A stretch of 37,057 nucleotides of DNA, taken from positions 1 to 37,057 of the IMG/VR virus record IMGVR_UViG_2648501920_000014. One strand, 5' to 3'. This document shows positions 1 to 37,057 of the stretch, one piece after another; the first letter of the stretch is position 1, and every line of letters starts with the position of its first letter. The position numbers were made by a program, and so were the translations under genes. The notes beneath the pieces were generated by a model, which saw nothing but the letters and a program-made list of their open reading frames with translations, was not told the origin of the DNA and did not search any database. This stretch comes from a virus (Duplodnaviria > Heunggongvirae > Uroviricota > Caudoviricetes).

Positions 1-483
1 CTATCTGGTCAGGGTGTCGTACTGTTTTTCACAGACTCTTCCGGCTTCGGCTGCCCGGTCAGCATACTCTGCCAGTTGTCTGTTTCTCTCGAGAGATTTA
101 CTGAGCACGTCGGCAAGCAAAACTCCGGTGTCTGCGGCTGACGTCCCAGCGCCGACAATGGCGTTATACTGCCTGAGCTGCTCACGGATGGCAACGAGCT
201 GTTGCTGCAACCTGCCAGCGCGAGCTGCAGCATCAAGAGCATCATTGCGCGCCTGGTCGATCCTCTGCTGCGCTTCACGTTCATTGATCGCTTTCTCCTG
301 TTCGTAGTGCTGACGAATTCTCTCATCTTCGGTTTTGCGGTCTTCTTTCGCCTGCGCATACCCGGCGTCGTACTGACGACTGCCGTGTACACTCCAGGCA
401 ACAACTCCTGATATGACCAGAACAGCAAGCACCGCCATGATAATCAACTGTTTCCGGTATGCTTTTACGAATGCCAAGATCAT
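1..483 (-). CDS. Rz-like i-spanin (lysis)
   Basis: ATG at 483, stop at 1-3; N-terminal TM helix then Q/R/E/A-rich coiled-coil; last gene of the lysis cassette, overlaps endolysin stop by 4 nt. Confidence 0.6.
9..284 (-). CDS. Rz1-like o-spanin lipoprotein embedded in Rz
   Basis: Alternative frame fully inside Rz; ATG at 284; basic n-region [12 protein letters not shown], hydrophobic core, lipobox LAGC, Ser/Pro/Thr-rich mature part. Start choice uncertain (ATG at 245 also possible). Confidence 0.4.
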   Translation of the reverse strand: MNVKRSRGSTRRAMMLLMLQLALAGCSNSSLPSVSSSGSITPLSALGRQPQTPEFCLPTCSVNLSRETDNWQSMLTGQPKPEESVKNSTTP

Positions 484-1109
484 ACCGCCAGCACCTTACT
501 GGCATTGATGTATCGCGCGCGCCGGTCGTCGATGCCGTTCCGGCCACCATTGATAATCAGAGTTACACGTGCAATATCGCCGGTATACTTCATGCATCCT
601 TTGCTGGCAAAGAACCACGCCGCGCTACGAGCCGCGTATTCGTCCTGCGCCAGCAGTTCAGGACTCTCCAGCAGGTCAACCTTAAGACCGTTTCCACAGT
701 CACGATAGTTATTCAAACCGGTAACCTGGATAAGCCCGCGCCCACGGTAGTTCCAGCCATCACCAGGGGCATTGTTCCCCATGCGTTTGCTGTACACCAG
801 ATTGGCAATCGCTCTCTGGCGCTCAAGTGGCAATGGTGGTTCGCCTGCACGTCGCCCCAATGCGTTGGCCTGTCCCTGAGTGAGACGCCCAGCCCGAACA
901 AAGTTAGCCAGTCCGCTGACGCTGTAGTTGAAATTCTCCTGCAACCGGGTGAAGCCTCCAGACTCATGCCCGACCTGAGCAATAAACATAGCCTGATCTT
1001 CTGGTTTGCTGATACCAAACTCTTTCATCGCAGAAGTTATATGCGAGAACCAGCGTGCGGCCAGTGCCTCGCTGATACCAGCAGCTCGCTGGAATTGTTT
1101 AATCTCCAT
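480..1109 (-). CDS. Endolysin, glycoside hydrolase family 19 (chitinase-like lysozyme)
   Basis: ATG at 1109; motifs [18 protein letters not shown] and NY typical of GH19 phage endolysins; sits between holin candidates and Rz. Confidence 0.8.
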
Positions 1110-1407
1110 GTTTAGACCTCGATACTTTGAAAATTTGAACGACGTTACCGCGCGTTTTAATAACCGCAGCTAGCATGACAGCGTTGATAATGACCTCAGA
1201 TAAATCCACAGCCATTGGCGTACGTAACCAGATTGCATAGGCGACACGAACAGGAATACTGGCCGCAGCAACAATCAGGAAATAAGCAAGCCATCCTCCC
1301 CACCTTCGGTGTTGAGAGCCGTTACGCCGGAATGTGACAACGCGAATTGCTATGCCAGTGCAAATAACTGCATTGGTGATAAGCAAAAAAAACTCATGCG
1401 TTACCAT
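1099..1407 (-). CDS. Small membrane protein, putative holin or antiholin
   Basis: ATG at 1407 preceded by GGGGAG Shine-Dalgarno; 102 aa with hydrophobic helices; immediately upstream of endolysin. Confidence 0.45.
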
Positions 1408-1798
1408 CGTCTTTTCTCCCCGGAATTAACTCGCGTGGATTATCGGAACGGTGATAGAGCCATATACCAATACGCACAGCGACAATTGCTGACACGAATG
1501 CGCCTGCAGAGAAAACAATCCCTTTTTCAAAAGAGTCCTGCGTGATGGTAGGGATCAGGCTGGCTATGCCGATAAGAATTGATGCTGCTGGTTTGTAAAA
1601 GAGAAGGCCGCAAAGAAAGCTGAGCATCGACAGGAGCACCCGGCGACGGATGGGGTACTCTACTGCAGAGGTAACAAAAATTACCGCTCCAGCCAAAGCA
1701 CCCAAAGCAACCTCAGGAGGAACTCCTGCTATCACCGCCGCCAGAGAACTCATGCTAAGCCACTGATTTAAAGTTTCACTGGTTAGTTGAGCTGACAT
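1394..1798 (-). CDS. Putative holin (multi-TM membrane protein)
   Basis: ATG at 1798 with GGTGGA SD (track ORF starts at GTG 1807); about 134 aa with three hydrophobic segments and a charged C-terminus. Confidence 0.45.
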   Translation of the reverse strand: MSAQLTSETLNQWLSMSSLAAVIAGVPPEVALGALAGAVIFVTSAVEYPIRRRVLLSMLSFLCGLLFYKPAASILIGIASLIPTITQDSFEKGIVFSAGAFVSAIVAVRIGIWLYHRSDNPRELIPGRKDDGNA

Positions 1799-2000
1799 GT
1801 TTTCCACCGTTTATATGCATAACAACCTCCTGAACAGTAAAGCATTACGCATAATAAACCATTTATGGTTTTTTGTTACTTTAACATCGTCAATTCCCTG
1901 TTTTTCATGCCGAGAATAAAGCTCACCTTTTACATGACTCTGAAGAAACAAACAGTGAAGAGCAGGTTGAATACCGCACCATTTAATGGCGCGGTAGCAG

Positions 2001-2297
2001 TCAAATAGAGAAATAAACACAAAAACAAAAAACAACAGGAACAGCAAAATCCAACAGACTTCCCACATCCCACACGCGTGGATCAAAACCTCCCCACCAC
2101 GGCATGTTGATACGTTTCCCTTTCCCAAACTTTTCTATCCAGCGATATTCTGCCTGGGTGTGTTCACGCGCAATGAAGAACGTACAACCGGCTATCGCAC
2201 CGTAAGCCCAGTTTCCGGTAAAAATACCAACCAGTACCTGAGCCACAAAAGCGCAAAGCGAGTGAAGAAATGGAGTGACATCAATGCTCTTAATCAT
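2001..2297 (-). CDS. Small hydrophobic membrane protein, function unknown
   Basis: ATG at 2297 overlapping tail fibre stop (ATGA); 98 aa, hydrophobic, AT-rich gene between tail fibre and lysis genes. Confidence 0.4.
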   Translation of the reverse strand: MIKSIDVTPFLHSLCAFVAQVLVGIFTGNWAYGAIAGCTFFIAREHTQAEYRWIEKFGKGKRINMPWWGGFDPRVWDVGSLLDFAVPVVFCFCVYFSI

Positions 2298-4483
2298 GAA
2301 ACTTCCCCATTGGTTGAAAATATGGCTCCTCCAACGCCAAGTGTATTTCGTGTTGTGCTCAACCTCAGAGGGCTGGAGTCAGAATTAGAATATCCTGTAG
2401 CAGAAATAAAAGATCCTCCACTAATAGTCAACTGCGGAACATCGGCTATATCTGAATAAGTTCTGTCAGCAACAGTATTATTTATAGCCACATATGATCC
2501 AAAAAAACTTCTTATTGTTTGGTTTTTAACTTTACTTCCTTCAATGGTTATCCTACTACCACAGTCGGCAATAAATCCTGAATCTGCATCCAGCGTTGCA
2601 TTCATAAAAGAAGCTTCAGATCTCTCTACATCAATCCATCTAATATCTTTTGTGGGATTTGCACCAAATACATGACAAATATTAGAGTTAAACCTTACAC
2701 CATCTTGGAGGTGCATTAATTTTTTTATATCTGTACCCCATAGCCTTGGAAAATTAACAGATGCTCCTGCATGGCAATCAAATCCCAGCTCAGCCCCTGA
2801 GATATCTACAGCCTTTCCTGAAATAACAGCACCAGTGTCTGCATTAACGGCTGTTCCACAATTGCGCATATCATTACCAGCAACATCAACGCAACCCGCA
2901 CCATCAATACGCACACCAAGTGCACATCCATAAAAACCTTTTTCAATATTTGGTTCAAGGACTTTACCACTTGTTTCTGCATCACTTTCTTCAACGTCAT
3001 GTCGTCTTGCATCAACATATGCTGTATGAATGCAGGTTAATCCACGATATGAGCAATGTATAGTTTTATGGTCGCGTATATTAACATTTGAACCATCTCT
3101 TACATTCCATCCTATATAACAATAGCTTGCACTTGACCCCTGAAAATCTGCTTTAACATTATAAATACAATTAACTGACGCAACCGTACTCTCTGTGCAC
3201 CGTTCAAACTTGCTTACAGGCATTGATGCCTTGACATTATTTACCAGTTGCAGGGAAGAGTATCTGCTATAAGAAAAATCACATACGTAATACCCTTCTG
3301 GCATATATGCAGCAACACTTTCCTCATCAGGAGCACATCCGGTATGATATGCACTAATTTTTGCACCAAAACTACCATGAATTCCAACGTAGAACTTTCG
3401 AGCACCTGAATACGGATAGAAATTAAGTTCAGCTTTTTGAGTTACAATAAATGCACAAACATCGCTATCATCTCTATTTTCTTCGATCTGAATAGCAAAT
3501 ACAGGACTTTTTGCTGCATCGCAAATGTAAAATAAATACTTGTATTCGTAATACGTTCTAACGATTTTAGTAAACAAACGAGTGTCAGAGAAAACCACTG
3601 AGTCTTCTGATGTTATTTTAATCCAAGACAAATCAACACCTGAACTGAATTCAATTTGATAGTTGATAATATGCCCGGTCTTAATTCTTATTTCGCAGAA
3701 AGCATTACCACCATCCCACATAGGTCTCATTGACTGGGCTGCAATGATTGCATCTTTGAGTGTAGGGTAATCACCCCATTCGCCAACAGTAATAACAAAA
3801 GTATAATATGAGTTAAAAACAGCGGCATTTTTGCCTTTGGATATCAACTCCTTAATCATAAAAATATTATCTTCGTAATCACAAGGAGAAATTATATCCC
3901 TCATTTTGCTTTGAAATGTTCGTTGTCTTGCCCCGCTTCCTGACGGTATAAACCAACCAAAACCACCAACAACCCCGGCGATTGCAGCATCGACATAATT
4001 ACGCATTGAGCGATTATTTACAGCGTCCTGCTCAAATGATGGATCTGCAAGGTTAGAAATTTTGTTTTGCTTTGCATCGTAATATTTTGCAAGCAAAGAT
4101 GGTTTCATCAATGCACGTCTGAACCACCCAAAACATCGCTGGATCAGCATCGTCAGGTAGTCAAATGCATCTTCATGAACTTCGGGGAAAAATTTTCCCT
4201 GATTGCGAAGATCAGTCTCCTGCACCACATCAAGCACACGCTCTATCGTAATTCGCCAGCCAGCAGCAAGCGGCGACGGGAGAACCACTTCACCGCCACT
4301 ATAAGTGCCCGCTCCAGTTACCTTATAACCGGTATCCAGAACCAATTCTGTTACGTTCCCGTTCAGGTCAGACACCTGAACAACCAGGTCGGTTTTTTTG
4401 AAAATACGGAAGGTATACGGAAATGATGTCGTAACGCCGTTACCGGTGTATTCGTTGTGGTCAACTTCGGTTGAGACCGTCAT
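2294..4483 (-). CDS. Tail fibre / tailspike with T7-type N-terminal anchor and beta-helix-like distal receptor-binding region
   Basis: ATG at 4483; first ~110 aa match the T7 tail-fibre N-terminal pattern; remainder is Gly/Asn/Asp/Val/Ile/Cys-rich and visibly AT-rich. Confidence 0.7.
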   Translation of the reverse strand: MTVSTEVDHNEYTGNGVTTSFPYTFRIFKKTDLVVQVSDLNGNVTELVLDTGYKVTGAGTYSGGEVVLPSPLAAGWRITIERVLDVVQETDLRNQGKFFPEVHEDAFDYLTMLIQRCFGWFRRALMKPSLLAKYYDAKQNKISNLADPSFEQDAVNNRSMRNYVDAAIAGVVGGFGWFIPSGSGARQRTFQSKMRDIISPCDYEDNIFMIKELISKGKNAAVFNSYYTFVITVGEWGDYPTLKDAIIAAQSMRPMWDGGNAFCEIRIKTGHIINYQIEFSSGVDLSWIKITSEDSVVFSDTRLFTKIVRTYYEYKYLFYICDAAKSPVFAIQIEENRDDSDVCAFIVTQKAELNFYPYSGARKFYVGIHGSFGAKISAYHTGCAPDEESVAAYMPEGYYVCDFSYSRYSSLQLVNNVKASMPVSKFERCTESTVASVNCIYNVKADFQGSSASYCYIGWNVRDGSNVNIRDHKTIHCSYRGLTCIHTAYVDARRHDVEESDAETSGKVLEPNIEKGFYGCALGVRIDGAGCVDVAGNDMRNCGTAVNADTGAVISGKAVDISGAELGFDCHAGASVNFPRLWGTDIKKLMHLQDGVRFNSNICHVFGANPTKDIRWIDVERSEASFMNATLDADSGFIADCGSRITIEGSKVKNQTIRSFFGSYVAINNTVADRTYSDIADVPQLTISGGSFISATGYSNSDSSPLRLSTTRNTLGVGGAIFSTNGEVS

Positions 4484-4587
4484 GTTAAATCTCCAGATAG
4501 TCGCAGCACCCGTTGCGCCGCATATCTGGTTATTCTATTACCTGAAAAACCACATATGGATAGAAAGACTGTGAATACGAATAGATA

Positions 4588-4602
4588 TTACCTTTCGGGT
4601 AA
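4588..4602. promoter_or_regulatory. Operator-like inverted repeat TTACC-TTTCG-GGTAA
   Basis: 15-bp dyad with A/T flanks; between tail fibre start (4483) and LexA box; one of at least 14 copies. Confidence 0.4.
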
Positions 4603-4641
4603 TTTGCAAAACGTGCTGGATAGCAAACAAATTATTTGATA

Positions 4642-4657
4642 CTGTATAAATATACAG
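4642..4657. promoter_or_regulatory. LexA (SOS) box CTGTATAAATATACAG
   Basis: Perfect CTGT-N8-ACAG with AT-only spacer, centre of an 18-bp near-palindrome; 21 nt upstream of ATG 4679. Confidence 0.6.
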
Positions 4658-4678
4658 TTATTGCATGGAGAAGATAAG

Positions 4679-4936
4679 ATGCAGCAGTATCACTATCCAC
4701 TGGAAGACGGATTTACCGAAAGGATTCACACGCCGGGAGGCGTCAGGTCACTGGTGGAGGGATCGCACTTGATGAAATTACTCCGGGATCTCGATAAGGA
4801 TGGATTTAATGTCGATGGCCCACTTGCCGAACTGACTGCACTAATTAACTACGTCACCAGCTCACAGATGTCTATGCGGGATCTGCAAACACATCTCGAC
4901 TATTGTGCCGAACAATTACGAAAACAAACCAGATAA
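4679..4936 (+). CDS. Small protein (85 aa), SOS-box-fronted; paralogue of the C-terminal domain of the adjacent Bro-N protein; candidate antirepressor
   Basis: ATG at 4679 with GGAG SD (track ORF begins at TTG 4661); stop TAA 4934-4936; by-eye alignment to Bro-N residues ~165-228. Confidence 0.55.
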   Translation: MQQYHYPLEDGFTERIHTPGGVRSLVEGSHLMKLLRDLDKDGFNVDGPLAELTALINYVTSSQMSMRDLQTHLDYCAEQLRKQTR

Positions 4937-4939
4937 GGT

Positions 4940-4968
4940 TTGCAATTACCAAATGGAGTGCTTATATT
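4940..4968 (+). promoter_or_regulatory. Sigma70-like promoter TTGCAA-17-TATATT
   Basis: -35 TTGCAA 4940-4945, 17-bp spacer, -10 TATATT 4963-4968; operator repeat overlaps the -10 end. Confidence 0.4.
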
Positions 4969-4982
4969 TACCTTTGCGGTAA
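4968..4982. promoter_or_regulatory. Operator-like inverted repeat TTACC-TTTGC-GGTAA
   Basis: 15-bp dyad overlapping the -10/+1 region of the promoter at 4940-4968. Confidence 0.4.
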
Positions 4983-5072
4983 ATTTACATCGCACTCCTC
5001 TTGTGCCATAGTAATCGGGCACTGGCAAAATCCAGTGCCGGGATTGGCGTCCCGGGTTACTAAGTGGCGCAT

Positions 5073-5096
5073 ACCACGCCAGACGTGGTTTTTTTA
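5073..5096 (+). terminator. Rho-independent terminator (ACCACG-CCAGA-CGTGGT + T-run)
   Basis: 6-bp stem, 5-nt loop, followed by 6-7 T; ends an ORF-free transcript of about 120 nt that starts near 4975. Confidence 0.5.
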
Positions 5097-5251
5097 TGCG
5101 TTAAGCACAGCTATATCCGAATTATGGTGGGCTGGGCAGGGGTCCGAAAGGACGCCGGTACCACTTAGGCCGGTACGCCAACCTTGTCCAGTTCACCACC
5201 AGTAATTGGCGTTGCGGTGGTGATTAAAATCACTAAGTGGAGATAACCACC

Positions 5252-5962
5252 ATGGCTAATGCTCAAACTGCCATCTTCAAATTTGAATCTGTTAACCCTA
5301 TCCGTTCCATCATTATCGATGGCCAACCATGGTTTGTAGCCCAAGACGTTTGTAGTGCGCTGCGTATCCAAAACGTCACCCAAGCACTTGAAAAACTGGA
5401 TGATGATGAAAGGTCTATGTTCAACATAGGGCATGAACATCGTGCAATTTTTGACAGCCGAGTAAAAGAGATCAACATCATCTCCGAGTCAGGCCTCTAC
5501 ACACTGATCCTCCGCTGCCGCGACGCAGTGACACCAGGCACTATCCCCTACCGCTTTCGTAAATGGGTTACAGGTGAGGTTCTTCCTCAGATCCGCCGCA
5601 CCGGAAGTTACATTAAAAACTCGCTCCCGCAGGAAGAACGCATAAAGATAGTTGCCGACCAGGTAGCCAACGCCACAGCATCAGCAGTGATGCAGGCAAT
5701 GAAGATAGAGAACAAAACCTACAGTGCCCCACTGAAGCCCGGCTACCGCAGCCTGATTCATTCTCCGTCTGGTGTTCTCGGCCTGACGGAGAACTCACTG
5801 CTGATGAATCTGCTGAACCAGTTACAGGAAGACGGGCACGACGTATCGGGCGCGGCGGCGGAGCTGACCACCATGTTCTGCTACATTGTTGGTGTGAGCA
5901 AATGCCTGCGTGATATCCAGACCCACGCGGAGTACATCAACGACAAGGCTGGGTTCTTCTGA
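5252..5962 (+). CDS. Bro-N domain protein (antirepressor-like) with C-terminal domain paralogous to the 4679-4936 product
   Basis: ATG at 5252 with GGAGA SD (track ORF begins at GTG 5237); N-terminal ~115 aa match the Bro-N pattern (WFVAQDVCSALRI, GLYTLIL, FRKWVTGEVLPQIRRTGSY). Confidence 0.7.
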   Translation: MANAQTAIFKFESVNPIRSIIIDGQPWFVAQDVCSALRIQNVTQALEKLDDDERSMFNIGHEHRAIFDSRVKEINIISESGLYTLILRCRDAVTPGTIPYRFRKWVTGEVLPQIRRTGSYIKNSLPQEERIKIVADQVANATASAVMQAMKIENKTYSAPLKPGYRSLIHSPSGVLGLTENSLLMNLLNQLQEDGHDVSGAAAELTTMFCYIVGVSKCLRDIQTHAEYINDKAGFF

Positions 5963-6034
5963 CGGGCGGCGGCACAGGGATGTGCCTTTAAATAATTCTG
6001 TACAGATTGCAGACTGTGGGTGAATAGCGTACTA

Positions 6035-6049
6035 TTACCTTAAAGGTAA
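6035..6049. promoter_or_regulatory. Operator-like inverted repeat TTACC-TTAAA-GGTAA
   Basis: Immediately upstream of GGAGG SD and ATG 6062; overlaps the -10 of a TTGCAG-17-TACTAT promoter (6007-6035). Confidence 0.4.
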
Positions 6050-6061
6050 AGGAGGCGCGAT

Positions 6062-6229
6062 ATGACAGCGTTGAAAAATCGTACTCAGCACAATGAACAA
6101 GCCAAGCAATGCTGGGATGTCATTGGAAAAGTTATGCTTGGCCGCGCAAGCAAAGAGCGCGACAAGGATATGGTTTACCAGACAGGAACATCTTTCAGCG
6201 ACTTCAAGGCGGCATTTCGCTCCAAATAG
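6062..6229 (+). CDS. Small protein (55 aa), unknown function; first gene of an AT-rich two-gene cassette
   Basis: ATG at 6062, GGAGG SD at 6051-6055, stop TAG 6227-6229; below the 60-aa track cutoff, read by hand. Confidence 0.4.
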   Translation: MTALKNRTQHNEQAKQCWDVIGKVMLGRASKERDKDMVYQTGTSFSDFKAAFRSK

Positions 6230-6249
6230 AAGCACATCAGGAGTTTTCC

Positions 6250-6690
6250 TTGAAGTTTAACATTAGAATATCTAATAGTTTTCTACATGGGGAAAGCAAC
6301 ACCCCTTTCGCTGTAGACGGACCTTTCCTTACTGATGATGAAATAAAAATCATACAAAGTTTTTTAGAGGATGTTGCCAATGGAAGGGCGCTTGTTGGAA
6401 AAAACAAGCCCTCGTGGGTTGATGATAACCATGATAAAATTCCCGGCTCAGACAATTATGAGCAAGAGAATTATTGGCATTATCATTGTGGGCCAACATG
6501 GTATCCAAACACATTTAAGAATTATACCATTAACTTAAATTTCAACCCTGGCGGAAGGCATTCTAATGAATGCATTCATTATGCAAAAAATGATAATGAA
6601 ATTGTCATTGTTGGATTTTCAAGAGAACACATACCTTTCCTTTCATCAGATGGAAACAACAATCCGCTTTTTAATGATGAAGAAGAATAG
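6250..6690 (+). CDS. Hypothetical protein (~146 aa), acidic C-terminus (NDEEE), AT-rich
   Basis: No internal Met; most plausible start is TTG 6250 with AGGAG SD at 6239-6243 (track ORF begins at ATG 6109, which would overlap the upstream gene); stop TAG 6688-6690. Confidence 0.45.
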   Translation: MKFNIRISNSFLHGESNTPFAVDGPFLTDDEIKIIQSFLEDVANGRALVGKNKPSWVDDNHDKIPGSDNYEQENYWHYHCGPTWYPNTFKNYTINLNFNPGGRHSNECIHYAKNDNEIVIVGFSREHIPFLSSDGNNNPLFNDEEE

Positions 6691-6711
6691 CCCGCGCTGC
6701 GGGCTTTTTTG
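6689..6711 (+). terminator. Rho-independent terminator (AGCCCGC-GCT-GCGGGCT + TTTTT)
   Basis: 7-bp GC-rich stem directly after the 6690 stop, followed by a T-run. Confidence 0.6.
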
Positions 6712-6782
6712 TGGGCGAAACAAAAGTCAGTGCTACACTCATTGACGCCACATTGAGGTGGCTTATAGATGGAAATTTCACA

Positions 6783-6944
6783 ATGAAAAAAGCATTTGCT
6801 GCACTGTTCGTTTTGTTGTCTCTGGTAGCTTCAACTCAGGCCTTTGCCGGTCGTTGTCAGCACGACAGCGACACTGCTGCTGACGGCTCCCGCTGCGGTG
6901 GGCGTTCTGCGGATTCCCGCCCTGGTGGCGGTGGCATTCGTTAA
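6783..6944 (+). CDS. Small secreted peptide precursor (53 aa; signal peptide plus ~31-aa Gly/Cys-containing mature part)
   Basis: ATG at 6783; MKKAFAALFVLLSLVASTQAFA looks like a Sec signal peptide with an AFA-G cleavage site; stop TAA 6942-6944; SD is weak. Confidence 0.4.
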   Translation: MKKAFAALFVLLSLVASTQAFAGRCQHDSDTAADGSRCGGRSADSRPGGGGIR

Positions 6945-6966
6945 AAACAAGGCCGCGAAAGCGGCC
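6943..6966 (-). terminator. Hairpin GGCCGC-GAAA-GCGGCC with T-run on the minus strand
   Basis: On the minus strand the hairpin is followed by TTGTTTTT; lies just downstream of the lipoprotein gene end (6983). Confidence 0.45.
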
Positions 6967-6967
6967 T

Positions 6968-6979
6968 GTGACATGTCAC
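6968..6979. repeat. 12-bp perfect palindrome GTGACATGTCAC (copy A)
   Basis: Identical palindrome also at 24071-24082 and 26522-26533; this copy lies between the plus-strand accessory island and the minus-strand lipoprotein gene. Confidence 0.5.
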
Positions 6980-6982
6980 GAC

Positions 6983-7396
6983 TTATAAAGATGACTGATA
7001 TTTTACAACTCTGTTCATGGCATCTTTTTTCACCGAGCTGATATCAGTTCTTATTTTGGCTTCGTCATTACTGCTTATCATGCTATTAATTTTTTGCACT
7101 GACATGCCGTTTCTTTCAGCCATTGCACATACAGCAGCATCGTATGAAGAACTCGCTGCGATGGATATCACCTTGTTACACTCAAACACAGCACCTTCAG
7201 CAATATCAGATGCCGATGAGGCTGGCTTGGTATAAGTCTTGACGTAGTGATCAATACAACTATCCTTCGCCGTCTTGGCAAGAGAAAAATCCATTTTAAC
7301 TTTGTCGCAATATGCCTTATCAACACCGTCATAAACATCATAGGATGTCGAGCAAGCGGATATCAAAAATACCGATAACAGCAATAATTCCTTCAT
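6983..7396 (-). CDS. Lipoprotein (137 aa), AT-rich accessory gene
   Basis: ATG at 7396; signal peptide MKELLLLSVFLISAC with lipobox ISAC; visibly lower GC than flanking virion genes. Confidence 0.6.
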   Translation of the reverse strand: MKELLLLSVFLISACSTSYDVYDGVDKAYCDKVKMDFSLAKTAKDSCIDHYVKTYTKPASSASDIAEGAVFECNKVISIAASSSYDAAVCAMAERNGMSVQKINSMISSNDEAKIRTDISSVKKDAMNRVVKYQSSL

Positions 7397-7405
7397 TGTT
7401 GTTCC

Positions 7406-9880
7406 TTATTGCGGAGTGACATCCTGAGGTCGCCACCAGTATGTCTGGTTAAACTCTTTCTTCGAACGTTGCTCCATTTTACGCAAATAGCCTGGTGAAA
7501 AATACTCCTGCATCTGATTAAAGATCATGTGATCGAGAGCCGCCTTCAAGTACCAGAGATTCGCACCAGGCATCAAACCTTTCCCAAGCTTAACCAGATC
7601 ACCACCAGTCTGCTCATTCTTCCCTTCCACAGCATTTAACGGTATGCCCTGAGCAATCTTCACTACGTCATCAACCAGACCAGCTACCGGGCCAAGCATC
7701 GACGCTAGTGCGCCGCTCCCGTACCTGGTGTGGTCAGAGAAAAGAAAATCACCATACAACCCTGCCCCACCACCTTTTAAAAATGCATTTATCCAGAATT
7801 TAACCATGTTGTCACCGGTCATTTCTTTTGGATTTCTCCCATTAATAAGATCAGTAATCTGCATGGAAAGAGCACCAAGCATGGTTGTGCTTGCTAAAAA
7901 CGTTGCTATATATGCCGCACGCCCACCAGCAGACGGCATCCCCATAGCTCTATGCCAGTGACGCATAACTACCGAGATAGGGAACGATTTAAACAGGAAA
8001 ACACTTCTCGTTAATTCACCTTTCCATGTTCCACGCTGAAGACCAGACCCTACGAACATCTGTTCACGTGCGCCCGGTGTAATAACAGCCATATCAACTT
8101 CTTCAGTTACGGCACCGAGCAGTTTACGCATTGCCTCAAATTTCACGCGTTCAGGCTCACCAAGATGTTTAACTGCTGAATCAGGGATACGCATAATGCT
8201 TTCCGGTGTCAGCATCGTATTATTACCGTTCCCCCAGTCCTCCTGTTGCGCCAGCTTCCATACGCTCCAGTCTGTGTCAGTAATCCCTTTGCTTTTCAGG
8301 ATACGAAAATCAGAGTCATCGAGGCTACGAAGGTCTGGTGTCCGTGACACTACTTCTCCCAGGCTTCCCATCATGGTTACGCCATAGGCGCGCTTGTGCG
8401 CATCTGACCATGCTGTAAGCCCACTGGCACGCATTACCGCCGTTGCCGCCCAACGAGACACAGACGGCCCCATATTATCCATCGCCCAGCGGTTAACGCT
8501 GCCAAGTAGAGATTCCATCGCCAGGCCAGCGCGGCGCGCCCGCGCAAGCTCAGTACGGTTCGTTGGATCCATAGCTTCAAGCTGGTTGCGAAATAACTGG
8601 TTCATTGGAAGGTTGGTAACCTTCGCAGACAGATACATGGTTCCAAGATCAGAGAACGATGACAGCAACGCGGATCCGAGTCTGCTGGCAACCAGCCAGT
8701 TGCGGATATTGTCAGACCATCGCGCGATGTGCGGATTCGCTACAGGCTGTGTTTTTCCGGAAATAAAGTTGTACAGGTTCTCTGTTTTGTTCGCCAGACG
8801 CTCGACGCTACCGGTTTTACTCGGGTTAGCTGTTGCCGTTTCTGCCTTCACCTGATCAAGAAGAGAGCGGAAAACATGATCGGGGTTTGGGCCATATGTT
8901 TCCACCAGTGCAATATCTTTACTGATACCTTCAAGGTGACCGACCATGATTTCCCATAGAGAGCGATCGCCATAAAGTTGCTGATATTGCAGATAGGAAT
9001 CTGCATCTTTGAAATGTATCTGTCGTGATGCATTACCACGGTTAGCACGTGCGCCGGAAATTCGCATTCCGGTATCAGTAAGCTTATTCAGCCCACCAGT
9101 AGCGATCGTGTTATAAGCCTCTCCAAGAAATGCAGACAACTCGGCATCGTTCATCAGTTGTCCATCGGCTCGGGTATAATATTTGCGATCCAGCTTACCT
9201 ATAACATCGCTAACCCATTTATCTTTTGATACCGCCCCAACCTTTTCCATAGAATGATGTTGAGGGATCCCCCAGTTTTCGAGATAGCCAATGTCCCCAC
9301 CAGCATCATTAAACCGGCGGCGCAGCAGCTCTGTAACTTCTCTCCACGCCTTAGCACCTTTTCTTGCTTTAGCATTGCCAGTATTTTGCCCCCGCATTTC
9401 ATATACCAGGTCACGTACGCCCGCTTCATCTTCAAACAGACCAAAAAAGCGAGGATCAACTGCTTCGAATGCCTCCTGCAATTGACTCAATGCATAATCA
9501 CGGGTGGCTTTTGTTCTGGATTCAACAGAGAGGAAATTCGATTTACCGTCTGCATTAAAAGCAATAGTACGGTTAAGAGCGCCAAGTTTCCCATCAGCCC
9601 CTTGATAGCTATTGATAAATTTATCCAATCTCTGACGTGCGGCTATAGTGAGGGCCACACGACGTTTCTTTAATGCCGCTTCTCGCTGTAATTCTTCAGA
9701 TGCCAATTGTGCTGCACGATACAACCGTTCTGATTCGGAAAGTTGTCGCCACGACATCGGGTCATCACGAGCAATGGAGCGCATATTTCGATAAATGCGG
9801 TCTTCAATGTTCTGTATTTCTCGCGCCGTTAACGTGCGCTGCGCCGCCTGCTGGACCGCTTGTATACATTCCTGTCTCAT
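7406..9880 (-). CDS. Large virion internal / ejection protein (824 aa)
   Basis: ATG at 9880; long ORF in the structural operon between internal-protein genes and the tail fibre region; assignment by position and size only. Confidence 0.5.
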   Translation of the reverse strand: MRQECIQAVQQAAQRTLTAREIQNIEDRIYRNMRSIARDDPMSWRQLSESERLYRAAQLASEELQREAALKKRRVALTIAARQRLDKFINSYQGADGKLGALNRTIAFNADGKSNFLSVESRTKATRDYALSQLQEAFEAVDPRFFGLFEDEAGVRDLVYEMRGQNTGNAKARKGAKAWREVTELLRRRFNDAGGDIGYLENWGIPQHHSMEKVGAVSKDKWVSDVIGKLDRKYYTRADGQLMNDAELSAFLGEAYNTIATGGLNKLTDTGMRISGARANRGNASRQIHFKDADSYLQYQQLYGDRSLWEIMVGHLEGISKDIALVETYGPNPDHVFRSLLDQVKAETATANPSKTGSVERLANKTENLYNFISGKTQPVANPHIARWSDNIRNWLVASRLGSALLSSFSDLGTMYLSAKVTNLPMNQLFRNQLEAMDPTNRTELARARRAGLAMESLLGSVNRWAMDNMGPSVSRWAATAVMRASGLTAWSDAHKRAYGVTMMGSLGEVVSRTPDLRSLDDSDFRILKSKGITDTDWSVWKLAQQEDWGNGNNTMLTPESIMRIPDSAVKHLGEPERVKFEAMRKLLGAVTEEVDMAVITPGAREQMFVGSGLQRGTWKGELTRSVFLFKSFPISVVMRHWHRAMGMPSAGGRAAYIATFLASTTMLGALSMQITDLINGRNPKEMTGDNMVKFWINAFLKGGGAGLYGDFLFSDHTRYGSGALASMLGPVAGLVDDVVKIAQGIPLNAVEGKNEQTGGDLVKLGKGLMPGANLWYLKAALDHMIFNQMQEYFSPGYLRKMEQRSKKEFNQTYWWRPQDVTPQ

Positions 9881-9885
9881 TTAAT

Positions 9886-11688
9886 TTAACCTCTCAAGAA
9901 ACACGCCACAGCAACATCAAACAGGCTGGAATCCTGTATTGCCTGCTCACTTTCCCTGTTCGCTTCATCCAGTACTTCACGCGCACTGCGCGATTGTGGA
10001 TTACCATCATCATCCAGCACGGTGATTATCATGTCAGGTGATTCAATCAGCGAGTCTTCAGCTATGCGCAGATCAATATCTCCTGCCTGATCTGACATCA
10101 TTTTTTGTTCTGCCTGTTGCAATATTTTATCAGGCTCAAAAGGAGCTACTTCGTCTGGCGTCCTGACCTCTGCTGTTTTATAGAATGAAACAGCCTGAGC
10201 ATTAAGTTCACTTTCTGCCTGCTGTCTCCGAGCCAGTTCTGCTCGAGCTTCAAAAAACTGACCGCCAGGCTCGTGCGGTGCCAACGCGTTACGGGAAAAT
10301 TCCAGGCGTTCTTGTGCCTGCCGGATTCGTTGATCAATATCGCGAAGTCTGGCCTGTTTATCTGATCGAGCACGAGACAAAGCTTTACCGCTACCGGTTG
10401 GCTCTTCTGCAAGAATTTGTGCACGCTGTTCAGTGAGATTTTCAATAATTCGTTGGCTATTAGCGATTTCAGACTGGTAAACCTGTCTATCTCCACGCGG
10501 CAAAAGCTGCGCGGCCTGTTCTTCAAGCAACCGATTTTCTATAGCGCGCGCCGTTACTCCATCATCTACAGATGACAGAGCCTCATTAACTGCCTGAGAC
10601 AGCAGACTCTTGCGCCAAGGAATTTCACTGAAAGATGCAGACTCAACAATGCTGGAAACGTCTACAGGTCTCCCCTGGCTAACATCAGACATAGCTTTTC
10701 GCAGAGCCTGAATGTGAGAATTGCGCGAAAGCACGTTGATCGGCACGCCGGGCGCAATATCAATTTCAGCATGATGAGCGGCATTCGCCGCCAGTGCAGC
10801 ATCGATATCAACTGGTGAAAAATTTGGTGCGCTTGTAGACTCGCCGCGAGAGTTAATAAATCTGCCGACACCACCAAACGCCACCCCAAGAACAGCATCA
10901 ATAGCAATTGCCTGTCGATCCAACACATCATACTGGTTAGCCATTTCGCTATAGCCACCATCACGAAGTGTTTTTGCAGTAAGCCCACGCTGTGCCATAC
11001 CGAACGCAATATTTGTACCTGCGGCATAGGCAATATCTGGCGTTGCACGTACTGCTGTTGCTGCGGCGCGTCGCACTGAACTCTCACCCGTCCGCGCAAG
11101 CTGAGCCGCCACACCTTCCGCCAGCGCACCACCAGCACGTAACCCGAGGCTCATAGGGATCAGTGTTCCGGCACCAGCAGTAATGCCCTGCACTAATCCC
11201 GCTTCCTGCGCCGTCCTGAAATCAGCACCCTGTGCTGTCAGCCGTTCAAACTCAGAAAAACCCTGTAGCGAAGTTACCGCCGCTGCACCTCCGACAGGAC
11301 CACCGAGCGTTGTACCGACAACAGCCTGCCCGCCCATATCGAACAACCCATAAAGAACCTGCCCGGCGGTTCCGGTTGTCGCGGCATCAGGCGTCAGCCG
11401 CTTAACCTGCTGCTCTGCTAGTTTTCTCTGCTCGGCAATGTATGAAACTGAAGTATCATTGAGCGATGTGTTTTCGTTAATAAACTGAGCAATCGGGGAT
11501 ACGATTTTATCCATCCCTGCCCATAGCAACTGATCTGGCTTTGCCACCAGCCCGGAGTACAAACCAGACAATGCCGCTCCTACAGCATTGTCGAAAAAAC
11601 CAACATAGCTGTTAAAGCCAGCTGGATTTGATGCTGCTTCGTCAAGCTGCTGATTCTGGCTTACTGGATTAAGGCCAAAGTAACTCAT
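9886..11688 (-). CDS. Virion internal protein (600 aa), Gly/Ala-rich
   Basis: ATG at 11688; glycine/alanine-rich central region; structural operon context. Confidence 0.5.
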   Translation of the reverse strand: MSYFGLNPVSQNQQLDEAASNPAGFNSYVGFFDNAVGAALSGLYSGLVAKPDQLLWAGMDKIVSPIAQFINENTSLNDTSVSYIAEQRKLAEQQVKRLTPDAATTGTAGQVLYGLFDMGGQAVVGTTLGGPVGGAAAVTSLQGFSEFERLTAQGADFRTAQEAGLVQGITAGAGTLIPMSLGLRAGGALAEGVAAQLARTGESSVRRAAATAVRATPDIAYAAGTNIAFGMAQRGLTAKTLRDGGYSEMANQYDVLDRQAIAIDAVLGVAFGGVGRFINSRGESTSAPNFSPVDIDAALAANAAHHAEIDIAPGVPINVLSRNSHIQALRKAMSDVSQGRPVDVSSIVESASFSEIPWRKSLLSQAVNEALSSVDDGVTARAIENRLLEEQAAQLLPRGDRQVYQSEIANSQRIIENLTEQRAQILAEEPTGSGKALSRARSDKQARLRDIDQRIRQAQERLEFSRNALAPHEPGGQFFEARAELARRQQAESELNAQAVSFYKTAEVRTPDEVAPFEPDKILQQAEQKMMSDQAGDIDLRIAEDSLIESPDMIITVLDDDGNPQSRSAREVLDEANRESEQAIQDSSLFDVAVACFLRG

Positions 11689-14198
11689 TGCGGAATATCT
11701 CCGGAGAATCTCTGACGTTTCTGTGTCAGATTAAGAACAACGGGAGAACCATCATCTTTCAGCAGATAACCAGTACCAAGTTTCACCAGGTACTGACTAT
11801 CGCCGTAACTTTGCAAACCATACTGACCAGGCGGTGTTTTTATCCCGGAGCCGACAACTTGTTCATTCCAAGCCTGATTAACCTGCTTATCGAATTGCTC
11901 TGCAGACATTCCCCACGGCAAAAGGACATTCCCCATTCCGTTATAGTCATGCACGCCACCTGTAGCTACGTTAACAGCCTGTTTCCAGATATCAGTGTCA
12001 ATTTCGCCTGATATCACGCCTTTTTTCGCCATCACACCAGCGTAATAGTCCTTTGCGATCTCGTATGCCATTGATGCCCCCTGAGCATCACCAGCAAATG
12101 CATCCTTCACCATGTCAGAAAACTCAAGGCGAAGATCAGCATCTTTAGGCATCGGAATACCTTTCGCATCATCAGTACCTTTACGAGCCGCCGCGCCAGT
12201 AAGAATTGTCTGCGCAGCGGTTTCAGGAGACACGGAAACATCCGGATTAAACCAGTTTTTTTCTGCCAAAATACCACCAGGCTTGTCCATCAGTATCCCG
12301 GCAACGGCAGCAGATGGAGCGTTGGCACTGATCTGCTGTAGTGCTGACATATACACCTGCCCACCACCAGTGCTCTGCCTGATGGTATCGAGATATGCTG
12401 CCTGTTGGGAAACTGGAGCATCACGAAAAAAAACACCGATCTGATTGGCCTCGTCTTTGGAAAAGAACGTCAGTGGAGTGCCATATGACTTAGCAAGGTC
12501 ACTGACCTGAGCGGCACGCAAGGCAACGCTCTGTCCAAAGTTATCCTTATTGCTCATGTCGATAGGCTTTGCCTGTCCAGAGGCAAGAGAGAACTGCACA
12601 GGATCAGACTGCCGCTGCTTTATCACCTGATTTGCAGCCGAAACAACGTTGTCATAAAGAGCTGCGCGAGCCGCATAACCCTCCCCTGTCTCACCAGTAT
12701 CCGGGCGTAATTGCTCAACATATGCTGTAATGCTGCTTGTCGGCATGTTGCGGAAAGAGCCTATATACTGTCCGGCGATCTGCGTATTCTTAAACTCGGT
12801 ATATCGCAGGTTTCCTTCTCTGACTCCATAAGCTGCAATAAAATCAGCCTCACCAGGTGGGTTAGGAAATTCAACGCCACGCATATACGCAGCCGTCGCA
12901 TCGCGAACCTGGCTGTCAATCATCGTTTTATATTCAGCCTGCTGCTGCCGACGCAGTTGATCCGCCTGCCGCATAAAACTTGCCTGAGCCTCAGGAGATG
13001 CCGCATCGAATGCTGCATTACCGGTATAGCGTTTGGTGTTGGTTGGAATTGTTGATAAACCAAGTGCTGCACTGACACCAGCAGTTAACTGCTGATCACT
13101 GTATGGCTGGCTACCGTTCTCATGATGGATAATGGCTGCACAAAGCGCCTTCAGGGTATCAGGATTTGATGCATCGAGAGGCTCATCAGCAGAAACGCCA
13201 AGTTGTTCGCACACTGCTTTGATATACGACATAGTGTCATTTTTATCAGTAGGCGGTGCCCAGCGATTAATTATCTCGCTGACGGTATCAATACCCTGCC
13301 GCTGATACGACATCAGGTTCCGCCCTAATGCACGAATCCCGTGTTCAGGTGTTTCGAATTTAGCAAATCTACCATCATCACCGGTCTGGCCTACCCACGG
13401 ATTAGTTTTGCTGTATTCGAGATTTCCGGGGTTATTGTTGCGTATGCCACGGACACGCTCGGAAGAGCCACTATCTGTTACAGCACGGCGAGCTCCAGCA
13501 GCAGTATCACTTAACTCGCCATTACTTTGGATGAATGCGGTCGCATTGTTTGCCGACCACTGGGACAATGCTGCATCAGCAACCTTCTCTTTAAACTCGA
13601 TTTTCTTGGCCTGTATTTGCTCGTCGCTCCAGCCATGTGCAGCACCGTACTCCTCAATTTGCTGGAAAGTTTGCTTATTAGCCAATACGTATGCGGCGTT
13701 GTCGCCATACAATGCTGCGGCATTTTTACCATTGTTCAGCAGCGTAGCCTGAAACTGGCCTTCTTCGTAGGCATTTATTTGCCCTATCTCGTGCCGCCCG
13801 GCCTGCGTAGTGAACTGAATGCGCTGCTGCTGCGCCTGCTGCATGAAAGCATTACGAGCCTGTTCATCCGGCAGCGACATAGCCAATTGTTCGACCTGAG
13901 CATCAAACTGCTGCGTATACTCATGGCCTTTTCCAATAGCATTTTTCCCTTTCAGGTTAAGCAATCCTGTTTCAGGATTATTCAGCAAATCACTGCTTAT
14001 CTGACTGAGGTTAAGAGATGCCTCCTGAGCCAAGGCAATATTGGCACGCTGTTTTGCCTGCCCCAAAACATCAATTGCCTCTGCCCCTGCCCGAACAAAA
14101 GCATCACCAATACCTGGCTGAGAAAACGTCTGCAAGCCTGCTGACTGAACTCCACGGCTCTCAACCTGACGTCCGGATACTGTTGGTACGACTGGCAT
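11685..14198 (-). CDS. Large virion internal protein (~837 aa)
   Basis: ATG at 14198 with GGAGG SD and TAATG overlap with the upstream gene (track ORF extends to GTG 14273). Confidence 0.5.
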   Translation of the reverse strand: MPVVPTVSGRQVESRGVQSAGLQTFSQPGIGDAFVRAGAEAIDVLGQAKQRANIALAQEASLNLSQISSDLLNNPETGLLNLKGKNAIGKGHEYTQQFDAQVEQLAMSLPDEQARNAFMQQAQQQRIQFTTQAGRHEIGQINAYEEGQFQATLLNNGKNAAALYGDNAAYVLANKQTFQQIEEYGAAHGWSDEQIQAKKIEFKEKVADAALSQWSANNATAFIQSNGELSDTAAGARRAVTDSGSSERVRGIRNNNPGNLEYSKTNPWVGQTGDDGRFAKFETPEHGIRALGRNLMSYQRQGIDTVSEIINRWAPPTDKNDTMSYIKAVCEQLGVSADEPLDASNPDTLKALCAAIIHHENGSQPYSDQQLTAGVSAALGLSTIPTNTKRYTGNAAFDAASPEAQASFMRQADQLRRQQQAEYKTMIDSQVRDATAAYMRGVEFPNPPGEADFIAAYGVREGNLRYTEFKNTQIAGQYIGSFRNMPTSSITAYVEQLRPDTGETGEGYAARAALYDNVVSAANQVIKQRQSDPVQFSLASGQAKPIDMSNKDNFGQSVALRAAQVSDLAKSYGTPLTFFSKDEANQIGVFFRDAPVSQQAAYLDTIRQSTGGGQVYMSALQQISANAPSAAVAGILMDKPGGILAEKNWFNPDVSVSPETAAQTILTGAAARKGTDDAKGIPMPKDADLRLEFSDMVKDAFAGDAQGASMAYEIAKDYYAGVMAKKGVISGEIDTDIWKQAVNVATGGVHDYNGMGNVLLPWGMSAEQFDKQVNQAWNEQVVGSGIKTPPGQYGLQSYGDSQYLVKLGTGYLLKDDGSPVVLNLTQKRQRFSGDIPQ

Positions 14199-14743
14199 TA
14201 TAATCCTCCGGGTAATCTGGTTCCTGCTGCTGCTCCGATTGGCGCAGGGGTGCTTTGAGTAAACGGACTCCACGTCCCACCAAACATCTGGTACGCACCG
14301 TATGCCTTCAGAGGCGCAGTGAGCAATGTTGTTGCTGCTCCCACATTCCCCTGTTTACGGGCTGAACTGGCTTCTGCTTTATAGTTGGCAGCCTGAACCT
14401 GATAACCGTAAGCCTCGCGTTGCGCGTTATTCACCGTCGTCAGAGAATCAAGAGCGCCAAACTGGGCAGTGTCGCCAAATATATCCAGCGCGTTACCTGT
14501 AGATAAATCAGCGCCGGTAGCCCCCATTGTCGCCGCCTGTGTACCAAGCCGCTGTCGGGTCTCTCTGCGCCGTTGCTCAGCTTCAGCGTTACCTCTGTTT
14601 ATTGCATCATTTGCCTGAGCTGTGGCTATATCTGCGTTCGCTTCTGCAACCTTCGAGGCATACTTTCCCTGTTGGTACTGGGTGTATGCCTGAATGCCAC
14701 TCATGGCGAGCATTGCGCCACCAGCAATAACCGGATCGCACAT
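14198..14743 (-). CDS. Virion protein (181 aa), Ala/Gly/Gln-rich
   Basis: ATG at 14743; tightly packed in the structural operon. Confidence 0.5.
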   Translation of the reverse strand: MCDPVIAGGAMLAMSGIQAYTQYQQGKYASKVAEANADIATAQANDAINRGNAEAEQRRRETRQRLGTQAATMGATGADLSTGNALDIFGDTAQFGALDSLTTVNNAQREAYGYQVQAANYKAEASSARKQGNVGAATTLLTAPLKAYGAYQMFGGTWSPFTQSTPAPIGAAAGTRLPGGL

Positions 14744-15207
14744 TATTTTCTCTCCATGTGAAATCTGTGGAAATTAAGACCAAGAGCACCATAAGGCGCG
14801 GCTTCTTCAAGCCTGAATCCAAGCCAGTGCAGCCATGCTTTGGCAACATGGTTTCGCTCGTCGACGTAGTTTTCCAGGCGCGGATAAACTGCCAGCATCT
14901 GCTGCAATACAGGGCGGCAGTGGCGCAGAAATGTCTTCTGATATTTTTCAATACGGCTGGTTCCTACCAGCCAGGGCGTACCATTGCCACCGATCATTGA
15001 CGCCGGAGATACGCCAAACATGGTTACCAGTTCTCCGTTCGCAAATCCTGACCAGGCCATAGTCGCAGTGCGAAGACCAACACGCAGCGCATCTTCGGTA
15101 GTCATCAGCGATACCGCATACAGTTCGTCAATATCAGCCTGACGAACATCCGGCAAAATCATCTGAAGATGCTCTTCGGTGGCGGGAATAATTTGAACAT
15201 CGATCAT
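14743..15207 (-). CDS. Virion-associated protein (154 aa)
   Basis: ATG at 15207; 1-nt overlaps with both neighbours. Confidence 0.5.
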   Translation of the reverse strand: MIDVQIIPATEEHLQMILPDVRQADIDELYAVSLMTTEDALRVGLRTATMAWSGFANGELVTMFGVSPASMIGGNGTPWLVGTSRIEKYQKTFLRHCRPVLQQMLAVYPRLENYVDERNHVAKAWLHWLGFRLEEAAPYGALGLNFHRFHMERK

Positions 15208-17678
15208 CAGAATCCCCCAACAGTAAGACGAGGAATAACGGCAAGAACAGACAGCGGCAACGGGTCAAGCTGACGGATTCTTACACGTCCGTTTTTGCCC
15301 CAGTTACTGTCCAGTTTCACTTCTACTTTTCCGGTAGCGTCATCAACAGGATCATCGTAGAACTCGAATTCACGCTGTGGATATTCGTACCATTTACCGC
15401 CGGGCGTAGTCGCCCAGATGCCGCGGCTGGCATTCACAACCAGAGTAACGGATGGGATCACCTGTTTTTTGTCCAGCAGCGTTTCCTGTCCGTTAATGTT
15501 GATATCCAGTGTTTCGAATTCAGCAGTTATTGGCAGGCCGATGTGCACTACAGCCCCCGGTGATTCCAGCGTGACGGCACCTCCGGAAACTACTTTCTGT
15601 GGTTCCACGTTCGCATCAGAGAGGATGTTTACGGTCTGACCTTCAAGATGAGACAAGCCGCCAAATGCCCGGCGCGCCATCTGCCAGTTCGTGGTGGCCA
15701 CATTCCTGAGGGATGGCGGGACGTTCCTGTTAGCACGAACCACTACAGCGGTGTTGCTGGTTACAGAAATAATGTCGCAACGTAATTCTTTTGACACTTC
15801 ATCGCCAGTATCAGGATCAGTTCCGGTATAAGGGAACTGTAGTTGCGCACCGACATCACTACTGGTGAAGTACGCACCACCAGAAATACTGATTGTATAT
15901 TCCGCGCGGTAATCCCATTCGCCAGAACCACCAGTGATGGTCATCGTTCTGTCAGACGTATTTCTTCCATCATAGCTAAGGCCAGAATCAACAAAGAAAG
16001 CATCTTCATCGCTGGTAAATAAACGGCTGGACAGTCGCTCGATGTATCTCACTGTTTGCCCGTTAACGGTTCGGTTAACGACGAAATACACCGCATCTTC
16101 ATTTCCTTCGCTGATACTGCATGTGCTTTCATATTTTCCGGTACTGGATTGTGGTGCCCATGCAAAAACCTGCTGATCACGCAAATAGGTCATCACCAGT
16201 AATTTACCGTCATCACGAATGCAGAAGGCGCTGGAGTAAGGGACAATAGAGAAGCACCAGTCAACAATGCTGTGCTTCTGAAAAAGATGATTGGCAAGGA
16301 TGGTCAGGTCGTTCCCCTGATAGCCGTCAACATCGAATGAGTAGGCCAGATCACGGACAACACTGCCTTTCTCCTGGACGAACAGAGCAATATTCGCCAC
16401 GGCAATTGGTGGGACATTGCTAGAGCCATTTGATCCCTGAGAGCTGAATGCAAATGATGATGGGGTTAACACTTTGTTCTGGTCGCCGGTGATGACGTAC
16501 TCACCTCCGGAAGTCAGTGCCACCAGCGAACCGACATCAATCAGGTGGCGGATCTCATTAACCTGACGCCCGGCATAGGTGTAGATAATTCTGTCGTCAT
16601 CCTGCGTAGGATTGCTTTTGCCAAAATCCTTATAATCCCCGGTACGGCTGGCCCAGATAGTCTGAGGGAACGCAGTCGATGCGGCGAAGTAAAGACGTTG
16701 TTGATAATAAACAACAGTGCTAGGATAACCATTAACACTGTTCCAGGCATATTTAGCCCATTTATAGCTGGCATTATCCTCGCCAACTACCTGCGAAGGG
16801 ATATAGGAAATCACCTCGGCAGTTGCAGTAGTTCCATTTGCAGCAGTGATACGGGCAATGCCAAAACCACTGTGCAGATATTCCCACTCAATGCCAGTAT
16901 CATCATCACCGGATCCGCCCCAGCCATCCCATGATGTGCCTTCTGTATGCGAAGGGCGCAAAGTACCTGTTTTGCCTGCTGTAACGGCGCGATAGTAGTT
17001 ACTGTCTGCACGGCGAATATCGCCAATCGACGTACTCTTACTGGTTTCCCATACCGGCACTGAATCCACTGCAGGCTGTTCCAGATAGAACAATTTGCCT
17101 ACCTGCTCCGCGCCAAAAATAGAGGCGCTTGCCGTTAACGTAATTGTCCCGGTGCTGGCGCTGGCATAAACCGTCACTGACTCGTCAATATTGATATCTT
17201 CAAATGGCCCGTTCTTCGTTACCACATCAACCAGTTGCCAGTTGTCATGAGCATATCGGCGCAACTCTTTCGGCGGGTATGCCGGGTGAACCAGCGTAAG
17301 CACGTCGGCGCTTTGCGTGAATTTAATTCGGAACAGATCAGCTTCAGTATATGGCGTGGCAATTTCATAAATAACATTGCTGCTGTTCAGCACCAACGCA
17401 CCATCTTTGATAACGCGCATGTACTGGTGTCCGAACTCCAGAGCATAGGTCTGAACCGTCGAGAACTGGAACGGGATCAGGCGGCATTTCCGATTTGGGT
17501 ATTTGGCGGCACCGACAAAACGCGTACCAGGTCGATTCTCAACGCCGCCATACTGCCGCACGATAAAGTTATCGCACTTGCGCAATGCCACCTGGTACTT
17601 CGCCATGTCGATACGACCGTACAACGACGGTCCAATCTCACCACCGGCAAAGCTGGGCTGGATCCAACTGATAGCCAT
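15207..17678 (-). CDS. Tail tube / nozzle-like protein (823 aa; T7 gp12-like by position)
   Basis: ATG at 17678; size and position after a ~200-aa adaptor-like gene mirror T7 gp11-gp12; no sequence motif confirmed. Confidence 0.45.
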   Translation of the reverse strand: MAISWIQPSFAGGEIGPSLYGRIDMAKYQVALRKCDNFIVRQYGGVENRPGTRFVGAAKYPNRKCRLIPFQFSTVQTYALEFGHQYMRVIKDGALVLNSSNVIYEIATPYTEADLFRIKFTQSADVLTLVHPAYPPKELRRYAHDNWQLVDVVTKNGPFEDINIDESVTVYASASTGTITLTASASIFGAEQVGKLFYLEQPAVDSVPVWETSKSTSIGDIRRADSNYYRAVTAGKTGTLRPSHTEGTSWDGWGGSGDDDTGIEWEYLHSGFGIARITAANGTTATAEVISYIPSQVVGEDNASYKWAKYAWNSVNGYPSTVVYYQQRLYFAASTAFPQTIWASRTGDYKDFGKSNPTQDDDRIIYTYAGRQVNEIRHLIDVGSLVALTSGGEYVITGDQNKVLTPSSFAFSSQGSNGSSNVPPIAVANIALFVQEKGSVVRDLAYSFDVDGYQGNDLTILANHLFQKHSIVDWCFSIVPYSSAFCIRDDGKLLVMTYLRDQQVFAWAPQSSTGKYESTCSISEGNEDAVYFVVNRTVNGQTVRYIERLSSRLFTSDEDAFFVDSGLSYDGRNTSDRTMTITGGSGEWDYRAEYTISISGGAYFTSSDVGAQLQFPYTGTDPDTGDEVSKELRCDIISVTSNTAVVVRANRNVPPSLRNVATTNWQMARRAFGGLSHLEGQTVNILSDANVEPQKVVSGGAVTLESPGAVVHIGLPITAEFETLDININGQETLLDKKQVIPSVTLVVNASRGIWATTPGGKWYEYPQREFEFYDDPVDDATGKVEVKLDSNWGKNGRVRIRQLDPLPLSVLAVIPRLTVGGF

Positions 17679-18283
17679 CAGGACAACCTCGCAATGGTAA
17701 ACTCGTCAACCGGTGGCTGTGGTTCCTGTGATTCATTCTGGCTATGCGAGCCAGCACTAAGAATCACGCGATTGTACATATTGAGGGCAAACGTACCGAG
17801 GTCTGCATTCCCAGTCAGCGCCATGTTAATGGCTGCCGCAAGACGCCAGGCCAACGCCTCCATAAAAATGGCATCAAACATGTTCACATCTGTAACGCGA
17901 GAGACATACTTGAGCCATGCCTGAGGCTGGTCTGTGTAGATCAACTTTCCTGTTCCGTTGGTGTCTGCACCAACTTCGTACTGAACGCGCATTGCTGCTG
18001 TTGGATTGCGTACACCAGGAAGCATAATTTCAGTAATGCGCAGACAATCGGACGGGTACTGGTACGCATATTCCCAGTCAGGCGGTGGATTGCTCGTATC
18101 TGCAAGCGCCACGCGTTTGGTAGCAAAGTTCCAGTCAAAATCAGAAAGCACAGCATCACGGCAGGCCTCAAAGTGCAGCGAACATTCCCCCGCTTCCTTG
18201 CTGGCTTCCGTCAGGCTGTTAATACTGCGGCTGTTGCCAATATTGGACAGCGCACGATTGCAGATCTCTACTACAGAGGCCAT
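17678..18283 (-). CDS. Tail adaptor / gatekeeper-like protein (201 aa; T7 gp11-like by position)
   Basis: ATG at 18283; position between head genes and the large tail tube gene. Confidence 0.4.
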   Translation of the reverse strand: MASVVEICNRALSNIGNSRSINSLTEASKEAGECSLHFEACRDAVLSDFDWNFATKRVALADTSNPPPDWEYAYQYPSDCLRITEIMLPGVRNPTAAMRVQYEVGADTNGTGKLIYTDQPQAWLKYVSRVTDVNMFDAIFMEALAWRLAAAINMALTGNADLGTFALNMYNRVILSAGSHSQNESQEPQPPVDEFTIARLS

Positions 18284-18339
18284 AAGTTTCTATACTCCTG
18301 CAATAAAGGGGCCGAAGCCCCTTGTCTGATTCGCGAGGC

Positions 18340-18675
18340 TTACACGCCCAGTTCTTTACGCTTATCTGCGATCTTCTCGCGGAGCGTTTCGGCTTTGGCG
18401 TTATGGTGTGGCTTCTCGTTAAAGAGCAATTCGTACTCTTCACGGAGCTTATCCAGTTCACCATCATCTGACACATCGTTGATGATTTTGGTGCTGGTTG
18501 CTGCCATTGACACTTTTCCTGCAACTTTTGCTTTTGCCTGTCTGGCTGCATCGTTAACAGGTTCCAGTGCGCTACCAGGCTCACCTTCGTATTCGATTTC
18601 TGCCCCCTCCGGCCACAGAGTGTTATGGATATGAGAGAGGCGCAGAACGCGGTATCTTGGTTTCTCACCTGACAT
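18340..18675 (-). CDS. Hypothetical head-proximal protein (~111 aa)
   Basis: ATG at 18675 with AAGGTGA SD (track ORF starts at GTG 18684). Confidence 0.45.
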   Translation of the reverse strand: MSGEKPRYRVLRLSHIHNTLWPEGAEIEYEGEPGSALEPVNDAARQAKAKVAGKVSMAATSTKIINDVSDDGELDKLREEYELLFNEKPHHNAKAETLREKIADKRKELGV

Positions 18676-18685
18676 CAATATCACC

Positions 18686-19123
18686 TTAACCAGTTACTTT
18701 TGAGCGGATCGGGTACGGCGTATTGGCATCAACATCAAGATTGATACCCGCAGTGAATTTGCCAGCCGTTAGTGGGCCAGTTGCGACGGAGTAGTTAACA
18801 CGCAGATATCGCTGAACACCGGCAGGCACCTTTGCAGAAACAACTCGTTTACCTGCTGTCAGGGTAGCCTTTGCCAGTGCGCCACTATCATAAATAGTGG
18901 ACCATAAGCTGTTATTCTCACTCGTCTGCAACTGGATGTTTACAGTTGCCTCACCACTTGCCGTGGCGGCTTCGTTAACCAGCGCCCAAAACTCAAGCGG
19001 GTAACCCACGCCGATATCGCGACGATTTCCATCAATTGGACCTAGATCGATTACGTCAGTAGAAGCCGCGGTATCAGTTACCGCCTGTGCTTCGGAGAAC
19101 ATCAACAGTTTGTCGGTGATCAT
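18686..19123 (-). CDS. Hypothetical protein (145 aa), possible capsid decoration protein
   Basis: ATG at 19123; immediately downstream of the major capsid gene; function by position only. Confidence 0.4.
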   Translation of the reverse strand: MITDKLLMFSEAQAVTDTAASTDVIDLGPIDGNRRDIGVGYPLEFWALVNEAATASGEATVNIQLQTSENNSLWSTIYDSGALAKATLTAGKRVVSAKVPAGVQRYLRVNYSVATGPLTAGKFTAGINLDVDANTPYPIRSKVTG

Positions 19124-19174
19124 CTTCTTTCTCCATTAGTGGGTCTGTTACGACCCACTGGTTAATAACAGGCG

Positions 19175-20167
19175 TTACACCACACGGGCTTCTGTTTCCA
19201 GAAGCGCATCAGTTTCACGGATTGGTACACCACGGAATGAAGTCCACCACTCGCCTTCTGTCTCTTTTACGCTGATCGCCAGAGATGTTTTCTCCAGAGA
19301 TTGCAGATCAAGAGCCTGGCCTACAGTGCGGTTCATGTAGAACACCGGGCGACCCATTCCACGGTTTGGAATGCGATGCAGTGCTTTAACCATCAACTTC
19401 GCAATATTTGCGGCAGAGGAAGGTTCTGAAAGATTGCTGACATCGATGTTTGCAATGCGAACAACATAACGCCAGTCACGCAGAGCAAGTCCGTTGTCCC
19501 ATTTGTAATGGGTACGGTAGCCTTCGTACTTGCCGCCATTAGCATCTTCCAGTGTCACCTGGCCTTTATCTTCCATCTGAATGCCAGCCTTCTGCCCTTT
19601 CGGGAAGATGCCATGCACGGTGTTTTCGCCCCACACCACTAACCAGATTGAGGTGTTATCTGTGCCCGTGCCACCAGCATCAATGATGTTCTGAGCATTA
19701 CCTGCAGACAGGCTGGAATAGCGGGAGGACAGTCCCATAAACTGCTGAGGGTTAACGCTGGAATCACCATAAAACAGCGTCTGCGCCATCTGCTGATTCA
19801 TCGCTTCAATAAATGCGCGGTCTTCAGACAGGCGGAATTCGGCGGTATTGCCGTTCAGATCAGCCAGTGACTTATCGACTTCAGCATAGGTTTCCAGCAT
19901 GCCAACGGAATCGGTTACCTGCACTGTGGTTGATTTGCTTGGCTGTACGCCATAGTTCAGCAAACGCCAGGTAGCTGAAGGTAAACCAGAACGAATGGTG
20001 GTTCGGTGTCCGGTAGGAAGGTTCCCTTCGACAAAAGGCATATCCTGAAGGATCGGGTTAGTTTGACCGAGAAGCTCGATAATCTTATCGACTTTCCCGT
20101 TTGGATCGACGCGCTTACCCCAGTCAGCCAGCGTTAGCGCAGTTAAGCCTTTAACAGCCATTGTCAT
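19175..20167 (-). CDS. Major capsid protein (330 aa)
   Basis: ATG at 20167; position after portal and scaffold genes; size typical of podovirus capsid proteins. Confidence 0.65.
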   Translation of the reverse strand: MTMAVKGLTALTLADWGKRVDPNGKVDKIIELLGQTNPILQDMPFVEGNLPTGHRTTIRSGLPSATWRLLNYGVQPSKSTTVQVTDSVGMLETYAEVDKSLADLNGNTAEFRLSEDRAFIEAMNQQMAQTLFYGDSSVNPQQFMGLSSRYSSLSAGNAQNIIDAGGTGTDNTSIWLVVWGENTVHGIFPKGQKAGIQMEDKGQVTLEDANGGKYEGYRTHYKWDNGLALRDWRYVVRIANIDVSNLSEPSSAANIAKLMVKALHRIPNRGMGRPVFYMNRTVGQALDLQSLEKTSLAISVKETEGEWWTSFRGVPIRETDALLETEARVV

Positions 20168-20175
20168 TTCCTCTC

Positions 20176-20871
20176 TTATTTGCCATAGAGCACTTCGGCC
20201 GCACTACGCTGGCCTTCATTACCACCGGTGACCATGCCATCTTCAGACATCGCCTTTCCGATTTTCACGAACGTTTTGACCAGATCAGGGTGATTACCCA
20301 GCCCGGTGGTGTTCAGATATTCTTTGAGTTCAGGTGTCCCGAACTGGTCAAGCGCACGCTGTGCGGCGCTAAGGTTAGAAATCAACTTGTCGCCACCGAT
20401 TTCTTTGTCAGCTTTTACATCCGCAGCCCACTGCTCGGTTGTTTTCTGCCAGGCTTCTGCCTGGCGCTGCTGAACACCTGCCAGAATCTTCGGATAAGCA
20501 TCAACCAGCTTTTGCGCTTGCTCGTTGGTCAGGTTAAGTTCTCGCGCCACCGGCTCGAATTCCTTCAACGCTTCTGTATCCAGCTCTACGCCTTCGGCAG
20601 CCTGAAACTCGTACTTCTCAGGCGCACCCTCTGGTTTATCGCCGTCCTTTTTTTCATCCTGCTTATCGTTTTCAGGCTTTTTGTCATCAGCAGGTTTATC
20701 GCCATCAGCAACAGGTTGTGGCTTATCACCTTCCTGTTGTGATGGATCACCAACTGGAGCAGGGTTATCACCTGCAGGCGCTGACGGTTCTGACGCAGCC
20801 GGAGCTGCTCCACCATAGACTGGTTGCTCATTGCAAAGACGGCTATACAGCAAACGCTCAAATAAATTCAT
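20176..20871 (-). CDS. Scaffolding protein (acidic, Pro/Ala/Asp/Lys-rich)
   Basis: ATG at 20871 with AGGAG SD (track ORF starts at GTG 20877); low-complexity acidic N-terminal half and helical C-terminal half; between portal and capsid. Confidence 0.55.
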   Translation of the reverse strand: MNLFERLLYSRLCNEQPVYGGAAPAASEPSAPAGDNPAPVGDPSQQEGDKPQPVADGDKPADDKKPENDKQDEKKDGDKPEGAPEKYEFQAAEGVELDTEALKEFEPVARELNLTNEQAQKLVDAYPKILAGVQQRQAEAWQKTTEQWAADVKADKEIGGDKLISNLSAAQRALDQFGTPELKEYLNTTGLGNHPDLVKTFVKIGKAMSEDGMVTGGNEGQRSAAEVLYGK

Positions 20872-20873
20872 GA

Positions 20874-21170
20874 TCACTCCTGTTCACTGGCCTCTTTGGC
20901 CATCTTCAAATACTGTTCAGGGCAATGCGCCATAACGCGCTGAAACAGTTCCAGCGCCAGATTGCGTTGCCCCTCATTAAATGCCATTGCCATAGCGTCC
21001 ATCGGTGAGATAGCGGAAAACACACGGCCTTTCTCCAGCACCGACCAGACAACGCGACGCCCCTGTTCACTGCTCATGACAAAGCGAATGTCATCAATTT
21101 CACGCTGTGCCATGTCACGTTGCTTACGGGCGTTTTCTTCTTTCAGTTGATCGTCTTCGTAATCTGTCAT
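20874..21170 (-). CDS. Hypothetical protein (~98 aa)
   Basis: ATG at 21170 overlapping portal stop (ATGA); track ORF starts at GTG 21185. Confidence 0.45.
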   Translation of the reverse strand: MTDYEDDQLKEENARKQRDMAQREIDDIRFVMSSEQGRRVVWSVLEKGRVFSAISPMDAMAMAFNEGQRNLALELFQRVMAHCPEQYLKMAKEASEQE

Positions 21171-22846
21171 TGTGATTGCCCACACTGACCACTAACTGCA
21201 TTCGCCATAGCTGACAAAACACTCGGATCCGAAGTTTTAGCTTCGCTTAGCGTCTTGGCACCCTGTGCCGCCGCCATCCCCATCGCCATCATTTGTTGCT
21301 GCTGTTGTTGCTGTGCCCGTTGCTGGCGAGCCTGCTCAACCTGTTCCTGCGGAACAATGACGGTTGGAGACACTCCGGACATATCAGCGAATGCATCGAT
21401 CGCCTGATCAACGTTGAGTTTGTCGAGAGCTTCTGGTTTCGCTTGCGCAAGTTGACCAATGAAGTTAACCGTGGACGCCAGACTGGACAGGCCGATAGAC
21501 TTCTGCGCCTGAGCCATGACGGAAATGTATTCGACCTTCAGGGGCATACCTTCCATCGCGTCAGGCGGTGGCGGCAGCATGTTTTTACGCACCATCATCG
21601 AGAAAGCGCGGTCAATGAGAGGGTTAAGACATTCGTCGTTCAGACGCTCCAGAACCGGCCCCAACATCAGAAGTTTTTCTTCTTTCATTTCGATCACCGC
21701 TTCAACAGGCATCGAGCGGGTATTGATGTTCTGCAACATCATGAACAGATCGACAAAGTAGGCGCTGTTAATGATTTGACGAGTGTCCTGAATGTCTGCT
21801 ACCAGATCTGCTGTACTGGGGTTAACCAGATAAGCAGGCCTGAAACCATCCTGACCAGTAATCTGATCGATATACGTGATGTCGCCAGGAAGAAGGGAGG
21901 CGCGCTGATTCTTGAGGGAAGTCGGAGCAACCATCGGCGGATTGGTGGCTTTATCAATCAACTGCGACTTGCGCTTCTGGAGAAGCTGCAATGCCTTAAC
22001 AGGTCCAAGCGCCAGCATACCCGGGCATGATGATCCATAAACATCTTCGCCATTAACTTCCCAGCGCGGAGCCATAATTGGAAACTCATCAAATCCGGAC
22101 TCACGCAACAACTTGTCGTTATCGCCACCAACCTCGTAATAAACCGATTTGAATGGCTTGTTCTTGCTATCCAGCTTCGATGTATCGCGGTCAATGTTCG
22201 GGTAAACCGAATGCATCACGTCAATCCACTTCTCGTAGGTGCCGCTTTCCCACATGCTTTTTACGGATTCGCTGACGTTATTTAGCCCGAACTCCTGAAC
22301 AAGCTGACGAACAGTCATAGAGAACTTGCGAAAACAGGTGTCCACACTGCCACGAGGTGAGTTAGCAAGGTAGTAACTGCCTATCGGGAATGGCATTGTG
22401 CGAATGATGTCCTCGTCATCCTCCAGCACCGCCATTGCGCCAGTGCTGTATGTGCCGAGGCTTCCGTATAACTGCGGAAGAGACTGGTAGAGATTCGACT
22501 TATTGAACATATCGTTCATGCGGTTCTGCACCGCCTCGAGCCACAACTTAACAGGACCATAATCCATCATTTCAGGATCTGGCGTAGCCAGGCGAAACCA
22601 CGGACGCGCAGGGCTTGTGATGCCTGACATCATGCCGCTGGCGAGAGTGCGCGCCGCCATAGTCCCGGTCGAATCAATAATGCGTGTATTGCGTCGATCG
22701 TTACGGTTGACCTCAGAAGTCAGAAAGCGGGAACCACGCGGGTTGATGTAATCACTCAACTCGCGCCAGTGCGGCTCGAACGACTGACGCTCGCTTTCAA
22801 GTTGTGCGAACTGTTTGTTCAATCGCTCTTTAGTTGTTTCCGCCAT
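21167..22846 (-). CDS. Portal (head-to-tail connector) protein, 559 aa
   Basis: ATG at 22846 with GGAG SD; size and position next to terminase; Gln-rich C-terminal tail. Confidence 0.7.
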   Translation of the reverse strand: MAETTKERLNKQFAQLESERQSFEPHWRELSDYINPRGSRFLTSEVNRNDRRNTRIIDSTGTMAARTLASGMMSGITSPARPWFRLATPDPEMMDYGPVKLWLEAVQNRMNDMFNKSNLYQSLPQLYGSLGTYSTGAMAVLEDDEDIIRTMPFPIGSYYLANSPRGSVDTCFRKFSMTVRQLVQEFGLNNVSESVKSMWESGTYEKWIDVMHSVYPNIDRDTSKLDSKNKPFKSVYYEVGGDNDKLLRESGFDEFPIMAPRWEVNGEDVYGSSCPGMLALGPVKALQLLQKRKSQLIDKATNPPMVAPTSLKNQRASLLPGDITYIDQITGQDGFRPAYLVNPSTADLVADIQDTRQIINSAYFVDLFMMLQNINTRSMPVEAVIEMKEEKLLMLGPVLERLNDECLNPLIDRAFSMMVRKNMLPPPPDAMEGMPLKVEYISVMAQAQKSIGLSSLASTVNFIGQLAQAKPEALDKLNVDQAIDAFADMSGVSPTVIVPQEQVEQARQQRAQQQQQQQMMAMGMAAAQGAKTLSEAKTSDPSVLSAMANAVSGQCGQSQ

Positions 22847-22860
22847 TTCAATGACTCCGG

Positions 22861-23067
22861 TTACTGACCAAGCAGCGTTTTACCGCTGGTATTAGCGGTT
22901 GATGTGTCGCCCTGAGAACCGGTAAGCAGCGTAGAACTACGACCAGCAGCAGCGCGACGGCGACGTGTTTCTTCGTCGCGGGCATCAACAACGGCGGCAT
23001 CCTGCTCCTGTGGTGCTGCCTGAACTTCTGGTGTTGCAGGCACTGATGGTGAGCTACCCATGCACAT
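22861..23067 (-). CDS. Small acidic Ala-rich protein (68 aa), unknown
   Basis: ATG at 23067 preceded by the same GGAGTCATTGA leader as the portal gene; stop TAA at 22861-22863. Confidence 0.35.
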   Translation of the reverse strand: MCMGSSPSVPATPEVQAAPQEQDAAVVDARDEETRRRRAAAGRSSTLLTGSQGDTSTANTSGKTLLGQ

Positions 23068-23157
23068 ATCAATGACTCCGTACGCAATTAAATTATTACC
23101 AATTTAACCACATATGATTTATTTATCGTAGAAGGTTGACATTTAACGCGTGAATTA

Positions 23158-23172
23158 TTACCTTTCAGGTAA
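23158..23172. promoter_or_regulatory. Operator-like inverted repeat TTACC-TTTCA-GGTAA
   Basis: 15-bp dyad about 90 nt upstream of the 23067 start; a TTGACA hexamer lies at 23136-23141. Confidence 0.4.
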
Positions 23173-23494
23173 CCAAAGAGCTCATTCTGGTTACTAACCT
23201 GACTGGCTTGTCGTTAAATTAAACAGGTGGAGTGAGCTTTTATTTTGAGCAGTACGGCGTATGGCACATGCGCCGATAGCGGTCTGGATACGTTTAAGGG
23301 GCACCCTCCCTTGCTCGGGCAAACGAACCAGGTAGCCGGAATGTGCAAGTCGAGCGGTTTTATTCCGCGCACGGGGATTCACCATCCCGGCGATTCGGTG
23401 TGACGCCTCGGAAGAGACGAGGGTACAACGATGAGAGCATTTATGGAGCCGCGACAAAGTGTGGCGCCTTAACAGGCTAAGTGCTCTCAGCGTT

Positions 23495-23571
23495 GTGGCA
23501 TTAGCTCAGTCGGACAGAGCAACCGCCTTCTAAGCGGTTGGTCGCAGGTTCGAATCCTGCATGCCACGCCA
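23495..23571 (+). tRNA. tRNA-Arg (anticodon TCT, reads AGA)
   Basis: Cloverleaf read by hand: acceptor GTGGCAT/ATGCCAC, D-stem GCTC/GAGC, anticodon stem ACCGC/GCGGT with loop CTTCTAA, T-arm GCAGG-TTCGAAT-CCTGC, discriminator G, encoded CCA. Confidence 0.85.
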
Positions 23572-23614
23572 GAATCACGCCTAAGGACCGTGATGCCAGA
23601 AGTTCCAGGGGCTT

Positions 23615-23657
23615 GGCGGTGATGGTTTCCCTTGAAGGGCTATCACCGCCCTTTTTA
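23615..23657 (+). terminator. Rho-independent terminator downstream of the tRNA
   Basis: 9-bp stem GGCGGTGAT/ATCACCGCC with structured loop, followed by CTTTTT. Confidence 0.6.
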
Positions 23658-23734
23658 CAGCAGGACGCCATTGCGATGACTTCATGCTGTAAACCAGTAC
23701 AGCCACGGAAGGCATAACTCATTGCTTCCAGTTC

Positions 23735-23758
23735 GCCCGGTTCGCCGGGCATTTTTTT
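23735..23758 (+). terminator. Hairpin GCCCGG-TTCG-CCGGGC + T7 run (terminator or attenuator) immediately before the DUF2829-like gene
   Basis: 6-bp GC stem with TTCG tetraloop followed by ATTTTTTT; the SD AAGGTGA starts right after it. Confidence 0.45.
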
Positions 23759-23769
23759 AAGGTGAGATT

Positions 23770-24066
23770 ATGAGCGAAACATCAACAGTATCTTTCTCCA
23801 CTGCTTTGTCATCACTCAAAGATGGTAAGCGCATTGCACGTGCCGGATGGAATGGGAAAGGCATGTATCTGCAATTAGTTCAGCCACCGCAATCAGCCAC
23901 TCCGAATGATTGGCGCTATGACGTTACATGTGGTGACGAGTATACATTTGTACCTGGCGTTAAACTTCTACCGTGGATTGGGATGAAAACTGCTGACGGT
24001 TGCTTTGTACCGTGGCTGGCATCTCAAACCGATCTGCTATCTGATGACTGGATTGTAATTCAATAA
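23770..24066 (+). CDS. DUF2829-like small phage protein (98 aa)
   Basis: ATG at 23770 with AAGGTGA SD; motifs LKDGKRIARAGWNGKGMYL, PWIGMKTADG, PWLASQTDLLSDDW match the DUF2829 pattern from memory. Confidence 0.65.
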   Translation: MSETSTVSFSTALSSLKDGKRIARAGWNGKGMYLQLVQPPQSATPNDWRYDVTCGDEYTFVPGVKLLPWIGMKTADGCFVPWLASQTDLLSDDWIVIQ

Positions 24067-24070
24067 CACC

Positions 24071-24082
24071 GTGACATGTCAC
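24071..24082. repeat. 12-bp perfect palindrome GTGACATGTCAC (copy B), preceded by ATAACACC
   Basis: 5 nt after the DUF2829-like stop; flanking ATAACACC also present at copy C; followed by hairpin AGCCAGC-CTATGA-GCTGGCT. Confidence 0.5.
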
Positions 24083-24156
24083 AAACAGCCAGCCTATGAG
24101 CTGGCTTTGTTTTATCCTCATCAGAGGATATCAACGACATTATCCCCACCAGCGGA

Positions 24157-25632
24157 TTAAGCATAGGGATCGTAATCTGTGATGGCCTTGCCTTGCTGGT
24201 TCTGCTGCCCGGGAATTCGCAGACGCTTCGACACAGGGAACGCAAACGTCAGCAGTAGCGCATCGCCTTTACCAGGCGAACGCCCAAGCCGCTCCTTGAT
24301 ATCTTCCTTCGGTTCGATAACGATTTTACCGTCCACTCGAACTTTGTACTCTGCCGCCGACAGATCGTCCGCTGTTTCCTGGTCATCCAGCATCCCGCCC
24401 AGCCTCAGCCATGTCTTGCATGAGTTGAACATCTCCCCACGCTTGTTGAGCATCTGCTGGTCAGTAGACGCGCCACCGAACGGAACAAGTTGCCATGTGC
24501 GCCCCCAACCATCACCGATTGACTTCAGACCGGTACCGTAACCAAAGTCGATGAACACTGCGTCAGCCTGATACAGGTCTTCAAAGTCAGCGATACGCTT
24601 CGCCATAATCAGATCGTCGGTAGTCTTGTTGCCAGTCCACAGCACCTTACTGTGTAGCCCCTGCCGCAGGTATATCACCGCGTCATCAACGCCTGAATAT
24701 GCCGGGTCAACACCGATTATCACCGGAGCATGCGCCACCTGCGCAGCGGTTACCACCCGTTTCATTGCCTCATCAGTAAGACCGGTAGGGATAAACTGCA
24801 ATTCAGATGCATCAGGGAATATGCCGCGCACACGGATTTTAACGAAGTCGCTGTCTTCCCCGTAGTCATCAACCCATTTCTGCAACTGCTGTTTGTTAGT
24901 GCCTTCCACCGTCCGGCTGTCAATCTGCGCAGTTTTCCAGCGGTGTTTATATTTGCGGAAACATTCACGGAATCGCCCGGTATTACGCGTCGGGTTTCCG
25001 AACGCCACCCAGATAATCTCAGTGTCTTCGTCAGTTAGCGCACCTTCGGCAACTTCCCACACCAGATCCGCAATGTTCGACGCTTCATCGAATACCACGA
25101 TGATGCGTTTGCGCTCGTTGTGTAGTCCGGCGAATGCCTCAGTGTTGTGCTCAGACCAGGGGATTGCGTCAGCTCGCCACCGCTTGTCGTGCCCAGGATC
25201 ATTGCTGTACATCGCGGTAGCGGTACAGGTAAACCAGTCTTTCGTGATAGCAAGGTTCGACCACTTGATAATTTCCGGCCAGGTCTTCGTTCGTAGCTGG
25301 TTGTCGGTGTTGGCGGTCACCACGACCTTACAATCCTCGCAAGTGGACATGCCCCAGTTGATCAGCATTGAGATGAATGCGGATTTACCAATACCGTGAC
25401 CAGAAGCACGTGCCAGCATAAGCGGCTGATATCGCGTCTCTGGATTCTGCAGGTGATCACGTATCTCTCGGAACGCATCGGCCTGCCACTGACGTGGACC
25501 GGTGGCATGTGCCAGTTCAGTACCCTCTTCCCCCCACGGGAACGCATAGAGGGCATAGCCAAGCGGATCGTGAGTGAACCCTGCAATATCCTCGATCAAC
25601 TGCTCTTCAGGAGATAACGCTGTATCTGTCAC
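24157..25632 (-). CDS. Terminase large subunit
   Basis: GTG start at 25632 overlapping terS stop (GTGA); Walker A-like GHGIGKS; 491 aa with ATPase then nuclease layout. Confidence 0.85.
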   Translation of the reverse strand: MTDTALSPEEQLIEDIAGFTHDPLGYALYAFPWGEEGTELAHATGPRQWQADAFREIRDHLQNPETRYQPLMLARASGHGIGKSAFISMLINWGMSTCEDCKVVVTANTDNQLRTKTWPEIIKWSNLAITKDWFTCTATAMYSNDPGHDKRWRADAIPWSEHNTEAFAGLHNERKRIIVVFDEASNIADLVWEVAEGALTDEDTEIIWVAFGNPTRNTGRFRECFRKYKHRWKTAQIDSRTVEGTNKQQLQKWVDDYGEDSDFVKIRVRGIFPDASELQFIPTGLTDEAMKRVVTAAQVAHAPVIIGVDPAYSGVDDAVIYLRQGLHSKVLWTGNKTTDDLIMAKRIADFEDLYQADAVFIDFGYGTGLKSIGDGWGRTWQLVPFGGASTDQQMLNKRGEMFNSCKTWLRLGGMLDDQETADDLSAAEYKVRVDGKIVIEPKEDIKERLGRSPGKGDALLLTFAFPVSKRLRIPGQQNQQGKAITDYDPYA

Positions 25633-26225
25633 TGATTACCATCCTGACGTTCTTTGAGTCGCTTCCTGGCTGCCGCTATGCGATCAGCGATTGTCACATT
25701 CACATTAACATCCATGCGTTCTTTGAACGCGTTGACGTCGACGTGCTTACCAATCAGTTCGAGGTTCTTCACCTTGTCAGGCCATTTAATTTTTTTGAGG
25801 ATTGTCTCTATCGAATCCTCGTTCATGTTCATGATGGTCGATGACAGATCAAAGCCACTAAGCGTAGTGCGCCAGATTTTCGGCCACTCGCGGATTGGCT
25901 TAAGGCTCCCATCGTCGTTGAGGATATCAATCACGTCCATCTGGTCGATCTCCACCAGGCGCATGAGAACGTAATCAGCACTGACACGCATTCGTTTGTT
26001 GCGCTCTTCCATCAACTCGGCAATCCGTTTTTGAATGCGTTCATCGCGCATCATGACACTGGCTTTAACTGCCGCTGTATTTGGGGAGAATCCTGCGTTA
26101 ATCGCTGCCTGAGTCTGGTTTTCAGGCGTTTTGATGTATGACTGACAATAAGCCTCCTGCATTGCTGTGAGCGGCTTAAATTGCGTTGATTTGCGTTTAT
26201 AGGTTTTAGGTTCAGCAGGCATCAT
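25629..26225 (-). CDS. Terminase small subunit
   Basis: ATG at 26225 (track ORF extends to TTG 26303); HTH-like segment TAMQEAYCQSYIKTPENQTQAAINAGFS; directly upstream of terL. Confidence 0.6.
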   Translation of the reverse strand: MMPAEPKTYKRKSTQFKPLTAMQEAYCQSYIKTPENQTQAAINAGFSPNTAAVKASVMMRDERIQKRIAELMEERNKRMRVSADYVLMRLVEIDQMDVIDILNDDGSLKPIREWPKIWRTTLSGFDLSSTIMNMNEDSIETILKKIKWPDKVKNLELIGKHVDVNAFKERMDVNVNVTIADRIAAARKRLKERQDGNQ

Positions 26226-26257
26226 AACCACCGTGGTAATAGTTACCGTTGTGGTAA
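26225..26257. promoter_or_regulatory. Two adjacent operator-like repeats (TAACC-ACCGT-GGTAA and TTACC-GTTGT-GGTAA) at the terS start
   Basis: Sites at 26225-26239 and 26243-26257, overlapping the terS start codon and its SD. Confidence 0.4.
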
Positions 26258-26299
26258 TAGTACCATGCAAAATAAAGCCGCCATAGTTGGCGGCAGTAT

Positions 26300-26512
26300 T
26301 CAAAGCCCATCAAATTCATCGTAAAAACTCTCGTCAAGATACCCTTCCCATTTACCGCGAATGAAAATTACATCCTCGCCGCAAGGGTGCTGACTGTCGA
26401 TAACTATATCCCTCCTGGAGCAACCATACTTATGCATGAGAAATTTAATCTCTTTCGGAAAATTTGCTGAGTTATCTCTCATATCTTCAAGGTCGTAGCG
26501 TATTTTTGGCAT
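26300..26512 (-). CDS. Hypothetical protein (70 aa)
   Basis: ATG at 26512 with AAGGTG SD (track ORF starts at GTG 26533 inside the palindrome); stop TGA 26300-26302. Confidence 0.45.
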   Translation of the reverse strand: MPKIRYDLEDMRDNSANFPKEIKFLMHKYGCSRRDIVIDSQHPCGEDVIFIRGKWEGYLDESFYDEFDGL

Positions 26513-26521
26513 AACACCTTC

Positions 26522-26533
26522 GTGACATGTCAC
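26522..26533. repeat. 12-bp perfect palindrome GTGACATGTCAC (copy C), with ATAACACC nearby
   Basis: 10 nt upstream of ATG 26512 on the minus strand; shares the GGTGTTAT flank with copy B. Confidence 0.5.
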
Positions 26534-26670
26534 ACTATTAATTTCGTTTCATGCCAGCCTTTAGTCACCCAGCATTGCGAGTCACCATTACACGGGCATG
26601 AATTAACGGGAACTCTCTCGCCGCACTTACCGCAACGTTTTCTGCTGATCGATTTTATACGCCCGTGCAC
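26530..26670 (-). CDS. Possible small zinc-ribbon protein (46 aa, GTG start), or -1 frame extension of the upstream 55-aa ORF
   Basis: Hand-translated: VHGRIKSISRKRCGKCGERVPVNSCPCNGDSQCWVTKGWHETKLIV, with CxxC...CxC...C spacing; no ATG in frame; stop TGA overlaps palindrome C. Confidence 0.25.
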   Translation of the reverse strand: MHGRIKSISRKRCGKCGERVPVNSCPCNGDSQCWVTKGWHETKLIV

Positions 26671-26699
26671 GCGTGCATCATCCTGGCGGATCAGTAACG

Positions 26700-26867
26700 C
26701 TATATACTCACCAAATTCGTAAGGCGCACGCCCGGGCGACGCGCGGCACAGTTACGCTCAAGCATTTCAATTTCCTGAGCATCAAGCACAATTTCCAGCT
26801 TACGCACACCAGATGCAGCTTGTCTGGATCTCTGAGCGGCTTTGCGCTCTGCTGCTGATTTAGCCAT
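26700..26867 (-). CDS. Small basic protein (55 aa), unknown
   Basis: ATG at 26867 overlapping the upstream gene end (GATGGCTAA); stop TAG 26700-26702; below track cutoff, hand-translated. Confidence 0.35.
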   Translation of the reverse strand: MAKSAAERKAAQRSRQAASGVRKLEIVLDAQEIEMLERNCAARRPGVRLTNLVSI

Positions 26868-27141
26868 CAATATTTACCTTTATCGCGAACACCTTTACCG
26901 ACTTATCGCCGAAGTGAGGATGTGTGATTGTCTTGATTTCATATCCGTCATACGGGACGTCAATTCTGCGGCTGGAATCGTCGCGCTTCGGATATCCCTT
27001 TGTGATAATCAGGCGGTCATACTCGCGGAACATAATTCGCTTATTCCAGTAGTCATTACACAGGCGATACTCTTCCGTTTTCTCTCCGCGAATCATGGCA
27101 TCGAAGAATTCACCTTTAACGGCAAGTTGCAGGTTAGCCAC
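26860..27141 (-). CDS. ASCH/DUF3850-like small protein (93 aa)
   Basis: GTG start at 27141 overlapping upstream stop; motif LAVKGEFFDAMIRGEKTEEYRL resembles the ASCH-like pattern from memory. Confidence 0.45.
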   Translation of the reverse strand: MANLQLAVKGEFFDAMIRGEKTEEYRLCNDYWNKRIMFREYDRLIITKGYPKRDDSSRRIDVPYDGYEIKTITHPHFGDKSVKVFAIKVNIDG

Positions 27142-27715
27142 GGTTAACCTCCTGCGGCGGTTCCGGTAGCGGCATCCAGTGAGTTACGTCATCCAAGATA
27201 TTTCCTGATAAATACGTGAAAGCTCTATATTTTTTGTAATCAATTGGATTTACAACCCAGTTCCAATATGCGGCCACGATTTCACCTTGACTAAATGCCA
27301 GTAACATTTTGGTGTCTTCCGGCATTCGATCACTACAGCTTATCCAACCACCCGGAGTTACCGGAGAGTTGCCCGATGGATCGTTCAACTTGCAAGTTTG
27401 GCTTACAGGTTCGGCTTCCAGTTCTGCTATGCGCTTTTTTGCTGCTTCCAGCTCGCCAAGCAGCGCCAAGACGGTAGCCGGATTGGCTGCGGCGATGAAT
27501 TCAGCATTGGCCTGCTGTTCCATTTGGAAATCTTCATCGAAACCGCTTTCTGGATGCGCTCCTTCAATTTTGCAAATGGGAATATATCCAGCAACTTCAC
27601 GATGAATTAGCGCATCATCACCATCAAATCGGCTCTCTCCATATTCGAGCGACCACTCGCCACACGTTGCTTTTTCTGCCTTAGCACGCAGTGCCTGATT
27701 GTCAATCTTGCTCAT
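27134..27715 (-). CDS. Ead/Ea22-like protein with C-terminal DUF551-like domain
   Basis: ATG at 27715; N-terminal coiled-coil AELEA region; C-terminal WISCSDRMPED...THWMPLPEPP motif. Confidence 0.5.
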   Translation of the reverse strand: MSKIDNQALRAKAEKATCGEWSLEYGESRFDGDDALIHREVAGYIPICKIEGAHPESGFDEDFQMEQQANAEFIAAANPATVLALLGELEAAKKRIAELEAEPVSQTCKLNDPSGNSPVTPGGWISCSDRMPEDTKMLLAFSQGEIVAAYWNWVVNPIDYKKYRAFTYLSGNILDDVTHWMPLPEPPQEVNRG

Positions 27716-28269
27716 TGGATGACTCCTTTACGAAGCTGTTCGGCGATATCTTCGAGAACGCCATCAGAGAATGAGCGATCAAAATCGCCTTCCGGCGCAT
27801 TAGCCATAAACTCAGTAGAGGTAAGAATCATCCGGGCAATATCAGCGGCGTTCTTCGCAGTATCATCAATAAAACCAGCTTCCCAGGCAGCCAGCATTCT
27901 GTTCGCCACAAAGTAAGCGCCTTCCTTGCGTGCTTCAGTCTTCCCTTCAGCCAGGAAAGCATCGGTGACTGGCATATTTCCTGTTGCCTTCATGGCCTCC
28001 AAAATAACCAGAACGCCATCTCTCCCTACCTCCTCGCAGATAACCTCGGTGTTGTCGCCAACAACATCGCAGAATGCCTGAACTGCTTTACGAGCAAGTG
28101 CATTCTCCGCCGCCAGCGCATTAGCACGCGCCAGTTGCACTTCCAGTTGCGTTGCCAAATCGCTGAGCAGCTTTGCCACACTACGCATATCAACGGCACC
28201 ACATTCTGCTTTCAGTTCCGAAGCCATCTCATGCCCGGCGGCAACTAACTCTTTGATATTACTTTCCAT
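27712..28269 (-). CDS. Hypothetical protein (185 aa)
   Basis: ATG at 28269; ATGA overlap with the downstream gene; nin-like region. Confidence 0.5.
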   Translation of the reverse strand: MESNIKELVAAGHEMASELKAECGAVDMRSVAKLLSDLATQLEVQLARANALAAENALARKAVQAFCDVVGDNTEVICEEVGRDGVLVILEAMKATGNMPVTDAFLAEGKTEARKEGAYFVANRMLAAWEAGFIDDTAKNAADIARMILTSTEFMANAPEGDFDRSFSDGVLEDIAEQLRKGVIQ

Positions 28270-28330
28270 CTTTACCCTCGCTTATCCACATAACTTATTG
28301 ATTACATTGATAACTAAAAAGATCGTCGAT

Positions 28331-28675
28331 TCAGAACTCTTCGATGTTCCAGCCACCACCTGCTTTCTTTGGTTTAACCGTTACCCCGATGATTCGGAAC
28401 GGATACTGATCTGCGGCGACTTTGGTTTTCACCCTGGCGTCGTCGGTCCAGAAACCTTTCACTTCGTGCAGTTCCATCTCTCCGGTGGCGAGCATCACAG
28501 CGAAATCGGGCGTATAAAACGTGTTGTCAGCCAGCCGCAGCTTGATACCCTCAAATCGATACCAGACGATTTCTCCTGCACGTTTACGCAGCTCAAGGTG
28601 CTGGCAATACGCAGATTCTGTTTTGTTCATCTGGCCTGTTTTGAGTCGACCAAGAGCCTGCATCTGTTTTCTCAT
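28331..28675 (-). CDS. DUF1064-like protein (114 aa), possible PD-(D/E)xK nuclease fold
   Basis: ATG at 28675; motifs NKTESAY, YTPDFAV, ELHEVKGFWTDDARVKTKVAA recalled from DUF1064 proteins of lambdoid nin regions. Confidence 0.45.
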   Translation of the reverse strand: MRKQMQALGRLKTGQMNKTESAYCQHLELRKRAGEIVWYRFEGIKLRLADNTFYTPDFAVMLATGEMELHEVKGFWTDDARVKTKVAADQYPFRIIGVTVKPKKAGGGWNIEEF

Positions 28676-28678
28676 GAT

Positions 28679-28693
28679 TTACCCCTTAGGTAA
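28679..28693. promoter_or_regulatory. Operator-like inverted repeat TTACC-CCTTA-GGTAA
   Basis: Ends 3 nt from start codon 28675; the repeat spacer contains that gene's SD. Confidence 0.4.
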
Positions 28694-28740
28694 TTAAAAA
28701 CCACATAAGACACGAAATCAATAGATTTTAGAATATTTTA

Positions 28741-28755
28741 TTACCTCTAAGGTAA
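28741..28755. promoter_or_regulatory. Operator-like inverted repeat TTACC-TCTAA-GGTAA
   Basis: Second copy in the same intergenic region, centres 62 bp apart. Confidence 0.4.
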
Positions 28756-28792
28756 TTATCGAGACGTAAAAAAATGCGCTATCGCGCTGGTA

Positions 28793-29578
28793 TTACTTGA
28801 TAAATCCTGACGCCTTTCCCCGCCTGTATTCCTCCATCAGCCACTGCGCCGGTGTTATTCCCCCAAGGGTGGCGGCGTTAGGCATGCACCCGAAACTTCG
28901 CCCTGGTGGATGGTAAACGTCTCTCCCTGTGTCCGGAGGCGTACTCATGGGTTCTGGCTTTGCCTGTATGCTGATCACCGGATCGGGTATCTGCTGTCCG
29001 GAAGCCACCTTTTTCGCCCAATCATCGAGCAGCCTGCGCGCGTGTTTCTCAACCTCAATCTCGCTAAGCTGGCGCTGATACATTGCACGGCGGGTATCAC
29101 ATACGACCCAGTACATAACCGGATGTCGCCACGGGAATCTTTCGGGACCACCAGGATATAAACTTTTTTCCTTGCTGTACCGGTGAAACTCCGCCATCAC
29201 ATCGTCAATGGTGACGCCAAGAACCATCTTGCTGTCTTTACACCACTTGATGAATTGCCCTGGCGACGGCCAGAACGGAGACTCACTGGCGCGGGCGTGG
29301 CGCATACCAGCAGAAACCTGTTCACGGGTTCGGATCCCCCCTTCGGCAAACGCAGCAATCCACTGCTGTTTTGCAGCAACTTCCTGCTCTGGCGTCTTCA
29401 GGTTGGTTACCACTGCCGCCGGAAACAGTTGTTTCAGCTGTTTGAAAAGGGCATCAACAAGCCTCTCTGCTGACATGTTCACCACGTTGTCATTGTTGGT
29501 GTACTGATGCTCATAACCTGACATGCGAGAAAGGGCTTCTCCGTCACGGTTTTGTATCGCGGTAAAAACGTTGTTCAC
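28793..29578 (-). CDS. Replication protein P-like (DnaB helicase loader)
   Basis: Aligns by eye to lambda P (LFPA, EQVSAGMRHAR, PFWPSPGQFIKWCKD vs PFLPSPGQFVAWCRE); GTG at 29578 has GGAGGA SD and GTGA overlap with O-like stop (track start is ATG 29593). Confidence 0.7.
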   Translation of the reverse strand: MNNVFTAIQNRDGEALSRMSGYEHQYTNNDNVVNMSAERLVDALFKQLKQLFPAAVVTNLKTPEQEVAAKQQWIAAFAEGGIRTREQVSAGMRHARASESPFWPSPGQFIKWCKDSKMVLGVTIDDVMAEFHRYSKEKSLYPGGPERFPWRHPVMYWVVCDTRRAMYQRQLSEIEVEKHARRLLDDWAKKVASGQQIPDPVISIQAKPEPMSTPPDTGRDVYHPPGRSFGCMPNAATLGGITPAQWLMEEYRRGKASGFIK

Positions 29579-30390
29579 AAGAAATCCTCCCATGCTTCAG
29601 GGCTGTTCCAGTGCGGAACGTTGTTATCAGGTAATGTTGATTGCTTCTGTCTGCTAATCTGCAGCCGCCTTGCCAGCTTCTGCTCCCACTGTGCCTGATG
29701 GTATGCCTTACCCTCAGCCATCCAGTAAATTCTGAACTCTGCAAGTTCCTGTGCCGTTGGCAGACTGTCCAGGTAGATCCCCTGCAATGAGCTTTTCCGA
29801 AGAAAGTCATCTGATGGCTGCCATTGTTCATGCATGACAAATTTGCCTAATTGCCCTGGCCCACCAGGAGGAACAAAGTTATTCATCACGGCGTTGTTTG
29901 CGCCGGGGTCATGATGCACAGAATCCCCGTTTTTTGTCCTGCTCTCCCTCTCTTGGTTAAATGACTGGTTATATGACTGGTTCTGGATCCCGTTTTTGGG
30001 ATCATTCAACATCCCGTTTTTGGGATCATTCAACATCCCGTTTTTGGGTATATTCCCGTTTTCGGTAACATTACCGTTTTCGGGTTCATTACCCCCTTCC
30101 CGGTTGCCTTTAATGTTCCCGTTTTTGGTTATATTAAGAGAGAAAACCCGCACTCTTTTCGTCGCTCCCTTTCTCTCTCCGGTATCTGAAATAAGCCCCA
30201 TTTTCATGAGTGATATAAGCCCGGCCTGCACGGTTTTTTTATTCAGGCAAGTGTCTTTAACGAGGCGTTCTATGCTGGGGTAGCAGAGGTTATATTCATC
30301 GGCTCTGTCAGCCATCGAGAGCAGTATGAGCTTTAATGACGAGCTACCTGGATCTGTCTCCCAGGCCCAATCTGTTGCATGTCTGCTCAT
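29575..30390 (-). CDS. Replication initiator (O-like), N-terminal HTH domain, iterons inside the gene
   Basis: ATG at 30390; repeated PKNGMLND peptide is encoded by the DNA iterons; immediately upstream of the P-like gene. Confidence 0.65.
   Translation of the reverse strand: MSRHATDWAWETDPGSSSLKLILLSMADRADEYNLCYPSIERLVKDTCLNKKTVQAGLISLMKMGLISDTGERKGATKRVRVFSLNITKNGNIKGNREGGNEPENGNVTENGNIPKNGMLNDPKNGMLNDPKNGIQNQSYNQSFNQERESRTKNGDSVHHDPGANNAVMNNFVPPGGPGQLGKFVMHEQWQPSDDFLRKSSLQGIYLDSLPTAQELAEFRIYWMAEGKAYHQAQWEQKLARRLQISRQKQSTLPDNNVPHWNSPEAWEDFL
29987..30135. repeat. Origin-like iterons: ATCCCGTTTTTGGGATCATTCAAC x2 perfect plus 4 degenerate CCGTTTT(T/C)GG cores
   Basis: Perfect 24-bp tandem copies at 29987-30010 and 30011-30034; degenerate cores follow; AT-rich stretch at 30129-30148; ATGACTGGTT direct repeats at 29961-29982. 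Confidence 0.6.
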
Positions 30391-30405
30391 GATTAATCTC
30401 CGCTA

Positions 30406-30606
30406 TCAGCTTGAATGTTGTGGGGAGGAATTAATCATGATCTGCTTAATCTCTGCCCTGATGCGACGGTTTGATTCCATGGTGCACTCAACACAGTGTC
30501 CGTTGTAAACCCAGCGTTCACTGTCATGTCCGTGCTTACATGTTTTTCCGGTGTAGTAGCGTTTAAGTCCGCGCTTTGCGGCATCAATACGTGTAATGAT
30601 TTCCAT
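30406..30606 (-). CDS. Small zinc-binding protein (66 aa; C/H cluster) in the cII position
   Basis: ATG at 30606 with AGGG SD (track ORF extends to TTG 30669); CKHGH...HCVEC cluster; between cro-like and O-like genes. Confidence 0.45.
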   Translation of the reverse strand: MEIITRIDAAKRGLKRYYTGKTCKHGHDSERWVYNGHCVECTMESNRRIRAEIKQIMINSSPQHSS

Positions 30607-30686
30607 GGTAAGCCCTGTTATTAGTATTGGGATTACGGTCATTTTGTGCTGACACAAAAAAAAGATCAACCAGATTTGGTTTTTTA

Positions 30687-30701
30687 TTACCTTTGAGGTA
30701 C
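30687..30701. promoter_or_regulatory. Operator-like inverted repeat TTACC-TTTGA-GGTAC
   Basis: One mismatch in the right half-site; between the cro terminator and the zinc-binding protein gene. Confidence 0.35.
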
Positions 30702-30710
30702 GAATAGATA

Positions 30711-30734
30711 TGAAAAGACCGCCGGGTGGCGGTC
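30711..30734 (-). terminator. Hairpin GACCGCC-GGGT-GGCGGTC with TTTT on the minus strand (tR1-like)
   Basis: 7-bp perfect stem just downstream of the cro-like stop (30757), followed on the minus strand by TTTTCA. Confidence 0.5.
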
Positions 30735-30756
30735 TACAGAGGGTTGTGGCTGGATA

Positions 30757-30987
30757 TCATGAGTAGAAGAAGTATGCCAGTTCTGCTTTTGAGCGCAGCC
30801 ATTGTCTTGTTTTACAGGCTTTAAAAAGCCCATTCATCAATACTTTACCTGGCATTTTGCGCTTACCTGTTAAGTGAGTCTGGATATAGTGACTCGTCGT
30901 TCCGGCTTCCTGTGCGAAGGCTTCACGCTCATCCGGAGTAAGTGCAAGCCAGTGCTTTTTGAAATCGAAATGTCCGTTATCGCTCAT
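30757..30987 (-). CDS. Cro-like / CII-like HTH regulator (76 aa)
   Basis: ATG at 30987; HTH-like LTPDEREAFAQEAGTTSHYIQTHLTGKR; divergent from the repressor across the operator cluster. Confidence 0.5.
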   Translation of the reverse strand: MSDNGHFDFKKHWLALTPDEREAFAQEAGTTSHYIQTHLTGKRKMPGKVLMNGLFKACKTRQWLRSKAELAYFFYS

Positions 30988-31023
30988 AGCTATTGCCTGA
31001 TATTTATTTCAGATAATAAATAT

Positions 31024-31086
31024 TCACCCATAAGGTAACAAAAATCAAGGATAGTTACCTATGAGGTGCATTTACCTGTTGGGTAA
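31024..31086. promoter_or_regulatory. Operator cluster (OR-like): three inverted repeats between the cro-like and repressor genes
   Basis: TCACC-CATAA-GGTAA (31024-31038), TTACC-TATGA-GGTGC (31055-31069), TTACC-TGTTG-GGTAA (31072-31086); last two abut. Confidence 0.5.
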
Positions 31087-31141
31087 TATTGCTTTAAATT
31101 GAATCATCTACTGATTCATATATGAGGCGATTTTCCAGAAA

Positions 31142-31726
31142 ATGAAAAGTATCCAGGACGTCCGCAGGCAAAATCTCAACGACTTGATCGACCGTGAATT
31201 CAATGGTGTTCAGACGCGGATGGCAGAAAAACTTGGAACTCAGGCAAATCTGGTAAACCGCTGGGCTCTTGGCAAGAAGGTTATCGGCGACCAGGTTGCG
31301 CGAAAAATTGAAGCTGCCGCCAATAAACCACGTAACTGGCTTGATATCGATCGCTCGCTTTCTCAGGAAGGTTTTCAGCCTGTCGGCCCAAGCGACATTG
31401 GTCAGCTGGCGGCTCACAACCTGGAACGCTGGATGAGCGAAAGCCGCGACCTTTCAACACAGGGAAAACTTCACCGCGCATCCGGCGTCGCCCAGGTGAC
31501 AATCAGCCGCCTGTTAAACAATGAGGTCAGCGTTTCCATTTCCACCCTGGAGAATGTTGCATCCGCATTCGGGCGTCACGGCTATGAATTACTGATTCAC
31601 CCGCACGACCCTGCGACCATCAACTATGACCGCTCGCGCTACGCATTGTTACCCGAAACCGAGAAAGCAAAGATCGAAAGTTACATTGAATTTGTCATCA
31701 ACCAGAACGAAAAAAACAAACAATAA
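31142..31726 (+). CDS. Phage repressor with two HTH domains and no S24 autocleavage domain
   Basis: ATG at 31142; two HTH-like segments (LGTQANLVNRWALGKKVIGDQVARKIEAAANKPRNWLD and ASGVAQVTISRLLNNEVSVSISTLENVASAFG); no Ala-Gly cleavage site or Ser/Lys dyad seen; stop TAA 31724-31726. Confidence 0.65.
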   Translation: MKSIQDVRRQNLNDLIDREFNGVQTRMAEKLGTQANLVNRWALGKKVIGDQVARKIEAAANKPRNWLDIDRSLSQEGFQPVGPSDIGQLAAHNLERWMSESRDLSTQGKLHRASGVAQVTISRLLNNEVSVSISTLENVASAFGRHGYELLIHPHDPATINYDRSRYALLPETEKAKIESYIEFVINQNEKNKQ

Positions 31727-31746
31727 AATCATATTTTTCAGTAAGT

Positions 31747-31771
31747 AAGCCGCCTTATGGCGGCTTTTTTA
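31747..31771 (+). terminator. Rho-independent terminator after the repressor gene
   Basis: AAGCCGCC-TTAT-GGCGGCTT followed by TTTT. Confidence 0.65.
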
Positions 31772-31783
31772 TTGCCCATGAAA

Positions 31784-31860
31784 TTACCTTACGGGTAATT
31801 TTTTTAACTCATATCTATTGACATCAAACCAAATACGAATAATCATTACCTCAACGGTAA
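31784..31860. promoter_or_regulatory. OL-like region: two operator repeats flanking a TTGACA promoter
   Basis: TTACC-TTACG-GGTAA (31784-31798), -35 TTGACA (31818-31823), TTACC-TCAAC-GGTAA (31846-31860) over the likely -10/+1; followed by GAGG SD and ATG 31880. Confidence 0.5.
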
Positions 31861-31879
31861 CAAGCCGAGGTAACAAGTT

Positions 31880-32032
31880 ATGCAGTGGAAAATCATCAAC
31901 GGTTGGTACTGCGTTACTGCATGCGGATTCATGAGCTGGAAGTTCCGCACCTTACAGGAAGGCATTAAGTGGGCTTTCGTCAGCAAAGAAGCTCGCGATG
32001 TGGCCAACGATAACGAGATATGGGAGGGCTGA
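31880..32032 (+). CDS. Small protein (50 aa), first gene of the early recombination operon
   Basis: ATG at 31880 with GAGG SD; hand-translated MQWKIINGWYCVTACGFMSWKFRTLQEGIKWAFVSKEARDVANDNEIWEG; stop TGA 32030-32032. Confidence 0.35.
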   Translation: MQWKIINGWYCVTACGFMSWKFRTLQEGIKWAFVSKEARDVANDNEIWEG

Positions 32033-32034
32033 TA

Positions 32035-32334
32035 ATGAACGTTAATCAGCAGAAAAATCTTCAAAAAATCATGCTGGCATTCGACAAGGACTACCGCCTG
32101 TCAGAACAGCTATATGACCGACAAGTTGAACTGATCGAGAGCATCCGGCTTCATCAACTAGCCTCAACTTTCGACGCTGTAACAGGTAAAGGCGTTCGCC
32201 AGGAAGTACTGGAGGCCGCTAAAGACAGTCCAGAGTTCGAAGAACTGATGGATTCCTACCGGCGCGAGGCAATGGCAATTATCGCCCGCTGGGATCTGGC
32301 TGATCAGCTTGATGGACAGAGGGACGCGGCATGA
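32035..32334 (+). CDS. Hypothetical protein (99 aa)
   Basis: ATG at 32035 with GGGAGGG SD (track ORF starts at ATG 32020); ATGA overlap with the next gene. Confidence 0.5.
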   Translation: MNVNQQKNLQKIMLAFDKDYRLSEQLYDRQVELIESIRLHQLASTFDAVTGKGVRQEVLEAAKDSPEFEELMDSYRREAMAIIARWDLADQLDGQRDAA

Positions 32335-33230
32335 TGCGGAACGCTGGAATCATGGATAGAACAAAATACATCGGAGGAAGCGATGTTGCAGGGATTCTTG
32401 GAATTAGCCCATGGCGCACCCCGCTTGAGGTTTATCTGGATAAGGTACAGCCACGTGTCAAACCAGTAGACCCAAGCAAGCAGAAAGTTTTCACGCGTGG
32501 CCAGCGTATGGAGCCATACGTAATAGACCTGCTTTCTGAGGAAACAGGGATGGAAATCGTTCATCGCGGAAACCGCTATATCCACCGTGATTACGATTTT
32601 ATTGCAGCTGAGATCGATGCAGAAGCAGCGTCAGGCGAGAACATTGAGATCAAAACAGTTAGTCCGTTCAAAGCCAAAGAATGGGGAGAAATCCAGACAG
32701 ATGCAATTCCTGTGCATTACACGGCCCAGGCCATGCACGGGTTGATGGTTACAAACAAACAGGTATGCGTTTTCGGTGTGCTTATCGGTGGCGACGACTT
32801 CCGAATCTATCGGGTTGAGCGTGATGAAGAAACTATCCAGGCAATCTTAGAAAAAGAAATCGCTTTCTGGGACCGAGTGAAAAATCTTAACCCGCCGGAA
32901 GCTACCAGCGTAAGCGATATATCGCTGATGTTTGAGAAAGATGCCGGGACAAGTATCGAGGCTGACGGAAAGGCACTCGCACTATTCAACGATCTACGAG
33001 ACATGAAGTCACGCAGAAAATCACTGGAAGAAGAAATAGCTATATCAGAAGAGAAGCTGAAGATGTACATGCAAGAGCACTCAGTCCTGACCCTGGACGG
33101 AAAGCCGCTCTGCACATGGAAATCTCAGATCAGCAACAGATTCGACCAGAAGCTATTCCAGTCAGTACACCCTGAGTTATTCGAAAAATTCAAAACAACA
33201 ACGACACAACGCGTCTTCAGAATGAAGTAA
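32331..33230 (+). CDS. YqaJ-like recombination exonuclease
   Basis: ATG at 32331 with GAGGGA SD; N-terminal motif IGGSDVAGILGISPWRTPLEVY typical of YqaJ-type exonucleases; followed by RecT. Confidence 0.75.
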   Translation: MMRNAGIMDRTKYIGGSDVAGILGISPWRTPLEVYLDKVQPRVKPVDPSKQKVFTRGQRMEPYVIDLLSEETGMEIVHRGNRYIHRDYDFIAAEIDAEAASGENIEIKTVSPFKAKEWGEIQTDAIPVHYTAQAMHGLMVTNKQVCVFGVLIGGDDFRIYRVERDEETIQAILEKEIAFWDRVKNLNPPEATSVSDISLMFEKDAGTSIEADGKALALFNDLRDMKSRRKSLEEEIAISEEKLKMYMQEHSVLTLDGKPLCTWKSQISNRFDQKLFQSVHPELFEKFKTTTTQRVFRMK

Positions 33231-33239
33231 GGAGAAAAA

Positions 33240-34262
33240 ATGTCTATCAATGCACTTAAGGCAGCGGCTACCGGTAACCAAGTTGCACATCATAATGAGA
33301 AACCAACAACTCTGGCCGGACTTCTGGCAGACCCAAAAATTAAAGCTCAGATGGCTTTGGCACTTCCAAAGCACATGACAGCAGACCGTCTGGCGCGCAT
33401 AGCAACCACAGAGATCCGAAAGGTTCCAAAACTTGCATCATGCGACCAAGCCAGCTTCCTGGGGGCAATTATGCAATGTGCCCAATTGGGTCTTGAACCA
33501 GGCGGAGCTCTTGGACACGCTTACCTGATACCGTTCGACAAACGCCAGAAAGTAAATGGAAGATGGGAAACCGTATCTACAGAAGCACAGCTGATTATCG
33601 GCTATCGCGGAATGATTGACCTTGCCCGCCGCTCTGGGCAGATCCTGAGTATCTCGGCTCGTACCGTACATACAAACGACAAATTCAGCTACTCATACGG
33701 CCTGGAAGAAACGCTCGAGCATTTACCTTGCGAAACAGGTGACCGCGGAGAATTAACGCACGTTTACGCCGTTGCACGACTGAAAGATGGCGGAGTCCAA
33801 TTTGAAGTTATGAGCCGGGCAGACATTGAGAAAGTTCGTGCACTGAGCAAAGCCGGTAGCAGTGGCCCATGGGTTGATCACTTCGATGAGATGGCTAAAA
33901 AAACAGTAATTCGCCGACTATTCAAATATCTTCCTGTTTCTATTGAAATGCAGAAGGCTGTTGTTATGGATGAGCGCGCTGAAGCTGGACTTAGCCAAGA
34001 TAACGCAGCTGTTATCACTGGTGAATATTCCGTAGTTGACGATGAGCGTCAACACCTGTCGCCAATTTCAGATTCAGAACGAGAAGAAGCTCGAGAATAT
34101 ATCATCGCGATACTTAATAGCCTGGATCCATCTGCTGAAGATGCAAAAACGATGTTCAAGCGCGCTGAAAATGAGATTAACACCATGGCTGAAAAGCTCG
34201 GTGATGAATATCACCAAAAATTCATGATGACGCTTAACGATATGCGTCCAGAATTCGAGTAA
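33240..34262 (+). CDS. RecT-family single-strand annealing protein
   Basis: ATG at 33240 with GGAG SD; RecT-like core (YLIPFDKRQ, IIGYRGMIDLARRSG, SSGPWVDHFDEMAKKTVIRRLFKYLP). Confidence 0.8.
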   Translation: MSINALKAAATGNQVAHHNEKPTTLAGLLADPKIKAQMALALPKHMTADRLARIATTEIRKVPKLASCDQASFLGAIMQCAQLGLEPGGALGHAYLIPFDKRQKVNGRWETVSTEAQLIIGYRGMIDLARRSGQILSISARTVHTNDKFSYSYGLEETLEHLPCETGDRGELTHVYAVARLKDGGVQFEVMSRADIEKVRALSKAGSSGPWVDHFDEMAKKTVIRRLFKYLPVSIEMQKAVVMDERAEAGLSQDNAAVITGEYSVVDDERQHLSPISDSEREEAREYIIAILNSLDPSAEDAKTMFKRAENEINTMAEKLGDEYHQKFMMTLNDMRPEFE

Positions 34263-34311
34263 CCACCACCGCGGCGCCACACGCGCCGCACTGCAACCAA
34301 GAGAGGTATTT

Positions 34312-34560
34312 ATGAAAGGTGCATTAGGTAAGAAGGAACTCCTGGCGGTGGTGCCACTGTCATGGAGCACTATCGATCGTATGGAGCGCGCAGGGGAATT
34401 TCCTAAACGCTGGTATATCACCGATAAACGCTGCGCATGGAACCGTGATGAAGTTGAGCGTTGGCTTGATGAACGTCAGGCAGCAAGCCCGGCAGAGTTC
34501 CAGGGTAAAAAACCTCCTGTTCAGCAACGTGTATATCGTCCCGTGAGCAACGCGGCATGA
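34312..34560 (+). CDS. AlpA/Xis-like HTH protein (excisionase or transcriptional regulator)
   Basis: ATG at 34312 with GAGAGG SD; motif LSWSTIDRMERAGEFPKRWYITDKRCAWNRDEVERWL typical of the AlpA family. Confidence 0.7.
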   Translation: MKGALGKKELLAVVPLSWSTIDRMERAGEFPKRWYITDKRCAWNRDEVERWLDERQAASPAEFQGKKPPVQQRVYRPVSNAA

Positions 34561-34669
34561 GTGTGCTGCTAAGGCACTGGAGCAAATGGTCAGGATGGTA
34601 CTTATTCCTGGCCTCTGTTTCAGCATGGCTTTATCTGCTGGCATTAATTTTCAGAGAGGGTTGGATTAA

Positions 34670-34969
34670 GTGAGAAAGTTAAGCCGACTTGAAAAATATC
34701 ACATGAACAAGGTTTCAATGCGCAGTCCGTCAAAGATTGTCGCCGTTACTCCTGCGGCGATAGAGATCGAAAAACGCGCGATTGAAAGAGAGAAAAAAGG
34801 GCAGTTCCGCATTGCCGCTCACCTTTGGCTTCAGTGTATGGATGTTGCTTCTGGTGATGTTGAGCGTGCAAGGATCGCGGTTCGCAGGGACCAATGTATC
34901 ACAAAAGGTAACGGCCTTCGCCGTGGCGACTATAGCGGCATAGGATGTTGTGGGGTGGTTTATGACTAA
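34670..34969 (+). CDS. Hypothetical protein (99 aa)
   Basis: GTG start at 34670 with GAGAGGG SD (internal ATG at 34703 also possible); stop TAA 34967-34969. Confidence 0.4.
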   Translation: MRKLSRLEKYHMNKVSMRSPSKIVAVTPAAIEIEKRAIEREKKGQFRIAAHLWLQCMDVASGDVERARIAVRRDQCITKGNGLRRGDYSGIGCCGVVYD

Positions 34970-35612
34970 GAAATACACACTAATCTATGCAGATCCACCC
35001 TGGGTATACCGGGACAAAGCCGCAGATGGTAATCGCGGTGCCGGTTTTAAATATCCGGTTATGAGTGTGCTGGATATCTGCCGCCTTCCTGTGTGGGATT
35101 TGGCCGATGAAAACTGTCTGTTGGCCATGTGGTGGGTGCCAACACAACCACTCGAAGCACTAAAAGTTGTTGAGGCCTGGGGATTCCGTCTGATGACCAT
35201 GAAGGGATTCACGTGGATAAAATGTGGTAGTCGACAACCAGATAAACTGGTTATGGGTATGGGTCACATGACTCGCGCCAATAGTGAAGATTGCCTGTTT
35301 GCAGTAAAGGGAAAACTACCTACGCGCATTAATGCAGGGATCGTTCAGTCATTTACCGCACCGCGGCTTGAGCATTCAAGAAAACCAGATATCGTTCGTG
35401 AAAAACTTGTGCAATTGTTAGGCGATGTTTCTCGCATTGAACTGTTCGCCCGCCAGTCGTCTCATGGTTTCGATGTTTTGGGTAATCAGTGCGAAGACCC
35501 GGCAGTGCAACTACACCCTGGATACGCGTTGGATATTGCCAGATTAACAAATGCATTCAGCAATGCTCCGCTGTCACCAACAGACAACCAGGGGCGGGAG
35601 CGTGCAGCATGA
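34962..35612 (+). CDS. MT-A70 family N6-adenine DNA methyltransferase
   Basis: ATG at 34962 (track ORF starts at GTG 34950); DPPW motif in IYADPPWVY; ATGA overlap with the next gene. Confidence 0.75.
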   Translation: MTKKYTLIYADPPWVYRDKAADGNRGAGFKYPVMSVLDICRLPVWDLADENCLLAMWWVPTQPLEALKVVEAWGFRLMTMKGFTWIKCGSRQPDKLVMGMGHMTRANSEDCLFAVKGKLPTRINAGIVQSFTAPRLEHSRKPDIVREKLVQLLGDVSRIELFARQSSHGFDVLGNQCEDPAVQLHPGYALDIARLTNAFSNAPLSPTDNQGRERAA

Positions 35613-35803
35613 ACAGGGCATCACCATCAGATTTAAGGAAATGCCTTGAAACTGCAAACATGCTTGCACACAGCGGGATCAGGTTTGTTCCAATTCCCGC
35701 TGTCACTGATGCTGAATTTGCAACACTGTCAGCAATATTCACAGATAAAATTGAATCACTGGCAGCAGAAGCCGAGATGGAAGAAAATCAGCAGAATAAT
35801 TAA
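35609..35803 (+). CDS. Hypothetical small protein (64 aa)
   Basis: ATG at 35609 overlapping methyltransferase stop; stop TAA 35801-35803; convergent with integrase. Confidence 0.45.
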   Translation: MNRASPSDLRKCLETANMLAHSGIRFVPIPAVTDAEFATLSAIFTDKIESLAAEAEMEENQQNN

Positions 35804-35806
35804 ACG

Positions 35807-37057
35807 TTATTCCCCCGCCATCCACTTCTCAAACTTCGACGGGGAGAACGGAATCAGATCCGTATGCTCCCCGTTAATCCAGGAATCAATCATATCGGCC
35901 CACTGCTGCAACATGTAGGCGCGCTGTCTGGCGTATTCCGCTTTGTTATATACGGCGCGCACACCTTTCTGCTCATGTGCCAGAGCCTTTTCAATCCAGT
36001 CTGAAGGATAACCAGCCTCATGCAACAACGTACTGGCTGTACGGCGCATATCGTGTACGGTGAAATCCTGAATATGCTCACCATCTTCATTTATTATTTT
36101 CACCGTTCTGTCGATCAGAGAGTTCAGCGCGGCATTAGATAATGGCTTCCGGAAATTGTAACGACCAGGAACCAGATATTCACTTCCACCAGCGCACATC
36201 TGCAACCCGACCAATATATCCTGAGCCTGTTTAGGCAGGTAAATAACATGCGCCCGGCTTCCCTTCATGCGGTCTGAAGGAATTGTCCATGTCCATTTTT
36301 TAAAATCTATTTCATCCCACGTTGCATTGGTGAATTCGCCCTTACGAACCATAGTGATAAGCACCAGTTTTAAAGCCATTTTCATAGTGCCCATAGCACC
36401 AATGGCATCCAACGTGCGGAAGAACAGGCCAATTTCTTCTGGTGTCAGTGTTCGCTCTCGTGGTTTAAATATGGCGATAGACGAAGGCTTAATGTCAGCC
36501 GCAGGATTAAACAAACCATGACCACGGTCATTGGCGTGACGGTATACGCTGCTGATGATCTCCCTGGCCTGCACTGCTGTTGCCCGGCCACCGCGTTCGA
36601 CAATCCGGTCACACAAATCACGAACCATCGATGTGGTAATTTCAGCCATCATTTTGTTGCCAAGAACCGGAAGTATGTCACGGTCGATCACTGCCTGCTT
36701 CATTGCGCGGGTACTTTCAGCCAGGATGACGTGTTTCATATAACTGTCGGTATGTACCGCAAACGTTTCGGCACCACGAATCTTTTTGATACCGTCACGT
36801 TTAGCCGCAGCCGGTGACTGGCCTGCTTTAAGCAGCTTCTTTGCAGCAATCAGTTCTTCCCGCGCTTCTGCCAGGCTGATACCGTCACGCCCATACTGCC
36901 CGATTACCAGTGTTTCGCGGCGACCGTTGATACGGTAGTCATAACGAAATGAGACCGTGCCTGACGTAAGCACAGCTACATACAGCCCGTCACGATCGGA
37001 GACCTTGTACAGTTTGTCCTGCGGCTTGAGGTTTTTTAATTTTGTATCGGTAAGCAC
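35807..37057 (-). CDS. Tyrosine integrase (phage integrase family), 5' end at the window edge
   Basis: N-terminal arm-type motif LTDTKLKNLKPQDKLYKVSDRDGLYV; C-terminal catalytic region with HDMRRT; first codon at the last window bases is GTG, so 1-2 codons may be missing. Confidence 0.85.
   Translation of the reverse strand: MLTDTKLKNLKPQDKLYKVSDRDGLYVAVLTSGTVSFRYDYRINGRRETLVIGQYGRDGISLAEAREELIAAKKLLKAGQSPAAAKRDGIKKIRGAETFAVHTDSYMKHVILAESTRAMKQAVIDRDILPVLGNKMMAEITTSMVRDLCDRIVERGGRATAVQAREIISSVYRHANDRGHGLFNPAADIKPSSIAIFKPRERTLTPEEIGLFFRTLDAIGAMGTMKMALKLVLITMVRKGEFTNATWDEIDFKKWTWTIPSDRMKGSRAHVIYLPKQAQDILVGLQMCAGGSEYLVPGRYNFRKPLSNAALNSLIDRTVKIINEDGEHIQDFTVHDMRRTASTLLHEAGYPSDWIEKALAHEQKGVRAVYNKAEYARQRAYMLQQWADMIDSWINGEHTDLIPFSPSKFEKWMAGE

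Follow-up and report, generated by a model that had tools for sequence, protein, structure and literature searches.

A phiV10-like Uetakevirus prophage with repeated repressor-type operators before its early, late and antirepressor units

Organization and relatives of the prophage

The window, i.e., the whole 37,057-nt stretch of DNA analysed here, begins at the stop codon of Rz (position 1) and stops at the start codon of the integrase (position 37057). The integrase and the lysis cassette form the two prophage ends, and most genes are on the minus strand (genes and terminators below are on this strand unless marked (+)). The tyrosine integrase, with a P4-type arm-binding domain (35807-37057; PF13356, PF00589), is 99.5% identical to that of phiV10. 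Because the window stops at its start codon, the att site is not within the window; a related prophage is located between guaA and yfgI with the 17-bp att core ATTGAGTGGGAATGATT, and the same core was published for ZX5, one of the near-identical isolates, which are short-tailed, temperate and inserted at the 3' end of guaA (PMC9782041).

At the DNA level, the window is 97-99% identical to the isolated Uetakevirus phages PAS61, phiv142-3, HEMP4 and phiV10. Positions 7000-30000 show 97-98% identity over 81-92% to PAS61, O157 typing phages 9 and 10, phiv142-3 and phiV10, whereas identity to epsilon15 over this interval is about 76%. The left arm shows 98% identity, and positions 1-7500 match HEMP4 at 99.1% over 94%. 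Of the 55 phiV10 proteins, 45 are collinear with the window and mostly 94-100% identical. Most of the window is also present in at least 212 complete E. coli genomes. The epsilon15/phiV10 group consists of short-tailed temperate phages of E. coli and Salmonella. The window is almost certainly a nearly complete prophage of this group, phiV10-like, of the genus Uetakevirus and in prophage orientation; the group itself is well described, and nothing contradicts the identification.

Packaging, virion and lysis genes

The virion genes are ordered as T7 gp8 to gp17, with the terminase before the portal and lysis after the fibre, and every element of the layout proposed by the first-pass annotation was located. 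The terminase small subunit TerS (25629-26225, reading frame open to 26303; Pfam Terminase_2, E 2e-29) and large subunit TerL (24157-25632; phrog_2), encoded upstream of the portal, package the DNA. A small ORF, p06 (22861-23067), precedes the portal (21167-22846), which matches the T7 gp8 family (PF12236, E 2e-187) and the portal structure PDB 8ck0 (E 1e-178). The head module (18340-21170; PF21190, PF20911, PF25181 and phrog_458) comprises a Bbp19-like protein (20874-21170), an acidic, helical, scaffold-like protein of 231 aa with a Pro-rich N-terminus (20176-20871), which databases label as a protease although no peptidase domain was found in it, and the major capsid protein (19175-20161; PF20911 epsilon15 GP7, E 2e-149), with structural matches to PDB 3j4u of BPP-1 (E 1e-128) and 3j40, epsilon15 gp7 (E 2e-85). 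Two extra small capsid genes, for a Bbp16-like cement protein (18686-19123) and a 111-aa protein (18340-18675), lie between capsid and adaptor.

At 18284-18342 (minus strand), where relatives carry the capsid staple gene (epsilon15 gp10, phiV10 p13), the alignment has a clean gap some 320 nt long, and phiV10 p13 found no match in the window by tblastn. Next is the 201-aa head-to-tail adaptor (17678-18283) in the T7 gp11 position, which matches the "Connector Protein" PDB 8ck1_E (E 4e-26), phrog_394 and phrog_9239 ("tail tubular protein"); the epsilon15 annotation gives an HHpred match between its counterpart gp11 and T7 tail tubular protein A. The 823-aa nozzle (15207-17678), in the gp12 position, matches the "Tail Nozzle" PDB 8ck1_A (E 2e-216) and phrog_376 ("tail protein"). 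Two small internal virion proteins (14198-15207; phrog_418 and phrog_308, "internal virion protein") follow, one of 181 aa in the T7 gp14 family (PF24072, E 2.5e-7) and one of 154 aa in the gp13 position; a weak match to PF11090 (T7_Gp13, E 0.088) was also found among them. The large virion or ejection proteins (6983-14198), in the position of T7 gp15-gp16, measure 837 aa (11685-14198, with a transglycosylase-like region), 600 aa (9886-11688), 824 aa (7406-9880) and 137 aa (6983-7396). They match phrog_684, phrog_1145 and phrog_992 as well as transglycosylase and endolysin PHROGs, and are 97-98% identical to phiV10 p18-p20; epsilon15 gp15 matches a lytic transglycosylase by HHpred, according to its annotation.

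The 729-aa tail fibre or tailspike (2294-4483; phrog_5662) combines a conserved N-domain (residues 1-200), which binds the particle and through which the protein docks, with a variable receptor-binding C-terminal part; many tailspike PHROGs match at residues 1-166/206 only. The N-domain matches domain D1 of Carin-1 Dpo31 (E 1e-32), and similarity to T7 is slight (Pfam Phage_T7_tail, sub-threshold at E 0.0076; T7 gp17 residues 1-160 by hhalign, E 0.007). The lysis genes placed after the fibre encode two holin-type membrane proteins (Phage_holin_8, 1394-1798; Phage_holin_3_7, 1099-1407), a family 19 glycoside hydrolase (GH19) endolysin (480-1109; PF00182), 97% identical to phiV10 p29, and, as the last lysis gene, an Rz-like spanin (1-483; DUF2514, PF10721, E 2e-41) with embedded Rz1 (about 12-284); Rz shares 91% identity with phiV10 p30, and Rz1 94% with p30a.

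Opposite-strand cargo comprises a tRNA-Arg(TCT) gene (23495-23571 (+)) and a Tad2-like (Thoeris anti-defence) ORF (23770-24066 (+); PF11195, E 3e-24). Two further ORFs, one of 193 aa (6109-6690 (+)) and one of 77 aa (6711-6944 (+)), have no assigned function. In the "nin-like" position lie accessory genes for ASCH-like (26860-27141), Ead/Ea22+DUF551 (27134-27715), eae-like (27712-28269) and DUF1064 (28331-28675) proteins.

Repressor, replication and antirepressor genes

The prophage repressor (194 aa, 31142-31726 (+); HTH_3) is 100% identical to that of phiV10 and is followed by a terminator (31747-31766 (+)); a Pfam scan found no S24 peptidase domain in it. When the identical repressor of ZX5 was overexpressed, transcripts for holin and endolysin fell by over 99.9% (PMC9782041). 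On the early-right side are a Cro-like gene (30757-30987; phrog_35, "transcriptional repressor") with a terminator (30716-30735), a p42-like ORF of 66 aa (30406-30606), an initiator with DnaT and HTH_36 domains (29575-30390; PF17948, PF13730) and a lambda-P family helicase loader (28793-29593; PF06992, E 1.5e-56; lambda P by tblastn, E 5e-32). Assignment of the initiator to the lambda-O family was rejected, as its domain is of DnaT type and lambda O gave no tblastn match. The early-left operon (31880-35803 (+)), behind a PL-like promoter TTGACA-17-AATCAT (31818-31846 (+)), includes two small ORFs and genes for a YqaJ-type exonuclease (32331-33230 (+)), RecT (33240-34262 (+)), an AlpA-type excisionase or regulator (34312-34560 (+)), a PerC-family activator (34703-34969 (+)), an MT-A70 adenine methylase (34962-35612 (+)) and DUF1382 (35609-35803 (+)).

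The antirepressor module (4679-5962 (+)) consists of a p24-like ORF (4679-4936 (+)), an operator (4968-4982) abutting the -10-like element TATATT, and a Bro-N antirepressor gene (5237-5962 (+); PF02498, E 1e-19); a LexA (SOS) box, TACTGTATAAATATACAGTT (4640-4659 (+)), precedes the p24-like ORF by about 20 nt. Since the repressor is without a self-cleavage domain, induction would be expected to run through this LexA-controlled module, and overexpression of the ZX5 antirepressor favours lytic growth (PMC9782041).

Operator network and late control

The motif TTACC-N5-GGTAA has 10 exact sites in the window against 0.01 expected, placed before early, late and antirepressor units, so the operator network proposed earlier is real. 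The 15-bp operator opens nearly every transcription unit, terS, the portal operon and the tail fibre included, and overlaps a -10-like element in the PR, PL, post-cro, nin-like, terS, portal, tail-fibre and antirepressor units; the lysis cassette of the window has no operator site of its own. In the OR region, a one-mismatch site (31024-31038) lies inside the PR spacer (TTGTTA-17-TATTAT) next to an exact one (31072-31086), and two sites (31784-31798 and 31846-31860) flank the PL-like promoter. Another one-mismatch site belongs to the post-cro unit (30687-30701), one fills the spacer of the promoter-like TCGATA-16-TAAAAT (28741-28755), one covers the DUF1064 ribosome-binding site (28679-28693), and one precedes the 193-aa and 77-aa ORFs (6035-6049). 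The epsilon15 GenBank record annotates the same motif as "protein_bind: repressor", including the equivalents (2931-2947 and 19895-19911) of the sites upstream of the portal operon (23158-23172) and in the region from which the fibre and p24-like genes diverge (4588-4602), and the counterpart (12-27) of the two terS-leader operators (26243-26257, exact; 26225-26239, one mismatch), which extend to the terS ATG. From these positions and the epsilon15 annotation, we infer that the 194-aa HTH repressor would occupy the operators in a lysogen, so that late genes would be silenced directly and not through a regulator cascade.

The late-operon leader (26225-26294), kept in more than 70 related loci, contains an intrinsic terminator (26277-26294) followed by the extended -10-like element TGgTACTAT. 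The late promoters appear weak, having no -35 element, and a terminator lies ahead of terS; sigma-70-like sites in the scan were fewer than in shuffled sequence, and the promoter calls are weak consensus matches. A Pfam scan of about 55 ORFs found no Q family member, in line with the first-pass annotation, nor did lambda Q or N15 Q match the window by tblastn. Because the operator network is real and a Q homologue is lacking, the cautious proposal of operator-based late control fits the sequence.

Between the nin-like genes and this leader lie a small ORF (26300-26533; phrog_1541), of which phiV10 and PAS61 keep an 8-codon remnant, and a homologue of epsilon15 gp49 and phiV10 p55 (26522-26867), a ribbon-helix-helix (RHH) plus Cys4 regulator gene that is frameshifted by a 1-nt deletion at about 26734. 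Any extra input to late timing would most likely come from this RHH-Cys4 protein. The 12-bp palindrome GTGACATGTCAC accompanies this regulator family; it occurs at 26522-26533, where it contains the regulator stop codon, at 24071-24082, just downstream of terL and adjoining a hairpin (24087-24106), and at 6968-6979 (minus strand), followed by the intrinsic terminator (6950-6967) that ends the virion operon.

Alternative interpretations

Read-through or activator control is also possible, given the intrinsic terminator and the conserved RHH regulator gene that immediately precede terS. A different account of late expression, which we consider possible though doubtful, is that late genes are turned on by an unrecognised antiterminator or activator rather than by simple loss of repression, the RHH-Cys4 protein being the candidate, which would bind GTGAC-N2-GTCAC near terminators and let transcription into terS and beyond. 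The gene stands at the end of the early-right operon, separated from terS by the conserved intrinsic terminator, and its protein is modelled with an RHH DNA-binding fold. The palindrome at its stop codon and the two other exact copies, each beside a hairpin and located behind terL and behind the final virion gene, occupy the same three positions in epsilon15; the 74 kb surrounding 11 distant members of the family hold 11 exact GTGAC-N2-GTCAC sites against about 0.07 expected, with at least one at 7 of the 11 loci, and in two lambdoid-type contigs a family member lies just upstream of genes for lysis and terminase, where Q is usually located. However, N15 has a true Q (gp40) in addition to a family member (gp46) that lies away from the late promoter, the site varies in position among distant relatives (in the gene, upstream, or 2 kb off), and RHH proteins are usually repressors. 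Operator-based silencing is kept as the main reading.

It is unlikely, somewhat more so than the preceding account, that this copy is a defective (cryptic) prophage which no longer makes infectious particles. The regulator deletion is shared by none of 327 E. coli genomes with the region, and gp10 is missing; but the deletion is a single base in a C-run and may be a sequencing error, the isolated phage EC.W1-9 has an identical junction without gp10, which 111 E. coli genome records match at ≥99% identity, which makes loss of the staple gene a viable natural variant, and all other genes align at full length to phiV10 proteins with no more disruptions. That the element is a recent chimera, joining a T7-like (Autographiviridae) virion module to a lambdoid control module, is highly improbable. 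Gene order and protein sizes do track T7 gp8 to gp17, the portal and gp14 match T7 families, and the nin-like genes are 90-95% identical in DNA to Stx and lambdoid phages. Such a chimera is nevertheless contradicted by a capsid of the epsilon15/BPP-1 rather than the T7 gp10 family, by the lack of a phage RNA polymerase in any large ORF, by pairwise similarity to T7 proteins at or below detection, and by an architecture kept across epsilon15, phiV10, Tyrion and Klebsiella relatives, which indicates an old, stable lineage.

Comparison with known phages

The phiV10-like prophage was described correctly by the first-pass annotation, which did not, however, recognise a described genus with operators annotated in the reference record. 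Its regulation and replication, earlier called lambda-type, are so in layout but not in homology, P excepted, when lambda cI, cro, cII, N, O, P and Q are compared. The proposal of a temperate podovirus-like phage is borne out, as its candidate capsid, portal and tail-tube proteins fall within the podophage set of epsilon15, BPP-1 and Carin-1, and a tape-measure or sheath family, as in siphoviruses or myoviruses, is the best match of no gene, the single tape-measure label being a weak secondary PHROG match on the 837-aa protein. The virion combines a capsid of the epsilon15/BPP-1-type HK97 fold with a portal-adaptor-nozzle-core machine of the T7 lineage, and its adaptor, nozzle and tailspike N-domain match the tail of the podophage Carin-1 (PDB 8CK1).

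Identity and integration site

The window contains 152 ORFs of at least 60 aa, the long ones lying mostly on the minus strand. In megablast searches of phage records, positions 7000-30000 were 97.7% identical to PAS61 over 92% of their length, 97.5% identical to the O157 typing phages 9 and 10 over 92%, 97.7% identical to phiv142-3 over 91% and 97.5% identical to phiV10 (NC_007804) over 81%, but only ~76% identical to epsilon15 (NC_004775). Positions 1-7500 were 99.1% identical to HEMP4 over 94%, and positions 29500-37057 were ~98% identical to phiV10 and its relatives. phiV10 and epsilon15 are classified members of Uetakevirus, and the phiV10 and PAS61 values, together with 98% for the left arm, lie above the genus-level nucleotide identity of ~70%. 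The capsid/cement pair of the genus is present (PF20911, gp7-family capsid, E 2e-149; PF21190, Bbp16-type cement protein, E 5e-48), and 45 of the 55 phiV10 proteins could be placed collinearly, mostly at 94-100% identity. By sequence, the window belongs to a described genus, in which near-identical isolates have been sequenced, and is therefore already known and ordinary.

The window starts at the stop codon of Rz and ends at the start codon of the integrase gene, so that the prophage stands in its integrated order and lacks both att sites, which were trimmed off. The integrase, of P4 type, is 99.5% identical to that of phiV10; its att sites fall beyond the ends of the window. Among 5,426 complete E. 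coli genomes, at least 212 carry at least 80% of window positions 1-25000; in one of them the prophage is located between guaA and yfgI, with a copy of the 17-bp repeat ATTGAGTGGGAATGATT on each side, and this repeat overlaps the stop codon of guaA. The same sequence was published as the att core of ZX5, a short-tailed temperate phage (PMC9782041).

Virion genes and tail fibre

The first-pass annotation had described a temperate podovirus-like phage with virion genes in the order of T7 gp8 to gp17, and the homology of the capsid, portal and tail-tube proteins bore this out: they match those of the podophages epsilon15, BPP-1 and Carin-1, and gene order and sizes track T7 closely. TerS (Terminase_2) and TerL were both found ahead of the portal, and the lysis genes (two holins, a GH19 endolysin and Rz/Rz1) after the tail fibre, where they had been placed.

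The portal belongs to the T7 gp8 family (PF12236, E 2e-187). The capsid, of the epsilon15 GP7 family PF20911, matches the solved capsids of BPP-1, Carin-1 and epsilon15; this protein (window 19175-20161) is nearer to that of the Bordetella phage BPP-1 (E 1e-128) than to epsilon15 gp7 (PDB 3J40, E 2e-85). In the solved tail of Carin-1 (PDB 8CK1), the 201-aa protein matches the chain named 'Connector' (E 4e-26), the adaptor, and the 823-aa protein matches the 'Tail Nozzle' (E 2e-216). Neither resembles T7 gp11 or gp12 in pairwise comparison or by Pfam, and the epsilon15 record cites an HHpred match of its gp11 to T7 tail tubular protein A. Among the remaining virion proteins, the 181-aa protein falls in the T7 gp14 family, the 154-aa protein gave a weak gp13 match, the 837-aa protein matched head-protein and transglycosylase PHROGs, the 824-aa protein a virion-structural PHROG, and the 600-aa protein only PHROGs of unknown function. 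BLAST and phmmer comparisons of the virion proteins with T7 gp8-gp19 returned only marginal matches, at the limit of detection. No single-subunit RNA polymerase family was found in the ORFs scanned, which included every ORF longer than 300 aa, and NCBIfam gave no match for the structural proteins. We infer a short-tailed virion, because the portal, adaptor and nozzle have homologues in solved podophage tails and by analogy with electron microscopy of ZX5.

The 231-aa protein in the scaffold position has an acidic, proline-rich N-terminus. It is labeled protease or peptidase in databases; no peptidase domain was detected in it, and a PDB sequence search returned no solved relative. The protein may plausibly act as a scaffold. 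Between the capsid/cement genes and the adaptor/nozzle genes, a GC-rich hairpin, GGGGCTTCGGCCCC, is followed by TTTATT on the minus strand (window 18300-18330), which may be likened to the T-phi terminator after T7 gene 10.

The T7-type N-terminus that had been assigned to the tail fibre found weak support. Phage_T7_tail (PF03906) was the sole Pfam match of this domain, at 16.4 bits against a cut-off of 25.2 (E 0.0076), and hhalign of its profile with T7 gp17 residues 1-150 gave a collinear alignment over 122 columns, including the motif DAxxxRIxNL...DA, with E 0.007 and a probability of 5%; PF03906 was absent from all the homologues of the domain that were checked. A clear homologue of the domain is D1 of Dpo31, the Carin-1 tailspike, the domain through which that spike is fixed to the virion. 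The C-terminal part of the tailspike had no match in a PDB sequence search.

Early control region and operator network

Regulation and replication had been read as lambda-type, and of this reading the layout and a homologous P protein stand, whereas tblastn with lambda cI, cro, cII, N, O and Q gave no match in the window. The repressor and cro-like genes diverge from a common control region. A terminator after the repressor gene is followed by a strong promoter-like sequence, TTGACA-17-AATCAT, heading the recombination/excision operon; on the other side a terminator follows cro, and then come the replication genes and an accessory block. The helicase loader belongs to the lambda P family (PF06992, E 1.5e-56; tblastn E 5e-32) and is the only one of these proteins that is lambda-like at the family level; the initiator has HTH_36 and DnaT domains. 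The products p39/p38, in the position of lambda N, were considered as an N-like factor and rejected, having no arginine-rich motif and no family match.

The 194-aa repressor has an HTH_3 domain and matched HTH families only; Peptidase_S24 was not found in it by Pfam. A near-consensus LexA box, TACTGTATAAATATACAGTT (4640-4659), is located ~20 nt upstream of a small p24-like ORF, which is followed by the Bro-N antirepressor gene. The LexA box ahead of the antirepressor, together with the lack of an S24 domain, suggests that SOS induction would proceed through the antirepressor instead of through self-cleavage of the repressor. It was reported that overexpression of the ZX5 antirepressor favors lytic growth (PMC9782041).

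The operator network put forward earlier is real, and the epsilon15 GenBank record marks the equivalent positions as 'protein_bind: repressor', so that it had previously been recorded in the type phage. The motif TTACC-N5-GGTAA occurs in 10 exact copies in the window, against 0.01 expected, and in 13 when one mismatch is allowed. Two operators are located at OR (31024 and 31072), one on each side of the PL-like promoter (31784 and 31846), one after the cro terminator (30687), two after the replication genes (28741 and 28679), two directly before terS (26243 and 26225), and one before the portal operon (23158); the others lie between the tail fibre and antirepressor genes (4588), before the Bro-N gene (4968) and before another plus-strand ORF (6035). 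Every operator abuts or overlaps a -10-like hexamer; before terS, TGgTACTAT ends on the first T of the operator, a geometry like that of AATCAT at PL. The motif occurs at equivalent places in phiV10, PAS61 and epsilon15. No operator belongs to the lysis cassette itself, which is probably transcribed together with the fibre gene. Overexpression of the ZX5 repressor, which is identical to that of the window, was reported to cut holin and endolysin transcripts by >99.9% (PMC9782041). In E. coli ECCNB12-2, an operator-like sequence with one mismatch, TTACCTTAAAGGTAT, is found upstream of the prophage integrase gene, outside the window (locus L003, ~3520-3535), so that the repressor may reach the int promoter too.

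Late control and the gp49/p55 regulator

No Q-type antiterminator had been recognised at first reading, and none was found here: the Q Pfam families are absent from ~55 ORFs, and tblastn with the Q proteins of lambda and N15 gave nothing below E 4. A conserved intrinsic terminator (26277-26294) separates the early-right operon from terS, and the last conserved early gene encodes a 112-aa protein homologous to epsilon15 gp49 and phiV10 p55 (phrog_536, 'transcriptional regulator'). With a terminator before terS and a regulator as the last conserved early gene, late control may involve more than derepression.

The regulator was assigned to no Pfam or NCBIfam family; its relatives form 176 clusters. 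A first structural model, from a shallow alignment of 14 close homologues, was discarded (pLDDT 56), and prediction from a 52-sequence alignment reached pLDDT 91. Foldseek found no significant match to this model in the PDB, and in BFVD only a fragment of the same family. The predicted structure has a putative ribbon-helix-helix part, followed by a conserved four-cysteine knuckle. Ribbon-helix-helix proteins (CopG/Arc/MetJ) have a beta-alpha-alpha fold, and their dimers read DNA with a two-stranded sheet.

The stop codon of the regulator gene lies inside a perfect 12-bp palindrome, GTGACATGTCAC, the only 12-nt palindrome that is repeated in the window. It is present in three exact copies (6968-6979, 24071-24082 and 26522-26533); for the looser pattern GTGAC-N2-GTCAC, 0.02 occurrences are expected in the window. 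Each copy adjoins a hairpin or terminator at the border of variable cargo, two of these hairpins lying after terL and after the last virion gene, and the three positions are kept in epsilon15 and PAS61. A CRP site was considered for GTGACATGTCAC and rejected, the spacing of the half-sites being wrong. Other phage types (N15, a Mu-like phage and lambdoid-like contigs) contain distant members of the family, and in 74 kb surrounding 11 of these GTGAC-N2-GTCAC occurs 11 times, against ~0.07 expected, and often at the stop codon of the regulator homologue itself. The regulator likely pairs with its palindrome site.

A role of the family (gp49/p55/N15 gp46) in late control is a further step, possible but less likely than not: as sequence-specific proteins recognising GTGAC-N2-GTCAC, its members would set late timing or read-through in place of Q. 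In epsilon15-like phages, the three conserved sites adjoin terminators where early genes give way to late ones, behind terL and behind the final virion gene, and such an effect on timing or read-through could be exerted there; in two lambdoid-type contigs the regulator-family gene is found just upstream of lysis and terminase genes. A Q-like role is counted against by N15, which has a true Q plus a family member located away from the late promoter. A literature search on late regulation in epsilon15-like phages and on the palindrome returned nothing relevant.

State of this copy and accessory genes

All genes are full-length other than the regulator gene, which is split, and that of the gp10 staple, which is absent. 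The regulator gene (window 26530-26867) is divided into two ORFs by a 1-nt deletion in a C-run at ~26734. The same deletion was found in none of the 327 complete E. coli genomes with this region; either it arose privately and inactivates the gene, or it is an error of sequencing.

The gp10 'capsid staple' was described in epsilon15 (PMC12391199). The corresponding gene, phiV10 p13, is cleanly absent between the genes of the 111-aa protein and the adaptor (window 18284-18342); p13 gave no tblastn match in the window, and the alignment gap is clean. The junction is identical in the isolated podophage EC.W1-9, from which it follows that gp10 is not universal in the Uetakevirus group; matches to this junction at >=99% identity were found in 111 E. 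coli genome records. The form lacking gp10 is a viable natural variant, and the staple is thus dispensable in a natural sub-lineage.

Between terL and the portal operon, but on the opposite (plus) strand, the window has an ORF at 23770-24066 that resembles Tad2 (Thoeris anti-defence 2; PF11195, E 3e-24); it adjoins a tRNA-Arg(TCT) gene (23495-23571). The ORF equivalent to phiV10 p04 (23504-23752, minus strand) may be spurious; it overlaps this tRNA gene, which is encoded on the other strand, as well as two terminator-like hairpins of the plus strand. Between the regulator gene and the terminator before terS, the window has an ORF of 70-77 aa assigned to phrog_1541 (26300-26533). Only an 8-codon remnant (MHDEFDGF) is left in phiV10 and PAS61, so that the shorter form is a deletion derivative. 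In some related loci (L065-L067 and L072 of IMG/VR), an insert of 300-350 nt separates the regulator gene from terS; with a promoter-like TTGAC site of its own and a LexA box that is perfect, TACTGTGTATTTATACAGTA, it looks like an SOS-controlled moron before the packaging genes.

Significance

The architecture is a rediscovery of that of epsilon15/phiV10-type phages and, as stated in the first-pass annotation, adds nothing new: these phages have been sequenced since 2005-2007, cryo-EM structures exist, and they are common in E. coli. The practical value lies in annotation, in that the prophage can be named, its tailspike marks O-antigen specificity, and its cargo includes a Tad2-like anti-Thoeris gene. 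How late genes are timed in a temperate podophage without Q found no answer in the literature searched, and the operator map, the terminator before terS and the putative ribbon-helix-helix regulator with its palindrome provide concrete, testable candidates. The thread that might repay work is this uncharacterised RHH-Cys4 regulator and its palindrome; if the proposed role were true, this prophage, with its frameshifted copy, would be a natural late-regulator mutant.

Comparison with known phages

phiV10 and its close relatives (PAS61, phiv142-3, ZX5, HEMP4, EC.W1-9 and O157 typing phages 9 and 10) have 97-99% DNA identity with the window over most of its length and the same gene order. Their repressor is identical to that of the window, the operator motif is common to both, and the relatives integrate at the 3' end of guaA. 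The C-terminal part of the tailspike differs, and hence O-antigen specificity differs. Unlike the phiV10 group, the window has no oac O-acetyltransferase gene, and it carries other cargo near the antirepressor genes and ahead of terS. phiV10 has another gene, p03, in place of the Tad2-like gene; YqaJ and RecT are separate genes in the window, which gave no match to phiV10 p37. The gp10 staple gene is lacking as in EC.W1-9, and the p55 homologue is frameshifted.

epsilon15, the type member, for which cryo-EM structures exist (PDB 3J40), has the same architecture and protein families. Its extra features are serotype-conversion genes, gp10, a RuvC gene and a cytosine methylase where P would stand. 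TTACC-N5-GGTAA occurs in it upstream of terS, gp3 and the tail fibre and at OL, annotated as repressor-binding, and its repressor was reported as 42% identical (PMC9782041).

The likeness to T7 consists in a collinear arrangement of genes of similar size (portal, scaffold, capsid, adaptor, nozzle, small and then large core proteins, fibre) and in membership of the portal and gp14 families. T7 differs in having its own RNA polymerase and in having its terminase genes at the end instead of upstream of the portal. The capsid of the window is of another HK97-fold family, there are extra cement proteins, the transglycosylase resides in the protein at the gp15 position, and the phage is temperate. 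In Carin-1, a podophage of Cobetia marina (PDB 8CK0, 8CK1 and 8CJZ), the portal, adaptor, nozzle, capsid and tailspike N-domain are clearly homologous by sequence (E 1e-26 to 1e-216), whereas the marine host and the tailspike body differ.

With lambdoid phages, the window has in common the divergent repressor and cro genes, PL- and PR-like promoters, a terminator after cro, a nin-like block and an integrase/excisionase pair; it differs in that operators are also located at late and antirepressor promoters and that a LexA box precedes the antirepressor module. A single repressor motif spread over many units, late ones included, is known from the 'stoperators' of mycobacteriophage L5 gp71 and from the conserved inverted repeats of Streptomyces phage phiC31. 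In contrast to these, the sites of the window are symmetric, few (10-13) and overlap -10 elements, and are not oriented intra-operon roadblocks.

What the first reader, a model, noticed from the sequence alone, without database searches (positions are those of the whole stretch)
2294..4483. Mosaic tail fibre: T7-type N-terminal anchor of normal GC joined to an AT-rich, Cys-containing distal domain
Seen: the first ~110 aa follow the T7 tail-fibre N-terminal pattern and the DNA there (about 4150-4483) looks GC-normal; from roughly 4100 down to 2294 the DNA is visibly AT-rich and the protein becomes beta-helix-like (G/N/D/V/I-rich, many Cys). Established: receptor-binding domains of tail fibres are exchanged horizontally at the junction with the conserved anchor. 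Inference: the distal domain was acquired from a lower-GC source and may be a polysaccharide depolymerase defining host range.
Basis: partly seen in the sequence, partly recalled or inferred. Interest (0 to 1): 0.55.

Follow-up and report, generated by a model that had tools for sequence, protein, structure and literature searches.

The report
Three-part mosaic phage tailspike gene
This is the tailspike gene of an epsilon15-like E. coli prophage, assembled by recombination from a conserved virion anchor and a swappable, AT-rich beta-helix host-recognition module also found on unrelated phages; this is a clear but ordinary case of how phages change host range.

Summary
ORF 2294-4483 (-) encodes 729 aa. 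GC falls from 0.49 to 0.38 near window 4112, and the distal 1.6 kb is the lowest-GC stretch of the whole window (GC3 0.24 against 0.45 in the anchor). It holds 17 of the 18 Cys.

The window is an epsilon15/phiV10-like (Uetakevirus) prophage of E. coli, and the gene has three parts, not two.
- aa 181-284: the cap of the distal module, with no close relative.
- aa 285-729: about 98% identical in DNA to tailspikes of P22-like phages (JEP4, HZ41).

Horizontal exchange is shown. Depolymerase activity, the receptor and a low-GC donor remain inferences; lysogens carry O5, O11 and O15.

Verdict: a real but ordinary feature, a new member of a known kind. A small membrane ORF that often travels with the module is the most interesting side lead.

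The parts
2294..4483 (-). Tailspike gene, 729 aa plus stop. It is the only tailspike or fibre gene I identified in this Uetakevirus-type prophage window; I did not check the other ORFs for one.
   Evidence: ORF list. Full-length match to phrog_5662 'tail fiber protein'. 99.6% identical to phage HEMP4, and 98.8-100% identical (seven at 100.0%) in 11 of 5426 complete E. coli genomes. The window backbone is 96-98% identical to HEMP4, phiv142-3 and phiV10.
4491..4494 (-). Shine-Dalgarno GGAG, 7 nt upstream of the ATG
   Evidence: Read directly from the sequence.
4223..4468 (-). Anchor beta-sandwich (aa 6-87), the virion-attachment domain with the T7 gp17 N-terminal fold
3944..4222 (-). Anchor neck (aa 88-180), predicted helical and probably a trimeric coiled coil. 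It is still part of the conserved Uetakevirus anchor, although GC already falls here.
   Evidence: Helices 102-126 and 158-172 in the AF2 model, at low monomer confidence. Homologous to the coiled-coil domain D2 of Dpo31 (PMC13317679). At least 28 of 30 nt identical to ZX5 up to aa 180.
3632..3943 (-). Segment B (aa 181-284): linker motif RTFQSKMRDIISPCDY (aa 188-203, window 3875-3922) plus the N-terminal cap and first coils of the beta-helix module. No close relative is known outside this exact protein.
   Evidence: Nucleotide identity to ZX5 drops to about 16 of 30 after aa 180. Identity to JEP4 is only 54% nt and 43% aa up to aa 284. The linker motif is shared with the otherwise unrelated ZX5 fibre and opens the module in all family members.
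2297..3631 (-). Segment C (aa 285-729): the body of the right-handed parallel beta-helix, the presumed receptor-binding and possibly catalytic part. It is nearly identical to the tailspikes of P22-like phages.
3005..3100 (-). Invariant polar cluster R462-D463, R470, H486 and R493 on two successive coils. This is the candidate substrate-binding or catalytic site (an inference).
   Evidence: These residues are invariant across 23 sequences, including relatives of only 20-26% identity.
2038..3666 (.). DNA block shared with P22-like phage JEP4 (97.9% over 1631 nt). It spans segment C and the first roughly 87 codons of the downstream small ORF.
   Evidence: blastn of window 1-7500 against L001. The same block is found in HZ41, 92CQ and 5 complete E. 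coli genomes, where it is annotated 'phage head-binding domain-containing protein'.
2001..2297 (-). Small ORF (98 aa) whose sequence has hydrophobic stretches suggesting a membrane protein; no transmembrane predictor was run. Its start overlaps the tailspike stop (ATGA). It frequently travels with the module. Function unknown; it may act in lysogenic conversion or superinfection exclusion.
   Evidence: phrog_1443, function unknown. No Pfam or NCBIfam match. Homologues lie directly downstream of the module gene in JEP4, L013, L014 and L017.

Best explanation
The gene encodes the tailspike of a temperate epsilon15/phiV10-like podovirus (Uetakevirus) integrated in E. coli. It was assembled by at least two recombination events.

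1. aa 1-180 are the lineage's own anchor. A beta-sandwich with the T7 gp17 N-terminal fold docks the spike on the tail, and a helical neck follows.
2. aa 181-284 carry a widely shared linker motif and the cap of a beta-helix module.
3. aa 285-729 are the body of that module, recently exchanged with P22-like phages. The exchanged block also includes part of a small downstream ORF.

The module is a long right-handed parallel beta-helix. It belongs to a rare, uncharacterised family that is grafted onto at least five different virion anchors in podo- and myoviruses of Escherichia, Salmonella and Aeromonas.

By analogy with all characterised tailspikes of this fold, the protein is presumed to form a trimer, bind a cell-surface polysaccharide along one face of the helix, and so set the host range. 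The invariant Arg/Asp/His cluster at aa 462-493 may cleave that polysaccharide.

What is shown: the mosaic structure, the exchange between backbones, both folds, and remote homology to Andhra gp15. What is inferred: trimer formation, the polysaccharide receptor, enzymatic cleavage, and the lower-GC origin.
For: Backbone: the window is 96-98% identical to Uetakeviruses.

Anchor:
- 93% aa identity to ZX5 and 70% to epsilon15 gp20.

Junctions: nucleotide identity changes sharply at aa 180 (ZX5) and at aa 284/285 (JEP4). The shared DNA blocks are defined.

Module family:
- 24 proteins of 37-100% identity sit on PF09008, PF18668, PF12571, PF03906 or no-Pfam anchors. Two carry an extra C-terminal SGNH esterase.
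- Only 16 cluster representatives reach E<1e-30 among 1.84 billion.

Fold and homology:
- AF2 pLDDT 91.4.
- hhalign of the family profile against Andhra gp15 gives 98.5% probability, E 1.6e-15.
- Remote relatives match Pfam Beta_helix.

Conserved site: R462, D463, R470, H486 and R493 persist at 20-26% identity.

Composition: GC3 is 0.24 in the module against 0.45 in the anchor. The module is below its context in the window, JEP4, VEc3, L013 (0.47 against 0.62) and L017. It equals its context in L014, L015 and L018 at about 0.41-0.44.

Established knowledge: P22-like tailspikes keep a conserved head-binding domain joined to unrelated C-terminal domains that bind and cleave O-antigen (PMC2629481).
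Against: - No enzymatic activity is documented for any family member. The nearest solved relative, Andhra gp15, has only a predicted similarity to alginate lyases (PMC9710869).
- The second-best structural neighbour, Vag8, is a non-enzymatic autotransporter passenger.
- No Pfam, NCBIfam or PDB sequence match covers the module.
- I had no model coordinates, so I could not test whether the conserved cluster lies on a solvent-exposed groove or at a trimer interface.
- Lysogens carry different O-antigen loci (O11, O15, O5). The receptor therefore cannot be read from the hosts, and a strictly O-type-specific receptor is not supported.
- The GC change-point (aa 123) does not coincide with the homology junction (aa 180).
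Confidence: 0.8

Rival explanations
1. The beta-helix is a binding-only adhesin. It recognises a surface glycan or protein but does not cleave it, so the protein is a receptor-binding spike and not a depolymerase.
Confidence: 0.3
2. The receptor is a conserved, non-O-antigen surface glycan, such as LPS core, ECA or an exopolysaccharide, rather than one O serotype. This would give the phage a broad host range.
For: Lysogens carrying the identical aa 351-729 have O11 (MS 198-1), O15 (at least 5 strains) and O5 (FORC_082) loci. JEP4, which carries the same body, was reported to infect 48% of 67 diverse ESBL E. coli (PMC8425383). The module is strongly conserved across genera.
Against: The O15 and O11 lysogens have the prophage at the same chromosomal offset. 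They may belong to one lineage that switched O-antigen after lysogeny. The JEP4 paper reports myovirus morphology for a P22-like genome, so its host-range data may not belong to this tailspike. The module is rare (16 of 5426 genomes), which fits a narrow specificity better.
Confidence: 0.25
3. The low GC reflects codon or amino-acid constraints, or local mutational bias, in tail-fibre genes rather than foreign origin.
For: The GC decline starts inside the conserved anchor neck (aa 123), before the junction. A second low-GC island lies at 6300-6800. Distal parts of receptor-binding genes are often AT-rich; this rests on my own knowledge.
Against: GC3 (0.225-0.24) carries most of the shift, so amino-acid content does not explain it. 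About 98% identical DNA sits in an unrelated P22-like backbone. In a 62% GC Aeromonas prophage the module is 47% while its own N-terminal part is 58%. In a 53% GC T7-like contig the module is 54%, so the fold does not force low GC.
Confidence: 0.07

Closest known systems
Tailspike gp20 of Salmonella phage epsilon15 and the tail fibres of phiV10-like Uetakeviruses (ZX5, phiv142-3)
   Same: Same genome type and same gene position, upstream of the lysis cassette. The N-terminal anchor is homologous: 70% aa identity to epsilon15 over aa 1-165 and 93% to ZX5 over aa 1-203.
   Different: The distal domain is unrelated. ZX5 has a 1039-aa fibre, and others carry GH28-related, Peptidase_S74 or 'eliminase' domains. 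Where phiV10 has an O-acetyltransferase next to the fibre, this window has only a 98-aa ORF of unknown function.
Tailspikes of P22-like phages JEP4 and HZ41 (Lederbergvirus) and P22-like E. coli prophages
   Same: aa 285-729 are 99-100% identical in protein and 97.6% in DNA. The same small ORF follows the gene.
   Different: Their N-terminus is the P22 head-binding domain (PF09008), not the T7-type anchor. The first roughly 100 residues of the module are only 43% identical.
Receptor-binding protein gp15 of Staphylococcus epidermidis picovirus Andhra (PDB 8egr)
   Different: Identity is 17-19%. The host is Gram-positive and the receptor is wall teichoic acid. Attachment is through an N-terminal loop and coiled-coil stem to the portal and collar (PMC9710869). 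The hhalign alignment lacks the coil that carries R462, D463 and R470.
T7 gp17 N-terminal domain (Pfam PF03906; PDB 7boz) and Dpo31 of Cobetia phage Carin-1
   Different: The Pfam T7-tail model scores below threshold, and hhalign against T7 gp17 is not significant (E 0.017). The distal domains are unrelated. T7 gp17 is a fibre with a small tip domain, not a beta-helix; this last point rests on my own knowledge.

Membership tests
T7 gp17-type N-terminal tail-fibre anchor (Pfam PF03906 Phage_T7_tail) | Sequence match to the Pfam model at or above the gathering score | tested here: not met
   11.1 bits against a cut-off of 25.2, E 0.33, covering only aa 135-161. hhalign of the anchor profile against T7 gp17 aa 1-200 gives E 0.017 and probability 2.7%, although the alignment is colinear.
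T7 gp17-type N-terminal tail-fibre anchor (Pfam PF03906 Phage_T7_tail) | The N-terminal beta-sandwich superposes on the solved T7 gp17 N-terminal domain | tested here: met
T7 gp17-type N-terminal tail-fibre anchor (Pfam PF03906 Phage_T7_tail) | Docks on the adaptor/nozzle interface of a podovirus tail | not testable with these tools
   This needs a virion structure or binding assays. The homologous domain D1 of Dpo31 was placed at the base of the Carin-1 virion (PMC13317679).
Uetakevirus (epsilon15/phiV10-like) tailspike | Anchor homologous to epsilon15 gp20, and the gene sits in a Uetakevirus genome next to the lysis genes | tested here: met
   70% aa identity to epsilon15 over aa 1-165. The window is 96-98% identical to phiV10, phiv142-3 and HEMP4. 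Holins, a GH19 endolysin and DUF2514 lie downstream.
Right-handed parallel beta-helix tailspike/depolymerase (pectin-lyase-like fold) | Right-handed parallel beta-helix fold in the distal domain | tested here: met
Right-handed parallel beta-helix tailspike/depolymerase (pectin-lyase-like fold) | Match to a curated beta-helix or glycanase sequence family (PF13229, PF12708, GH28 and similar) | tested here: not met
   No Pfam or NCBIfam family covers aa 185-729. A PDB profile search hits only the anchors of family members.
Right-handed parallel beta-helix tailspike/depolymerase (pectin-lyase-like fold) | An identifiable catalytic site in a surface groove | tested here: inconclusive
   The cluster R462, D463, R470, H486, R493 is invariant down to 20% identity. 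I had no coordinates to place it in three dimensions, and it could not be matched to the catalytic residues of a characterised enzyme.
Right-handed parallel beta-helix tailspike/depolymerase (pectin-lyase-like fold) | Homotrimer that cleaves a host surface polysaccharide | not testable with these tools
   Only monomer predictions were available, and no biochemistry.
Andhra gp15-type receptor-binding protein | Homology of the beta-helix domain to gp15 | tested here: met
P22-type tailspike | N-terminal head-binding domain (PF09008) | tested here: not met
   It is absent from this protein. It is present in the sister proteins P0002, P0006, P0007 and P0018, which carry the same module.
Tail fibres with a C-terminal intramolecular chaperone (Peptidase_S74, PF13884) | C-terminal S74 chaperone domain | tested here: not met
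   No PF13884 match. The beta-helix runs to the C-terminus in the model.

The most novel reading that the evidence does not exclude
The beta-helix module and the small ORF that follows it form a mobile two-gene host-range and immunity cassette. The module would be a new depolymerase family, related to Gram-positive picovirus receptor-binding proteins. It would use an Arg/Asp/His centre at aa 462-493 to act on a conserved, non-O-antigen glycan of Enterobacteria and Aeromonas. The co-travelling 98-aa protein, found after the module only in the temperate or prophage-like contexts I read, would mask or modify that receptor in lysogens.
Probability: 0.12. Interest if true: 0.65.

Novelty: new member of a known kind. 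Interest (0 to 1): 0.35.

Why it matters
Exchange of receptor-binding modules between conserved anchors is the main way tailed phages change host. This locus is a clean natural example with both junctions resolved to within a few codons. One junction lies at a linker motif shared by many tailspikes, and one lies inside the beta-helix at an invariant motif. That information helps in designing chimeric tailspikes.

The module is an unannotated family, labelled 'hypothetical' or 'phage tail protein' in hundreds of E. coli records. It links tailspikes of Gram-negative phages to the receptor-binding protein of a staphylococcal picovirus. If it proves to be enzymatic, it would add a new depolymerase family with a defined candidate active site. 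Otherwise the finding is ordinary.

Tried and rejected
1. Reading the receptor from lysogen serotypes. I located the O-antigen loci of three hosts and found O11 (MS 198-1), O15 (118UI) and O5 (FORC_082). Among the 60 of 100 O15 genomes listed, five of the eleven Uetakevirus-type lysogens appear. None of the other 15 module-carrying genomes appears among the 60 of 66 O11 genomes listed. The O types are heterogeneous and probably confounded by clonality, so no receptor could be assigned.

2. Sequence searches for the module. Pfam, NCBIfam, a PDB phmmer search and a PDB profile search found nothing, or hit only the N-terminal anchors of family members.

3. Sequence-level test of the 'T7-type' claim. 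Pfam was sub-threshold and hhalign was not significant. The question was settled only at the fold level.

4. The JEP4 paper gave no receptor. Its reported morphology conflicts with the genome type, so I did not rely on its host range.

5. The promoter and terminator scan of 1700-4800 found nothing above the shuffle expectation.

6. The overlapping ORFs 2160-2459 (+), 2806-3018 (-), 4067-4426 (+) and 1811-2128 (-) are treated as spurious. They lie inside or against a gene whose frame is conserved across many homologues, and 1811-2128 matches no Pfam or PHROG family.

7. An anchor search in the 5.8-billion-protein collection returned mostly truncated proteins. It was not useful for counting the distal-domain types attached to this anchor.
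Full report
**1. The observation**

Window 2294..4483 on the minus strand is a single 729-aa ORF. It has a GGAG ribosome-binding site 7 nt upstream of the ATG.

GC is 0.488 for the window and 0.400 for the gene.
- A maximum-likelihood single change-point falls at gene nt 371 (aa 123, window 4112), separating 0.493 from 0.382. Only 3 of 500 permutations reached the observed likelihood ratio.
- The shift lies mainly in third codon positions. GC3 is 0.44 for aa 1-178 and 0.225 for aa 276-729.
- The module-coding stretch 2297-3931 is the lowest-GC 1635-nt window of 709 across the whole 37 kb.

Seventeen of the 18 cysteines lie beyond aa 200. That is 3.1% Cys, against 0.6% in other large ORFs of the window. 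Four of them (C263, C477, C520, C542) are invariant in the family.

The 'G/N/D/V-rich' description is not borne out; the module is enriched in I, S, C, F and Y.

**2. What the window is**

The window is 96-98% identical over most of its first 25 kb to Escherichia phages HEMP4, phiv142-3 and phiV10, all of genus Uetakevirus, the epsilon15-like temperate podoviruses.

In E. coli MS 198-1 the same sequence is a prophage beside yfgI.

Downstream of the tailspike lie a 98-aa ORF, two holin-family genes, a GH19 endolysin and a DUF2514 protein. The gene matches phrog_5662 ('tail fiber protein') from end to end.

The identical or near-identical gene occurs in 11 of 5426 complete E. coli genomes and in phage HEMP4. 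Public records name it only 'phage tail protein' or 'hypothetical protein'.

**3. The mosaic**

DNA comparison splits the region cleanly.
- Window 3948-6004 matches the Uetakevirus vB_EcoP_ZX5.
- Window 2038-3666 is 97.9% identical to the tailspike 3' part, plus the downstream ORF, of JEP4. JEP4 is a P22-like Lederbergvirus with an otherwise unrelated backbone.

Codon-aligned identity shows two sharp steps.
- ZX5 is at least 28 of 30 nt identical up to aa 180, then about 16 of 30.
- JEP4 is about 17 of 30 up to aa 284, then at least 27 of 30.

The protein therefore has three segments.
- **A (aa 1-180):** the Uetakevirus anchor.
- **B (aa 181-284):** homologous to the JEP4-type module at only 43% aa identity, with no closer relative in any database searched.
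- **C (aa 285-729):** 99-100% identical to the JEP4 type.

The A/B junction precedes a linker motif, RTFQSKMRDIISPCDY (aa 188-203). ZX5's otherwise unrelated 1039-aa fibre shares this motif, and it opens the module in every family member. The B/C junction sits at the invariant motif DLSWIKITSED. Both junctions are thus at conserved sequence, as expected for homologous recombination; this last point is an inference.

The GC change-point (aa 123) lies inside the anchor's neck, about 57 codons before the A/B junction.

**4. The anchor**

- A PDB sequence search finds only Dpo31 of Cobetia phage Carin-1, over aa 1-202 (E 2e-31). [quoted passage not shown]
- The Pfam T7-tail model is sub-threshold (11.1 against 25.2 bits).
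- hhalign against T7 gp17 is colinear but not significant.
- An AF2 model of aa 1-185 is confident for the sandwich (aa 6-85, pLDDT about 90) and poor for the neck.

'T7-type' is therefore supported at the fold level but not at Pfam's sequence threshold.

**5. The distal module**

A search with aa 165-729 found 24 proteins covering the whole module at 37-100% identity. They sit on the following N-termini:
- P22 head-binding (PF09008)
- CBA120-type Tail_spike_N (PF18668)
- tail-collar fibre (PF12571)
- T7-tail (PF03906)
- the present epsilon15 type
- short SP6-like N-termini, as in phage VEc3

Two of them carry an added C-terminal SGNH esterase.

An exhaustive HMMER scan of 1.84 billion cluster representatives found only 16 with E<1e-30 and 36 with E<1e-10. 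The more remote relatives carry Pfam Beta_helix or Tail_spike_N, and one carries a GDPD domain.

AF2 with the family alignment gives pLDDT 91.4 and pTM 0.87, showing a long, regular beta-helix.
- Foldseek agrees (E 9.5e-13).
- The family profile aligns to Andhra gp15 with 98.5% probability.
- Andhra gp15 is described as a trimeric beta-helix receptor-binding protein related to alginate lyases and to phi29 gp12, without demonstrated activity (PMC9710869).

When relatives of 20-26% identity are added, the invariant polar residues are Q276, D294, S450, R462, D463, R470, H486 and R493. The last five lie on two successive coils. This is my candidate functional site. I could not place it in three dimensions.

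**6. Origin of the low GC**

The module is lower in GC than its surroundings in five backgrounds:

| Background | Module GC | Context GC |
|---|---|---|
| This window | 0.38 | 0.49 |
| JEP4 | 0.37 | 0.44 |
| VEc3 | 0.39 | 0.46 |
| Aeromonas media P2-like prophage (L013) | 0.47 | 0.62 |
| L017 | 0.44 | 0.51 |

In the Aeromonas gene, the N-terminal part has GC 0.58.

The module matches its surroundings in three metagenomic phage contigs of 0.41-0.44 GC. It is also 0.54 in a 0.53 GC T7-like contig.

This pattern fits circulation from a pool of about 40% GC with partial amelioration. It shows that the fold itself does not impose low GC. No donor can be named.

**7. Receptor**

Only 16 of 5426 complete E. 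coli genomes carry segment C. Eleven have it on the Uetakevirus anchor and five on a P22 head-binding domain.

The O-antigen loci are:
- O11 in MS 198-1
- O15 in 118UI and at least four other Uetakevirus-type lysogens
- O5 in FORC_082, which carries the P22-like version

O15 is enriched against a base rate of 100 in 5426. However, those lysogens carry the prophage at the same chromosomal offset and may be clonal. The three serotypes together give no consistent receptor.

JEP4 was reported to infect 48% of 67 ESBL E. coli. The same paper shows myovirus morphology for what is a P22-like genome (PMC8425383), so I do not rely on its host range.

**8. Mechanism and rivals**

Most likely (0.8), this is a tailspike that works as follows.
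- It docks through the T7-fold sandwich.
- It trimerises through the neck and helix.
- It binds a surface polysaccharide on the beta-helix and so sets host range.

Within that explanation, I put enzymatic cleavage at roughly 55-60%. The arguments for it are the invariant charged cluster and the predominance of depolymerases among the structural neighbours. The arguments against are the absence of any characterised active relative and the two top neighbours being non-enzymatic or untested.

Three rivals are scored in the report sections: a binding-only adhesin, a conserved non-O-antigen receptor, and a compositional artefact.

**9. Comparison with known systems and novelty**

Conserved anchors joined to interchangeable receptor-binding domains are textbook for P22-like and other phages (PMC2629481). 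This locus is a well-resolved new instance.

The less ordinary aspects are these:
- the module family is unannotated and rare
- its closest solved relative is in a Gram-positive picovirus
- there is a second recombination junction inside the beta-helix
- a small ORF of unknown function accompanies the module on four other backbones (JEP4, L013, L014, L017) but is absent after it in T7-like and SP6-like genomes

I rate the finding as a new member of a known kind, with interest 0.35.

Noticed in passing
window 2001-2297 (-); also L001:3705-4004, L013:6790-7089, L014:5989-6276, L017:5602-5892: A 98-aa ORF starts on the tailspike stop codon (ATGA). Its sequence has hydrophobic stretches suggesting a membrane protein, though no transmembrane predictor was run. 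It carries the conserved motif FIAREHTQAEYRWI..FG.GKR..MPWWGGFD, belongs to phrog_1443 (function unknown) and has no Pfam or NCBIfam match. Homologues of 52-89% aa identity lie directly after the same beta-helix module in a P22-like phage, an Aeromonas P2-like prophage and two metagenomic contigs. None follows the module in T7-like L016, SP6-like VEc3, L015 or L018. It also follows tail-fibre genes in lambdoid phages. In this window it occupies the slot where phiV10-like phages carry an O-antigen acetylase. It may act in lysogenic conversion or exclusion.
   Followed up: partly
window 5019-5095 (+) and 5120-5203 (+), upstream of ORF 5237-5962 (+): Rfam matches above gathering score to the isrK Hfq-binding sRNA (67.7 bits) and C4 antisense RNA (66 bits). 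They lie immediately upstream of a BRO-N, anti-repressor-like gene. This looks like a P1/P7-type antisense-RNA immunity module next to the tailspike.
   Followed up: no
window 23495-23571 (+): A tRNA-Arg (anticodon TCT) lies in the gap between the portal-side ORF ending at 22846 and the terminase-side ORF at 24157-25632.
   Followed up: no
window 6300-6800: A second low-GC island (GC about 0.37) overlaps ORF 6109-6690 (193 aa, no Pfam match). It is another probable moron or acquired segment.
   Followed up: no
L006:4778-7109 (MS 198-1), L008:8955-11188 (118UI), L010:42762-43459 (FORC_082): All three lysogens whose O-antigen loci I read have an insertion sequence at the galF end of the cluster: IS4 inside galF, ISAs1 copies, and IS1. 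This may be a coincidence or a common feature of O-antigen loci. It could affect O-antigen expression in these hosts.
   Followed up: no
P0015, P0018; P0185: Two family members carry an extra C-terminal SGNH/GDSL esterase after the module. One remote relative carries a glycerophosphodiester phosphodiesterase domain. These are accessory enzymatic domains typical of glycan- or teichoic-acid-modifying phage receptor-binding proteins.
   Followed up: no
Phage JEP4 record MT740315 (L001) and PMC8425383: The paper describes JEP4 as a myovirus with a contractile tail, but the deposited 39-kb genome is a P22-like Lederbergvirus with an integrase and a C2 repressor. The published host range may not belong to this genome.
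   Followed up: no
NZ_CP146687.1 (MS 198-1), NZ_AP039429.1, NZ_CM142789.1: These genomes show two separate places matching the tailspike query. This suggests a second prophage sharing part of the gene.
   Followed up: no

Follow-up and report, generated by a model that had tools for sequence, protein, structure and literature searches.

A LexA-box antirepressor gene and an adjoining IsrK/C4 RNA cassette: a predicted two-tier antirepression module in a phiV10/epsilon15-like phage

Genes and features of the locus

The window analysed in this study, by which is meant the whole stretch of DNA at its full length of 37,057 nt, represents a phiV10/epsilon15-like podophage. The region of interest is present in 535 of 5426 complete E. 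coli genomes (~10%), and phage TL-2011b, a Stx-carrying phage from an O103:H25 strain, is a close relative. The small gene ant is flanked by a tailspike gene and a gene for an 824-aa protein, both in the window and in phage SPC32H, and the SPC32H record has ant and rep annotated in the matching genome slots. The features of the locus, together with those around the distant repressor gene, are collected in Table 1. Comparisons with SPC32H are based on PDB molecule names, on the GenBank annotation of that phage and on secondary descriptions. Conservation was assessed in loci found by a profile scan with one genome per species, which replaces a scan of viral contigs that had yielded 80 near-identical loci.

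Table 1. Positions of genes, RNAs and predicted regulatory sites in the window
Feature	Position (nt)	Strand	Description
Rep operator-type palindrome TTACCTTTCGGGTAA	4588-4602	.	91 nt before the ant ATG
LexA (SOS) box TACTGTATAAATATACAGTT	4640-4659	+	Core CTGT-N8-ACAG at 4642-4657
ant	4679-4936	+	Probable SPC32H-type antirepressor of 85 aa; phiV10p24 and epsilon15 gp19 are homologues
Upstream promoter-like site TTGCAA-17-TATATT	4940-4968	+	-10 extends into predicted Rep operator
Rep operator-type palindrome TTACCTTTGCGGTAA	4968-4982	.	Abuts -35 TTTACA; begins 51 nt before the IsrK 5' end
IsrK promoter-like site TTTACA-17-CATAGT	4984-5012	+	With TG extension
IsrK / c4-a1b1 small RNA	5019-5095	+	Rfam; intrinsic terminator 5073-5096
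Predicted decoy sites in IsrK			a1 TTGGCGT (5044-5050); b1 CTAAGTGG (5060-5067)
C4 antisense RNA	5120-5203	+	Rfam RF01695
C4 pairing segments			Hairpin loop b' CCACTTAG (5161-5168); single-stranded a' ACGCCAA (5175-5181)
Predicted C4 targets, Bro-N gene leader	5206-5243	+	a2 TTGGCGT (5206-5212); b2 CTAAGTGG (5233-5240)
Bro-N gene, putative second antirepressor gene	5252-5962	+	236 aa; Bro-N domain (aa 17-112) and SPC32H-Ant-like C-terminal domain
Ant-like C-terminal domain of Bro-N protein	5714-5944		aa 155-231
Third promoter-like site TTGCAG-17-TACTAT	6008-6049	+	Ahead of small accessory ORFs (6062-6944)
Predicted Rep operator TTACCTTAAAGGTAA	6035-6049		Overlaps third promoter-like site
Predicted operator cluster	31024-31086	.	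Between rep and divergent cro-like gene (30757-30987, minus strand)
rep	31142-31726	+	SPC32H-type repressor of 194 aa; two HTH regions; both antirepressors presumably target it
Further predicted operator pair	31784-31860		Beyond rep

The 85-aa protein and its presumed target

The product of ant matches PDB chain 5D50_E, named 'Anti-repressor protein', over nearly its full length (E 1.4e-46, residues 2-84 on 3-85), is identical to the product of the SPC32H ant gene (SPC32H_020) at 72 of 83 positions (87%) and falls in phrog_450 (E 7e-48). PDB entry 5D50 is a complex that holds chains named 'Anti-repressor protein' and 'Repressor', and 5D4Z is a further entry. Homologues are 59-100% identical across enterobacterial phage records and also occur in prophage genomes of other genera. 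PHROG and RefSeq nevertheless label the small protein as being of unknown function or hypothetical. A Pfam match to DUF724 (E 0.005, far below the cut-off) was dismissed as noise. SPC32H has the small ant gene only, with no Bro-N copy.

Rep matches 5D50_A, named 'Repressor', over its full length (E 4e-42) and 5D4Z at E 4e-20, and is a full-length homologue of SPC32H Rep with 42% identity. Pfam detects only an HTH_3 and a YdaS-like HTH domain in Rep and no peptidase S24, as an earlier note on this DNA, made from the sequence alone, had stated. Ant and Rep occur together in all 35 of the Ant-carrying phage records among 50,697 records searched. Because Rep is just 42% identical to its SPC32H counterpart, as against 87% for Ant, contact between the two proteins in this phage is presumed by analogy with the homologues.

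The SPC32H Ant/Rep system is said to have been studied by Kim and Ryu in 2013 and by Kim et al. in 2016. A review citing Kim and Ryu 2013 describes the Salmonella-phage Ant as being made after LexA self-cleavage and as inhibiting the repressor by protein-protein contact, and SPC32H Ant is reported to act as a tetramer. Homology to this characterised pair lends support to the earlier proposal that the 85-aa gene is the SOS-triggered inducer of the prophage, and ant is thus probably an SOS/LexA-controlled antirepressor for a repressor that does not cleave itself. The LexA/Ant/Rep switch is itself already-described biology; the main claim of the earlier note is right but not new.

The LexA box and the ant promoter region

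The core of the LexA box, CTGTATAAATATACAG, lies on the + strand between TA and TT flanks, and 21 nt separate its end from the ATG of ant, with a GGAG ribosome-binding site between them. Two copies of the motif CTGT-N8-ACAG are present in the 37 kb window, where 0.47 would be expected. When the 20-mer consensus TACTGTATATATATACAGTA was searched with up to three mismatches, the box ahead of ant was the sole match in the window (two mismatches), and no near-consensus 20-mer was found in shuffled versions of the window. The consensus box that had been pointed out ahead of the small gene is therefore confirmed by the sequence. The second CTGT-N8-ACAG (23687-23702) is G+C-rich at its centre and lacks TA flanks, and no suitably oriented start codon lies close to it; it was read as a chance occurrence.

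The box and its position are kept ahead of homologous genes in 10 other enterobacterial species. In six of these loci the CTGT-N8-ACAG motif is perfect and in the remaining four it reads ATGT-N8-ACAG, the form of the Klebsiella and Kluyvera variants; because of this altered left half-site, some lineages may have weakened or lost LexA control. The SPC32H ant gene is preceded by the box TACTGTATGTTTATACAGTG at a distance from its ATG identical to that in the window. By analogy with these homologues, LexA would be expected to bind the box in the present phage.

A -35-like TTGATA (4636-4641) lies directly 5' of the LexA box, and the recA promoter has a comparable -35-like hexamer directly before its own LexA box. 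A consensus scan near the box gave no promoter site at 9/12 or better. Inspection by eye of the sequence and of its alignment with relatives yielded two weak candidates, TGGATA-17-TACTGT and a recA-like TTGATA-box-TATTGC, neither of which is convincing. The conserved CTGGA at 4616-4620 was considered as a sigma-54 element, and this reading was dropped for want of a GC element at -12.

Predicted Rep operators

The palindrome TTACC-N5-GGTAA, with at most one mismatch, occurs 13 times in the window, compared to 0.52 copies expected. Because the copies cluster around rep, the palindrome is read as the Rep operator. The arrangement around rep parallels that of the SPC32H sites at 34390-34451 and 33528-33680, and the clustering in both phages suggests that Rep binds the palindrome. 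Upstream of ant, a copy is kept at -89 or -91 from the ATG in 10 of 10 related species loci and in SPC32H. The position of this predicted operator, 40 nt upstream of the LexA box, suggests that ant is possibly under Rep control as well, which would complicate a simple LexA-only switch. The predicted operator that overlaps the third promoter-like site, ahead of the accessory ORFs, would belong to the same operator network.

The IsrK/C4 cassette and the Bro-N gene

Between ant and the Bro-N gene lie two small RNAs recognised by Rfam. The first matches isrK at 67.7 bits (gathering score 50), and a match to c4-a1b1 at 5006-5058 reaches 44.1 bits, just below the gathering score of 46.7. The second matches C4 over its full length (positions 1-87) at 66 bits (gathering score 45). 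Ahead of these RNAs are two successive promoter-like sites, and the predicted Rep operator reaches into the -10 of the first and adjoins the -35 of the second. The offset of this operator from the IsrK 5' end, -51 in the window and -48 in phiV10, is fixed in seven of eight cassette loci. The TTGTGCCATAGT of the IsrK promoter-like site is conserved in cassette loci, and three further cassette loci (L083, L084 and L085) show, on inspection by eye, an equivalent of the upstream site, TTGnAA-17-..AT.

The a' and b' segments of C4 have exact complements both in the Bro-N leader (a2 and b2) and in IsrK (a1 and b1), and b2 overlaps the Shine-Dalgarno GGAG ahead of ATG 5252. Across eight loci, a'/a1/a2 and b'/b1/b2 show three-way covariation, with four b types and three a types; AAAAGG and ACAAAGG are other sequence types of C4. 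No small upstream ORF like icd or orf45 was found ending at or overlapping the Bro-N start. Because such an ORF is lacking and b2 overlaps the Shine-Dalgarno of the Bro-N gene itself, the cassette appears to be a simplified variant of the P1 immI region that works like immI. Repression by C4 in this phage would be expected from its homologues. The cassette is optional, being missing in SPC32H and in 4 of 10 species loci with a confirmed Ant homologue.

That the larger protein carries a Bro-N domain, as had been recognised from the sequence, is borne out by Pfam (PF02498, residues 17-112, E 1e-19, 71.4 bits against a cut-off of 25.6). The protein also matches phrog_130, 'anti-repressor Ant' (E 1e-55), and over its N-terminal Bro-N part it shares 53% identity with the product of the phage N15 gene annotated 'gene 30: anti-repressor Ant'. 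The C-terminal part is related to Ant: residues 153-234 match phrog_450, and this part matches 5D50_E at E 1.2e-13. A BLASTP comparison of the 85-aa Ant with the 236-aa Bro-N protein gave 32 identities in 74 positions (43%, E 2e-16), with Ant residues 2-75 aligned on residues 155-228. The resemblance between the two proteins described earlier thus holds, but it begins at residue 155, about ten residues before the start near 165 that had been given. Free Ants and the fused domain share 18 invariant positions at an identity of 35-47%.

Elsewhere the Ant domain occurs in fusions whose N-terminal domain is Bro-N, AntA or Rha, and the SPC32H Ant fold is thus a shuffled effector module. Because the free-standing 86-aa SPC32H Ant alone complexes with Rep, the shared domain is probably the Rep-binding module, and the earlier suggestion to this effect gains support. 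Since the loops of C4 can pair with the ribosome-binding site and change in step with the sequences they target, the Bro-N gene is read as an RNA-gated antirepressor gene. It appears to be a second antirepressor gene of the P1 immI type that is not directly LexA-controlled. The two genes had been proposed as an SOS-controlled pair; this stands for the small gene behind the box, but the Bro-N gene has its own promoter-like sites, a predicted Rep operator and C4. The operator palindromes, the IsrK and C4 RNAs, and the separate promoter-like sites and RNA gating of the Bro-N gene had gone unnoticed in the earlier note.

A proposed two-tier mechanism and its alternatives

The observed homologies, the motifs with their conservation and the RNA covariation very probably reflect a two-tier antirepression, or 'anti-immunity', module composed of a LexA-controlled Ant and an RNA-gated Bro-N antirepressor. 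In the lysogen, host LexA bound to the box would hold ant off. DNA damage would stimulate LexA self-cleavage through RecA, so that Ant would be made, bind the non-self-cleaving Rep and free it from its operators, and the prophage would be induced. The second tier would be a P1 immI-type cassette inserted directly downstream of ant, made up of tandem promoters with a Rep operator, IsrK/a1b1, C4 and the Bro-N protein with its diverged Ant copy. The a' and b' segments of C4 would pair with a2 and b2 in the leader and, since b2 covers the Shine-Dalgarno, translation of the Bro-N antirepressor would be blocked; IsrK, with identical a1 and b1 sites, could serve as a decoy for C4. The gene 3' of C4 always has an Ant-like C-terminal domain, complete at seven loci and truncated in phiV10, and because of this truncation the second tier is held to be dispensable. 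Speculatively, the second tier might amplify or commit induction as Rep begins to fall, or it might provide typed anti-immunity in superinfection.

It is possible, if somewhat doubtful, that the Bro-N/C4 cassette is unrelated to induction and is an anti-immunity device that acts on infection, in the style of P1/P7 or N15. The Bro-N antirepressor of an incoming phage would then overcome Rep unless the prophage gave a matching C4 in trans, and the a/b types would define immunity subtypes among phages with one Rep. The four b and three a types change together between cassettes that are otherwise alike, a pattern familiar from P1/P7 c4 specificity, reportedly worked out by Citron and Schuster. Phage N15, whose gene 30 product resembles the N-terminal Bro-N part, also has an RNA-gated anti-immunity region, and the optional nature of the cassette would fit such a role as well. 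However, this role is compatible with one in induction, and the predicted Rep operator at the cassette promoters would tie expression to the level of Rep. A further explanation, rather unlikely in our estimation, places both antirepressors under SOS control through RNA: read-through from ant would yield a decoy that titrates C4 and unlocks the Bro-N gene, which would extend the two-tier explanation and not replace it. No terminator is predicted in 4937-5018, between the ant stop (4936) and IsrK, whereas in SPC32H, where the cassette is missing, ant is directly followed by a G+C-rich inverted repeat that was taken to be a terminator. The a1 and b1 sites of IsrK reproduce the C4 targets exactly, and in Gifsy-1 the antirepressor gene further downstream is translated more than 100-fold better when IsrK is provided in trans (Hershko-Shalev et al. 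2016, PMC4825925). Against this, the read-through RNA may fold unlike free IsrK; C4, which comes from the same cassette, would also rise if Rep falls; and the IsrK promoter is probably on in the lysogen already, leaving the extra decoy perhaps marginal. A full protein-plus-RNA sequence of events can be imagined, which we regard as distinctly unlikely. LexA cleavage would turn on ant together with a read-through RNA carrying IsrK/a1b1, this RNA would sponge C4 as the first loss of Rep opened the operator-controlled cassette promoter, and the Bro-N fusion, with the same Rep-binding domain, would be released, the co-varying a/b types giving phage-subtype specificity. If true, this would turn a graded SOS signal into an irreversible commitment to lysis.

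There is very little probability that the small Ant assembles together with the Ant-like domain of the Bro-N protein, so that one would modulate the other, for example in a dominant-negative fashion or as a mixed tetramer with altered affinity for Rep, and the two would not each act on Rep independently. The 18 positions invariant between free Ants and the fused domain, the reported tetramer of SPC32H Ant and the constant adjacency of the two genes wherever both are present would agree with it, but identity is only 35-47%, the conserved part need not be the oligomer interface, and co-assembly is an extra assumption that no observation requires. That the LexA-like box is a chance or relic sequence, and the 85-aa ORF a functionless, decaying duplicate of the 3' end of the Bro-N gene, is scarcely credible. 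The labels of unknown function and hypothetical protein in PHROG and RefSeq and the C-to-A change of the box in four related loci could be taken in its favour. It is refuted by the orthologue crystallised in complex with Rep, by SPC32H, which keeps the small gene alone, by the conservation of both the protein (59-100% identity among phage records from enterobacteria) and the spacing of the box, and by the shuffles of the window, none of which held a near-consensus 20-mer.

Under the preferred two-tier reading, it is probably through ant that the SOS response induces phiV10-type prophages, some of which carry Stx. This would address an annotation gap, as the RefSeq records listed name the feature beside the BRO-N gene only 'hypothetical protein'. 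The new point is a modest one: many epsilon15-like prophages appear to have, in addition, a second antirepressor that shares the Rep-binding domain and is gated by RNA in the manner of P1. As far as we have found, the combination of a LexA switch and a P1-type antisense gate on one repressor has no earlier description. The locus is a clean natural system in which to ask why phages should direct two tiers of antirepression at one repressor.

Comparison with known systems

The closest known system is that of SPC32H, and both phages are Uetakevirus (epsilon15-like). The Ant proteins are of 85 and 86 aa and highly similar, and Rep has two HTH regions and no S24 domain in each. The genome slot, the distance of the LexA box and the presence of TTACC-N5-GGTAA upstream of ant and around rep are likewise shared. 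The two differ in the low identity of their Rep proteins and in their hosts, Salmonella for SPC32H and E. coli for the window phage. Whereas ant of SPC32H is followed by the putative terminator, the window has an insert of ~2 kb at this point, comprising IsrK, C4, the Bro-N protein with a diverged Ant domain, and a predicted operator-controlled promoter with accessory ORFs.

The immI region of P1/P7 contains the c4 antisense RNA, icd and ant1/2, and phage N15 presents a related case. Like the cassette described here, P1 immI has a1/b1 sites, C4 with a'/b', a2/b2 sites over a ribosome-binding site and an antirepressor gene, and its tandem promoters carry an operator of the primary repressor. 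Specificity types of a and b, and operators of the primary repressor dispersed over the genome, are further points of likeness to the window. In contrast to immI, the cassette has no icd-like ORF, and C4 would cover the antirepressor's own Shine-Dalgarno. Neither the effector domain in the window, which has the SPC32H-Ant fold, nor the repressor is related to its P1 counterpart (Ant and C1, respectively), and the cassette lies directly behind a paralogous antirepressor gene that is probably LexA-controlled.

The isrK-orf45-anrP region of Gifsy-1 (Hershko-Shalev et al. 2016, PMC4825925), in which IsrK activates the antirepressor in trans, resembles the window in that IsrK has a promoter and a terminator of its own and precedes a C4-like element and an antirepressor gene. 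It differs in that orf45, with its translational coupling, is absent from the window and in that its target repressor is not a Rep of the SPC32H type. A paper on SOS and Gifsy-1 STM14_3218-3220 was also considered and found unrelated to this locus.

As described by Lemire et al. (2011, PMC3121763), the Gifsy antirepressor genes lie in a dinI-gfoA-irsA operon, and one half of Tum of phage 186 is DinI-like. Neither DinI nor Tum was matched by ant or by the neighbouring ORFs scanned against Pfam and PHROG, and ant stands alone behind its box with no dinI or irsA neighbour. Membership of the Gifsy GfoA/186 Tum family was rejected. The Gifsy and 186 antirepressors are analogues from a different family, set apart by operon layout, and the parallel with them drawn in the earlier note stands for its logic but not for its family, which is that of SPC32H Ant. 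This shared logic extends to Tum of 186, AntC of N15 and GfoA, GfhA and GftA of the Gifsy phages: as predicted for the window, each system pairs an uncleavable repressor with a small antirepressor directly repressed by LexA, and the antirepressor gene lies outside the immunity region.

The ant gene and its LexA box

The window derives from a phiV10/epsilon15-like podophage of the genus Uetakevirus, and the region shares 97% identity with Escherichia phage HEMP4 and 91% with phiV10, in which the small ORF (phiV10p24) is named 'hypothetical protein' and the Bro-N gene 'putative anti-immunity protein'. A PDB sequence search matched the 85-aa product of the small gene (Ant) to chain E of 5D50, 'Anti-repressor protein' (86 aa, E 1.4e-46), and the phage repressor (Rep) over its full length to chain A, 'Repressor' (199 aa, E 4e-42), as well as to the C-terminal domain structure 5D4Z. 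Entry 5D50 shows the Salmonella phage SPC32H proteins Rep and Ant in complex, and in the genome of that phage (GenBank KC911856) ant is SPC32H_020 and rep is SPC32H_041. A review, citing Kim and Ryu (2013), describes an antirepressor whose synthesis follows LexA self-cleavage and which inhibits the repressor through protein-protein contact; a later structural paper describes Rep as a tetramer on DNA and a tetrameric Ant that engages two Rep dimers and disrupts the Rep tetramer. The earlier note's proposal that the small gene is an SOS-controlled antirepressor is thus essentially correct, and matches this published system in an E. coli relative.

The slot of ant in SPC32H is that of the window, flanked by the tailspike gene and a homologue of the gene for an 824-aa protein. 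Its upstream region (TTATTACCTTACAGGTAATTTGCA...TGCTGGATAG...TTACTGTATGTTTATACAGTG...GGAGAAGAAGAGATG) shares with the window a palindrome, a conserved CTGGATAG motif and a LexA box at equal distance. Ant shares 87% identity with SPC32H Ant whereas Rep, at 42%, is far more diverged, which may reflect either a conserved Rep patch contacted by Ant or independent recombination of the ant/tailspike-end and immunity modules.

The LexA box noted earlier in front of the small gene is real: TACTGTATAAATATACAGTT, with its CTGT-N8-ACAG core at 4642-4657, is followed by a GGAG ribosome-binding site and by the ATG at 4679, 21 nt from the box. This is the sole match in the window to the 20-mer LexA consensus with up to three mismatches, and none of 100 shuffled sequences had one. 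The core pattern alone occurs twice (0.47 expected); the other copy, CTGTAAACCAGTACAG at 23687-23702, has a G+C-rich centre, lies 116 nt downstream of a tRNA-Arg gene (anticodon TCT, 23495-23571) and is probably due to chance. SPC32H also has a tRNA-Arg at the corresponding place. Also as claimed, Rep (31142-31726) carries only HTH-type domains in Pfam and no peptidase S24. Upstream of ant, three short blocks at 4533-4561 and 4616-4623 are kept across genera (TCTATTACC, which includes a TTACC half-site, TATATGAAT and CTGGA(T/A)AG); they may be part of the ant promoter or of a divergent tailspike promoter.

When one genome from each species was scanned with a profile, ten further loci with a confirmed Ant homologue were found, in Citrobacter (two species), Candidatus Erwinia dacicola, Superficieibacter, Pseudocitrobacter, Scandinavium, Kluyvera, Klebsiella pneumoniae, Pseudescherichia and Buttiauxella. 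All ten have the palindrome about 90 nt and a box about 20-30 nt before the ATG, and the retention of an operator-type site ahead of the box is a hint that ant is under a further layer of control. The box is a perfect CTGT-N8-ACAG in six loci and ATGT-N8-ACAG with an otherwise ideal (AT)n centre in four (Superficieibacter, Kluyvera, K. pneumoniae and Pseudescherichia; L085, L088, L089 and L090). In the latter form, ATGTATAT(A/G)(T/C)ATACAG, about 40 nt before each ant ATG, the left CTGT has an A in place of its normally invariant C and the remainder is near-perfect consensus, which suggests that LexA control was weakened or lost in one lineage and is not uniform across the family.

Among 50,697 phage records 35 encode Ant, all 35 with a Rep homologue, and the region is present in 535 of 5426 complete E. 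coli genomes. The protein falls in phrog_450, 'unknown function', and in the listed RefSeq records the neighbour of the BRO-N gene is only ever a 'hypothetical protein'; given the crystallised SPC32H homologue, the PGAP and PHROGs annotations could be updated.

Putative operators and promoters

The span singled out in the earlier note begins on the first base of a palindrome, TTACCTTTCGGGTAA. The pattern TTACC-N5-GGTAA, allowing one mismatch, occurs 13 times in the window (0.52 expected), and its sites are spread over the entire genome: besides the rep/cro switch they also precede late, replication and accessory units. Because the 18 sites in SPC32H (0.54 expected) are likewise clustered around rep, with one before ant, the pattern is read as the Rep operator, and an operator shared by the two phages fits the conservation between them of the N-terminal HTH region of Rep, including NLVNRW. 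The dispersed network is similar to that of P1 C1.

Features of the ant/Bro-N region and operator-type palindromes of the window
Feature	Position	Details
LexA box	4640-4659	before ant
ant	4679-4936	85 aa
Promoter-like site TTGCAA-17-TATATT	4940-4968	before IsrK; -10 runs into operator 4968-4982
Promoter-like site TTTACA-17-CATAGT	4984-5012	TG extension; transcription would start at IsrK 5' end
c4-a1b1 element	5006-5058	Rfam 44.1 bits, just below threshold 46.7
IsrK small RNA	5019-5095	Rfam 67.7 bits, gathering score 50
a1	5044-5050	inside IsrK
b1	5060-5067	inside IsrK
C4 antisense RNA	5120-5203	Rfam 66 bits, gathering score 45
C4 b' CCACTTAG	5161-5168	hairpin loop; complementary to b2 and b1
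C4 a' ACGCCAA	5175-5181	single-stranded; complementary to a2 and a1
a2 TTGGCGT	5206-5212	Bro-N leader
b2 CTAAGTGG	5233-5240	Bro-N leader
Bro-N gene	5252-5962	236 aa
Palindrome	4588	before ant
Palindrome	4968	between ant and Bro-N gene
Palindrome	6035	before next transcription unit
Palindrome cluster	31024, 31072	rep / divergent cro-like gene; degenerate site in between
Palindrome pair	31784, 31846	after rep
Other palindromes	23158, 26225, 26243, 28679, 28741, 30687	

Between ant and the Bro-N gene, the operator begins 51 nt before the IsrK 5' end (48 in phiV10) in seven of eight loci and abuts the -35. Because it overlaps the -10 of the upstream promoter, that promoter is very likely repressed by Rep, while the IsrK promoter, with the operator centred near -44, could be repressed or even activated by Rep. 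From the ant stop codon to IsrK no terminator was predicted, whereas SPC32H, which lacks the cassette, has a G+C-rich inverted repeat, read as a terminator, directly after ant.

Beyond the Bro-N gene, the operator-type site 6035-6049 overlaps a third promoter-like site (TTGCAG-17-TACTAT) in the stretch 6008-6944. Downstream of it lie three ORFs of unassigned function: a 55-aa ORF (6062-6229, phrog_8607), a phrog_5954 ORF within 6109-6690, and a small secreted or lipoprotein-like 'moron' (MKKAFAALFVLLSL..., ATG 6783 to 6944, phrog_14503), whose homologues recur beside the cassette in the Kluyvera, Klebsiella and Buttiauxella loci.

The Bro-N gene and its RNA elements

The Bro-N protein combines a Bro-N domain (residues 17-112, Pfam E 1e-19) with an Ant-like domain. 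The resemblance of the small protein to its C-terminal part, first noticed by eye, was borne out (residues 155-228, 43% identity, E 2e-16); residues 155-231 also match the crystallised Ant (E 1.2e-13), and this domain and 19 free Ants have 18 invariant positions in common. In all loci with the order ant, IsrK, C4 (the window and seven others) the next gene joins an N-terminal domain to an Ant-like domain, 35-47% identical to the small Ant across the eight. The phiV10 copy (L001, 3270-3949) is truncated inside the Ant-like domain, giving 194 aa and then a separate 30-aa ORF (phiV10p22), so that the type phage probably has no active second antirepressor. In the window protein, the Bro-N half shares 53% identity with the N15 gene annotated 'gene 30: anti-repressor Ant'. 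Because a profile of the Ant domain, searched against 1.84 billion representative proteins, finds only 60 clusters, and the longer members carry varied N-terminal domains (Bro-N, AntA or Phage_pRha), the Ant fold is, on these comparisons, a narrow, shuffled effector module, which supports the earlier suggestion that the shared domain is the repressor-binding part.

Within the cassette, b2 overlaps the GGAG serving the ATG at 5252. The three-way sets of C4, leader and IsrK sites co-vary in eight loci (the window, phiV10 and equivalents in L083-L089 included), with b types AAGTGG, AAAAGG, ACAAAGG and AAACGG and a types GGCGT, GGTCT and GAGAC; each a or b change is found in all three partners together, the exceptions being one mismatch and one G-U pair. 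An antisense gate with a decoy is established for P1/P7 immI, and this co-variation is strong evidence for a working gate of that kind. With a minimum of four types for b and three for a, the sets resemble the secondary-immunity subtypes of P1/P7, here among epsilon15-like prophages. The isrK-orf45-anrP region of Gifsy-1 has the same elements, and its antirepressor translation rises more than 100-fold with IsrK in trans. P1/P7 immI and Gifsy-1 have a small upstream ORF; in contrast, none precedes the Bro-N gene in the window cassette, and C4 therefore sits on the antirepressor's own ribosome-binding site.

Proposed mechanism

In the first tier, LexA would keep ant off until SOS lifts repression, and Ant would then disassemble Rep from its operators, leading to prophage induction; this is well supported by homology. 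Ant reportedly touches the Rep C-terminal domains without competing for the DNA-binding surface. In the second tier, C4 would keep the Bro-N antirepressor untranslated. Its release may follow from the opening of the Rep-controlled promoter together with a shift in the decoy-to-C4 balance; from SOS-driven read-through out of ant, which under a relay hypothesis would increase a1b1/IsrK RNA; or from the entry of a phage that finds no matching C4, an anti-immunity role of the kind known in P1/P7 and N15. The parts of this tier are well supported and its role is one we infer; the three roles are not mutually exclusive.

Relation to known systems

The earlier comparison with Gifsy and 186 holds as an analogy but not as family membership, and the finding is a rediscovery of the published SPC32H-type antirepression system. 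Added here are the operator network, a probable RNA gate of the P1 type on the Bro-N gene, with specificity types that co-vary, and the recognition that the Ant fold is a shuffled effector domain; the combination is locally new.

Follow-up and report, generated by a model that had tools for sequence, protein, structure and literature searches.

A predicted IsrK-type small RNA and C4 antisense RNA upstream of the antirepressor gene in an epsilon15/phiV10-like podovirus

Genes and RNA families at the locus

The window (the whole stretch of 37,057 nt that was analysed) is that of an epsilon15/phiV10-like E. coli podovirus (Uetakevirus), and its best match was HEMP4 (98%). The locus lies between two genes of the + strand. 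Upstream is a small SOS-box gene of 85 aa (4679-4936), taken from the ORF list and preceded on the + strand by TACTGTATAAATATACAGTT (4640-4659), which carries the established consensus CTGT-N8-ACAG at 4642-4657 and which we take to be a putative LexA box. Downstream is ant (5252-5962; ATG at 5252), the Bro-N antirepressor gene and the regulated output, whose product matched Pfam Bro-N (E = 1e-19) and phrog_130, 'anti-repressor Ant' (E = 1e-55). By BLASTP the 85-aa product was 43% identical over 74 aa to residues 155-228 of Ant (E = 2e-16), and phrog_450 ('unknown function') matched both proteins. Judged from sequence, the 85-aa protein is paralogous to the Ant C-terminal domain, so that two antirepressor-type outputs would stand adjacent, one SOS-gated and one C4/IsrK-gated. 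In the Uetakevirus ZX5, the gene at the ant position encodes a Bro-N anti-repressor (ORF4) whose overexpression lowers lysogeny and which shares only 39% identity with the Ants of phiV10 and phiv142-3 (PMC9782041).

The whole window was searched with Rfam at gathering thresholds, and three matches were returned: a tRNA, isrK and C4 antisense RNA, the last two in tandem and on the + strand only. The isrK match (RF01394; 5019-5095) scored 67.7 bits against a gathering threshold of 50 and covered model positions 1-77 of 77 (E = 1.5e-12). Because this full-length match lies above gathering, the ORF-free unit between the two genes was assigned to the IsrK-type RNAs, here a c4-a1b1 leader with an intrinsic terminator. 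The c4-a1b1 family itself (RF03163; 5006-5058) scored 44.1 bits, below its gathering threshold of 46.7, and the overlapping isrK model scored higher; P1 scored 51 bits on c4-a1b1 and only 35 bits on isrK. The C4 match on the + strand (RF01695; 5120-5203; 66 bits against a gathering threshold of 45, E = 7.9e-11) began 24 nt after the isrK end, a spacer of 18-26 nt across relatives, and its MFE fold (-43.6 kcal/mol) reproduced the long closing stem and two internal hairpins.

The c4-a1b1 match came from a permissive Rfam scan, in which the sole match to other RNA families was a chance-level snoRNA (E = 9.5). On the minus strand of the region there were short ORFs only, with no Rfam match and nothing conserved. 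Rfam returned no isrJ match at gathering score in the window and no match to the P4-type RNA family at the locus. Salmonella phage SW-37 has an isrJ match (locus L013, 1717-1791; 101.7 bits) on the downstream side of its antirepressor gene, the arrangement known from Gifsy-1.

The locus was compared across 17 loci, namely the window and 16 others, which came from phages of Escherichia, Klebsiella, Enterobacter, Hafnia, Yersinia and Salmonella and from P1. An isrK (or c4-a1b1) match followed in tandem by C4 was present in 16/16 comparison loci, P1 among them. The genomic context of isrK (its own promoter, then a C4-like RNA, then an antirepressor gene) was likewise found at the locus, and on this evidence the ORF-free stretch is read as a known kind of phage small RNA, equivalent to IsrK and to the c4 a1/b1 leader of P1. 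The first-pass annotation of this DNA, made by a model from the sequence, had proposed either a small regulatory RNA or a leader/attenuator and had named a covariance-model search as a check; the full-length isrK match, with C4 beside it, bears out the proposal, and Gifsy-1 IsrK has been found experimentally to be both. The unit had, however, been ended at 5096, whereas the predicted functional unit runs through C4 (5120-5203) to the ant ribosome-binding site (5239-5242). C4, the central regulator, was absent from that annotation, as were the two pairs of target boxes and the proximal promoter (4984-5012) described below.

RNA structure and complementary boxes

Three stem-loops of the IsrK-type RNA were read from the sequence of the + strand: hairpin 1, GGCACTGG / CAAAAT / CCAGTGCC (5018-5039); hairpin 2, CGGGA / TTGGCG / TCCCG (5039-5054); and the terminator, ACCACG-CCAGA-CGTGGT followed by T7 (5073-5095; stem of 5-6 bp). 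All of these had been noted in the first pass, as an 8-bp hairpin, a second short hairpin and a terminator at 5073-5096, and the RNA fold of 4975-5096 suggested there was stable (-51.9 kcal/mol, z = -4.86; 0/200 shuffles equally stable). In a 16-sequence alignment, 97.9% of cells of the two 5' hairpins were paired. Compensatory changes were found in 6/7 pairs of hairpin 1, and 7 pairs over both hairpins changed on both sides; 0/500 shuffles reached the observed level of covariation, and no slid register came close. A terminator hairpin with a stem of 5-8 bp (-7 to -11 kcal/mol) and U6-7 was present in 16/17 loci, P1 having a terminator-like hairpin with U5. Such weak, short stems leave room for partial read-through. 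The loop of hairpin 1, GCAAAAUC (5026-5031), was nearly invariant across all phages, with a stem that co-varies freely, which suggests a conserved protein or RNA partner.

Two short boxes of the IsrK-type RNA recur, on the same strand, in front of ant, and both are complementary to exposed parts of C4. Box a1, TTGGCGT (5044-5050), occupies the loop and 3' side of hairpin 2, and b1, CTAAGTGG (5060-5067), lies in the single-stranded linker. Within C4, b' (CCACTTAG; 5161-5168) forms part of a 9-nt hairpin loop and is complementary to b1 and b2, and a' (ACGCCAA; 5175-5181) sits in a single-stranded joint and is complementary to a1 and a2. Box a2, TTGGCGT (5206-5212), begins 2 nt past the C4 3' end, the same position as the annotated a2 of P1, and b2, CTAAGTGG (5233-5240), overlaps the ant Shine-Dalgarno sequence GGAG (5239-5242). 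In P1, a1 is annotated at the place equivalent to a1 here, and b2 lies ~10 nt before the regulated start codon. The two pairs of boxes explain the purpose of the second hairpin and the linker.

The boxes were followed through the 17 loci. At least 8 forms of b' were found (CCACUUAG, CCUUUUAG, CCUUUGUAG, CCGUUUAG, CAUGAUGA, CCGAUAAC, CCUUUUUC and, in P1, CACUAAC), and the a box occurred in 4 forms (TTGGCGT, TTGGTCT, TTGAGAC and, in P1, TTGACAG), with a1, a' and a2 co-varying. Among the b' forms, CCACUUAG is the window type and CCUUUUAG that of phiV10. Both target copies, 1 and 2, changed together with a'/b' in all 17 loci, the sole departures being G-U wobbles. Co-folding (cofold and duplexfold) of full-length C4 with IsrK or with the ant leader gave little or no net gain, or an unrealistic full unfolding, and so the case for pairing rests on co-variation. 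If the RNAs interact, they would do so through kissing contacts between loops. The three-way co-variation between C4, IsrK and the ribosome-binding site is the strongest evidence that the predicted pairing is functional.

Two further pairings were observed near these elements. In the first, GGTGGTGA (5216-5223), which lies in the a2-b2 interval, has its complement in TCACCACC (5193-5200), the 3' strand of the stem that closes C4. The segment GGTGGTGA was kept, as such or in a form 1 nt shorter, in 16/17 loci; the scan did not return it in P1, where a changed complementary pair, CCUGCCACC/GGUAGCAGG, is visible by eye. This pairing may be an alternative in competition with the folding of C4, or it may belong to a leader hairpin closing over the start of ant.

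The other pairing is a clamp helix on the + strand, UGGCGCAU / AUGCGUUA (5065-5072 with 5096-5103), which encloses the terminator hairpin and its U-run. It can form in read-through RNA only and lies outside the Rfam isrK and C4 models. It was assessed with per-locus folds and shuffles. The helix was present in the MFE folds of 15/17 loci and was better than shuffled controls in 13/15; at least 5 compensatory sequence types were found across phages, P1 among them, and cross-type duplexes were weak. Alignment of the terminator flank with MAFFT and RNAalifold did not recover it, the 5' strand being out of register. The parser that sets terminators automatically went wrong on P1 in each of the two runs, and on Hafnia in the first one. 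The clamp helix may mark the read-through isoform for processing, or mask b1.

Promoters and operator

Two promoter-like sites precede the RNA on the + strand. The distal one, TTGCAA-17-TATATT (4940-4968; -35 at 4940-4945, 17-nt spacer, -10 at 4963-4968), had been named in the first pass and is indeed present, with 9/12 consensus matches; the scan returned 3 such sites against 2.9 expected in shuffles, which is chance frequency. The site was kept at -80/-79 to -51 from the isrK +1 in 9/10 other relatives that carry the operator, also in those with a different gene upstream, with a shift of 3 nt in phiV10. It is therefore the conserved position, and not the frequency of the match, that backs the promoters. 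The distal site is plausibly a second, upstream promoter, placed like P2c4 (P51a) of P1.

The proximal site, TTTACA-17-(TG)nCATAGT (4984-5012), has a predicted start near 5018-5019 and is analogous to P1c4 (P51b) of P1; the distal promoter lies 44 nt upstream of it. A sigma-70-like -10 hexamer was found exactly 7 nt before Rfam isrK position 1 in 16/17 loci, including P1, where the proximal site is the annotated P1c4 promoter of the GenBank record. From this fixed distance, the main transcript probably starts near 5019 and is an RNA of 77 nt (5019-5095). Past the terminator, the first AUG is at +106 in the window and +107 in Gifsy-1, which agrees with a start near 5019. The RNA of ~100-120 nt expected in the first pass from the distal promoter would give way to this shorter product of the better-conserved proximal one.

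Between the two promoters is an inverted repeat with the core TTACC-N5-GGTAA, TTACCtttgcGGTAA (4968-4982), extended to ATTTACC-N5-GGTAAAT (4966-4984) and given without strand. It falls on the +1 region of the distal promoter and abuts the -35 of the proximal one. The first pass had placed the dyad over the distal -10; the dyad is there, but it begins at the -10 end and lies mostly downstream. Thirteen core sites (≤1 mismatch) were counted in the window against 0.52 expected, an excess of ~25-fold that was reached in 0/100 shuffles; they start at 4588, 4968, 6035, 23158, 26225, 26243, 28679, 28741, 30687, 31024, 31072, 31784 and 31846. Two of these copies, with a weaker third seen by eye at ~31047, lie in a divergent region (30985-31141) that has a small leftward ORF on one side and, on the other, a 194-aa HTH_3 protein (31142-31726), likely a CI-type repressor. 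In relatives the arms of the dyad were kept and the spacer varied. Since the dyad is enriched, clustered in the cI/cro-like region and conserved in its arms, TTACC-N5-GGTAA is predicted from sequence to be a genuine repressor operator, which justifies the earlier label of an operator-gated promoter. The dispersed layout is reminiscent of P1 C1.

Two of the other copies are of interest for their surroundings. The one at 23158-23172 lies ~320 nt upstream of the phage tRNA-Arg (anticodon TCT; 23495-23571). Downstream of ant, a third promoter-plus-operator unit (6007-6050) consists of TTGCAG-17-TACTAT with TTACCttaaaGGTAA at 6035-6049 and stands directly before a 55-aa ORF (6062-6229; phrog_8607, unknown function).

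Related systems, mechanism and meaning

The P1 record gives the order operator Oc4, promoters P2c4 and P1c4, a1, b1, c4, a2, b2, icd and ant, with spacing similar to that found here, and its a1/b1 sites are annotated as 'putative' only. In P1 and P7, the pairing of C4 with a2/b2 prevents the antirepressor operon from being translated, as the P1 annotation and a review also state, and differences in box sequence between phages are the basis of P1/P7 heteroimmunity; the immI operon of P1/P7 was reportedly the subject of work by Citron and Schuster in 1990. The locus resembles P1 immI in the order and spacing of its elements, in its tandem promoters with a repressor operator (binding being predicted), in the exposure of a' and b' in joint and loop, and in the placing of b2 at the regulated ribosome-binding site. 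It differs in that no icd-like ORF is present and ant starts 49 nt after C4, so that ant would be regulated directly; b2 here lies directly on the ant Shine-Dalgarno sequence, just as b2 of P1 lies on the icd ribosome-binding site. Processing of C4 by RNase P and Rho-dependent polarity are further marks of the P1-type module. The operator is the symmetric TTACC-N5-GGTAA, predicted to serve a CI-like HTH protein, where that of P1 for C1 is asymmetric; the P1 counterpart of the IsrK terminator is weaker, and the phage is an integrating podovirus, unlike P1, a plasmid prophage.

In Gifsy-1 the isrK promoter drives the antirepressor gene, and IsrK is both a terminated, trans-acting sRNA and, on terminator read-through, the 5' leader of the antirepressor mRNA (PMC4825925). 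The long read-through RNA is translationally silent, and IsrK supplied in trans raises anrP translation ~100-fold or more; Hfq binding and this trans-activation of antirepressor translation have been shown for Gifsy-1 only (PMC4825925). There, orf45 overlaps C4 and is translated, its translation being needed for coupling to anrP, and a co-expressed STnc1160 region failed to relieve IsrK toxicity (PMC4825925), a result that does not fit a simple sponge model. STnc1160, a processed RNA downstream of Gifsy-1 IsrK, lies at the place of C4 and corresponds to it. When the published Gifsy-1 mutations were transferred by alignment, the activating changes G28A and G31A mapped onto a1 and the compensating changes C162U and C159U onto a', and the published 'helix b-I' would accordingly include the a1-a' pairing.

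The locus shares with Gifsy-1 isrK-orf45(STnc1160)-anrP the two 5' hairpins, the linker, the intrinsic terminator and the same promoter offset, as well as a leaky terminator leading into a C4-like RNA and then an antirepressor gene, with a1, the central part of IsrK, being complementary to the RNA that follows. The frame equivalent to orf45 (AUG 5124) ends here after 14 codons, with its TAG inside b'; the Gifsy-1 mechanism therefore cannot be transferred unchanged, and translational coupling is unlikely. Unlike in Gifsy-1, ant has its own Shine-Dalgarno sequence overlapped by b2, there is no isrJ match at gathering score, a phage repressor operator stands at the promoter, and a LexA-box paralogue lies upstream.

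The CI RNA of phage P4 is likewise a processed antisense RNA with target copies (seqA/seqC) on both sides, and seqA has been called a structural homologue of IsrK by the IsrK authors (PMC4825925). P4 CI acts differently, by premature transcription termination of replication genes rather than by occlusion of an antirepressor ribosome-binding site. Phage N15 has immA (CA RNA, icd, antA/antB) together with an SOS-controlled AntC. N15 thus has, as this phage appears to, both an antirepressor operon gated by an antisense RNA and, apart from it, a small antirepressor under LexA control; unlike in N15, the two genes are adjacent here, and the small protein is a predicted paralogue of the larger one's C-terminal domain.

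Taken together, 4940-5252 is best read, with a probability of about 0.85, as the control region of a P1-immI-type antirepressor operon in which the ORF-free unit is the IsrK-type first element. One of the dispersed operator copies lies between the two tandem sigma-70-like promoters. RNA made from the proximal promoter would start at ~5019, fold into two hairpins and end at the short terminator, giving a 77-nt RNA that displays a1 in the loop of hairpin 2 and b1 in the linker. Read-through RNA would carry C4, whose exposed a'/b' are complementary to a1/b1 and to the identical a2/b2. By analogy with P1/P7 c4 and Gifsy-1 IsrK, C4 processed from the read-through RNA would pair with a2/b2 and block Ant translation, giving a stable lysogen and immunity against superinfecting relatives with the same boxes. 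Since it carries the same boxes as the mRNA target, terminated IsrK would compete for C4, whether as C4 itself or as that part of the long RNA; with IsrK in excess, the ribosome-binding site would be freed, Ant made and the repressor inactivated. The IsrK:C4 ratio would be set by the repressor operator and the leaky terminator. Where transcription starts in this phage, how efficiently it terminates, how C4 is processed and whether IsrK acts in trans are all matters of prediction.

Co-variation of a1/b1 with a'/b' and a2/b2 would be needless if the region worked purely in cis, with hairpins and terminator setting transcription into ant and the terminated RNA an inert by-product. Such an arrangement is improbable: a terminator does lie between the promoters and ant, with a short stem that suggests partial read-through, and the P1 boxes are annotated only as putative, but the Gifsy-1 homologue acts in trans (PMC4825925) and no alternative antiterminator pairing for the terminator stem was found in the folds. 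Of the attenuator that the first pass had proposed for read-through into the Bro-N gene, the leader role is retained; control would be exerted by RNA-RNA pairing at the ribosome-binding site rather than by a classical hairpin switch. That the region encodes a protein, through the ORF at 4903-5205 or a peptide of the 'Ash family' or orf45 type, is very improbable indeed. The frame is open from 4903 to 5205, ORFs are annotated here in GenBank relatives, and Gifsy-1 orf45 is translated; yet the ORF begins, as the first pass had observed, inside the previous gene, at a TTG, with no ATG and no internal Met, and the orf45-equivalent frame is cut short as described above. The covariation is of the RNA base-pair type, the isrK-C4 spacer varies over 18-26 nt and stop positions differ between relatives, although the stop-codon survey carries little weight, since frames tend to stay open in structured RNA rich in G+C. 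Three candidate frames were tried against Pfam and NCBIfam and rejected: the ORF at 4903-5205, the 'ash family' frame of ZX5 and its equivalent in the window gave no matches.

Less easily dismissed, if still doubtful, is the view that the terminator is mainly the 3' end of the SOS-gene mRNA, with the hairpins as its 3' UTR, so that SOS induction would deliver a1/b1 as a decoy. The terminator scan found no + strand terminator-like site between 4449 and 5073, a stretch that includes everything from the stop codon (4936) to 5073, and the small gene lies directly upstream in most operator-bearing (phiV10-like) loci. The IsrK/C4 promoter nevertheless keeps its fixed offset beside unrelated upstream genes (TL-2011b, EC.W1-9, Stx phages and P1), which argues for an autonomous IsrK/C4 unit, and the SOS-mRNA reading may be additional to the P1-immI-type reading rather than an alternative to it. 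Both are joined in a wider reading that we advance only tentatively, as less likely than not. IsrK would be a dedicated C4 decoy with co-evolving boxes, and the operator and leaky terminator would make Ant a sharp function of repressor level. The clamp helix, confined to read-through RNA, may take either of the roles suggested for it, and the SOS-gene mRNA would probably end at the IsrK terminator, so that SOS would deliver a mini-antirepressor together with decoy boxes.

Relatives of the 331-bp control region were found in 256 phage records, and the region was present in 457/5,426 complete E. coli genomes; one E. coli strain carries a prophage that is 99.7% identical. No ncRNA was annotated at it among the top E. 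coli genome matches listed. In the records the region is blank or covered by spurious ORFs such as 'ash family protein', and phiV10 marks a 'terminator' only. GenBank protein genes run across IsrK/C4 at 2134-2247 of locus L002, 688-1371 of L010 and 531-1673 of L012. ZX5 (across C4) and Hafnia yong2 are given an 'ash family protein', and Salmonella 118970_sal3 has a 'putative antirepressor' that extends too far; these protein genes over IsrK/C4 are probably mis-annotations. In APSE phages, isrK and c4 are already annotated beside a Bro-N gene.

The families to which the element belongs have been described, and so has their mechanism; the element is already known in kind and introduces no new principle. 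With IsrK and C4 labelled in such genomes, false genes would disappear and the antirepressor switch would be marked. It becomes explicit from the comparison that IsrK of Salmonella and the 'putative a1/b1' leader of P1 are one element, and the placing of the published IsrK mutations in a1 and a' links two literatures; a 2025 review lists IsrK and c4 separately. The clamp helix, the SOS-controlled paralogue of the Ant C-terminus and the correspondence between IsrK and the a1/b1 leader of P1 may be the noteworthy points. For the biology of the group, the a and b boxes are diverse even between Uetakeviruses that are nearly identical, which suggests that the specificity of superinfection immunity is determined by these RNAs.

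Follow-up and report, generated by a model that had tools for sequence, protein, structure and literature searches.

In an epsilon15/phiV10-like E. coli prophage we identified a two-gene cassette, orfA-orfB, that is on balance best read as a repressor-gated, type-II-like toxin-antitoxin moron, in which OrfB would be a histidine-dependent RelE-fold RNase and OrfA its neutraliser. The window (the whole 37,057-nt stretch of DNA that was analysed) is essentially phage phiv142-3 (Uetakevirus), and the cassette appears to be an exchangeable accessory operon in its immI-like region (Table 1).

Table 1. Features of the orfA-orfB cassette and of the repressor gene presumed to control it
Feature	Position	Strand	Description and basis
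Cassette putative sigma-70 promoter	6007..6035	+	TTGCAG (6007-6012), 17-nt spacer, TACTAT (6030-6035); read from sequence
Operator	6035..6049	.	Perfect 15-bp palindrome TTACCTT-A-AAGGTAA; copy of phage-wide TTACC-N5-GGTAA; inverted-repeat search
orfA Shine-Dalgarno	6051..6055	+	GGAGG, six bases 5′ of ATG 6062; sequence
orfA	6062..6229	+	55 aa, basic (pI 9.8), helical; ORF call; proposed antitoxin/neutraliser
orfB Shine-Dalgarno	6239..6243	+	AGGAG, 6 nt 5′ of TTG 6250; sequence
orfB	6250..6690	+	146 aa, acidic (pI 4.9), TTG start, ends NDEEE; RelE/ParE-like fold; proposed endoribonuclease toxin
"orf10" of GenBank MN187550 (QGF19616)	6380..6538	+	52-aa ORF out of frame within orfB; annotation
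Intrinsic terminator	6689..6711	+	AGCCCGC-GCT-GCGGGCT plus T6; terminator scan; overlaps orfB stop codon
Phage immunity repressor gene	31142..31726	+	HTH_3 (Pfam E 1.2e-9), without peptidase domain; phiv142-3 Orf43 "putative repressor"

Gene structure, operator and cargo slot

The two genes outlined by the first-pass annotation, a 55-aa ORF behind GGAGG and an orfB starting at a TTG behind AGGAG, are both present in the sequence. They run in the same direction across a gap of 20 nt (−29 to +31 nt in relatives), each with a separate Shine-Dalgarno sequence, an adjacent, co-directional and closely spaced arrangement of the kind seen in type II toxin-antitoxin systems. The TTG is also the RefSeq start of orfB (WP_000671198), and homologues begin there with MKF or MKI. 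The only in-frame ATG, at 6109, was rejected as a start: it would make orfB overlap orfA, the extension is unconserved, and the TTG corresponds to the start of the homologues. The acidic C-terminus ascribed to OrfB does end in NDEEE, but the acidic run amounts to the last four residues only. The low GC content attributed to the cassette as a whole is likewise a property of one gene: GC calculation gave 35.6% for orfB (GC3 30.6%), against 48.8% for the window, whereas orfA is ordinary at 47.0% (GC3 53.6%). The gap in GC3 between the genes (54% versus 31%) counts against reading them as a toxin-antitoxin pair.

The proposed promoter, TTGCAG-17-TACTAT, was found as described, and it would be a weak one. 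By itself it does not rise above chance, because it agrees with the consensus at only 7 of 12 positions, was not listed by a consensus scan, and lies in a region no richer in promoter-like sites than shuffled sequence (8 sites around the cassette versus 5.4 ± 2.5 in shuffles). It is nonetheless plausible, because it shares its geometry with two operator-bearing promoters, is conserved across cargo types and has an operator-bearing counterpart at a Pectobacterium homologue. The two parallel layouts are the predicted ant promoter (TTGCAA-17-TATATT, 4940-4968) and a TTGACA-16-TAATCA promoter ending at 31845, each with an operator directly after it; related E. coli prophages with different cargo retain the cassette promoter itself at 94-98% identity.

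The dyad that had been placed over the −10 element is real, but it has only the last T of the −10 in common with that element and spans the expected transcription start. Its motif, TTACC-N5-GGTAA, occurs 13 times in the window with at most one mismatch, against 0.52 copies expected by chance. Copies at 31024 and 31072, with visibly similar sequence between the two, lie in the stretch that separates the HTH_3 repressor gene from a divergent cro-like gene; an operator pair flanks the promoter just 3′ of the repressor gene, and the motif recurs 25 nt 5′ of the partner gene in Pectobacterium (L009). Judged by its sequence, the cassette palindrome is one more instance of the immunity-repressor operator, and it is presumably bound by the repressor. 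The latter is reported to have the same sequence as the repressor of vB_EcoP_ZX5, whose overexpression blocked the lytic cycle (PMC9782041).

At the other end of the cassette, the strong terminator that had been predicted was recovered by the terminator scan, with a 7-bp stem (6689-6705; 6 G-C pairs) followed by TTTTTT. An Rfam search found no known RNAs inside the cassette; a Trp-leader match at 6606-6712 (E 0.37) was merely the terminator.

Sister prophages keep these flanks but have other cargo from about 6050 to about 6680, which bears out the suggestion of a separately acquired insert. On the left, homology with two of them (L003 and L004) stops at 6050 and 6053, at the orfA Shine-Dalgarno; on the right, homology with other-cargo prophages resumes at 6667-6705, at the terminator, which is also found in prophages bearing DUF2335 or other cargo. 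In some sisters the slot holds a YafO-like toxin, accompanied in L003 by a 108-aa gene upstream; the YafO matches score 19.7 and 23.4 bits, short of the 25-bit cut-off. These YafO-family (yafNO-type) cassettes have the same flanks, promoter, operator and terminator region as orfA-orfB and are likewise of two genes, with the toxin second and a similar size. Of 5,426 complete E. coli genomes, 77 carry our cassette. Its own promoter and terminator, conserved flanks, patchy presence and the deviant composition of orfB are the hallmarks of a moron.

OrfB fold and its conserved partner

The modelled structure of OrfB has the α/β fold of RelE/ParE toxins, a toxin superfamily of type II systems, with two insertions relative to RelE (about residues 55-74 and 80-106). 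Its fold-search matches included PDB entries 5czf and 5cw7, which we take to be ParE2-PaaA2; all Foldseek E-values were above 0.4, which counts against the toxin reading. Across 94 orfB representatives, with identity down to 21%, H77, H79 and H127 are invariant. Conservation reaches at least 90% at N52, K53, S55, Y78, Y111 and F130, and the motifs GKNKPSW, YWHYHCG, IHY and HxPF stand out as conserved. H77 and H79 sit on a strand and H127 just past the last strand, a placement that would fit RelE-type catalysis. OrfB is predicted to be a divergent RelE/ParE-fold protein and most likely an endoribonuclease that would act through His77-x-His79 ... His127. The histidines point to a nuclease, not to a ParE-type gyrase poison. 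The charges are opposite to those of RelBE (pI 4.9 for OrfB, in a family ranging from 4.8 to 10.7, and 9.8 for OrfA), which speaks against a canonical nuclease of the ribosomal A site.

No sequence method that we used linked orfB to a toxin family, and this too counts against the toxin reading. Pfam gave no hit to orfB at E up to 1, and none to its 94 relatives at E up to 0.01; the RelE/ParE-superfamily profiles (ParE_toxin, YoeB_toxin, YafQ_toxin and HigB-like) did not recognise orfB, and YafO_toxin (PF13957) matched neither orfB nor its 94 relatives. Pairwise BLASTP against the YafO-like toxins returned nothing. An hhalign comparison with the same-slot YafO-like cassettes, using a template alignment of only 3 sequences, gave E 0.43 (probability 0.13%) and 0.22; it paired WHYH with RKVHV and TS..IHY with PTSN..LIY, which at E 0.43 is not significant. 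A profile search of PDB sequences with orfB returned no toxin, its sole return, a cytochrome c555 trimer, being a repeat artefact, and a BFVD fold search found nothing. Neither protein belongs to an NCBIfam or PADLOC family, nor orfA to one in Pfam, and PADLOC-DB v2 gave no match at E up to 1 for either protein or for the alternative cargo. In PHROGs, orfA is phrog_8607, of unknown function, and orfB likewise falls in a PHROG of unknown function. Strong homology to a characterised family was therefore not found for either protein in Pfam, NCBIfam, PADLOC or PHROGs, nor for orfB in PDB, and orfB appears to represent a protein family without functional annotation in any database.

OrfB relatives do not occur alone. 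A same-strand ORF lies directly 5′ of the orfB relative in 100 of 100 loci, which represent several types of phage and orders of bacteria. In Pectobacterium, Erwinia and Klebsiella this partner is clearly homologous to orfA. A profile of these partners gave as its only further matches, among 2,862 ORF segments, those in Haemophilus and Necropsobacter (E 8e-4 to 0.02); when an iterated orfA-profile search was run on a larger set of ORFs, the Pasteurellaceae partners were no longer found. The homology of orfA to these long partners is marginal, which counts against the toxin-antitoxin reading. Common to all partner lineages is a C-terminal [ST]-[FH]-x-[DE]-[DE]-[FIL] motif, preceded by variable N-termini of 0 to about 150 residues. 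The genomic settings differ: the E. coli and Pectobacterium pairs occupy an epsilon15-like ant/tailspike slot, the Klebsiella pair a lambdoid nin region and the Pasteurellaceae pair a position between tape-measure and baseplate-spike genes, and the pair was also found 3′ of a MuF polyvalent protein. Searching with an alignment of closer relatives added 76 IMG/VR loci with the pair, and clustering of the orfB family at 50% identity gives 118 representatives; the family is found in Enterobacterales, Pasteurellaceae, Neisseriaceae and Aeromonas prophages. From these comparisons, orfA-orfB appears to travel as a unit between phage contexts.

The AF2 model of OrfA consists of a helix (residues 2-30), a linker and a second helix (45-53), at a pLDDT of 70. 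A Pfam search placed it in no HTH, RHH, AbrB or Phd family, and an orfA-relative profile search found few proteins, none with a DNA-binding domain. OrfA thus departs from the type II antitoxin that carries a DNA-binding domain and autoregulates its operon; it lacks the size for such a domain and is too helical to form one, in keeping with an operator that is the repressor's. We propose that OrfA most likely binds and neutralises OrfB through its C-terminal ...GR...Y..G[ST]SFxDF... segment, and that it would do so without autoregulating the operon. The RelE/ParE fold of OrfB, the conserved upstream partner and the YafO-like pairs in the same slot of relatives favour the toxin-immunity layout, one of the options raised by the first-pass annotation.

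The orf10 deletion and alternative readings

The same annotation had called the cassette a candidate for something undescribed; this holds for the protein family but not for the locus, which has already been studied as orf10 (PMC7724020). Our literature search on the accessions and on toxin-antitoxin systems in Uetakevirus returned the orf10 paper only. There, orf10 was proposed as a 52-aa regulator of capsule genes and an APEC virulence gene (PMC7724020). We rejected it as a real gene, since stop codons interrupt its frame in each of the five homologues that were checked; orf10 is instead a mis-called reading frame inside orfB. The lambda-Red homology arms of the published mutant map to 6320-6379 and 6539-6598, and the deletion is exactly 6380-6538, that is, orfB codons 44-97, with orfA intact. 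The lysogen carrying it was viable and grew normally in LB (PMC7724020), as expected if a toxin gene had been lost. Serum survival of the mutant was about 60%, kps transcripts were about two-fold lower, and blood and heart loads in chickens were reduced; these effects were complemented by a fragment given merely as "coding sequence and putative promoter" (PMC7724020). The mild serum and kps phenotype is unlike that of a classical toxin-antitoxin system and counts against that reading.

The published serum transcriptome also bears on regulation. The "orf10" region rose 2^4.12-fold (~17-fold), alongside the promoter-proximal early genes orf41 (+4.56) and orf40 (+3.68), whereas ant, immediately upstream of the cassette, rose by +1.31 only (PMC7724020). 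The difference between ant and the orf10 region argues for a derepressible promoter of the cassette's own and, with the operator copy, supports the earlier expectation of expression on derepression. orfA is absent from the 14 significantly induced genes, which counts against a co-induced pair (PMC7724020).

With an operator over the start site and no antitoxin autoregulation, the pair should therefore be weakly expressed in a stable lysogen and come on at the same time as ant and the early genes, either when the repressor is removed or after infection, before the repressor accumulates. Its likely role would be in conflict or competition, for instance by aborting infection, by excluding other phages or by helping to shut down the host at induction. 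A repressor-gated promoter is unexpected for a defence module that needs pre-loading in the lysogen, and counts against such a use.

The serum phenotype could also be taken at face value, with OrfB a non-toxic regulatory or host-modulating conversion factor of RNase fold, acting for example on K1 capsule genes to give serum resistance, and OrfA its cofactor or chaperone. We regard this as unlikely, though it is the alternative that fares best. The 6380-6538 deletion did lower serum survival, kps transcripts and chicken loads in a complementable manner and left growth in LB normal (PMC7724020), and OrfB is acidic, unlike ribosome-dependent toxins; yet the effects were small and attributed to the wrong frame, and the complementing fragment was loosely defined. 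Toxin-type cargo in the same slot of sister phages does not sit well with a conversion factor, and neither does strict pairing with a partner that keeps just a short C-terminal motif, which is typical of neutralisation and not of a cofactor. A repressor-gated promoter would also be odd for a conversion gene.

Less probable again is a nuclease of the lytic programme that, like T4 RegB, would cut host or early phage mRNAs so that take-over proceeds faster; OrfA would be an inhibitor that sets its timing, and the pair would have no part in addiction or defence. The operator over the transcription start ties expression to derepression, serum induction occurred together with early genes, and the Pasteurellaceae pair lies within late/structural gene clusters, all of which would suit such a nuclease. 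T4 RegB is a histidine-dependent endoribonuclease of about 150 aa with a RelE/YoeB-like fold, expressed as an early gene; OrfB resembles it in being phage-encoded, in its RelE-like fold, similar size and histidines, in its expected early or derepressed expression and, if the model is a guide, in RNase activity.

Inactivation by OrfB of a host defence system early after infection, the anti-restriction or anti-defence role also suggested by the first-pass annotation, is very unlikely. Expression before the repressor accumulates would suit it, as would an acidic C-terminal tail, but that tail is confined to the four residues noted above. No similarity to anti-restriction or anti-defence families (ArdA, Ocr and similar DNA mimics among them) was found in Pfam, PHROGs, NCBIfam or PADLOC, the α/β fold matches RNase toxins and not DNA mimics, and the conserved two-protein pairing would be left without explanation.

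Reversed polarity in the HicAB or MqsRA order, with OrfA as toxin and OrfB as antitoxin or immunity protein, has in its favour a small basic protein first and a larger acidic one second, of sizes like HicA and HicB, but is the least credible reading, given that the toxin fold and the three invariant histidines are in OrfB, that OrfA, poorly conserved beyond its short C-terminal motif and variable at its N-terminus, looks antitoxin-like, that Pfam gave no HicA or HicB match, and that deletion of orfB was tolerated with orfA intact.

Known systems and implications

A toxin-antitoxin moron of the kind we favour would differ from the established type II mRNA interferases. RelE, YoeB, YafQ and HigB have about 85-95 aa, against 146 aa and two insertions in OrfB, which shows no detectable sequence similarity to them, is acidic and bears an HxH...H signature; in the cassette, moreover, the partner lacks a DNA-binding domain and the operator is that of the phage repressor. 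A DNA-binding domain is not universal among antitoxins, as three-component systems such as PaaR2-PaaA2-ParE2 illustrate. That system, from E. coli O157:H7 prophages, combines a RelE/ParE-fold toxin with a separate phage-type repressor, and its antitoxin, PaaA2, is about 60 aa, helical and largely unstructured, without a DNA-binding domain. The cassette is similarly prophage-borne, with a RelE/ParE-fold protein as putative toxin, a tiny helical putative antitoxin and a separate phage-type repressor; it differs in that the regulator is not a dedicated third gene but the main immunity repressor 25 kb away, and there is no sequence relationship.

The regulatory layout recalls the immI region of P1, in which a C1-controlled promoter is followed by the C4 antisense RNA, icd/ant and then C1-controlled kilA-repL. 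In the window, a repressor-operated promoter is followed by C4 target sites, an IsrK/C4 RNA and ant. As in P1, a second operator-controlled promoter after ant would drive a potentially harmful gene set; here, however, the phage is a podovirus, the repressor and operator sequences are others, and a toxin-antitoxin-like pair takes the place of kilA-repL.

More speculatively, and as a possibility that we put forward tentatively, temperate phages of more than one type may carry interchangeable RNase-toxin/inhibitor pairs (the orfB family, YafO-like and others) as effectors under control of the immunity repressor, silent in the stable lysogen and firing only on derepression or entry. Such pairs would serve the induction and infection programme rather than autoregulated addiction or stand-by defence, and OrfB would found a new acidic, histidine-dependent branch of the RelE fold with non-ribosomal action. 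If this is true, the pair would commit the cell, shut down translation of the host or of rival phages, or reshape host transcripts such as those of capsule genes.

For the locus itself, the correction of orf10 means that the mutant with lost serum resistance lacked the core of a RelE-fold protein, and the mechanism of a 52-aa capsule regulator needs re-examination. The analysis also yields an operator motif for the epsilon15/phiV10-like immunity repressor, and the orfB family, which has no function in databases, gains one that can be tested. Finally, the repressor-gated slot beside ant accepts alternative toxin modules, and may offer a natural system in which to study the role of non-autoregulated toxin-antitoxin pairs in phages.

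An exchangeable cassette in an epsilon15/phiV10-like phage

Across the 721 bases around the cassette, identity was 99.9% with Escherichia phage phiv142-3 (MN187550), an epsilon15/phiV10-like member of the genus Uetakevirus, and 100% with an E. coli chromosome. The tailspike gene, a 91-aa gene and the antirepressor gene ant lie on one side; on the other are a 53-aa secreted-peptide gene, a lipoprotein gene and, on the minus strand, genes for long virion and ejection proteins. The promoter, dyad, Shine-Dalgarno sequences, two open reading frames, TTG start, NDEEE terminus and terminator listed in the first-pass annotation were all present in the sequence, and the cassette is a real, coherent feature. 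The TTG of orfB is also the start used by RefSeq, and homologues begin there with MKF or MKI. The putative promoter matched 7 of 12 consensus positions and was under the scan threshold; promoter-like sites in the cassette region were no commoner than in shuffled sequence. The low GC content previously ascribed to the whole cassette held for orfB (35.6%, GC3 30.6%, against 48.8% for the window) but not for orfA (47.0%). GC3 differed sharply within a conserved pair (53.6% in orfA versus 30.6% in orfB), a tendency also seen in Pectobacterium and Erwinia, and not in Klebsiella or Pasteurellaceae.

Features of the cassette, its neighbourhood and the repressor circuit
Feature	Position	Strand	Detail
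Tailspike gene	2294-4483	-	
LexA (SOS) box	4640-4659		near-perfect
91-aa gene	4661-4936		85 aa in RefSeq
a1/b1 target sites (Rfam)	5006-5058		
IsrK-like RNA (Rfam)	5019-5095		
C4 antisense RNA (Rfam)	5120-5203		
ant	5237-5962		BRO-N antirepressor
Cassette	6035-6711	+	
Putative promoter	6007-6012, 6030-6035	+	TTGCAG, 17-nt spacer, TACTAT; read from sequence
Palindrome	6035-6049		inverted repeat TTACCTT-A-AAGGTAA
orfA	6062-6229	+	55 aa; GGAGG 6 bases 5' of ATG 6062
orfB	6250-6690	+	146 aa; AGGAG 6 bases 5' of TTG 6250; ends NDEEE
'Orf10' (GenBank)	6380-6538		52 aa
Terminator	6689-6705	+	7-bp G+C-rich hairpin, then T6
53-aa gene	6783-6944		signal peptide
Lipoprotein gene	6983-7396	-	137 aa
tRNA-Arg	23495-23571		anticodon TCT; amid late genes; also in phiv142-3 record
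Repressor gene	31142-31726		194-aa HTH_3 protein; phiv142-3 Orf43
Operator copies (starts)	4588, 4968, 6035, 23158, 26225, 26243, 28679, 28741, 30687, 31024, 31072, 31784, 31846		TTACC-N5-GGTAA

The cassette occurred in 77 of 5,426 complete E. coli genomes, and about 150 further genomes matched the promoter/operator alone or the terminator alone. Between the same flanks, the sister prophage L003 carried a 108-aa gene with a 170-aa 'YafO family toxin', the sister prophage L004 a 181-aa YafO-like toxin, and the related locus L031 a 251-aa unknown protein; the sister-prophage toxins matched YafO only below threshold. The left-hand break in homology to prophages with other cargo falls at 6050/6053 and the right-hand break at 6667-6705. 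The cassette is cargo that can be exchanged, and its earlier description as a separately acquired insert fits the retained flanks and swapped cargo of these three relatives.

In L004, homology resumed 24 nt 5' of the orfB stop codon (L004 3784-3810, window 6667-6690), so the unrelated orfB and L004 toxin genes share their last codons, encoding the acidic tail, and the terminator; this right recombination joint falls within coding sequence. The neighbouring 53-aa protein carries an evident signal peptide (MKKAFAALFVLLSLVASTQAFA...) and shows a match to phrog_14503 ('membrane associated protein'); it was identical (WP_000708858) beside each of the alternative cargoes studied in the epsilon15-like slot. 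In L030, a different and unrelated prophage, the cassette terminator and a 53-aa gene in the equivalent position (WP_042043825) stood beside a DUF2335 gene. The predicted lipoprotein (LISAC lipobox) matched phrog_8691, of unknown function, and very weakly T4 Spackle (E 0.82); 98-aa or 283-aa genes replace it in sister prophages, marking a second variable accessory slot.

Predicted fold of OrfB and its conserved partner

OrfA and OrfB had no matches in Pfam, NCBIfam or PADLOC, and each belongs to a PHROG of unknown function. The orfB family comprised 34 clusters from Enterobacterales and Pasteurellaceae in a word-indexed search and 118 representatives in an exhaustive profile search, with 19 genome loci and 76 viral-contig loci. 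Across 94 representatives, none of which matched a Pfam family, H77, H79 and H127 were invariant, and F11, G50, N52, K53, S55, Y78, Y111 and F130 almost so.

The AF2 model of OrfB was confident (pLDDT 92.3, pTM 0.86). RelE/ParE-superfamily proteins took 26 of the 27 top places against the PDB, with more distant microbial RNases (RNase Sa, colicins E5 and D, CdiA toxins) further down. Foldseek placed the same proteins on top, but with E-values >0.4, and sequence methods, including a profile search of PDB sequences, gave no link to known toxins. The model consists of a strand, two helices and four strands, with insertions at ~55-74 and ~80-106; H77 and H79 are part of a strand, and H127 sits just past the last one. 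Catalytic residues of YafQ and YoeB occupy equivalent positions, a likeness at the level of secondary structure.

The OrfA model (pLDDT 70) showed only a long helix joined by a flexible linker to a short one, leaving no room for a DNA-binding domain. Sequence searches with OrfA found close relatives only. A same-strand upstream ORF abutted the orfB homologue in 100 of 100 loci, and the genes upstream of distant homologues were recognisably orfA-related: in Pectobacterium the gene has 56 aa and occupies the same slot, in Erwinia it has 58-92 aa, and in Klebsiella lambdoid prophages the related part is the C-terminal half of a 102-aa nin-region gene. The sole further matches to a four-sequence partner profile were 184-185-aa upstream genes of Haemophilus and Necropsobacter prophages (E 8e-4 to 0.02, 2,862 ORF segments), and iteration added Actinobacillus and Canicola. 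Because a larger ORF background did not recover these matches, we regard homology to the Pasteurellaceae partners as probable, not certain. Every partner lineage closes with the pattern ...R-x(7-10)-[FY]-x(3-4)-[ST]-[FH]-x-[DE]-[DE]-[FIL]..., preceded by a variable N-terminus; antitoxins of RelBE-type systems likewise keep a short C-terminal segment while the N-terminus varies.

In Pasteurellaceae the pair occupies the interval between the tape-measure gene and the baseplate-spike gene of P2/Mu-like prophages, a terminator being placed at its stop codon; in one case it lies downstream of a MuF polyvalent protein. The partner proteins there have 159-211 aa (loci L012, L016 and L018-L024, about 2415-2996; L010, L013-L015 and L017) and an N-terminal hydrophobic segment resembling a signal peptide or membrane anchor (e.g. 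MTNLSLNPIFESFAPIFKQLKTAAMSALFIAPLA), which would be unusual in an antitoxin.

The operator and the phage repressor circuit

TTACC-N5-GGTAA, the motif of the cassette palindrome, occurred 13 times in the window at ≤1 mismatch, against 0.52 expected; shuffled windows never held more than two copies. The copies at 31024 and 31072, with visibly similar sequence between them, separate the divergent genes for a 76-aa cro-like protein and the 194-aa HTH_3 protein. Just downstream of the latter gene, a near-consensus promoter (TTGACA-16-TAATCA) has an operator copy on either side. Orf43 of phiv142-3 is reported to be identical in sequence to the repressor of vB_EcoP_ZX5, overexpression of which blocked the lytic cycle (PMC9782041). 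The operator starts at or overlaps the last -10 base in three promoters: that of the cassette, the predicted ant promoter (TTGCAA-17-TATATT, operator 4968-4982) and TTGACA-16-TAATCA. In the Pectobacterium relative, the motif lies 25 nt 5' of the partner gene, one of four copies in 8.4 kb (0.17 expected).

On the strength of copy number, the sites at the repressor gene, promoter geometry and the Pectobacterium copy, we accept the proposal of an operator-gated promoter, the dyad being a phage immunity operator that the repressor presumably binds. The gate belongs to the main circuit of the phage, not to the cassette. Operator copies also lie far from the repressor gene (5' of the terminase genes, in the interval from the replication gene P to a DUF1064 gene, and close to the tRNA), which suggests that many promoters are under the repressor, or under a second protein of the same specificity.

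A LexA box (TACTGTATAAATATACAGTT) stands just 5' of the 91-aa gene, and the C-terminal half of the 91-aa protein resembles the BRO-N antirepressor C-terminus (phrog_450, phrog_15539). This gene appears to encode a small antirepressor of the Tum type under SOS control, consistent with a repressor that has no peptidase domain. The Rfam elements between the operator-bearing promoter (4940-4982) and ant amount to P1/P7-type immI antisense control of an antirepressor, in a podovirus.

Reassignment of 'orf10' and a proposed function of the cassette

The GenBank annotation of phiv142-3 omits orfB and carries 'Orf10', out of frame inside it. Li et al. found 'orf10' to be among the prophage genes that serum induced most strongly (log2 +4.12), together with orf41 (+4.56) and orf40 (+3.68), whereas ant, directly upstream of the cassette, rose by only +1.31 (PMC7724020). 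Both orf41 and orf40 are promoter-proximal early genes adjoining the cro-like gene. The overall pattern resembles release from repression of a distinct promoter under operator control, largely as had been predicted for the cassette. The lambda-Red arms map to 6320-6379 and 6539-6598, so the mutant lost orfB codons 44-97, including GKNKPSW and WHYHCG, with orfA intact. It grew normally in LB; in serum it had a reduced yield and a survival of about 60%, and it showed about two-fold lower kps transcripts and reduced blood and heart loads; the complementing fragment was given only as the coding sequence plus putative promoter (PMC7724020). We rejected orf10 as a real gene because stop codons interrupt its frame in five of five homologues checked, and on this ground the deletion phenotype is assigned to orfB.

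The most economical reading, which we favour by a narrow measure, is a type-II-like toxin-antitoxin module or RNase, with putative toxicity and complex formation. OrfB would be the toxin, a new branch of the RelE/ParE fold that bears insertions and depends on histidines; OrfA would be the antitoxin, a minimal peptide without DNA binding; and transcription would be delegated to the phage repressor. PaaR2-PaaA2-ParE2 is the closest known precedent for a non-DNA-binding antitoxin with a separate repressor. The fold and conserved partner go most of the way with the toxin-immunity function first proposed. Our preference is restrained because charge polarity is reversed (predicted pI 4.9 for OrfB, 9.8 for OrfA), sequence does not link OrfB to toxins, comparison with YafO-like cassettes of the same slot was non-significant (E 0.43), and the promoter design would hold the module low in a stable lysogen. 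Beside these points we keep as rivals a regulatory conversion factor, a RegB-like lytic nuclease and, with toxin and antitoxin roles exchanged, a module of reversed polarity. An anti-defence cassette is also kept, although the anti-restriction function once suggested was not borne out.

OrfB represents a RelE-fold family new to annotation, with a conserved partner. Both the phiv142-3 record (MN187550) and the publication based on it (PMC7724020) need correction. Overall, our analysis corrects a published gene assignment and defines an operator and a cargo slot for the epsilon15/phiV10-like phage group.

Follow-up and report, generated by a model that had tools for sequence, protein, structure and literature searches.

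The window, by which we mean the whole 37,057-nt stretch of DNA analysed here, is recognisable from its sequence as an epsilon15/phiV10-like (Uetakevirus) Escherichia coli prophage. The region under study is 99% identical to Escherichia phages phiv142-3 and HEMP4 and 95% identical to TL-2011b, and the genome of each of these phages is annotated with the same 53-aa ORF. Phage phiv142-3 is classified in Uetakevirus, the genus of phiV10 and also of epsilon15. The ORF lies on the plus strand between the anti-repressor region and the late structural genes, and is accompanied by a compact set of predicted signals (Table 1).

Table 1. Features of the peptide locus and other elements of the window
Feature	Position	Strand	Remarks
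Tailspike gene	2294-4483	-	
gp19-like gene	4661-4936	+	
C4 antisense-RNA / isrK immunity element	5006-5203		Rfam
Bro-N anti-repressor gene	5237-5962		
193-aa gene (orf6109)	6109-6690		phrog_5954, E=2e-73; = L001 2510-3091
Terminator hairpin (6689-6705) and T-run	6689-6711	+	7-bp stem, 6 GC pairs, TTTTTTG
Candidate extended -10 element TGcTACACT	6731-6739	+	prediction; TG 6731-6732, TACACT 6734-6739
Hexamer TTGACG	6742-6747	+	
Dyad GCCAC-ATTGAG-GTGGC	6747-6762	+	probable 5'-terminal mRNA stem-loop
Shine-Dalgarno (SD) element GGA	6771-6773	+	9 nt before the ATG
Peptide ORF	6783-6944	+	ATG start, 53 aa
Predicted signal peptide MKKAFAALFVLLSLVASTQAFA	6783-6848	+	Sec, signal peptidase I, A-F-A↓G
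Predicted mature peptide GRCQHDSDTAADGSRCGGRSADSRPGGGGIR	6849-6941	+	31 aa; Cys3 and Cys16 invariant
Stop codon TAA	6942-6944	+	
GC-rich hairpin AGGCCGC-GAAA-GCGGCCT	6950-6967		T-run on minus strand only
Backbone palindrome GTGACATGTCAC	6968-6979		right edge of conserved cassette
Predicted lipoprotein gene	6983-7396	-	137 aa; phrog_8691, E=2e-91
gp17-like "pilot" protein gene	7406-9880	-	remaining structural operon lies beyond it
One-mismatch copy of GTGACATGTCAC	21107-21118		
tRNA-Arg (anticodon TCT)	23495-23571	+	between portal and terminase region genes
Second exact copy of GTGACATGTCAC	24071-24082		
Third exact copy of GTGACATGTCAC	26522-26533		

Is the 53-codon ORF a gene? Its translation is identical to that given in the preliminary description. 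Within 3 kb here there are 35 ORFs of at least 30 aa, and a length of 53 aa is by itself not above chance; conservation, not ORF length, therefore decides the coding status. The 80 loci first sampled had been selected at 100% protein identity and are biased for dN/dS, and to avoid selecting on the protein we instead used a 27-nt stretch of non-coding DNA ahead of the ATG as the anchor for retrieving relatives. The intact ORF is kept in 86 of the 87 anchor-retrieved loci, the remaining one carrying a frameshift, so that the conservation in related prophages proposed earlier as a check on the ORF is borne out. These loci differ by 26 synonymous and 5 nonsynonymous changes, all five of the latter being singletons, against a neutral expectation of 26% for the synonymous share (binomial p=3e-11). 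Among 58 distinct core sequences from all taxa, the pooled pN/pS is 0.22 and pS is 0.65, and between TL-2011b and the region under study, the DNA is 95.3% identical and the peptide protein 100% identical. The SD element is indeed weak, as had been pointed out, but distant homologues carry strong ones (AGGAGG, GAGGAG, and GGGGG), and together with the purifying selection and the intact ORFs this removes the doubt formerly attached to the coding status. As far as sequence analysis reaches, the 53-codon ORF is a genuine gene under purifying selection. It is scarcely credible that the ORF arose by chance, as the weak SD might suggest, or that the real product is the 77-aa GTG-initiated form (6711-6944) modelled by phrog_3117, considering that the synonymous excess matches the frame of the 53-codon ORF, and that the 24-codon upstream extension crosses the terminator T-run and the promoter region and is missing from other genera, which have in-frame stops a short way ahead of the gene; the 77-aa ORF was accordingly rejected.

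The 53-aa product shows both the signal-peptide features and the two cysteines that had been noticed in it. It possesses the hallmarks of a Sec precursor: an MKK n-region, a 13-residue hydrophobic core, and an A-F-A↓G site. Of 140 unique stand-alone family members, 88% have Ala at position -1, three residues before the first cysteine, and 94% have Gly at position +1. One of A, S, V, T, or G occupies position -3 in 95%, Lys or Arg occurs within residues 2-6 in 94%, and the median peak hydropathy is 2.9. The A-x-A↓G cleavage site as a whole is kept in about 90% of the 140. In the family alignment, the N-terminal 22-27 residues are freely variable yet hydrophobic, and the mature core is almost constant. 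The product is thus predicted to be a Sec/signal-peptidase-I precursor of the textbook type, with the cleavage site itself evidently under selection. The lipobox pattern [LVI][ASTVI][GAS]C is absent, as the corresponding segment reads F-A-G-R-C and an extra residue separates Gly from Cys in nearly all members, and a lipoprotein was rejected on this ground. Given the conserved signal-peptidase-I site and the missing lipobox, we expect with high probability a soluble, cleaved periplasmic peptide, with 27-31 residues across the family and about 31 here.

The two invariant cysteines are 12 residues apart and would reside in the oxidising periplasm, and a Cys3-Cys16 disulfide is therefore likely in the mature peptide. 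In the AlphaFold model (31 sequences), which has a moderate pLDDT of 74, the signal helix is the sole clear element, and the mature part is mostly irregular with one bridge. The MgrB-type small envelope regulators are likewise precursors of about 50 aa with a short periplasmic part and two conserved cysteines. However, MgrB keeps its transmembrane helix, whereas the present peptide is predicted to be cleaved, and has neither homology to MgrB nor a sensor-kinase link.

The mature core, C-x-H-x6-DGS-x-CG-x-R-x2-D-x-R-P-GG, is nearly invariant in alpha-, beta-, and gammaproteobacteria. In 31 diverse members, the columns C25, A32, G35, S36, C38, R41, D44, R46, G48, and G49 are invariant. The first homology search yielded 57 clusters, from E. 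coli, Shigella, Klebsiella, Citrobacter, Cronobacter, Franconibacter, Salmonella, Pectobacterium, and Dickeya; a profile search yielded 843 homologues, Mesorhizobium included; and an exhaustive HMMER search yielded 516 representatives at E up to 1e-3. Almost all of the 843 homologues and 516 representatives are around 50 aa long. Genome scans added Haemophilus, Azospirillum, Brucella, Methylobacterium, Microvirga, Rickettsiales, Tolumonas, and Advenella, and a phage-database search added a homologue in Alcaligenes phage Piluca. The peptide is 100% identical to TL-2011b gp43 (YP_007001994.1) and phiv142-3 Orf11 (QGF19617.1), has the UniRef entry A0A0A1A7U0_ECOLX, and matches the PHROG 14503/3117 profile with E=2.3e-40 over positions 1-53 of 53. 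PHROG 14503 and PHROG 3117, carried at NCBI as "transmembrane anchored protein", therefore represent the same protein with no sequence difference. That family has been named only, and its membrane-anchor name conflicts with the conserved cleavage site. The gene thus belongs to a large and widespread family that is catalogued but uncharacterised, and it is nothing new in kind.

Scans of the peptide, 17 relatives, and 10 modular relatives against Pfam, NCBIfam, and PADLOC gave nothing above noise, and a PDB sequence-profile search gave no match at E up to 10. Weak matches to HxsA3, MarB, and YbgS were rejected, because they are driven by the signal peptide. A literature search by name, sequence motifs, and phages found no paper on the peptide.

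The core motif also occurs as a module of larger proteins (P0124, P0129, P0151, P0153, P0157, P0162, P0174, P0184, P0188, P0194, P0200-P0203, P0213, and P0225). One SNase-type nuclease carries it at the C-terminus, and other proteins have it in tandem copies, between a signal sequence and a transmembrane helix followed by a cytoplasmic domain, or after a domain and a transmembrane helix. When the module is N-terminal to the transmembrane helix, the cytoplasmic domain is about 150 aa long and has no Pfam match. Judged by these architectures, the core motif is in effect an uncurated mini-domain. The genomic contexts of two modular relatives, P0184 and P0225, are short metagenome contigs and were uninformative. 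Chromosomal copies of the peptide gene with no surrounding phage genes occur in four Haemophilus species and one alphaproteobacterium. In H. haemolyticus, H. parainfluenzae, H. seminalis, and oral taxon 851 (L106-L109), an identical copy lies between yffB/dapE and htpG, and a divergently oriented XRE-family regulator accompanies it in all four; the alphaproteobacterial copy lies between bacA and ffh.

How might such a gene be expressed? The plus-strand terminator ends the upstream anti-repressor/orf6109 unit and forms the left edge of the conserved cassette. Downstream of it, more than 10 distinct cassette lineages have a TAnnnT hexamer at a conserved position, 6-8 nt ahead of a hairpin, with versions such as TACAAT, TAAACT, TACGCT, and TATAAA in relatives. 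Since a consensus promoter scan of the cassette upstream region made no call, the promoter remains a prediction. The hexamer TTGACG, which had been put forward as a possible -35 element, is present, but relatives read ATGAAG, ATAAAG, or TTAACG at this position, and as a -35 element it was rejected for lack of conservation. The preliminary description also saw no dyad, but a 5+5 bp inverted repeat lies directly upstream of the ATG. In relatives, at least eight different complementary stems occupy this position; the sequence varies and the arms stay complementary (GCCAC/GUGGC here, and GCCAC/GUGGU, GGCCACA/UGUGGCC, CCGC/GCGG, CUGC/GCAG, GGCUAUC/GAUAGCC, and ACCACC/GGUGGU, among others). The sequence CUACACA and then the SD follow 3' of this hairpin, and hairpins are also present upstream of the SD in the alphaproteobacterial copies. 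The fold z-scores of the hairpin regions are mixed, ranging from -0.7 to -5.4. With a transcription start about 7 nt after the -10 box, the hairpin would be located at the very 5' end of the mRNA. A 5'-terminal hairpin stabilises mRNAs in E. coli, as exemplified by ompA. Rfam scans of the window and four homologous loci detected no family at the 5' region.

Four alphaproteobacterial loci (L014, L099, L100, and L111) share another arrangement. At a distance of about 75 nt, the peptide ATG is preceded by a common motif, GATAGGTTT(T/C)T(C/T)(G/A)AACTCCCCG; next come a strong hairpin, whose sequence varies, and GAGGAGTTTTT-ATG, and there is no Rfam match. This arrangement could be a promoter plus a 5' stem-loop, or an unrecognised cis-regulatory element.

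On the downstream side, the T-run of the GC-rich hairpin is on the minus strand only, and the hairpin is therefore assigned as the terminator of the converging late/lipoprotein transcript; the homologous site in phiV10 is annotated as a minus-strand terminator. On the plus strand, no U-tract follows the peptide gene at this hairpin, which may serve there as a stop or a stabiliser for the peptide mRNA. The hairpin is immediately followed by the perfect 12-bp palindrome GTGACATGTCAC, which occurs exactly three times in the window, as compared to an expected count of about 0.002 for an exact 12-mer. The copies at 6968 and 24071 each abut a terminator hairpin just past a gene end, and the copy at 26522 precedes a minus-strand ATG by about 9 nt. 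The backbone position of the palindrome is kept in phiV10, TL-2011b, and the Cronobacter, Buttiauxella, and Klebsiella relatives, and the repeat probably serves the phage backbone as a binding site for a regulator. The peptide gene had been described as having no operator repeat nearby, and the absence of operator gating was then used to argue for expression in the lysogen. In fact, one palindrome copy is located 24 nt after the stop codon, downstream of the gene and not in its promoter. Because both this palindrome and the upstream dyad are present, that argument goes back to a misreading.

The Rfam matches upstream, directly preceding the Bro-N gene, are to a1/b1 targets, isrK, and C4 antisense RNA, and by these matches this Uetakevirus-like prophage carries an antisense immunity module of the P1/P7 type that controls ant. 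The 193-aa ORF is intact here; in its place, GenBank MN187550 shows Orf9 and Orf10, both short and both in other frames. In a study of phiv142-3, the sole functional work on this part of the prophage, "orf10" was deleted and linked to serum resistance (PMC7724020). As the single 193-aa ORF spans Orf9/Orf10, this deletion therefore took out part of the 193-aa gene. The authors state, with data not shown, that the deletion left the transcription of the downstream neighbours unaltered, and their list of 14 phiv142-3 genes with increased expression in serum does not include the peptide gene, orf11 (PMC7724020).

The idea that the peptide gene is cargo is supported by the anatomy of its cassette. 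The cassette spans about 290 bp (about 6689-6980), since homology with other phages sets in around the upstream terminator (about 6667-6689) and stops with the palindrome, and hairpins flank the cassette on both sides. In phiV10, the slot is present with its minus-strand terminator and palindrome, and the peptide gene is absent. The G+C content of the cassette is 54.5%, as compared to 38.7% and 39.4% in the adjacent genes, and the peptide gene is encoded on the strand opposite to the late operon. Of 5426 complete E. coli genomes, 498 contain the cassette, each with at most three copies. Its absence from phiV10, its deviating G+C content, and its occurrence in this fraction of the E. coli genomes together identify the cassette, at the level of sequence, as a classic moron of an epsilon15-like prophage. 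It shares with the morons of other temperate phages (the Hendrix/Juhala concept; lambda bor and lom, and HK97 gp15) the position as an extra gene between backbone genes, the terminator flanks, the strand opposite to the late operon, the distinct G+C content, and the presence or absence among relatives. Unlike in bor, lom, and gp15, the promoter and the expression in the lysogen are only predicted here. Among 80 E. coli-type viral contigs with the constant peptide gene, the 193-aa gene is found in 9. The predicted lipoprotein (MKELLLLSVFLISAC, lipobox LISAC), encoded between the cassette and the pilot-protein gene, occurs in only 10 of these 80 and is therefore a second moron in the peptide's slot.

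Based on these observations, we favour, with moderate confidence, the explanation that an epsilon15/phiV10-like prophage carries here a genuine moron, encoding an exported peptide that would act on the envelope. A weak, extended -10 sigma-70 promoter would drive the gene without involvement of the late operon, and the mRNA would start with a stabilising stem-loop. The precursor would then be exported by Sec and cleaved after Ala22, and the 31-aa product would be oxidised in the periplasm to form the Cys3-Cys16 loop. The oxidised peptide would bind something common to proteobacterial envelopes, and this binding would alter an envelope property of the lysogen, resulting in lysogenic conversion that is most plausibly protective. 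A conserved ligand is suggested by the 25-residue core, which is almost invariant from Mesorhizobium to E. coli and is also used as an extracytoplasmic module of larger proteins. Our best guess regarding the function, drawn from conservation and architecture, is that the peptide may bind a conserved envelope component and protect the lysogen, and the earlier proposal of a "conversion factor" appears reasonable. Against this explanation we count the uncalled promoter, the weak SD, the missing plus-strand U-tract, the moderate AlphaFold model, and the absence from the serum list.

A more far-reaching version is offered tentatively. The disulfide-looped core of about 25 residues might represent an ancient binding module of Proteobacteria that works outside the cytoplasm and has so far escaped description. 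Temperate phages of several types would then have taken up its free form as a very successful conversion or exclusion factor directed at a universally conserved envelope target. The module occurs in free, membrane-tethered, and tandem forms and on a nuclease, and is absent from Pfam, NCBIfam, and PDB.

Could the peptide instead be a dedicated superinfection-exclusion factor of epsilon15-like podoviruses, blocking the ejection proteins (pilot or lytic transglycosylase) of a related phage, much as T4 Spackle blocks gp5? We consider this unlikely, although it is the likeliest of the alternatives. The idea arises from the variable slot of the peptide gene, which ends at the gp17-like pilot gene. 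In epsilon15-like prophages, which carry this slot in E. coli, Klebsiella, Cronobacter, Buttiauxella, Advenella, and Alcaligenes (phage Piluca), the peptide gene is always in the slot that ends at the pilot gene and converges on it, and 77 of 80 and 62 of 80 viral contigs with the peptide gene are of the epsilon15-like phage type. The slot also holds other periplasmic proteins, namely the lipoprotein here and a Rap1a-like protein in Klebsiella. The latter, a Pfam Rap1a match at 6711-7094 of a Klebsiella prophage (L004), lies beside the peptide gene in the same moron slot; Rap1a is a family of T6SS amidase-effector immunity proteins, and its presence suggests that the slot collects periplasmic protective proteins. 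T4 Spackle and Sp, Imm, T5 Llp, and phi80 Cor are likewise small phage-encoded proteins exported to the periplasm or the envelope, and in the present phage type the peptide gene adjoins genes for proteins that cross the periplasm. The peptide, however, has no sequence similarity to these proteins, is three times smaller than Spackle, and is also found outside phages. Moreover, the peptide is nearly invariant, whereas the adjoining pilot proteins are only 24-86% identical, and there is no PADLOC match for the peptide or its neighbours. The gene is also present in unrelated prophages: it adjoins MuF_C/LPD polyvalent proteins in Pectobacterium and Dickeya prophages, comes after RelB/YafQ and a lysis cassette in a single prophage of E. 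coli, directly follows a CI-like repressor in Tolumonas, and follows a lysis cassette in a Rhizobiales prophage. Finally, the chromosomal non-phage loci in Haemophilus and the alphaproteobacterium carry the gene, and the core is also a domain of non-phage proteins. The chromosomal, unrelated-prophage, and modular occurrences therefore argue for a generic extracytoplasmic binding module, with the free form as phage cargo.

Somewhat more doubtful is a small metal- or Ca2+-binding module like the Excalibur domain, in which case the free peptide would buffer or deliver a periplasmic cation. The core is rich in Asp, Ser, and Gly, has a DGS turn between the two cysteines and a mostly conserved His, and is found at the C-terminus of one SNase-type, Ca-dependent nuclease; Excalibur domains also occur on SNase-type nucleases. 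One Azospirillum copy is located inside a Czc/Cop/Ars metal-resistance island, but this metal-island context is a single case. The Excalibur domain (PF05901) is likewise a short extracytoplasmic Cys...Cys module with an Asp-Gly turn. In contrast to its cysteine spacing of about 30 residues, the spacing here is 12, and most members have no DxDxDG motif. The peptide, 17 relatives, and 10 modular relatives gave no match to PF05901 or to DxDxDGxxCE at E up to 1-10, nor was there a Pfam match to any metal-binding family at E up to 10. In addition, only two acidic positions are invariant, and many modular relatives have Tyr or Phe in place of the His.

The names in the NCBI and PHROG databases, "transmembrane anchored protein" and "membrane associated protein", imply that an uncleaved signal anchor holds the 31-residue tail at the periplasmic face, and the motif is indeed tethered beside a transmembrane helix in related larger proteins. 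We nevertheless regard this as improbable: the A-x-A↓G site is conserved family-wide though the remaining signal region varies freely, and the h-region is short, with 12-15 residues. Because the cleavage site is conserved, these names are probably misnomers.

A phage-phage or cell-cell communication peptide, arbitrium-like or pheromone-like, is very improbable. It would be small, secreted, and encoded by a temperate phage, and nothing more speaks for it. Three proteobacterial classes and many types of phage have almost the same mature sequence, there is no linked receptor gene, the neighbours vary and none recurs, and chromosomal and domain forms exist. The suggestion that the peptide might act as a signal is thus unlikely to hold, since the mature peptide is almost invariant, unlike the diversified communication peptides of phages. 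A class II microcin was also rejected, as the leader is of the Sec and not the double-glycine type, and no immunity or ABC-exporter genes are in the neighbourhood.

The peptide gene of this prophage is therefore best described as a credible, though in kind not novel, cargo gene, for which we favour a role in the envelope of the lysogen. It merits attention because the cassette is carried by about 9% of complete E. coli genomes, and the identical protein sequence is found on at least 1000 public contigs. The peptide is also encoded in many Klebsiella, Cronobacter, Salmonella, and Pectobacterium prophages, under a misleading name. A 3-kDa peptide conserved from rhizobia to enterics would, by this reasoning, have to recognise something fundamental in the envelope. 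The extreme conservation and high prevalence make it a good and cheap experimental target, and it is accessible to chemical synthesis. Its target could reveal a new route by which prophages alter host surfaces or exclude rivals, and would also annotate the mini-domain in hundreds of larger proteins.

Follow-up and report, generated by a model that had tools for sequence, protein, structure and literature searches.

The window, meaning the whole stretch of DNA that was analyzed (37,057 nt), is an epsilon15/phiV10-like (Uetakevirus) prophage. It encodes RecE/RecT-like recombination proteins. It also contains a perfect 12-bp palindrome, GTGACATGTCAC, referred to here as PAL. An exact scan of the window found exactly three copies, at 6968-6979 (copy A, site 3), 24071-24082 (copy B, site 2), and 26522-26533 (copy C, site 1), as the preliminary description had reported. 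The only site with one mismatch was at 21107, within a coding region. A third-order Markov model predicted 0.0017 copies in the window, with a probability of about 8e-10 for three or more, and none of 100 dinucleotide shuffles of the window contained a copy. The earlier judgment that three copies are unlikely by chance therefore stands.

Copy A is T-GTGACATGTCAC-G with its flanking bases (6967..6980). It abuts the intrinsic terminator that ends the late operon, AGGCCGCTTTCGCGGCCT followed by a T-run (6950..6967, minus strand), which is conserved along with it. It begins 23 nt past the stop of a plus-strand ORF (6711-6944) and lies 3 nt past the stop of the last late-operon gene (6983..7396, minus strand). 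This gene encodes a 137-aa protein (phrog_8691) and belongs to a set of at least four alternative genes that occupy this place in relatives.

Copy B is C-GTGACATGTCAC-A with its flanking bases (24070..24083). It lies between terL and a moron with a Tad2-like anti-Thoeris domain (23770..24066, plus strand), which is one of at least six unrelated genes found at site 2 in relatives. The copy is 4 nt past the moron stop and 4 nt ahead of the moron's intrinsic terminator, AGCCAGCCTATGAGCTGGCT followed by a T-run (24087..24106, plus strand), which separates the moron from terL.

Copy C reads G-TGA-CATGTCAC on the minus strand (26521..26534). It includes the stop codon of a gene of the epsilon15 gp49/N15 gp46 family (26530..26870, minus strand; phrog_536), which encodes the candidate binding protein. 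The overlap with the stop of a zinc-ribbon ORF had been pointed out before, and the TGA (26530-26532) does lie within the copy. The gene is frameshifted in the window by a 1-nt deletion near 26731-26736; all three sites are nevertheless intact. Copy C ends 9 nt from the ATG at 26512. An inserted 70-aa gene (phrog_1541, 26300-26512) lies between site 1 and a terminator (26277..26294, minus strand) and displaces that terminator 227 nt from the site. The corresponding terminator comes directly after site 1 in epsilon15, SPN1S, and Tyrion. The terS and terL genes (24157..26303, minus strand) are bracketed by sites 1 and 2.

The distances to neighboring genes given in the preliminary description hold for all three copies, with 23, 4, and 9 nt measured here. 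Its claim of a common flank for copies B and C holds in part. The sequence ATAACACC is to the left of both, with unequal offsets of 0 and 3 nt, and the ATAACACC/GGTGTTAT flank was not conserved beyond close relatives in the genomes compared.

Intrinsic terminators directly follow copies A and B on the transcribed strand. Read along the T-run strand, each PAL copy in the epsilon15-like phages precedes an intrinsic terminator. This adjacency is general in Uetakeviruses, but it was rejected as a universal rule, since only about one-third of distant loci have it. PAL is not itself an intrinsic terminator; its hairpin has a predicted energy of -1.2 kcal/mol and no U-run follows.

No promoter-like hexamers were found at the PAL sites in the window. 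PAL contains a -35-like GTGACA, and a -10-like hexamer 17 nt downstream was seen by eye only in the Salmonella, Enterobacter, and Pantoea versions. The inserted gene puts site 1 200 bp from the terS promoter region here, so a late promoter or activator site was rejected as a general explanation. As the sites do not overlap recognizable promoters, PAL is not a classical operator. The operator of the epsilon15 prophage repressor, ATTACC-N5-GGTAAT, differs from PAL and was rejected; sites resembling that operator occur elsewhere in the window, at 4587, 23157, 26224/26242, 28740, and 31783. A CRP site (TGTGA-N6-TCACA) had been set aside because of its spacing, and rightly so: the PAL spacer is 4 bp rather than 6 bp, and the outer T/A is present in some copies only. 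An integron attC-like element was also rejected. The motif is 14 bp, compared with 57-141 bp for attC, it occurs once per cassette array and not once per gene, and the sole integrase is the phage att integrase.

epsilon15, SPN1S, and Tyrion, whose overall nucleotide identity to the window is about 80%, have PAL unchanged at all three syntenic sites. Two exact copies each are present in phiV10 and TL-2011b, and site 1 of phiV10 has one mismatch. The 12-mer is also found at the three corresponding positions in about 150 E. coli relatives, where flanks have diverged or have been swapped for unrelated genes. Sites 1 and 2 are exact in 132 of 145 instances in these relatives. A copy of site 3 with at most one mismatch is present in 78 of 80 relatives (four variants), and site 3 was also found in epsilon15, phiV10, SPN1S, Tyrion, and TL-2011b. 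Site 2 is syntenic in every Uetakevirus examined. By sequence comparison, PAL is among the most strictly conserved noncoding sequences of these genomes.

The genes beside the sites are mosaic. At least six unrelated morons in relatives stop exactly 4 nt ahead of site 2. At least four types of left flank and at least three types of right flank were seen, in many different pairings. The placement at module junctions proposed earlier is thus correct, and comparison with related phages confirmed it: joints between unrelated genes abut sites 2 and 3. PAL is also conserved inside coding regions (repA, cII-like, and antitoxin genes). No mosaicism was seen at the coding-region sites or at the gp49 stop.

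Chance, or shared descent of terminator regions with no function, would account for copies A and B by hitchhiking beside conserved terminators. The probability for three copies is about 1e-9, flanks and hairpins diverge between relatives while the 12-mer does not, and the motif occurs in unrelated phage types, so the comparative data effectively refute this reading and we give it practically no weight.

The motif is longer than the 12-mer. Among 114 half-sites in 57 distinct contexts, position -1 was a pyrimidine in 109 and the inner base was A in 94. These preferences define a symmetric 14-mer, Y-GTGACATGTCAC-R. The collection was scanned with fully specified 14-mers. Viral DNA without a gp49-family gene contained at most one PAL per 0.8 Mb. 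No copy was found in 200 kb of E. coli K-12 that included 1.50-1.55 Mb, so the palindrome did not prove common in the host; frequent host copies would have counted against the preliminary description. About 40 of 56 contexts are on a stop codon or at most 10 nt after one. Asymmetric cores point either way with respect to the direction of transcription, which is what a dimer bound to duplex DNA should produce.

PAL is found again in temperate phages of podo-, sipho-, and myovirus type that infect Enterobacterales and Vibrio, and it is linked to one phage gene across four unrelated phage architectures. The gp49-family gene encodes 112 aa, and PAL overlaps or abuts its stop in epsilon15-like phages. 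We compared 42 gp49-family prophages (35-86% protein identity) from Citrobacter, Pantoea, Erwinia, Xenorhabdus, Providencia, Proteus, Rahnella, and others. In about 22 of them a site overlaps the gene's stop or is within 7 nt of it, and 39 have at least one site within 10 kb of the gene. A site at the stop is also found for N15 gp46 and in a Yersinia P2-like phage. Divergent gp49 homologues have the site inside the gene itself. Vibrio phage K303, with a protein of 31% identity, has three sites in 23.7 kb.

The two core bases co-vary with the protein subtype. Loci with an AT core encode proteins with a Lys-type strand (xK-h-E-h-x-h-D; about 85 unique proteins). Those with a TG/CA core encode proteins with Arg-type strands, in three subfamilies. 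The core is identical at all dispersed sites of one genome. Homologous repA codons read GTGACCAGTCAC in N15 types (20 loci) and GTGACATGTCAC in locus L132, which encodes an epsilon15-type protein. The co-variation may go back to no more than one or two independent switches in evolution, and it is explained in part by the gene and the site being physically linked.

The gp49-family proteins are labeled just "transcriptional regulator" or "hypothetical" in their records and have no Pfam domain. The protein has an N-terminal basic (arginine-rich) helix, a predicted strand-helix-helix region, and a Cys-rich C terminus. Searches against Pfam, NCBIfam, and PDB sequences gave nothing beyond a weak match to the YbfE "LexA regulated protein" model, which is ribbon-helix-helix-like. 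An AlphaFold model from a 93-sequence alignment gave weak ribbon-helix-helix matches only, with MatP ranked first. It replaced an earlier model from a shallow alignment, which had a pLDDT of 60 and no Foldseek match. A comparison of the family with MatP by hhalign gave no signal.

We consider it somewhat probable, from comparative sequence evidence, that PAL is a dispersed double-stranded DNA site recognized by a dimer of the phage's own gp49/N15 gp46-family protein, acting as a boundary factor at operon ends. Each half-site would be Y-GTGAC-A (14 bp in total). The protein would combine a basic helix at its N terminus with a probable ribbon-helix-helix core and a zinc-ribbon-like, Cys-rich C-terminal tail. 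Gene and site would form a module, with one site on the gene's stop codon and one to two more dispersed. In epsilon15-like phages the sites would mark the ends of transcription units, namely the early-right operon before terS, the junction of terL and the moron, and the end of the virion operon. We infer that the bound protein may act as a transcriptional roadblock or insulator, strengthening the terminators where two units converge; another possibility is that it bridges sites, as MatP does at matS. Mosaic joints would fall at the edges of PAL because it is the only conserved sequence between swappable genes. The coding-region sites (repA and cII-like) and the fixed 4-nt distance to unrelated stop codons are not explained by a roadblock or bridging role. 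That the window has intact sites despite its frameshifted gp49 gene also speaks against the proposed reading. Of the roles first suggested for the palindrome, that of a phage factor's binding site is favored by the cross-genus conservation, the linkage to the gp49 family, and the co-variation of core and subtype.

A host protein common to Enterobacterales may instead bind PAL and be exploited by the phage; this could be MatP on a shortened matS, or another regulator. The half-sites are identical to those of matS (GTGAC...GTCAC), four true matS 13-mers are present in the Ter-region sample of K-12, and the motif stays the same in hosts ranging from Escherichia to Xenorhabdus. Every instance, however, has a 2-bp spacer and not the 3-bp one of matS; the N3 version occurs in these phages only once, in K303. 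The core switches with the phage protein subtype (N15 versus epsilon15 types) though the host genera overlap, the 200 kb of host DNA lacks PAL, and four unrelated phage architectures all link the site to a single phage gene. We regard a host protein as unlikely.

It is similarly improbable that PAL is a recombination linker promoting exchange of modules and morons, or the target of a site-specific nuclease or recombinase, with no regulatory role. The mosaic joints at sites 2 and 3 with their many flank pairings, the 4-nt register shared by at least six unrelated morons, and the RecE/RecT-like proteins are what this reading would predict. A length of 12-14 bp is short for homologous exchange, though, and PAL is not doubled at both cassette ends. 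It is equally conserved in coding regions and at the gp49 stop, where there is no mosaicism, and its base-for-base conservation across genera and the co-variation of the core point to sequence-specific recognition. The recombination scar of the preliminary description therefore gives way to a selected element, despite its correct placement at junctions.

An RNA hairpin at mRNA 3' ends that modulates terminators also appears quite unlikely. It would be nut/boxB-like or would act in stability or processing, possibly bound by the basic helix of gp49. The position 5' of terminators on the T-run strand in epsilon15-like phages and the many contexts at stop codons suit such an element, and the 14-mer can fold into a tetraloop hairpin with a stem of 5 bp. 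The stability of this hairpin is marginal (12-mer, -1.2 kcal/mol; 14-mer, -3.6 kcal/mol), with z not significant. Several hundred instances contain no compensatory stem changes; variants are single and unpaired. Nonpairing C..A flanks (15 of 57) are as common as pairing flanks. Asymmetric cores occur both ways (AC versus GT at the same stop position, the N15 repA site, and K303), and about two-thirds of distant loci have no adjacent terminator. A nut/boxB site was rejected on the core orientations, the stem changes, and the C..A flanks, and the RNA processing or termination element suggested earlier is disfavored with it.

Although epsilon15 and N15 serve as model phages and their genomes are carefully curated, PAL is not annotated in the eight records examined (epsilon15, phiV10, N15, TL-2011b, SPN1S, Tyrion, K303, and vB_YenM_56.17). 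No relevant paper was found in the literature searched for the 12-mer, the N15 variant, or the 10-mers, and the ZX5 paper deals with the repressor and antirepressor only. If the pairing of protein and site is true, it would give a widespread phage protein family a class of function and a specificity code (Lys-AT and Arg-TG). It would also account for mosaic joints between morons and core genes at fixed points. For annotation of these prophages, the 14-mer offers a convenient marker of operon and moron boundaries.

PAL resembles MatP-matS in its identical half-sites, its short palindrome, and its dispersed, promoter-independent sites, which are sometimes within genes. MatP binds via a ribbon-helix-helix dimer (PDB 4D8J/3VEA), and the host Ter macrodomain has about 23 matS per chromosome. 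The matS site is 13 bp (GTGAC-RNY-GTCAC), whereas PAL is 12 bp and its spacer is always 2 bp. The scan used for PAL also detected the true matS 13-mers in K-12. matS is chromosomal and confined to Ter, whereas PAL is phage borne and absent from the host sample, and gp49 has a Cys-rich tail in place of the four-helix bundle and coiled coil of MatP. As a long shot, gp49 and GTGAC-N2-GTCAC might be a genome-organizing phage counterpart of MatP-matS, with gp49 not serving as a transcription factor. It might bridge two to three dispersed sites, or it might keep host SMC-type complexes (MukBEF or SMC-like defense systems) off replicating phage DNA by exclusion or unloading, and the 1-bp offset in specificity might conceivably prevent both binding of host matS by gp49 and binding of PAL by MatP. 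Because the half-sites are identical, one may ask whether phages imitate the host system that organizes Ter or steer clear of it.

The SlmA-binding consensus is GTGAGTACTCAC. It is also a 12-bp palindrome, and the outer GTGA....TCAC is common to both. The inner four bases differ (CATG in PAL and GTAC in the SlmA site), including positions that are invariant for SlmA, and PAL was not found in the host sample.

Pairs of ribbon-helix-helix proteins and operators (P22 Arc, Mnt, CopG, MetJ, and ribbon-helix-helix antitoxins) have short palindromic sites, as does PAL (14 bp). Their sites overlap promoters, whereas PAL is at stop codons, at operon ends, and inside genes. gp49 has no Pfam ribbon-helix-helix match and has an extra zinc-ribbon-like domain.

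The ParB-parS system is similar in that the candidate binding protein's own gene carries the site within its 3' end. B. subtilis parS lies inside spo0J, and further copies are dispersed in coding and noncoding DNA. The epsilon15- and P2-like carriers have no ParA/ParB, integrate, and need no partition; fold and motif also differ.

Like lambda Q/QBE and N/nut, the gp49 gene is last in the early-right operon, directly before the late genes, and in epsilon15 the gene is followed by the site and then the terminator. Unlike those systems, there is no conserved promoter around PAL, an inserted gene splits site and terminator in the window, and other copies are found where operons end or within genes. 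The orientations of the asymmetric cores speak against an RNA site, and the Pfam, NCBIfam, PDB-sequence, and fold searches gave no similarity of gp49 to Q or N.

In the modular-evolution literature, lambdoid phages have boundary or linker sequences where modules meet. PAL is likewise a short conserved sequence exactly at mosaic joints between interchangeable genes. It differs in being a strict palindrome, in its conservation within genes and between phage families, and in its link to a single protein family, which together imply a function beyond providing homology.

The palindrome (GTGACATGTCAC) is present in three exact copies in the window, at 6968, 24071, and 26522. The preliminary description considered three identical copies unlikely by chance, and the exact scan agrees. 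A third-order Markov model of the window gives 0.0017 expected copies (probability of three or more, ~8e-10), and 100 dinucleotide-preserving shuffles of the window contained none. The distances reported from each copy to its neighboring genes were correct on re-measurement. A one-mismatch scan, suggested in the same description, retrieved a single extra site in the window. This site (GTGCCATGTCAC, 21107-21118) lies in the coding region of ORF 20874-21185, a phiV10 p08 homologue with the head-tail adaptor gene directly upstream. It is kept in relatives as coding sequence and is probably coincidental.

The window is an epsilon15/phiV10-group prophage (genus Uetakevirus). It opens at the Rz spanin stop and closes where the integrase gene starts, and its late operon is on the minus strand. 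Taken in the order of the late operon, site 1 (26522) holds the TGA stop of the epsilon15 gp49/phiV10 p55 homologue, the final gene of the early-right operon, and is just upstream of terS. Site 2 (24071) separates terL from a moron of opposite orientation. Site 3 (6968) is 3 nt past the stop of the final virion-operon gene. A consensus scan placed intrinsic terminators abutting site 3 (6967 to 6950, minus strand), 4 nt past site 2 (24087-24106, plus strand), and 227 nt downstream of site 1 (26294 to 26277). The last gap is only 22 nt in epsilon15, SPN1S, and Tyrion; in the window, a 70-aa gene (phrog_1541) is inserted between site 1 and its terminator.

A plus-strand island (23495-24066) is transcribed against the late operon. 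It contains a tRNA-Arg(UCU) gene (23495-23571, plus strand) and a gene for a 98-aa Tad2-like protein of Thoeris anti-defence (23770-24066, plus strand; PF11195, E 3e-24). A plus-strand cassette (5237-6944) ends at site 3 and resembles the immI position of P22. It encodes an apparent Bro-N antirepressor-like protein (5237-5962), what may be a YafO-type toxin homologue (6109-6690; going by the annotation of TL-2011b), and a 77-aa protein of the "membrane associated protein" moron family (6711-6944; phrog_3117/phrog_14503, by direct search), all on the plus strand.

epsilon15, SPN1S, and Tyrion each have the identical 12-mer at all three corresponding positions; one Tyrion copy spans the record ends. 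phiV10 contains two exact copies and one with a single mismatch, and TL-2011b contains two copies. The identity of these phages to the window is only ~80%, with differences in the flanks that reach even the terminator stems. Among 80 IMG/VR relatives, sites 1 and 2 were exact in 132 of 145 instances and one base off in the remainder. Of 80 further loci, 78 had a site 3 copy within one mismatch, including four that were one base off. Among the 114 half-sites of 57 sequence-distinct contexts, 109 have a pyrimidine just before the 12-mer and 94 have A as the inner base. The motif is therefore a symmetric 14-mer, Y-GTGACA-TGTCAC-R. Sequences overlapping the TGA stop of the Rz spanin gene, beside attP, in SPN1S (GTGACATGTCAT, 26722) and epsilon15 (GTGACATGGCAT, 26618) may be a decayed fourth site. 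The window starts exactly at the Rz stop, and this comparison covers SPN1S and epsilon15.

The neighbors of sites 2 and 3 are exchanged while the palindrome stays. On the moron side of site 2, the sequence is wholly different between phages, with at least six unrelated protein C termini. In each of these types the moron stop codon is exactly 4 nt from the palindrome (loci L001-L092), with the spacers CACC, CGCC, CGCT, TACC, CTCT, and AGCC. epsilon15 keeps a TAG at this register, though its ORF ends 27 nt earlier. Around site 3, the palindrome and hairpin stay constant, and the last gene (at least four kinds) is combined in many ways with the downstream segment (at least three kinds). For this reason "module junction," the initial term for these positions, is accurate. 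The palindrome is the fixed point, and the neighboring genes are the variables.

We rate as slightly better than even the chance that the palindrome is a dispersed DNA-binding site for the gp49-family protein. Pfam has no domain for this family (epsilon15 gp49, phiV10 p55, N15 gp46), and its annotations go no further than "transcriptional regulator" (phrog_536) or "hypothetical." When a small alignment was searched against one genome per species, 42 prophages with a family gene at 35 to 86% identity were retrieved. Their hosts include Citrobacter, Pantoea, Erwinia, Enterobacter, Buttiauxella, Providencia, Proteus, Xenorhabdus, Rahnella, and others. At least one motif copy is within 10 kb in 39 of the 42, and in about 22 the motif contains the gene's TGA stop or starts at most 7 nt after it. 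The gp46 stop in N15 is inside GTGACTGGTCAC, one of exactly three such sites in that genome. In a P2-like Yersinia phage, the stop of the family gene is inside GTGACGCGTCAC. Divergent homologues read the motif through as codons, either VTGH near the C terminus or RDMS between the two domains. Over 23.7 kb, Vibrio phage K303 (31% identity) has the form C-GTGAC-RC-GTCAC-A three times, including once at 30 nt upstream of terS. Across 56 distinct contexts, the motif's TGA closes an open frame of at least 60 codons, whether a gene or not, in 21, and the motif is 0 to 10 nt after a stop in 19.

Further copies are intragenic with diverged flanking codons: in a putative pemI-like antitoxin gene, in repA, and in the 3' part of a CII-like activator gene (phrog_163), where the intact 12-mer is read as codons R-D-M-S. 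The copy in the CII-like gene was seen in Providencia, Xenorhabdus, and Rouxiella prophages (L098, L107, L115, L117, L119, L120, and L126). The window's own family gene (26530-26870, minus strand) is split into 56- and 46-aa ORFs by one missing base near 26731-26736, in a C/G run that reads CGTCG-CCCGGG in the window versus CGTCGCCCCGGG in phiV10. Either the prophage carries a pseudogene or the missing base is a sequencing error at a homopolymer.

The two central bases of the palindrome vary together with the protein. IMG/VR was scanned with the AT-core 14-mer and the N15-type TG-core 14-mer. Where the fragment holds the family gene, all 24 AT loci encode an epsilon15-type protein. Of 28 TG loci, 24 encode an N15-type protein and four an intermediate type. 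The core is common to all copies within a locus. Homologous repA codons read GTGACCAGTCAC (VTSH) in twenty N15-type loci versus GTGACATGTCAC (VTCH) in L132, which encodes an epsilon15-type protein and whose remaining two sites are also AT. This repA copy (33237 in N15, 5733 in L132; codons 205-208) is kept in 21 N15-like loci and hints that the same factor may control plasmid-prophage replication. In the family alignment, the core varies with the residue that is second in the predicted strand. This residue is Lys with AT cores (~85 unique proteins), Arg with TG/CA cores (three subfamilies), and Gln in the K303 protein with RC cores. This pattern is what a paired strand directly reading the palindrome center would give. 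As a caution, the core may have switched independently just once or twice, and the gene is physically linked to its site.

In the AlphaFold2 model of the family (93-sequence alignment, pLDDT 83), a basic helix (5-18) is followed by an extended segment (19-29) and two further helices (30-43 and 52-74); beyond these come a Cys-rich region and a short helix at the C terminus. Sequence-profile comparison with MatP gave no significant similarity; we therefore describe the fold as probably ribbon-helix-helix and treat the MatP resemblance as a lead, not as membership.

Recognition as RNA, proposed initially as a processing or termination element, would place the palindrome in a hairpin beside the terminators. 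This hairpin has marginal stability (12-mer, -1.2 kcal/mol; 14-mer, -3.6 kcal/mol), and natural variants are single and uncompensated. Flanking C..A pairs, which cannot extend the stem, are as frequent as extending pairs, and asymmetric cores occur in either orientation relative to the transcribed strand. Together these features favor recognition of duplex DNA by a symmetric dimer. A host factor is opposed by the core-protein co-variation, because the phages have overlapping hosts. Nor is the 12-mer common in host DNA, which would have counted against a phage element: no exact, one-mismatch, or GTGAC-N2-GTCAC match turned up in a 200-kb sample of E. coli K-12 that covered the Ter stretch at 1.50-1.55 Mb and in which the same script picked up four 13-bp matS sites (GTGACRNYGTCAC). 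One copy occurred in ~0.8 Mb of unrelated viral DNA unselected for this core. The epsilon15 repressor operator was rejected, as its motif differs (ATTACC-N5-GGTAAT) and has its own window sites.

Those operator matches (4587, 23157, 26224, 26242, 28740, 31783, and 31845) lie upstream of the tail-fiber gene, a gp3-like gene, and terS and also in the immunity region. They suggest that the repressor may directly control late units, apart from the palindrome network. The curated epsilon15 record, with repressor, IHF, RNase III, and integrase sites annotated, has nothing at the palindrome positions. A GC-rich IMG/VR phage (L149) contains a dense GTCAC/GTGAC cluster at 4700-5100, including GTGAC-N2-GTCAC units, within a 329-aa ORF. 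The cluster has the look of an iteron-type origin, and it probably has no connection with the gp49 system.

In epsilon15-like phages, the sites bound the terminase and virion units, beside terminators between convergent transcription units. Because of this placement, we infer that the most economical role for a gp49-family protein at the sites would be that of a boundary factor. It could act as a roadblock or insulator or could bridge sites as MatP does. Some observations do not fit this role neatly. The sites are away from promoters, a single missing base in a C-run puts the window's own family gene out of frame, and unrelated morons keep a fixed 4-nt distance.

As far as checked, the motif and its pairing with the gp49 family are new. 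So are a gene ending in its own site, the dispersal to operon ends and coding regions, and the spread over unrelated temperate phage types. None of these, nor the likeness to matS, was found in the searchable literature or the annotated phage records examined. The general kind, in which a small DNA-binding protein pairs as a dimer with a palindromic site, is already known. The half-sites of the palindrome are identical to those of matS, an identity that is likewise new as far as checked.
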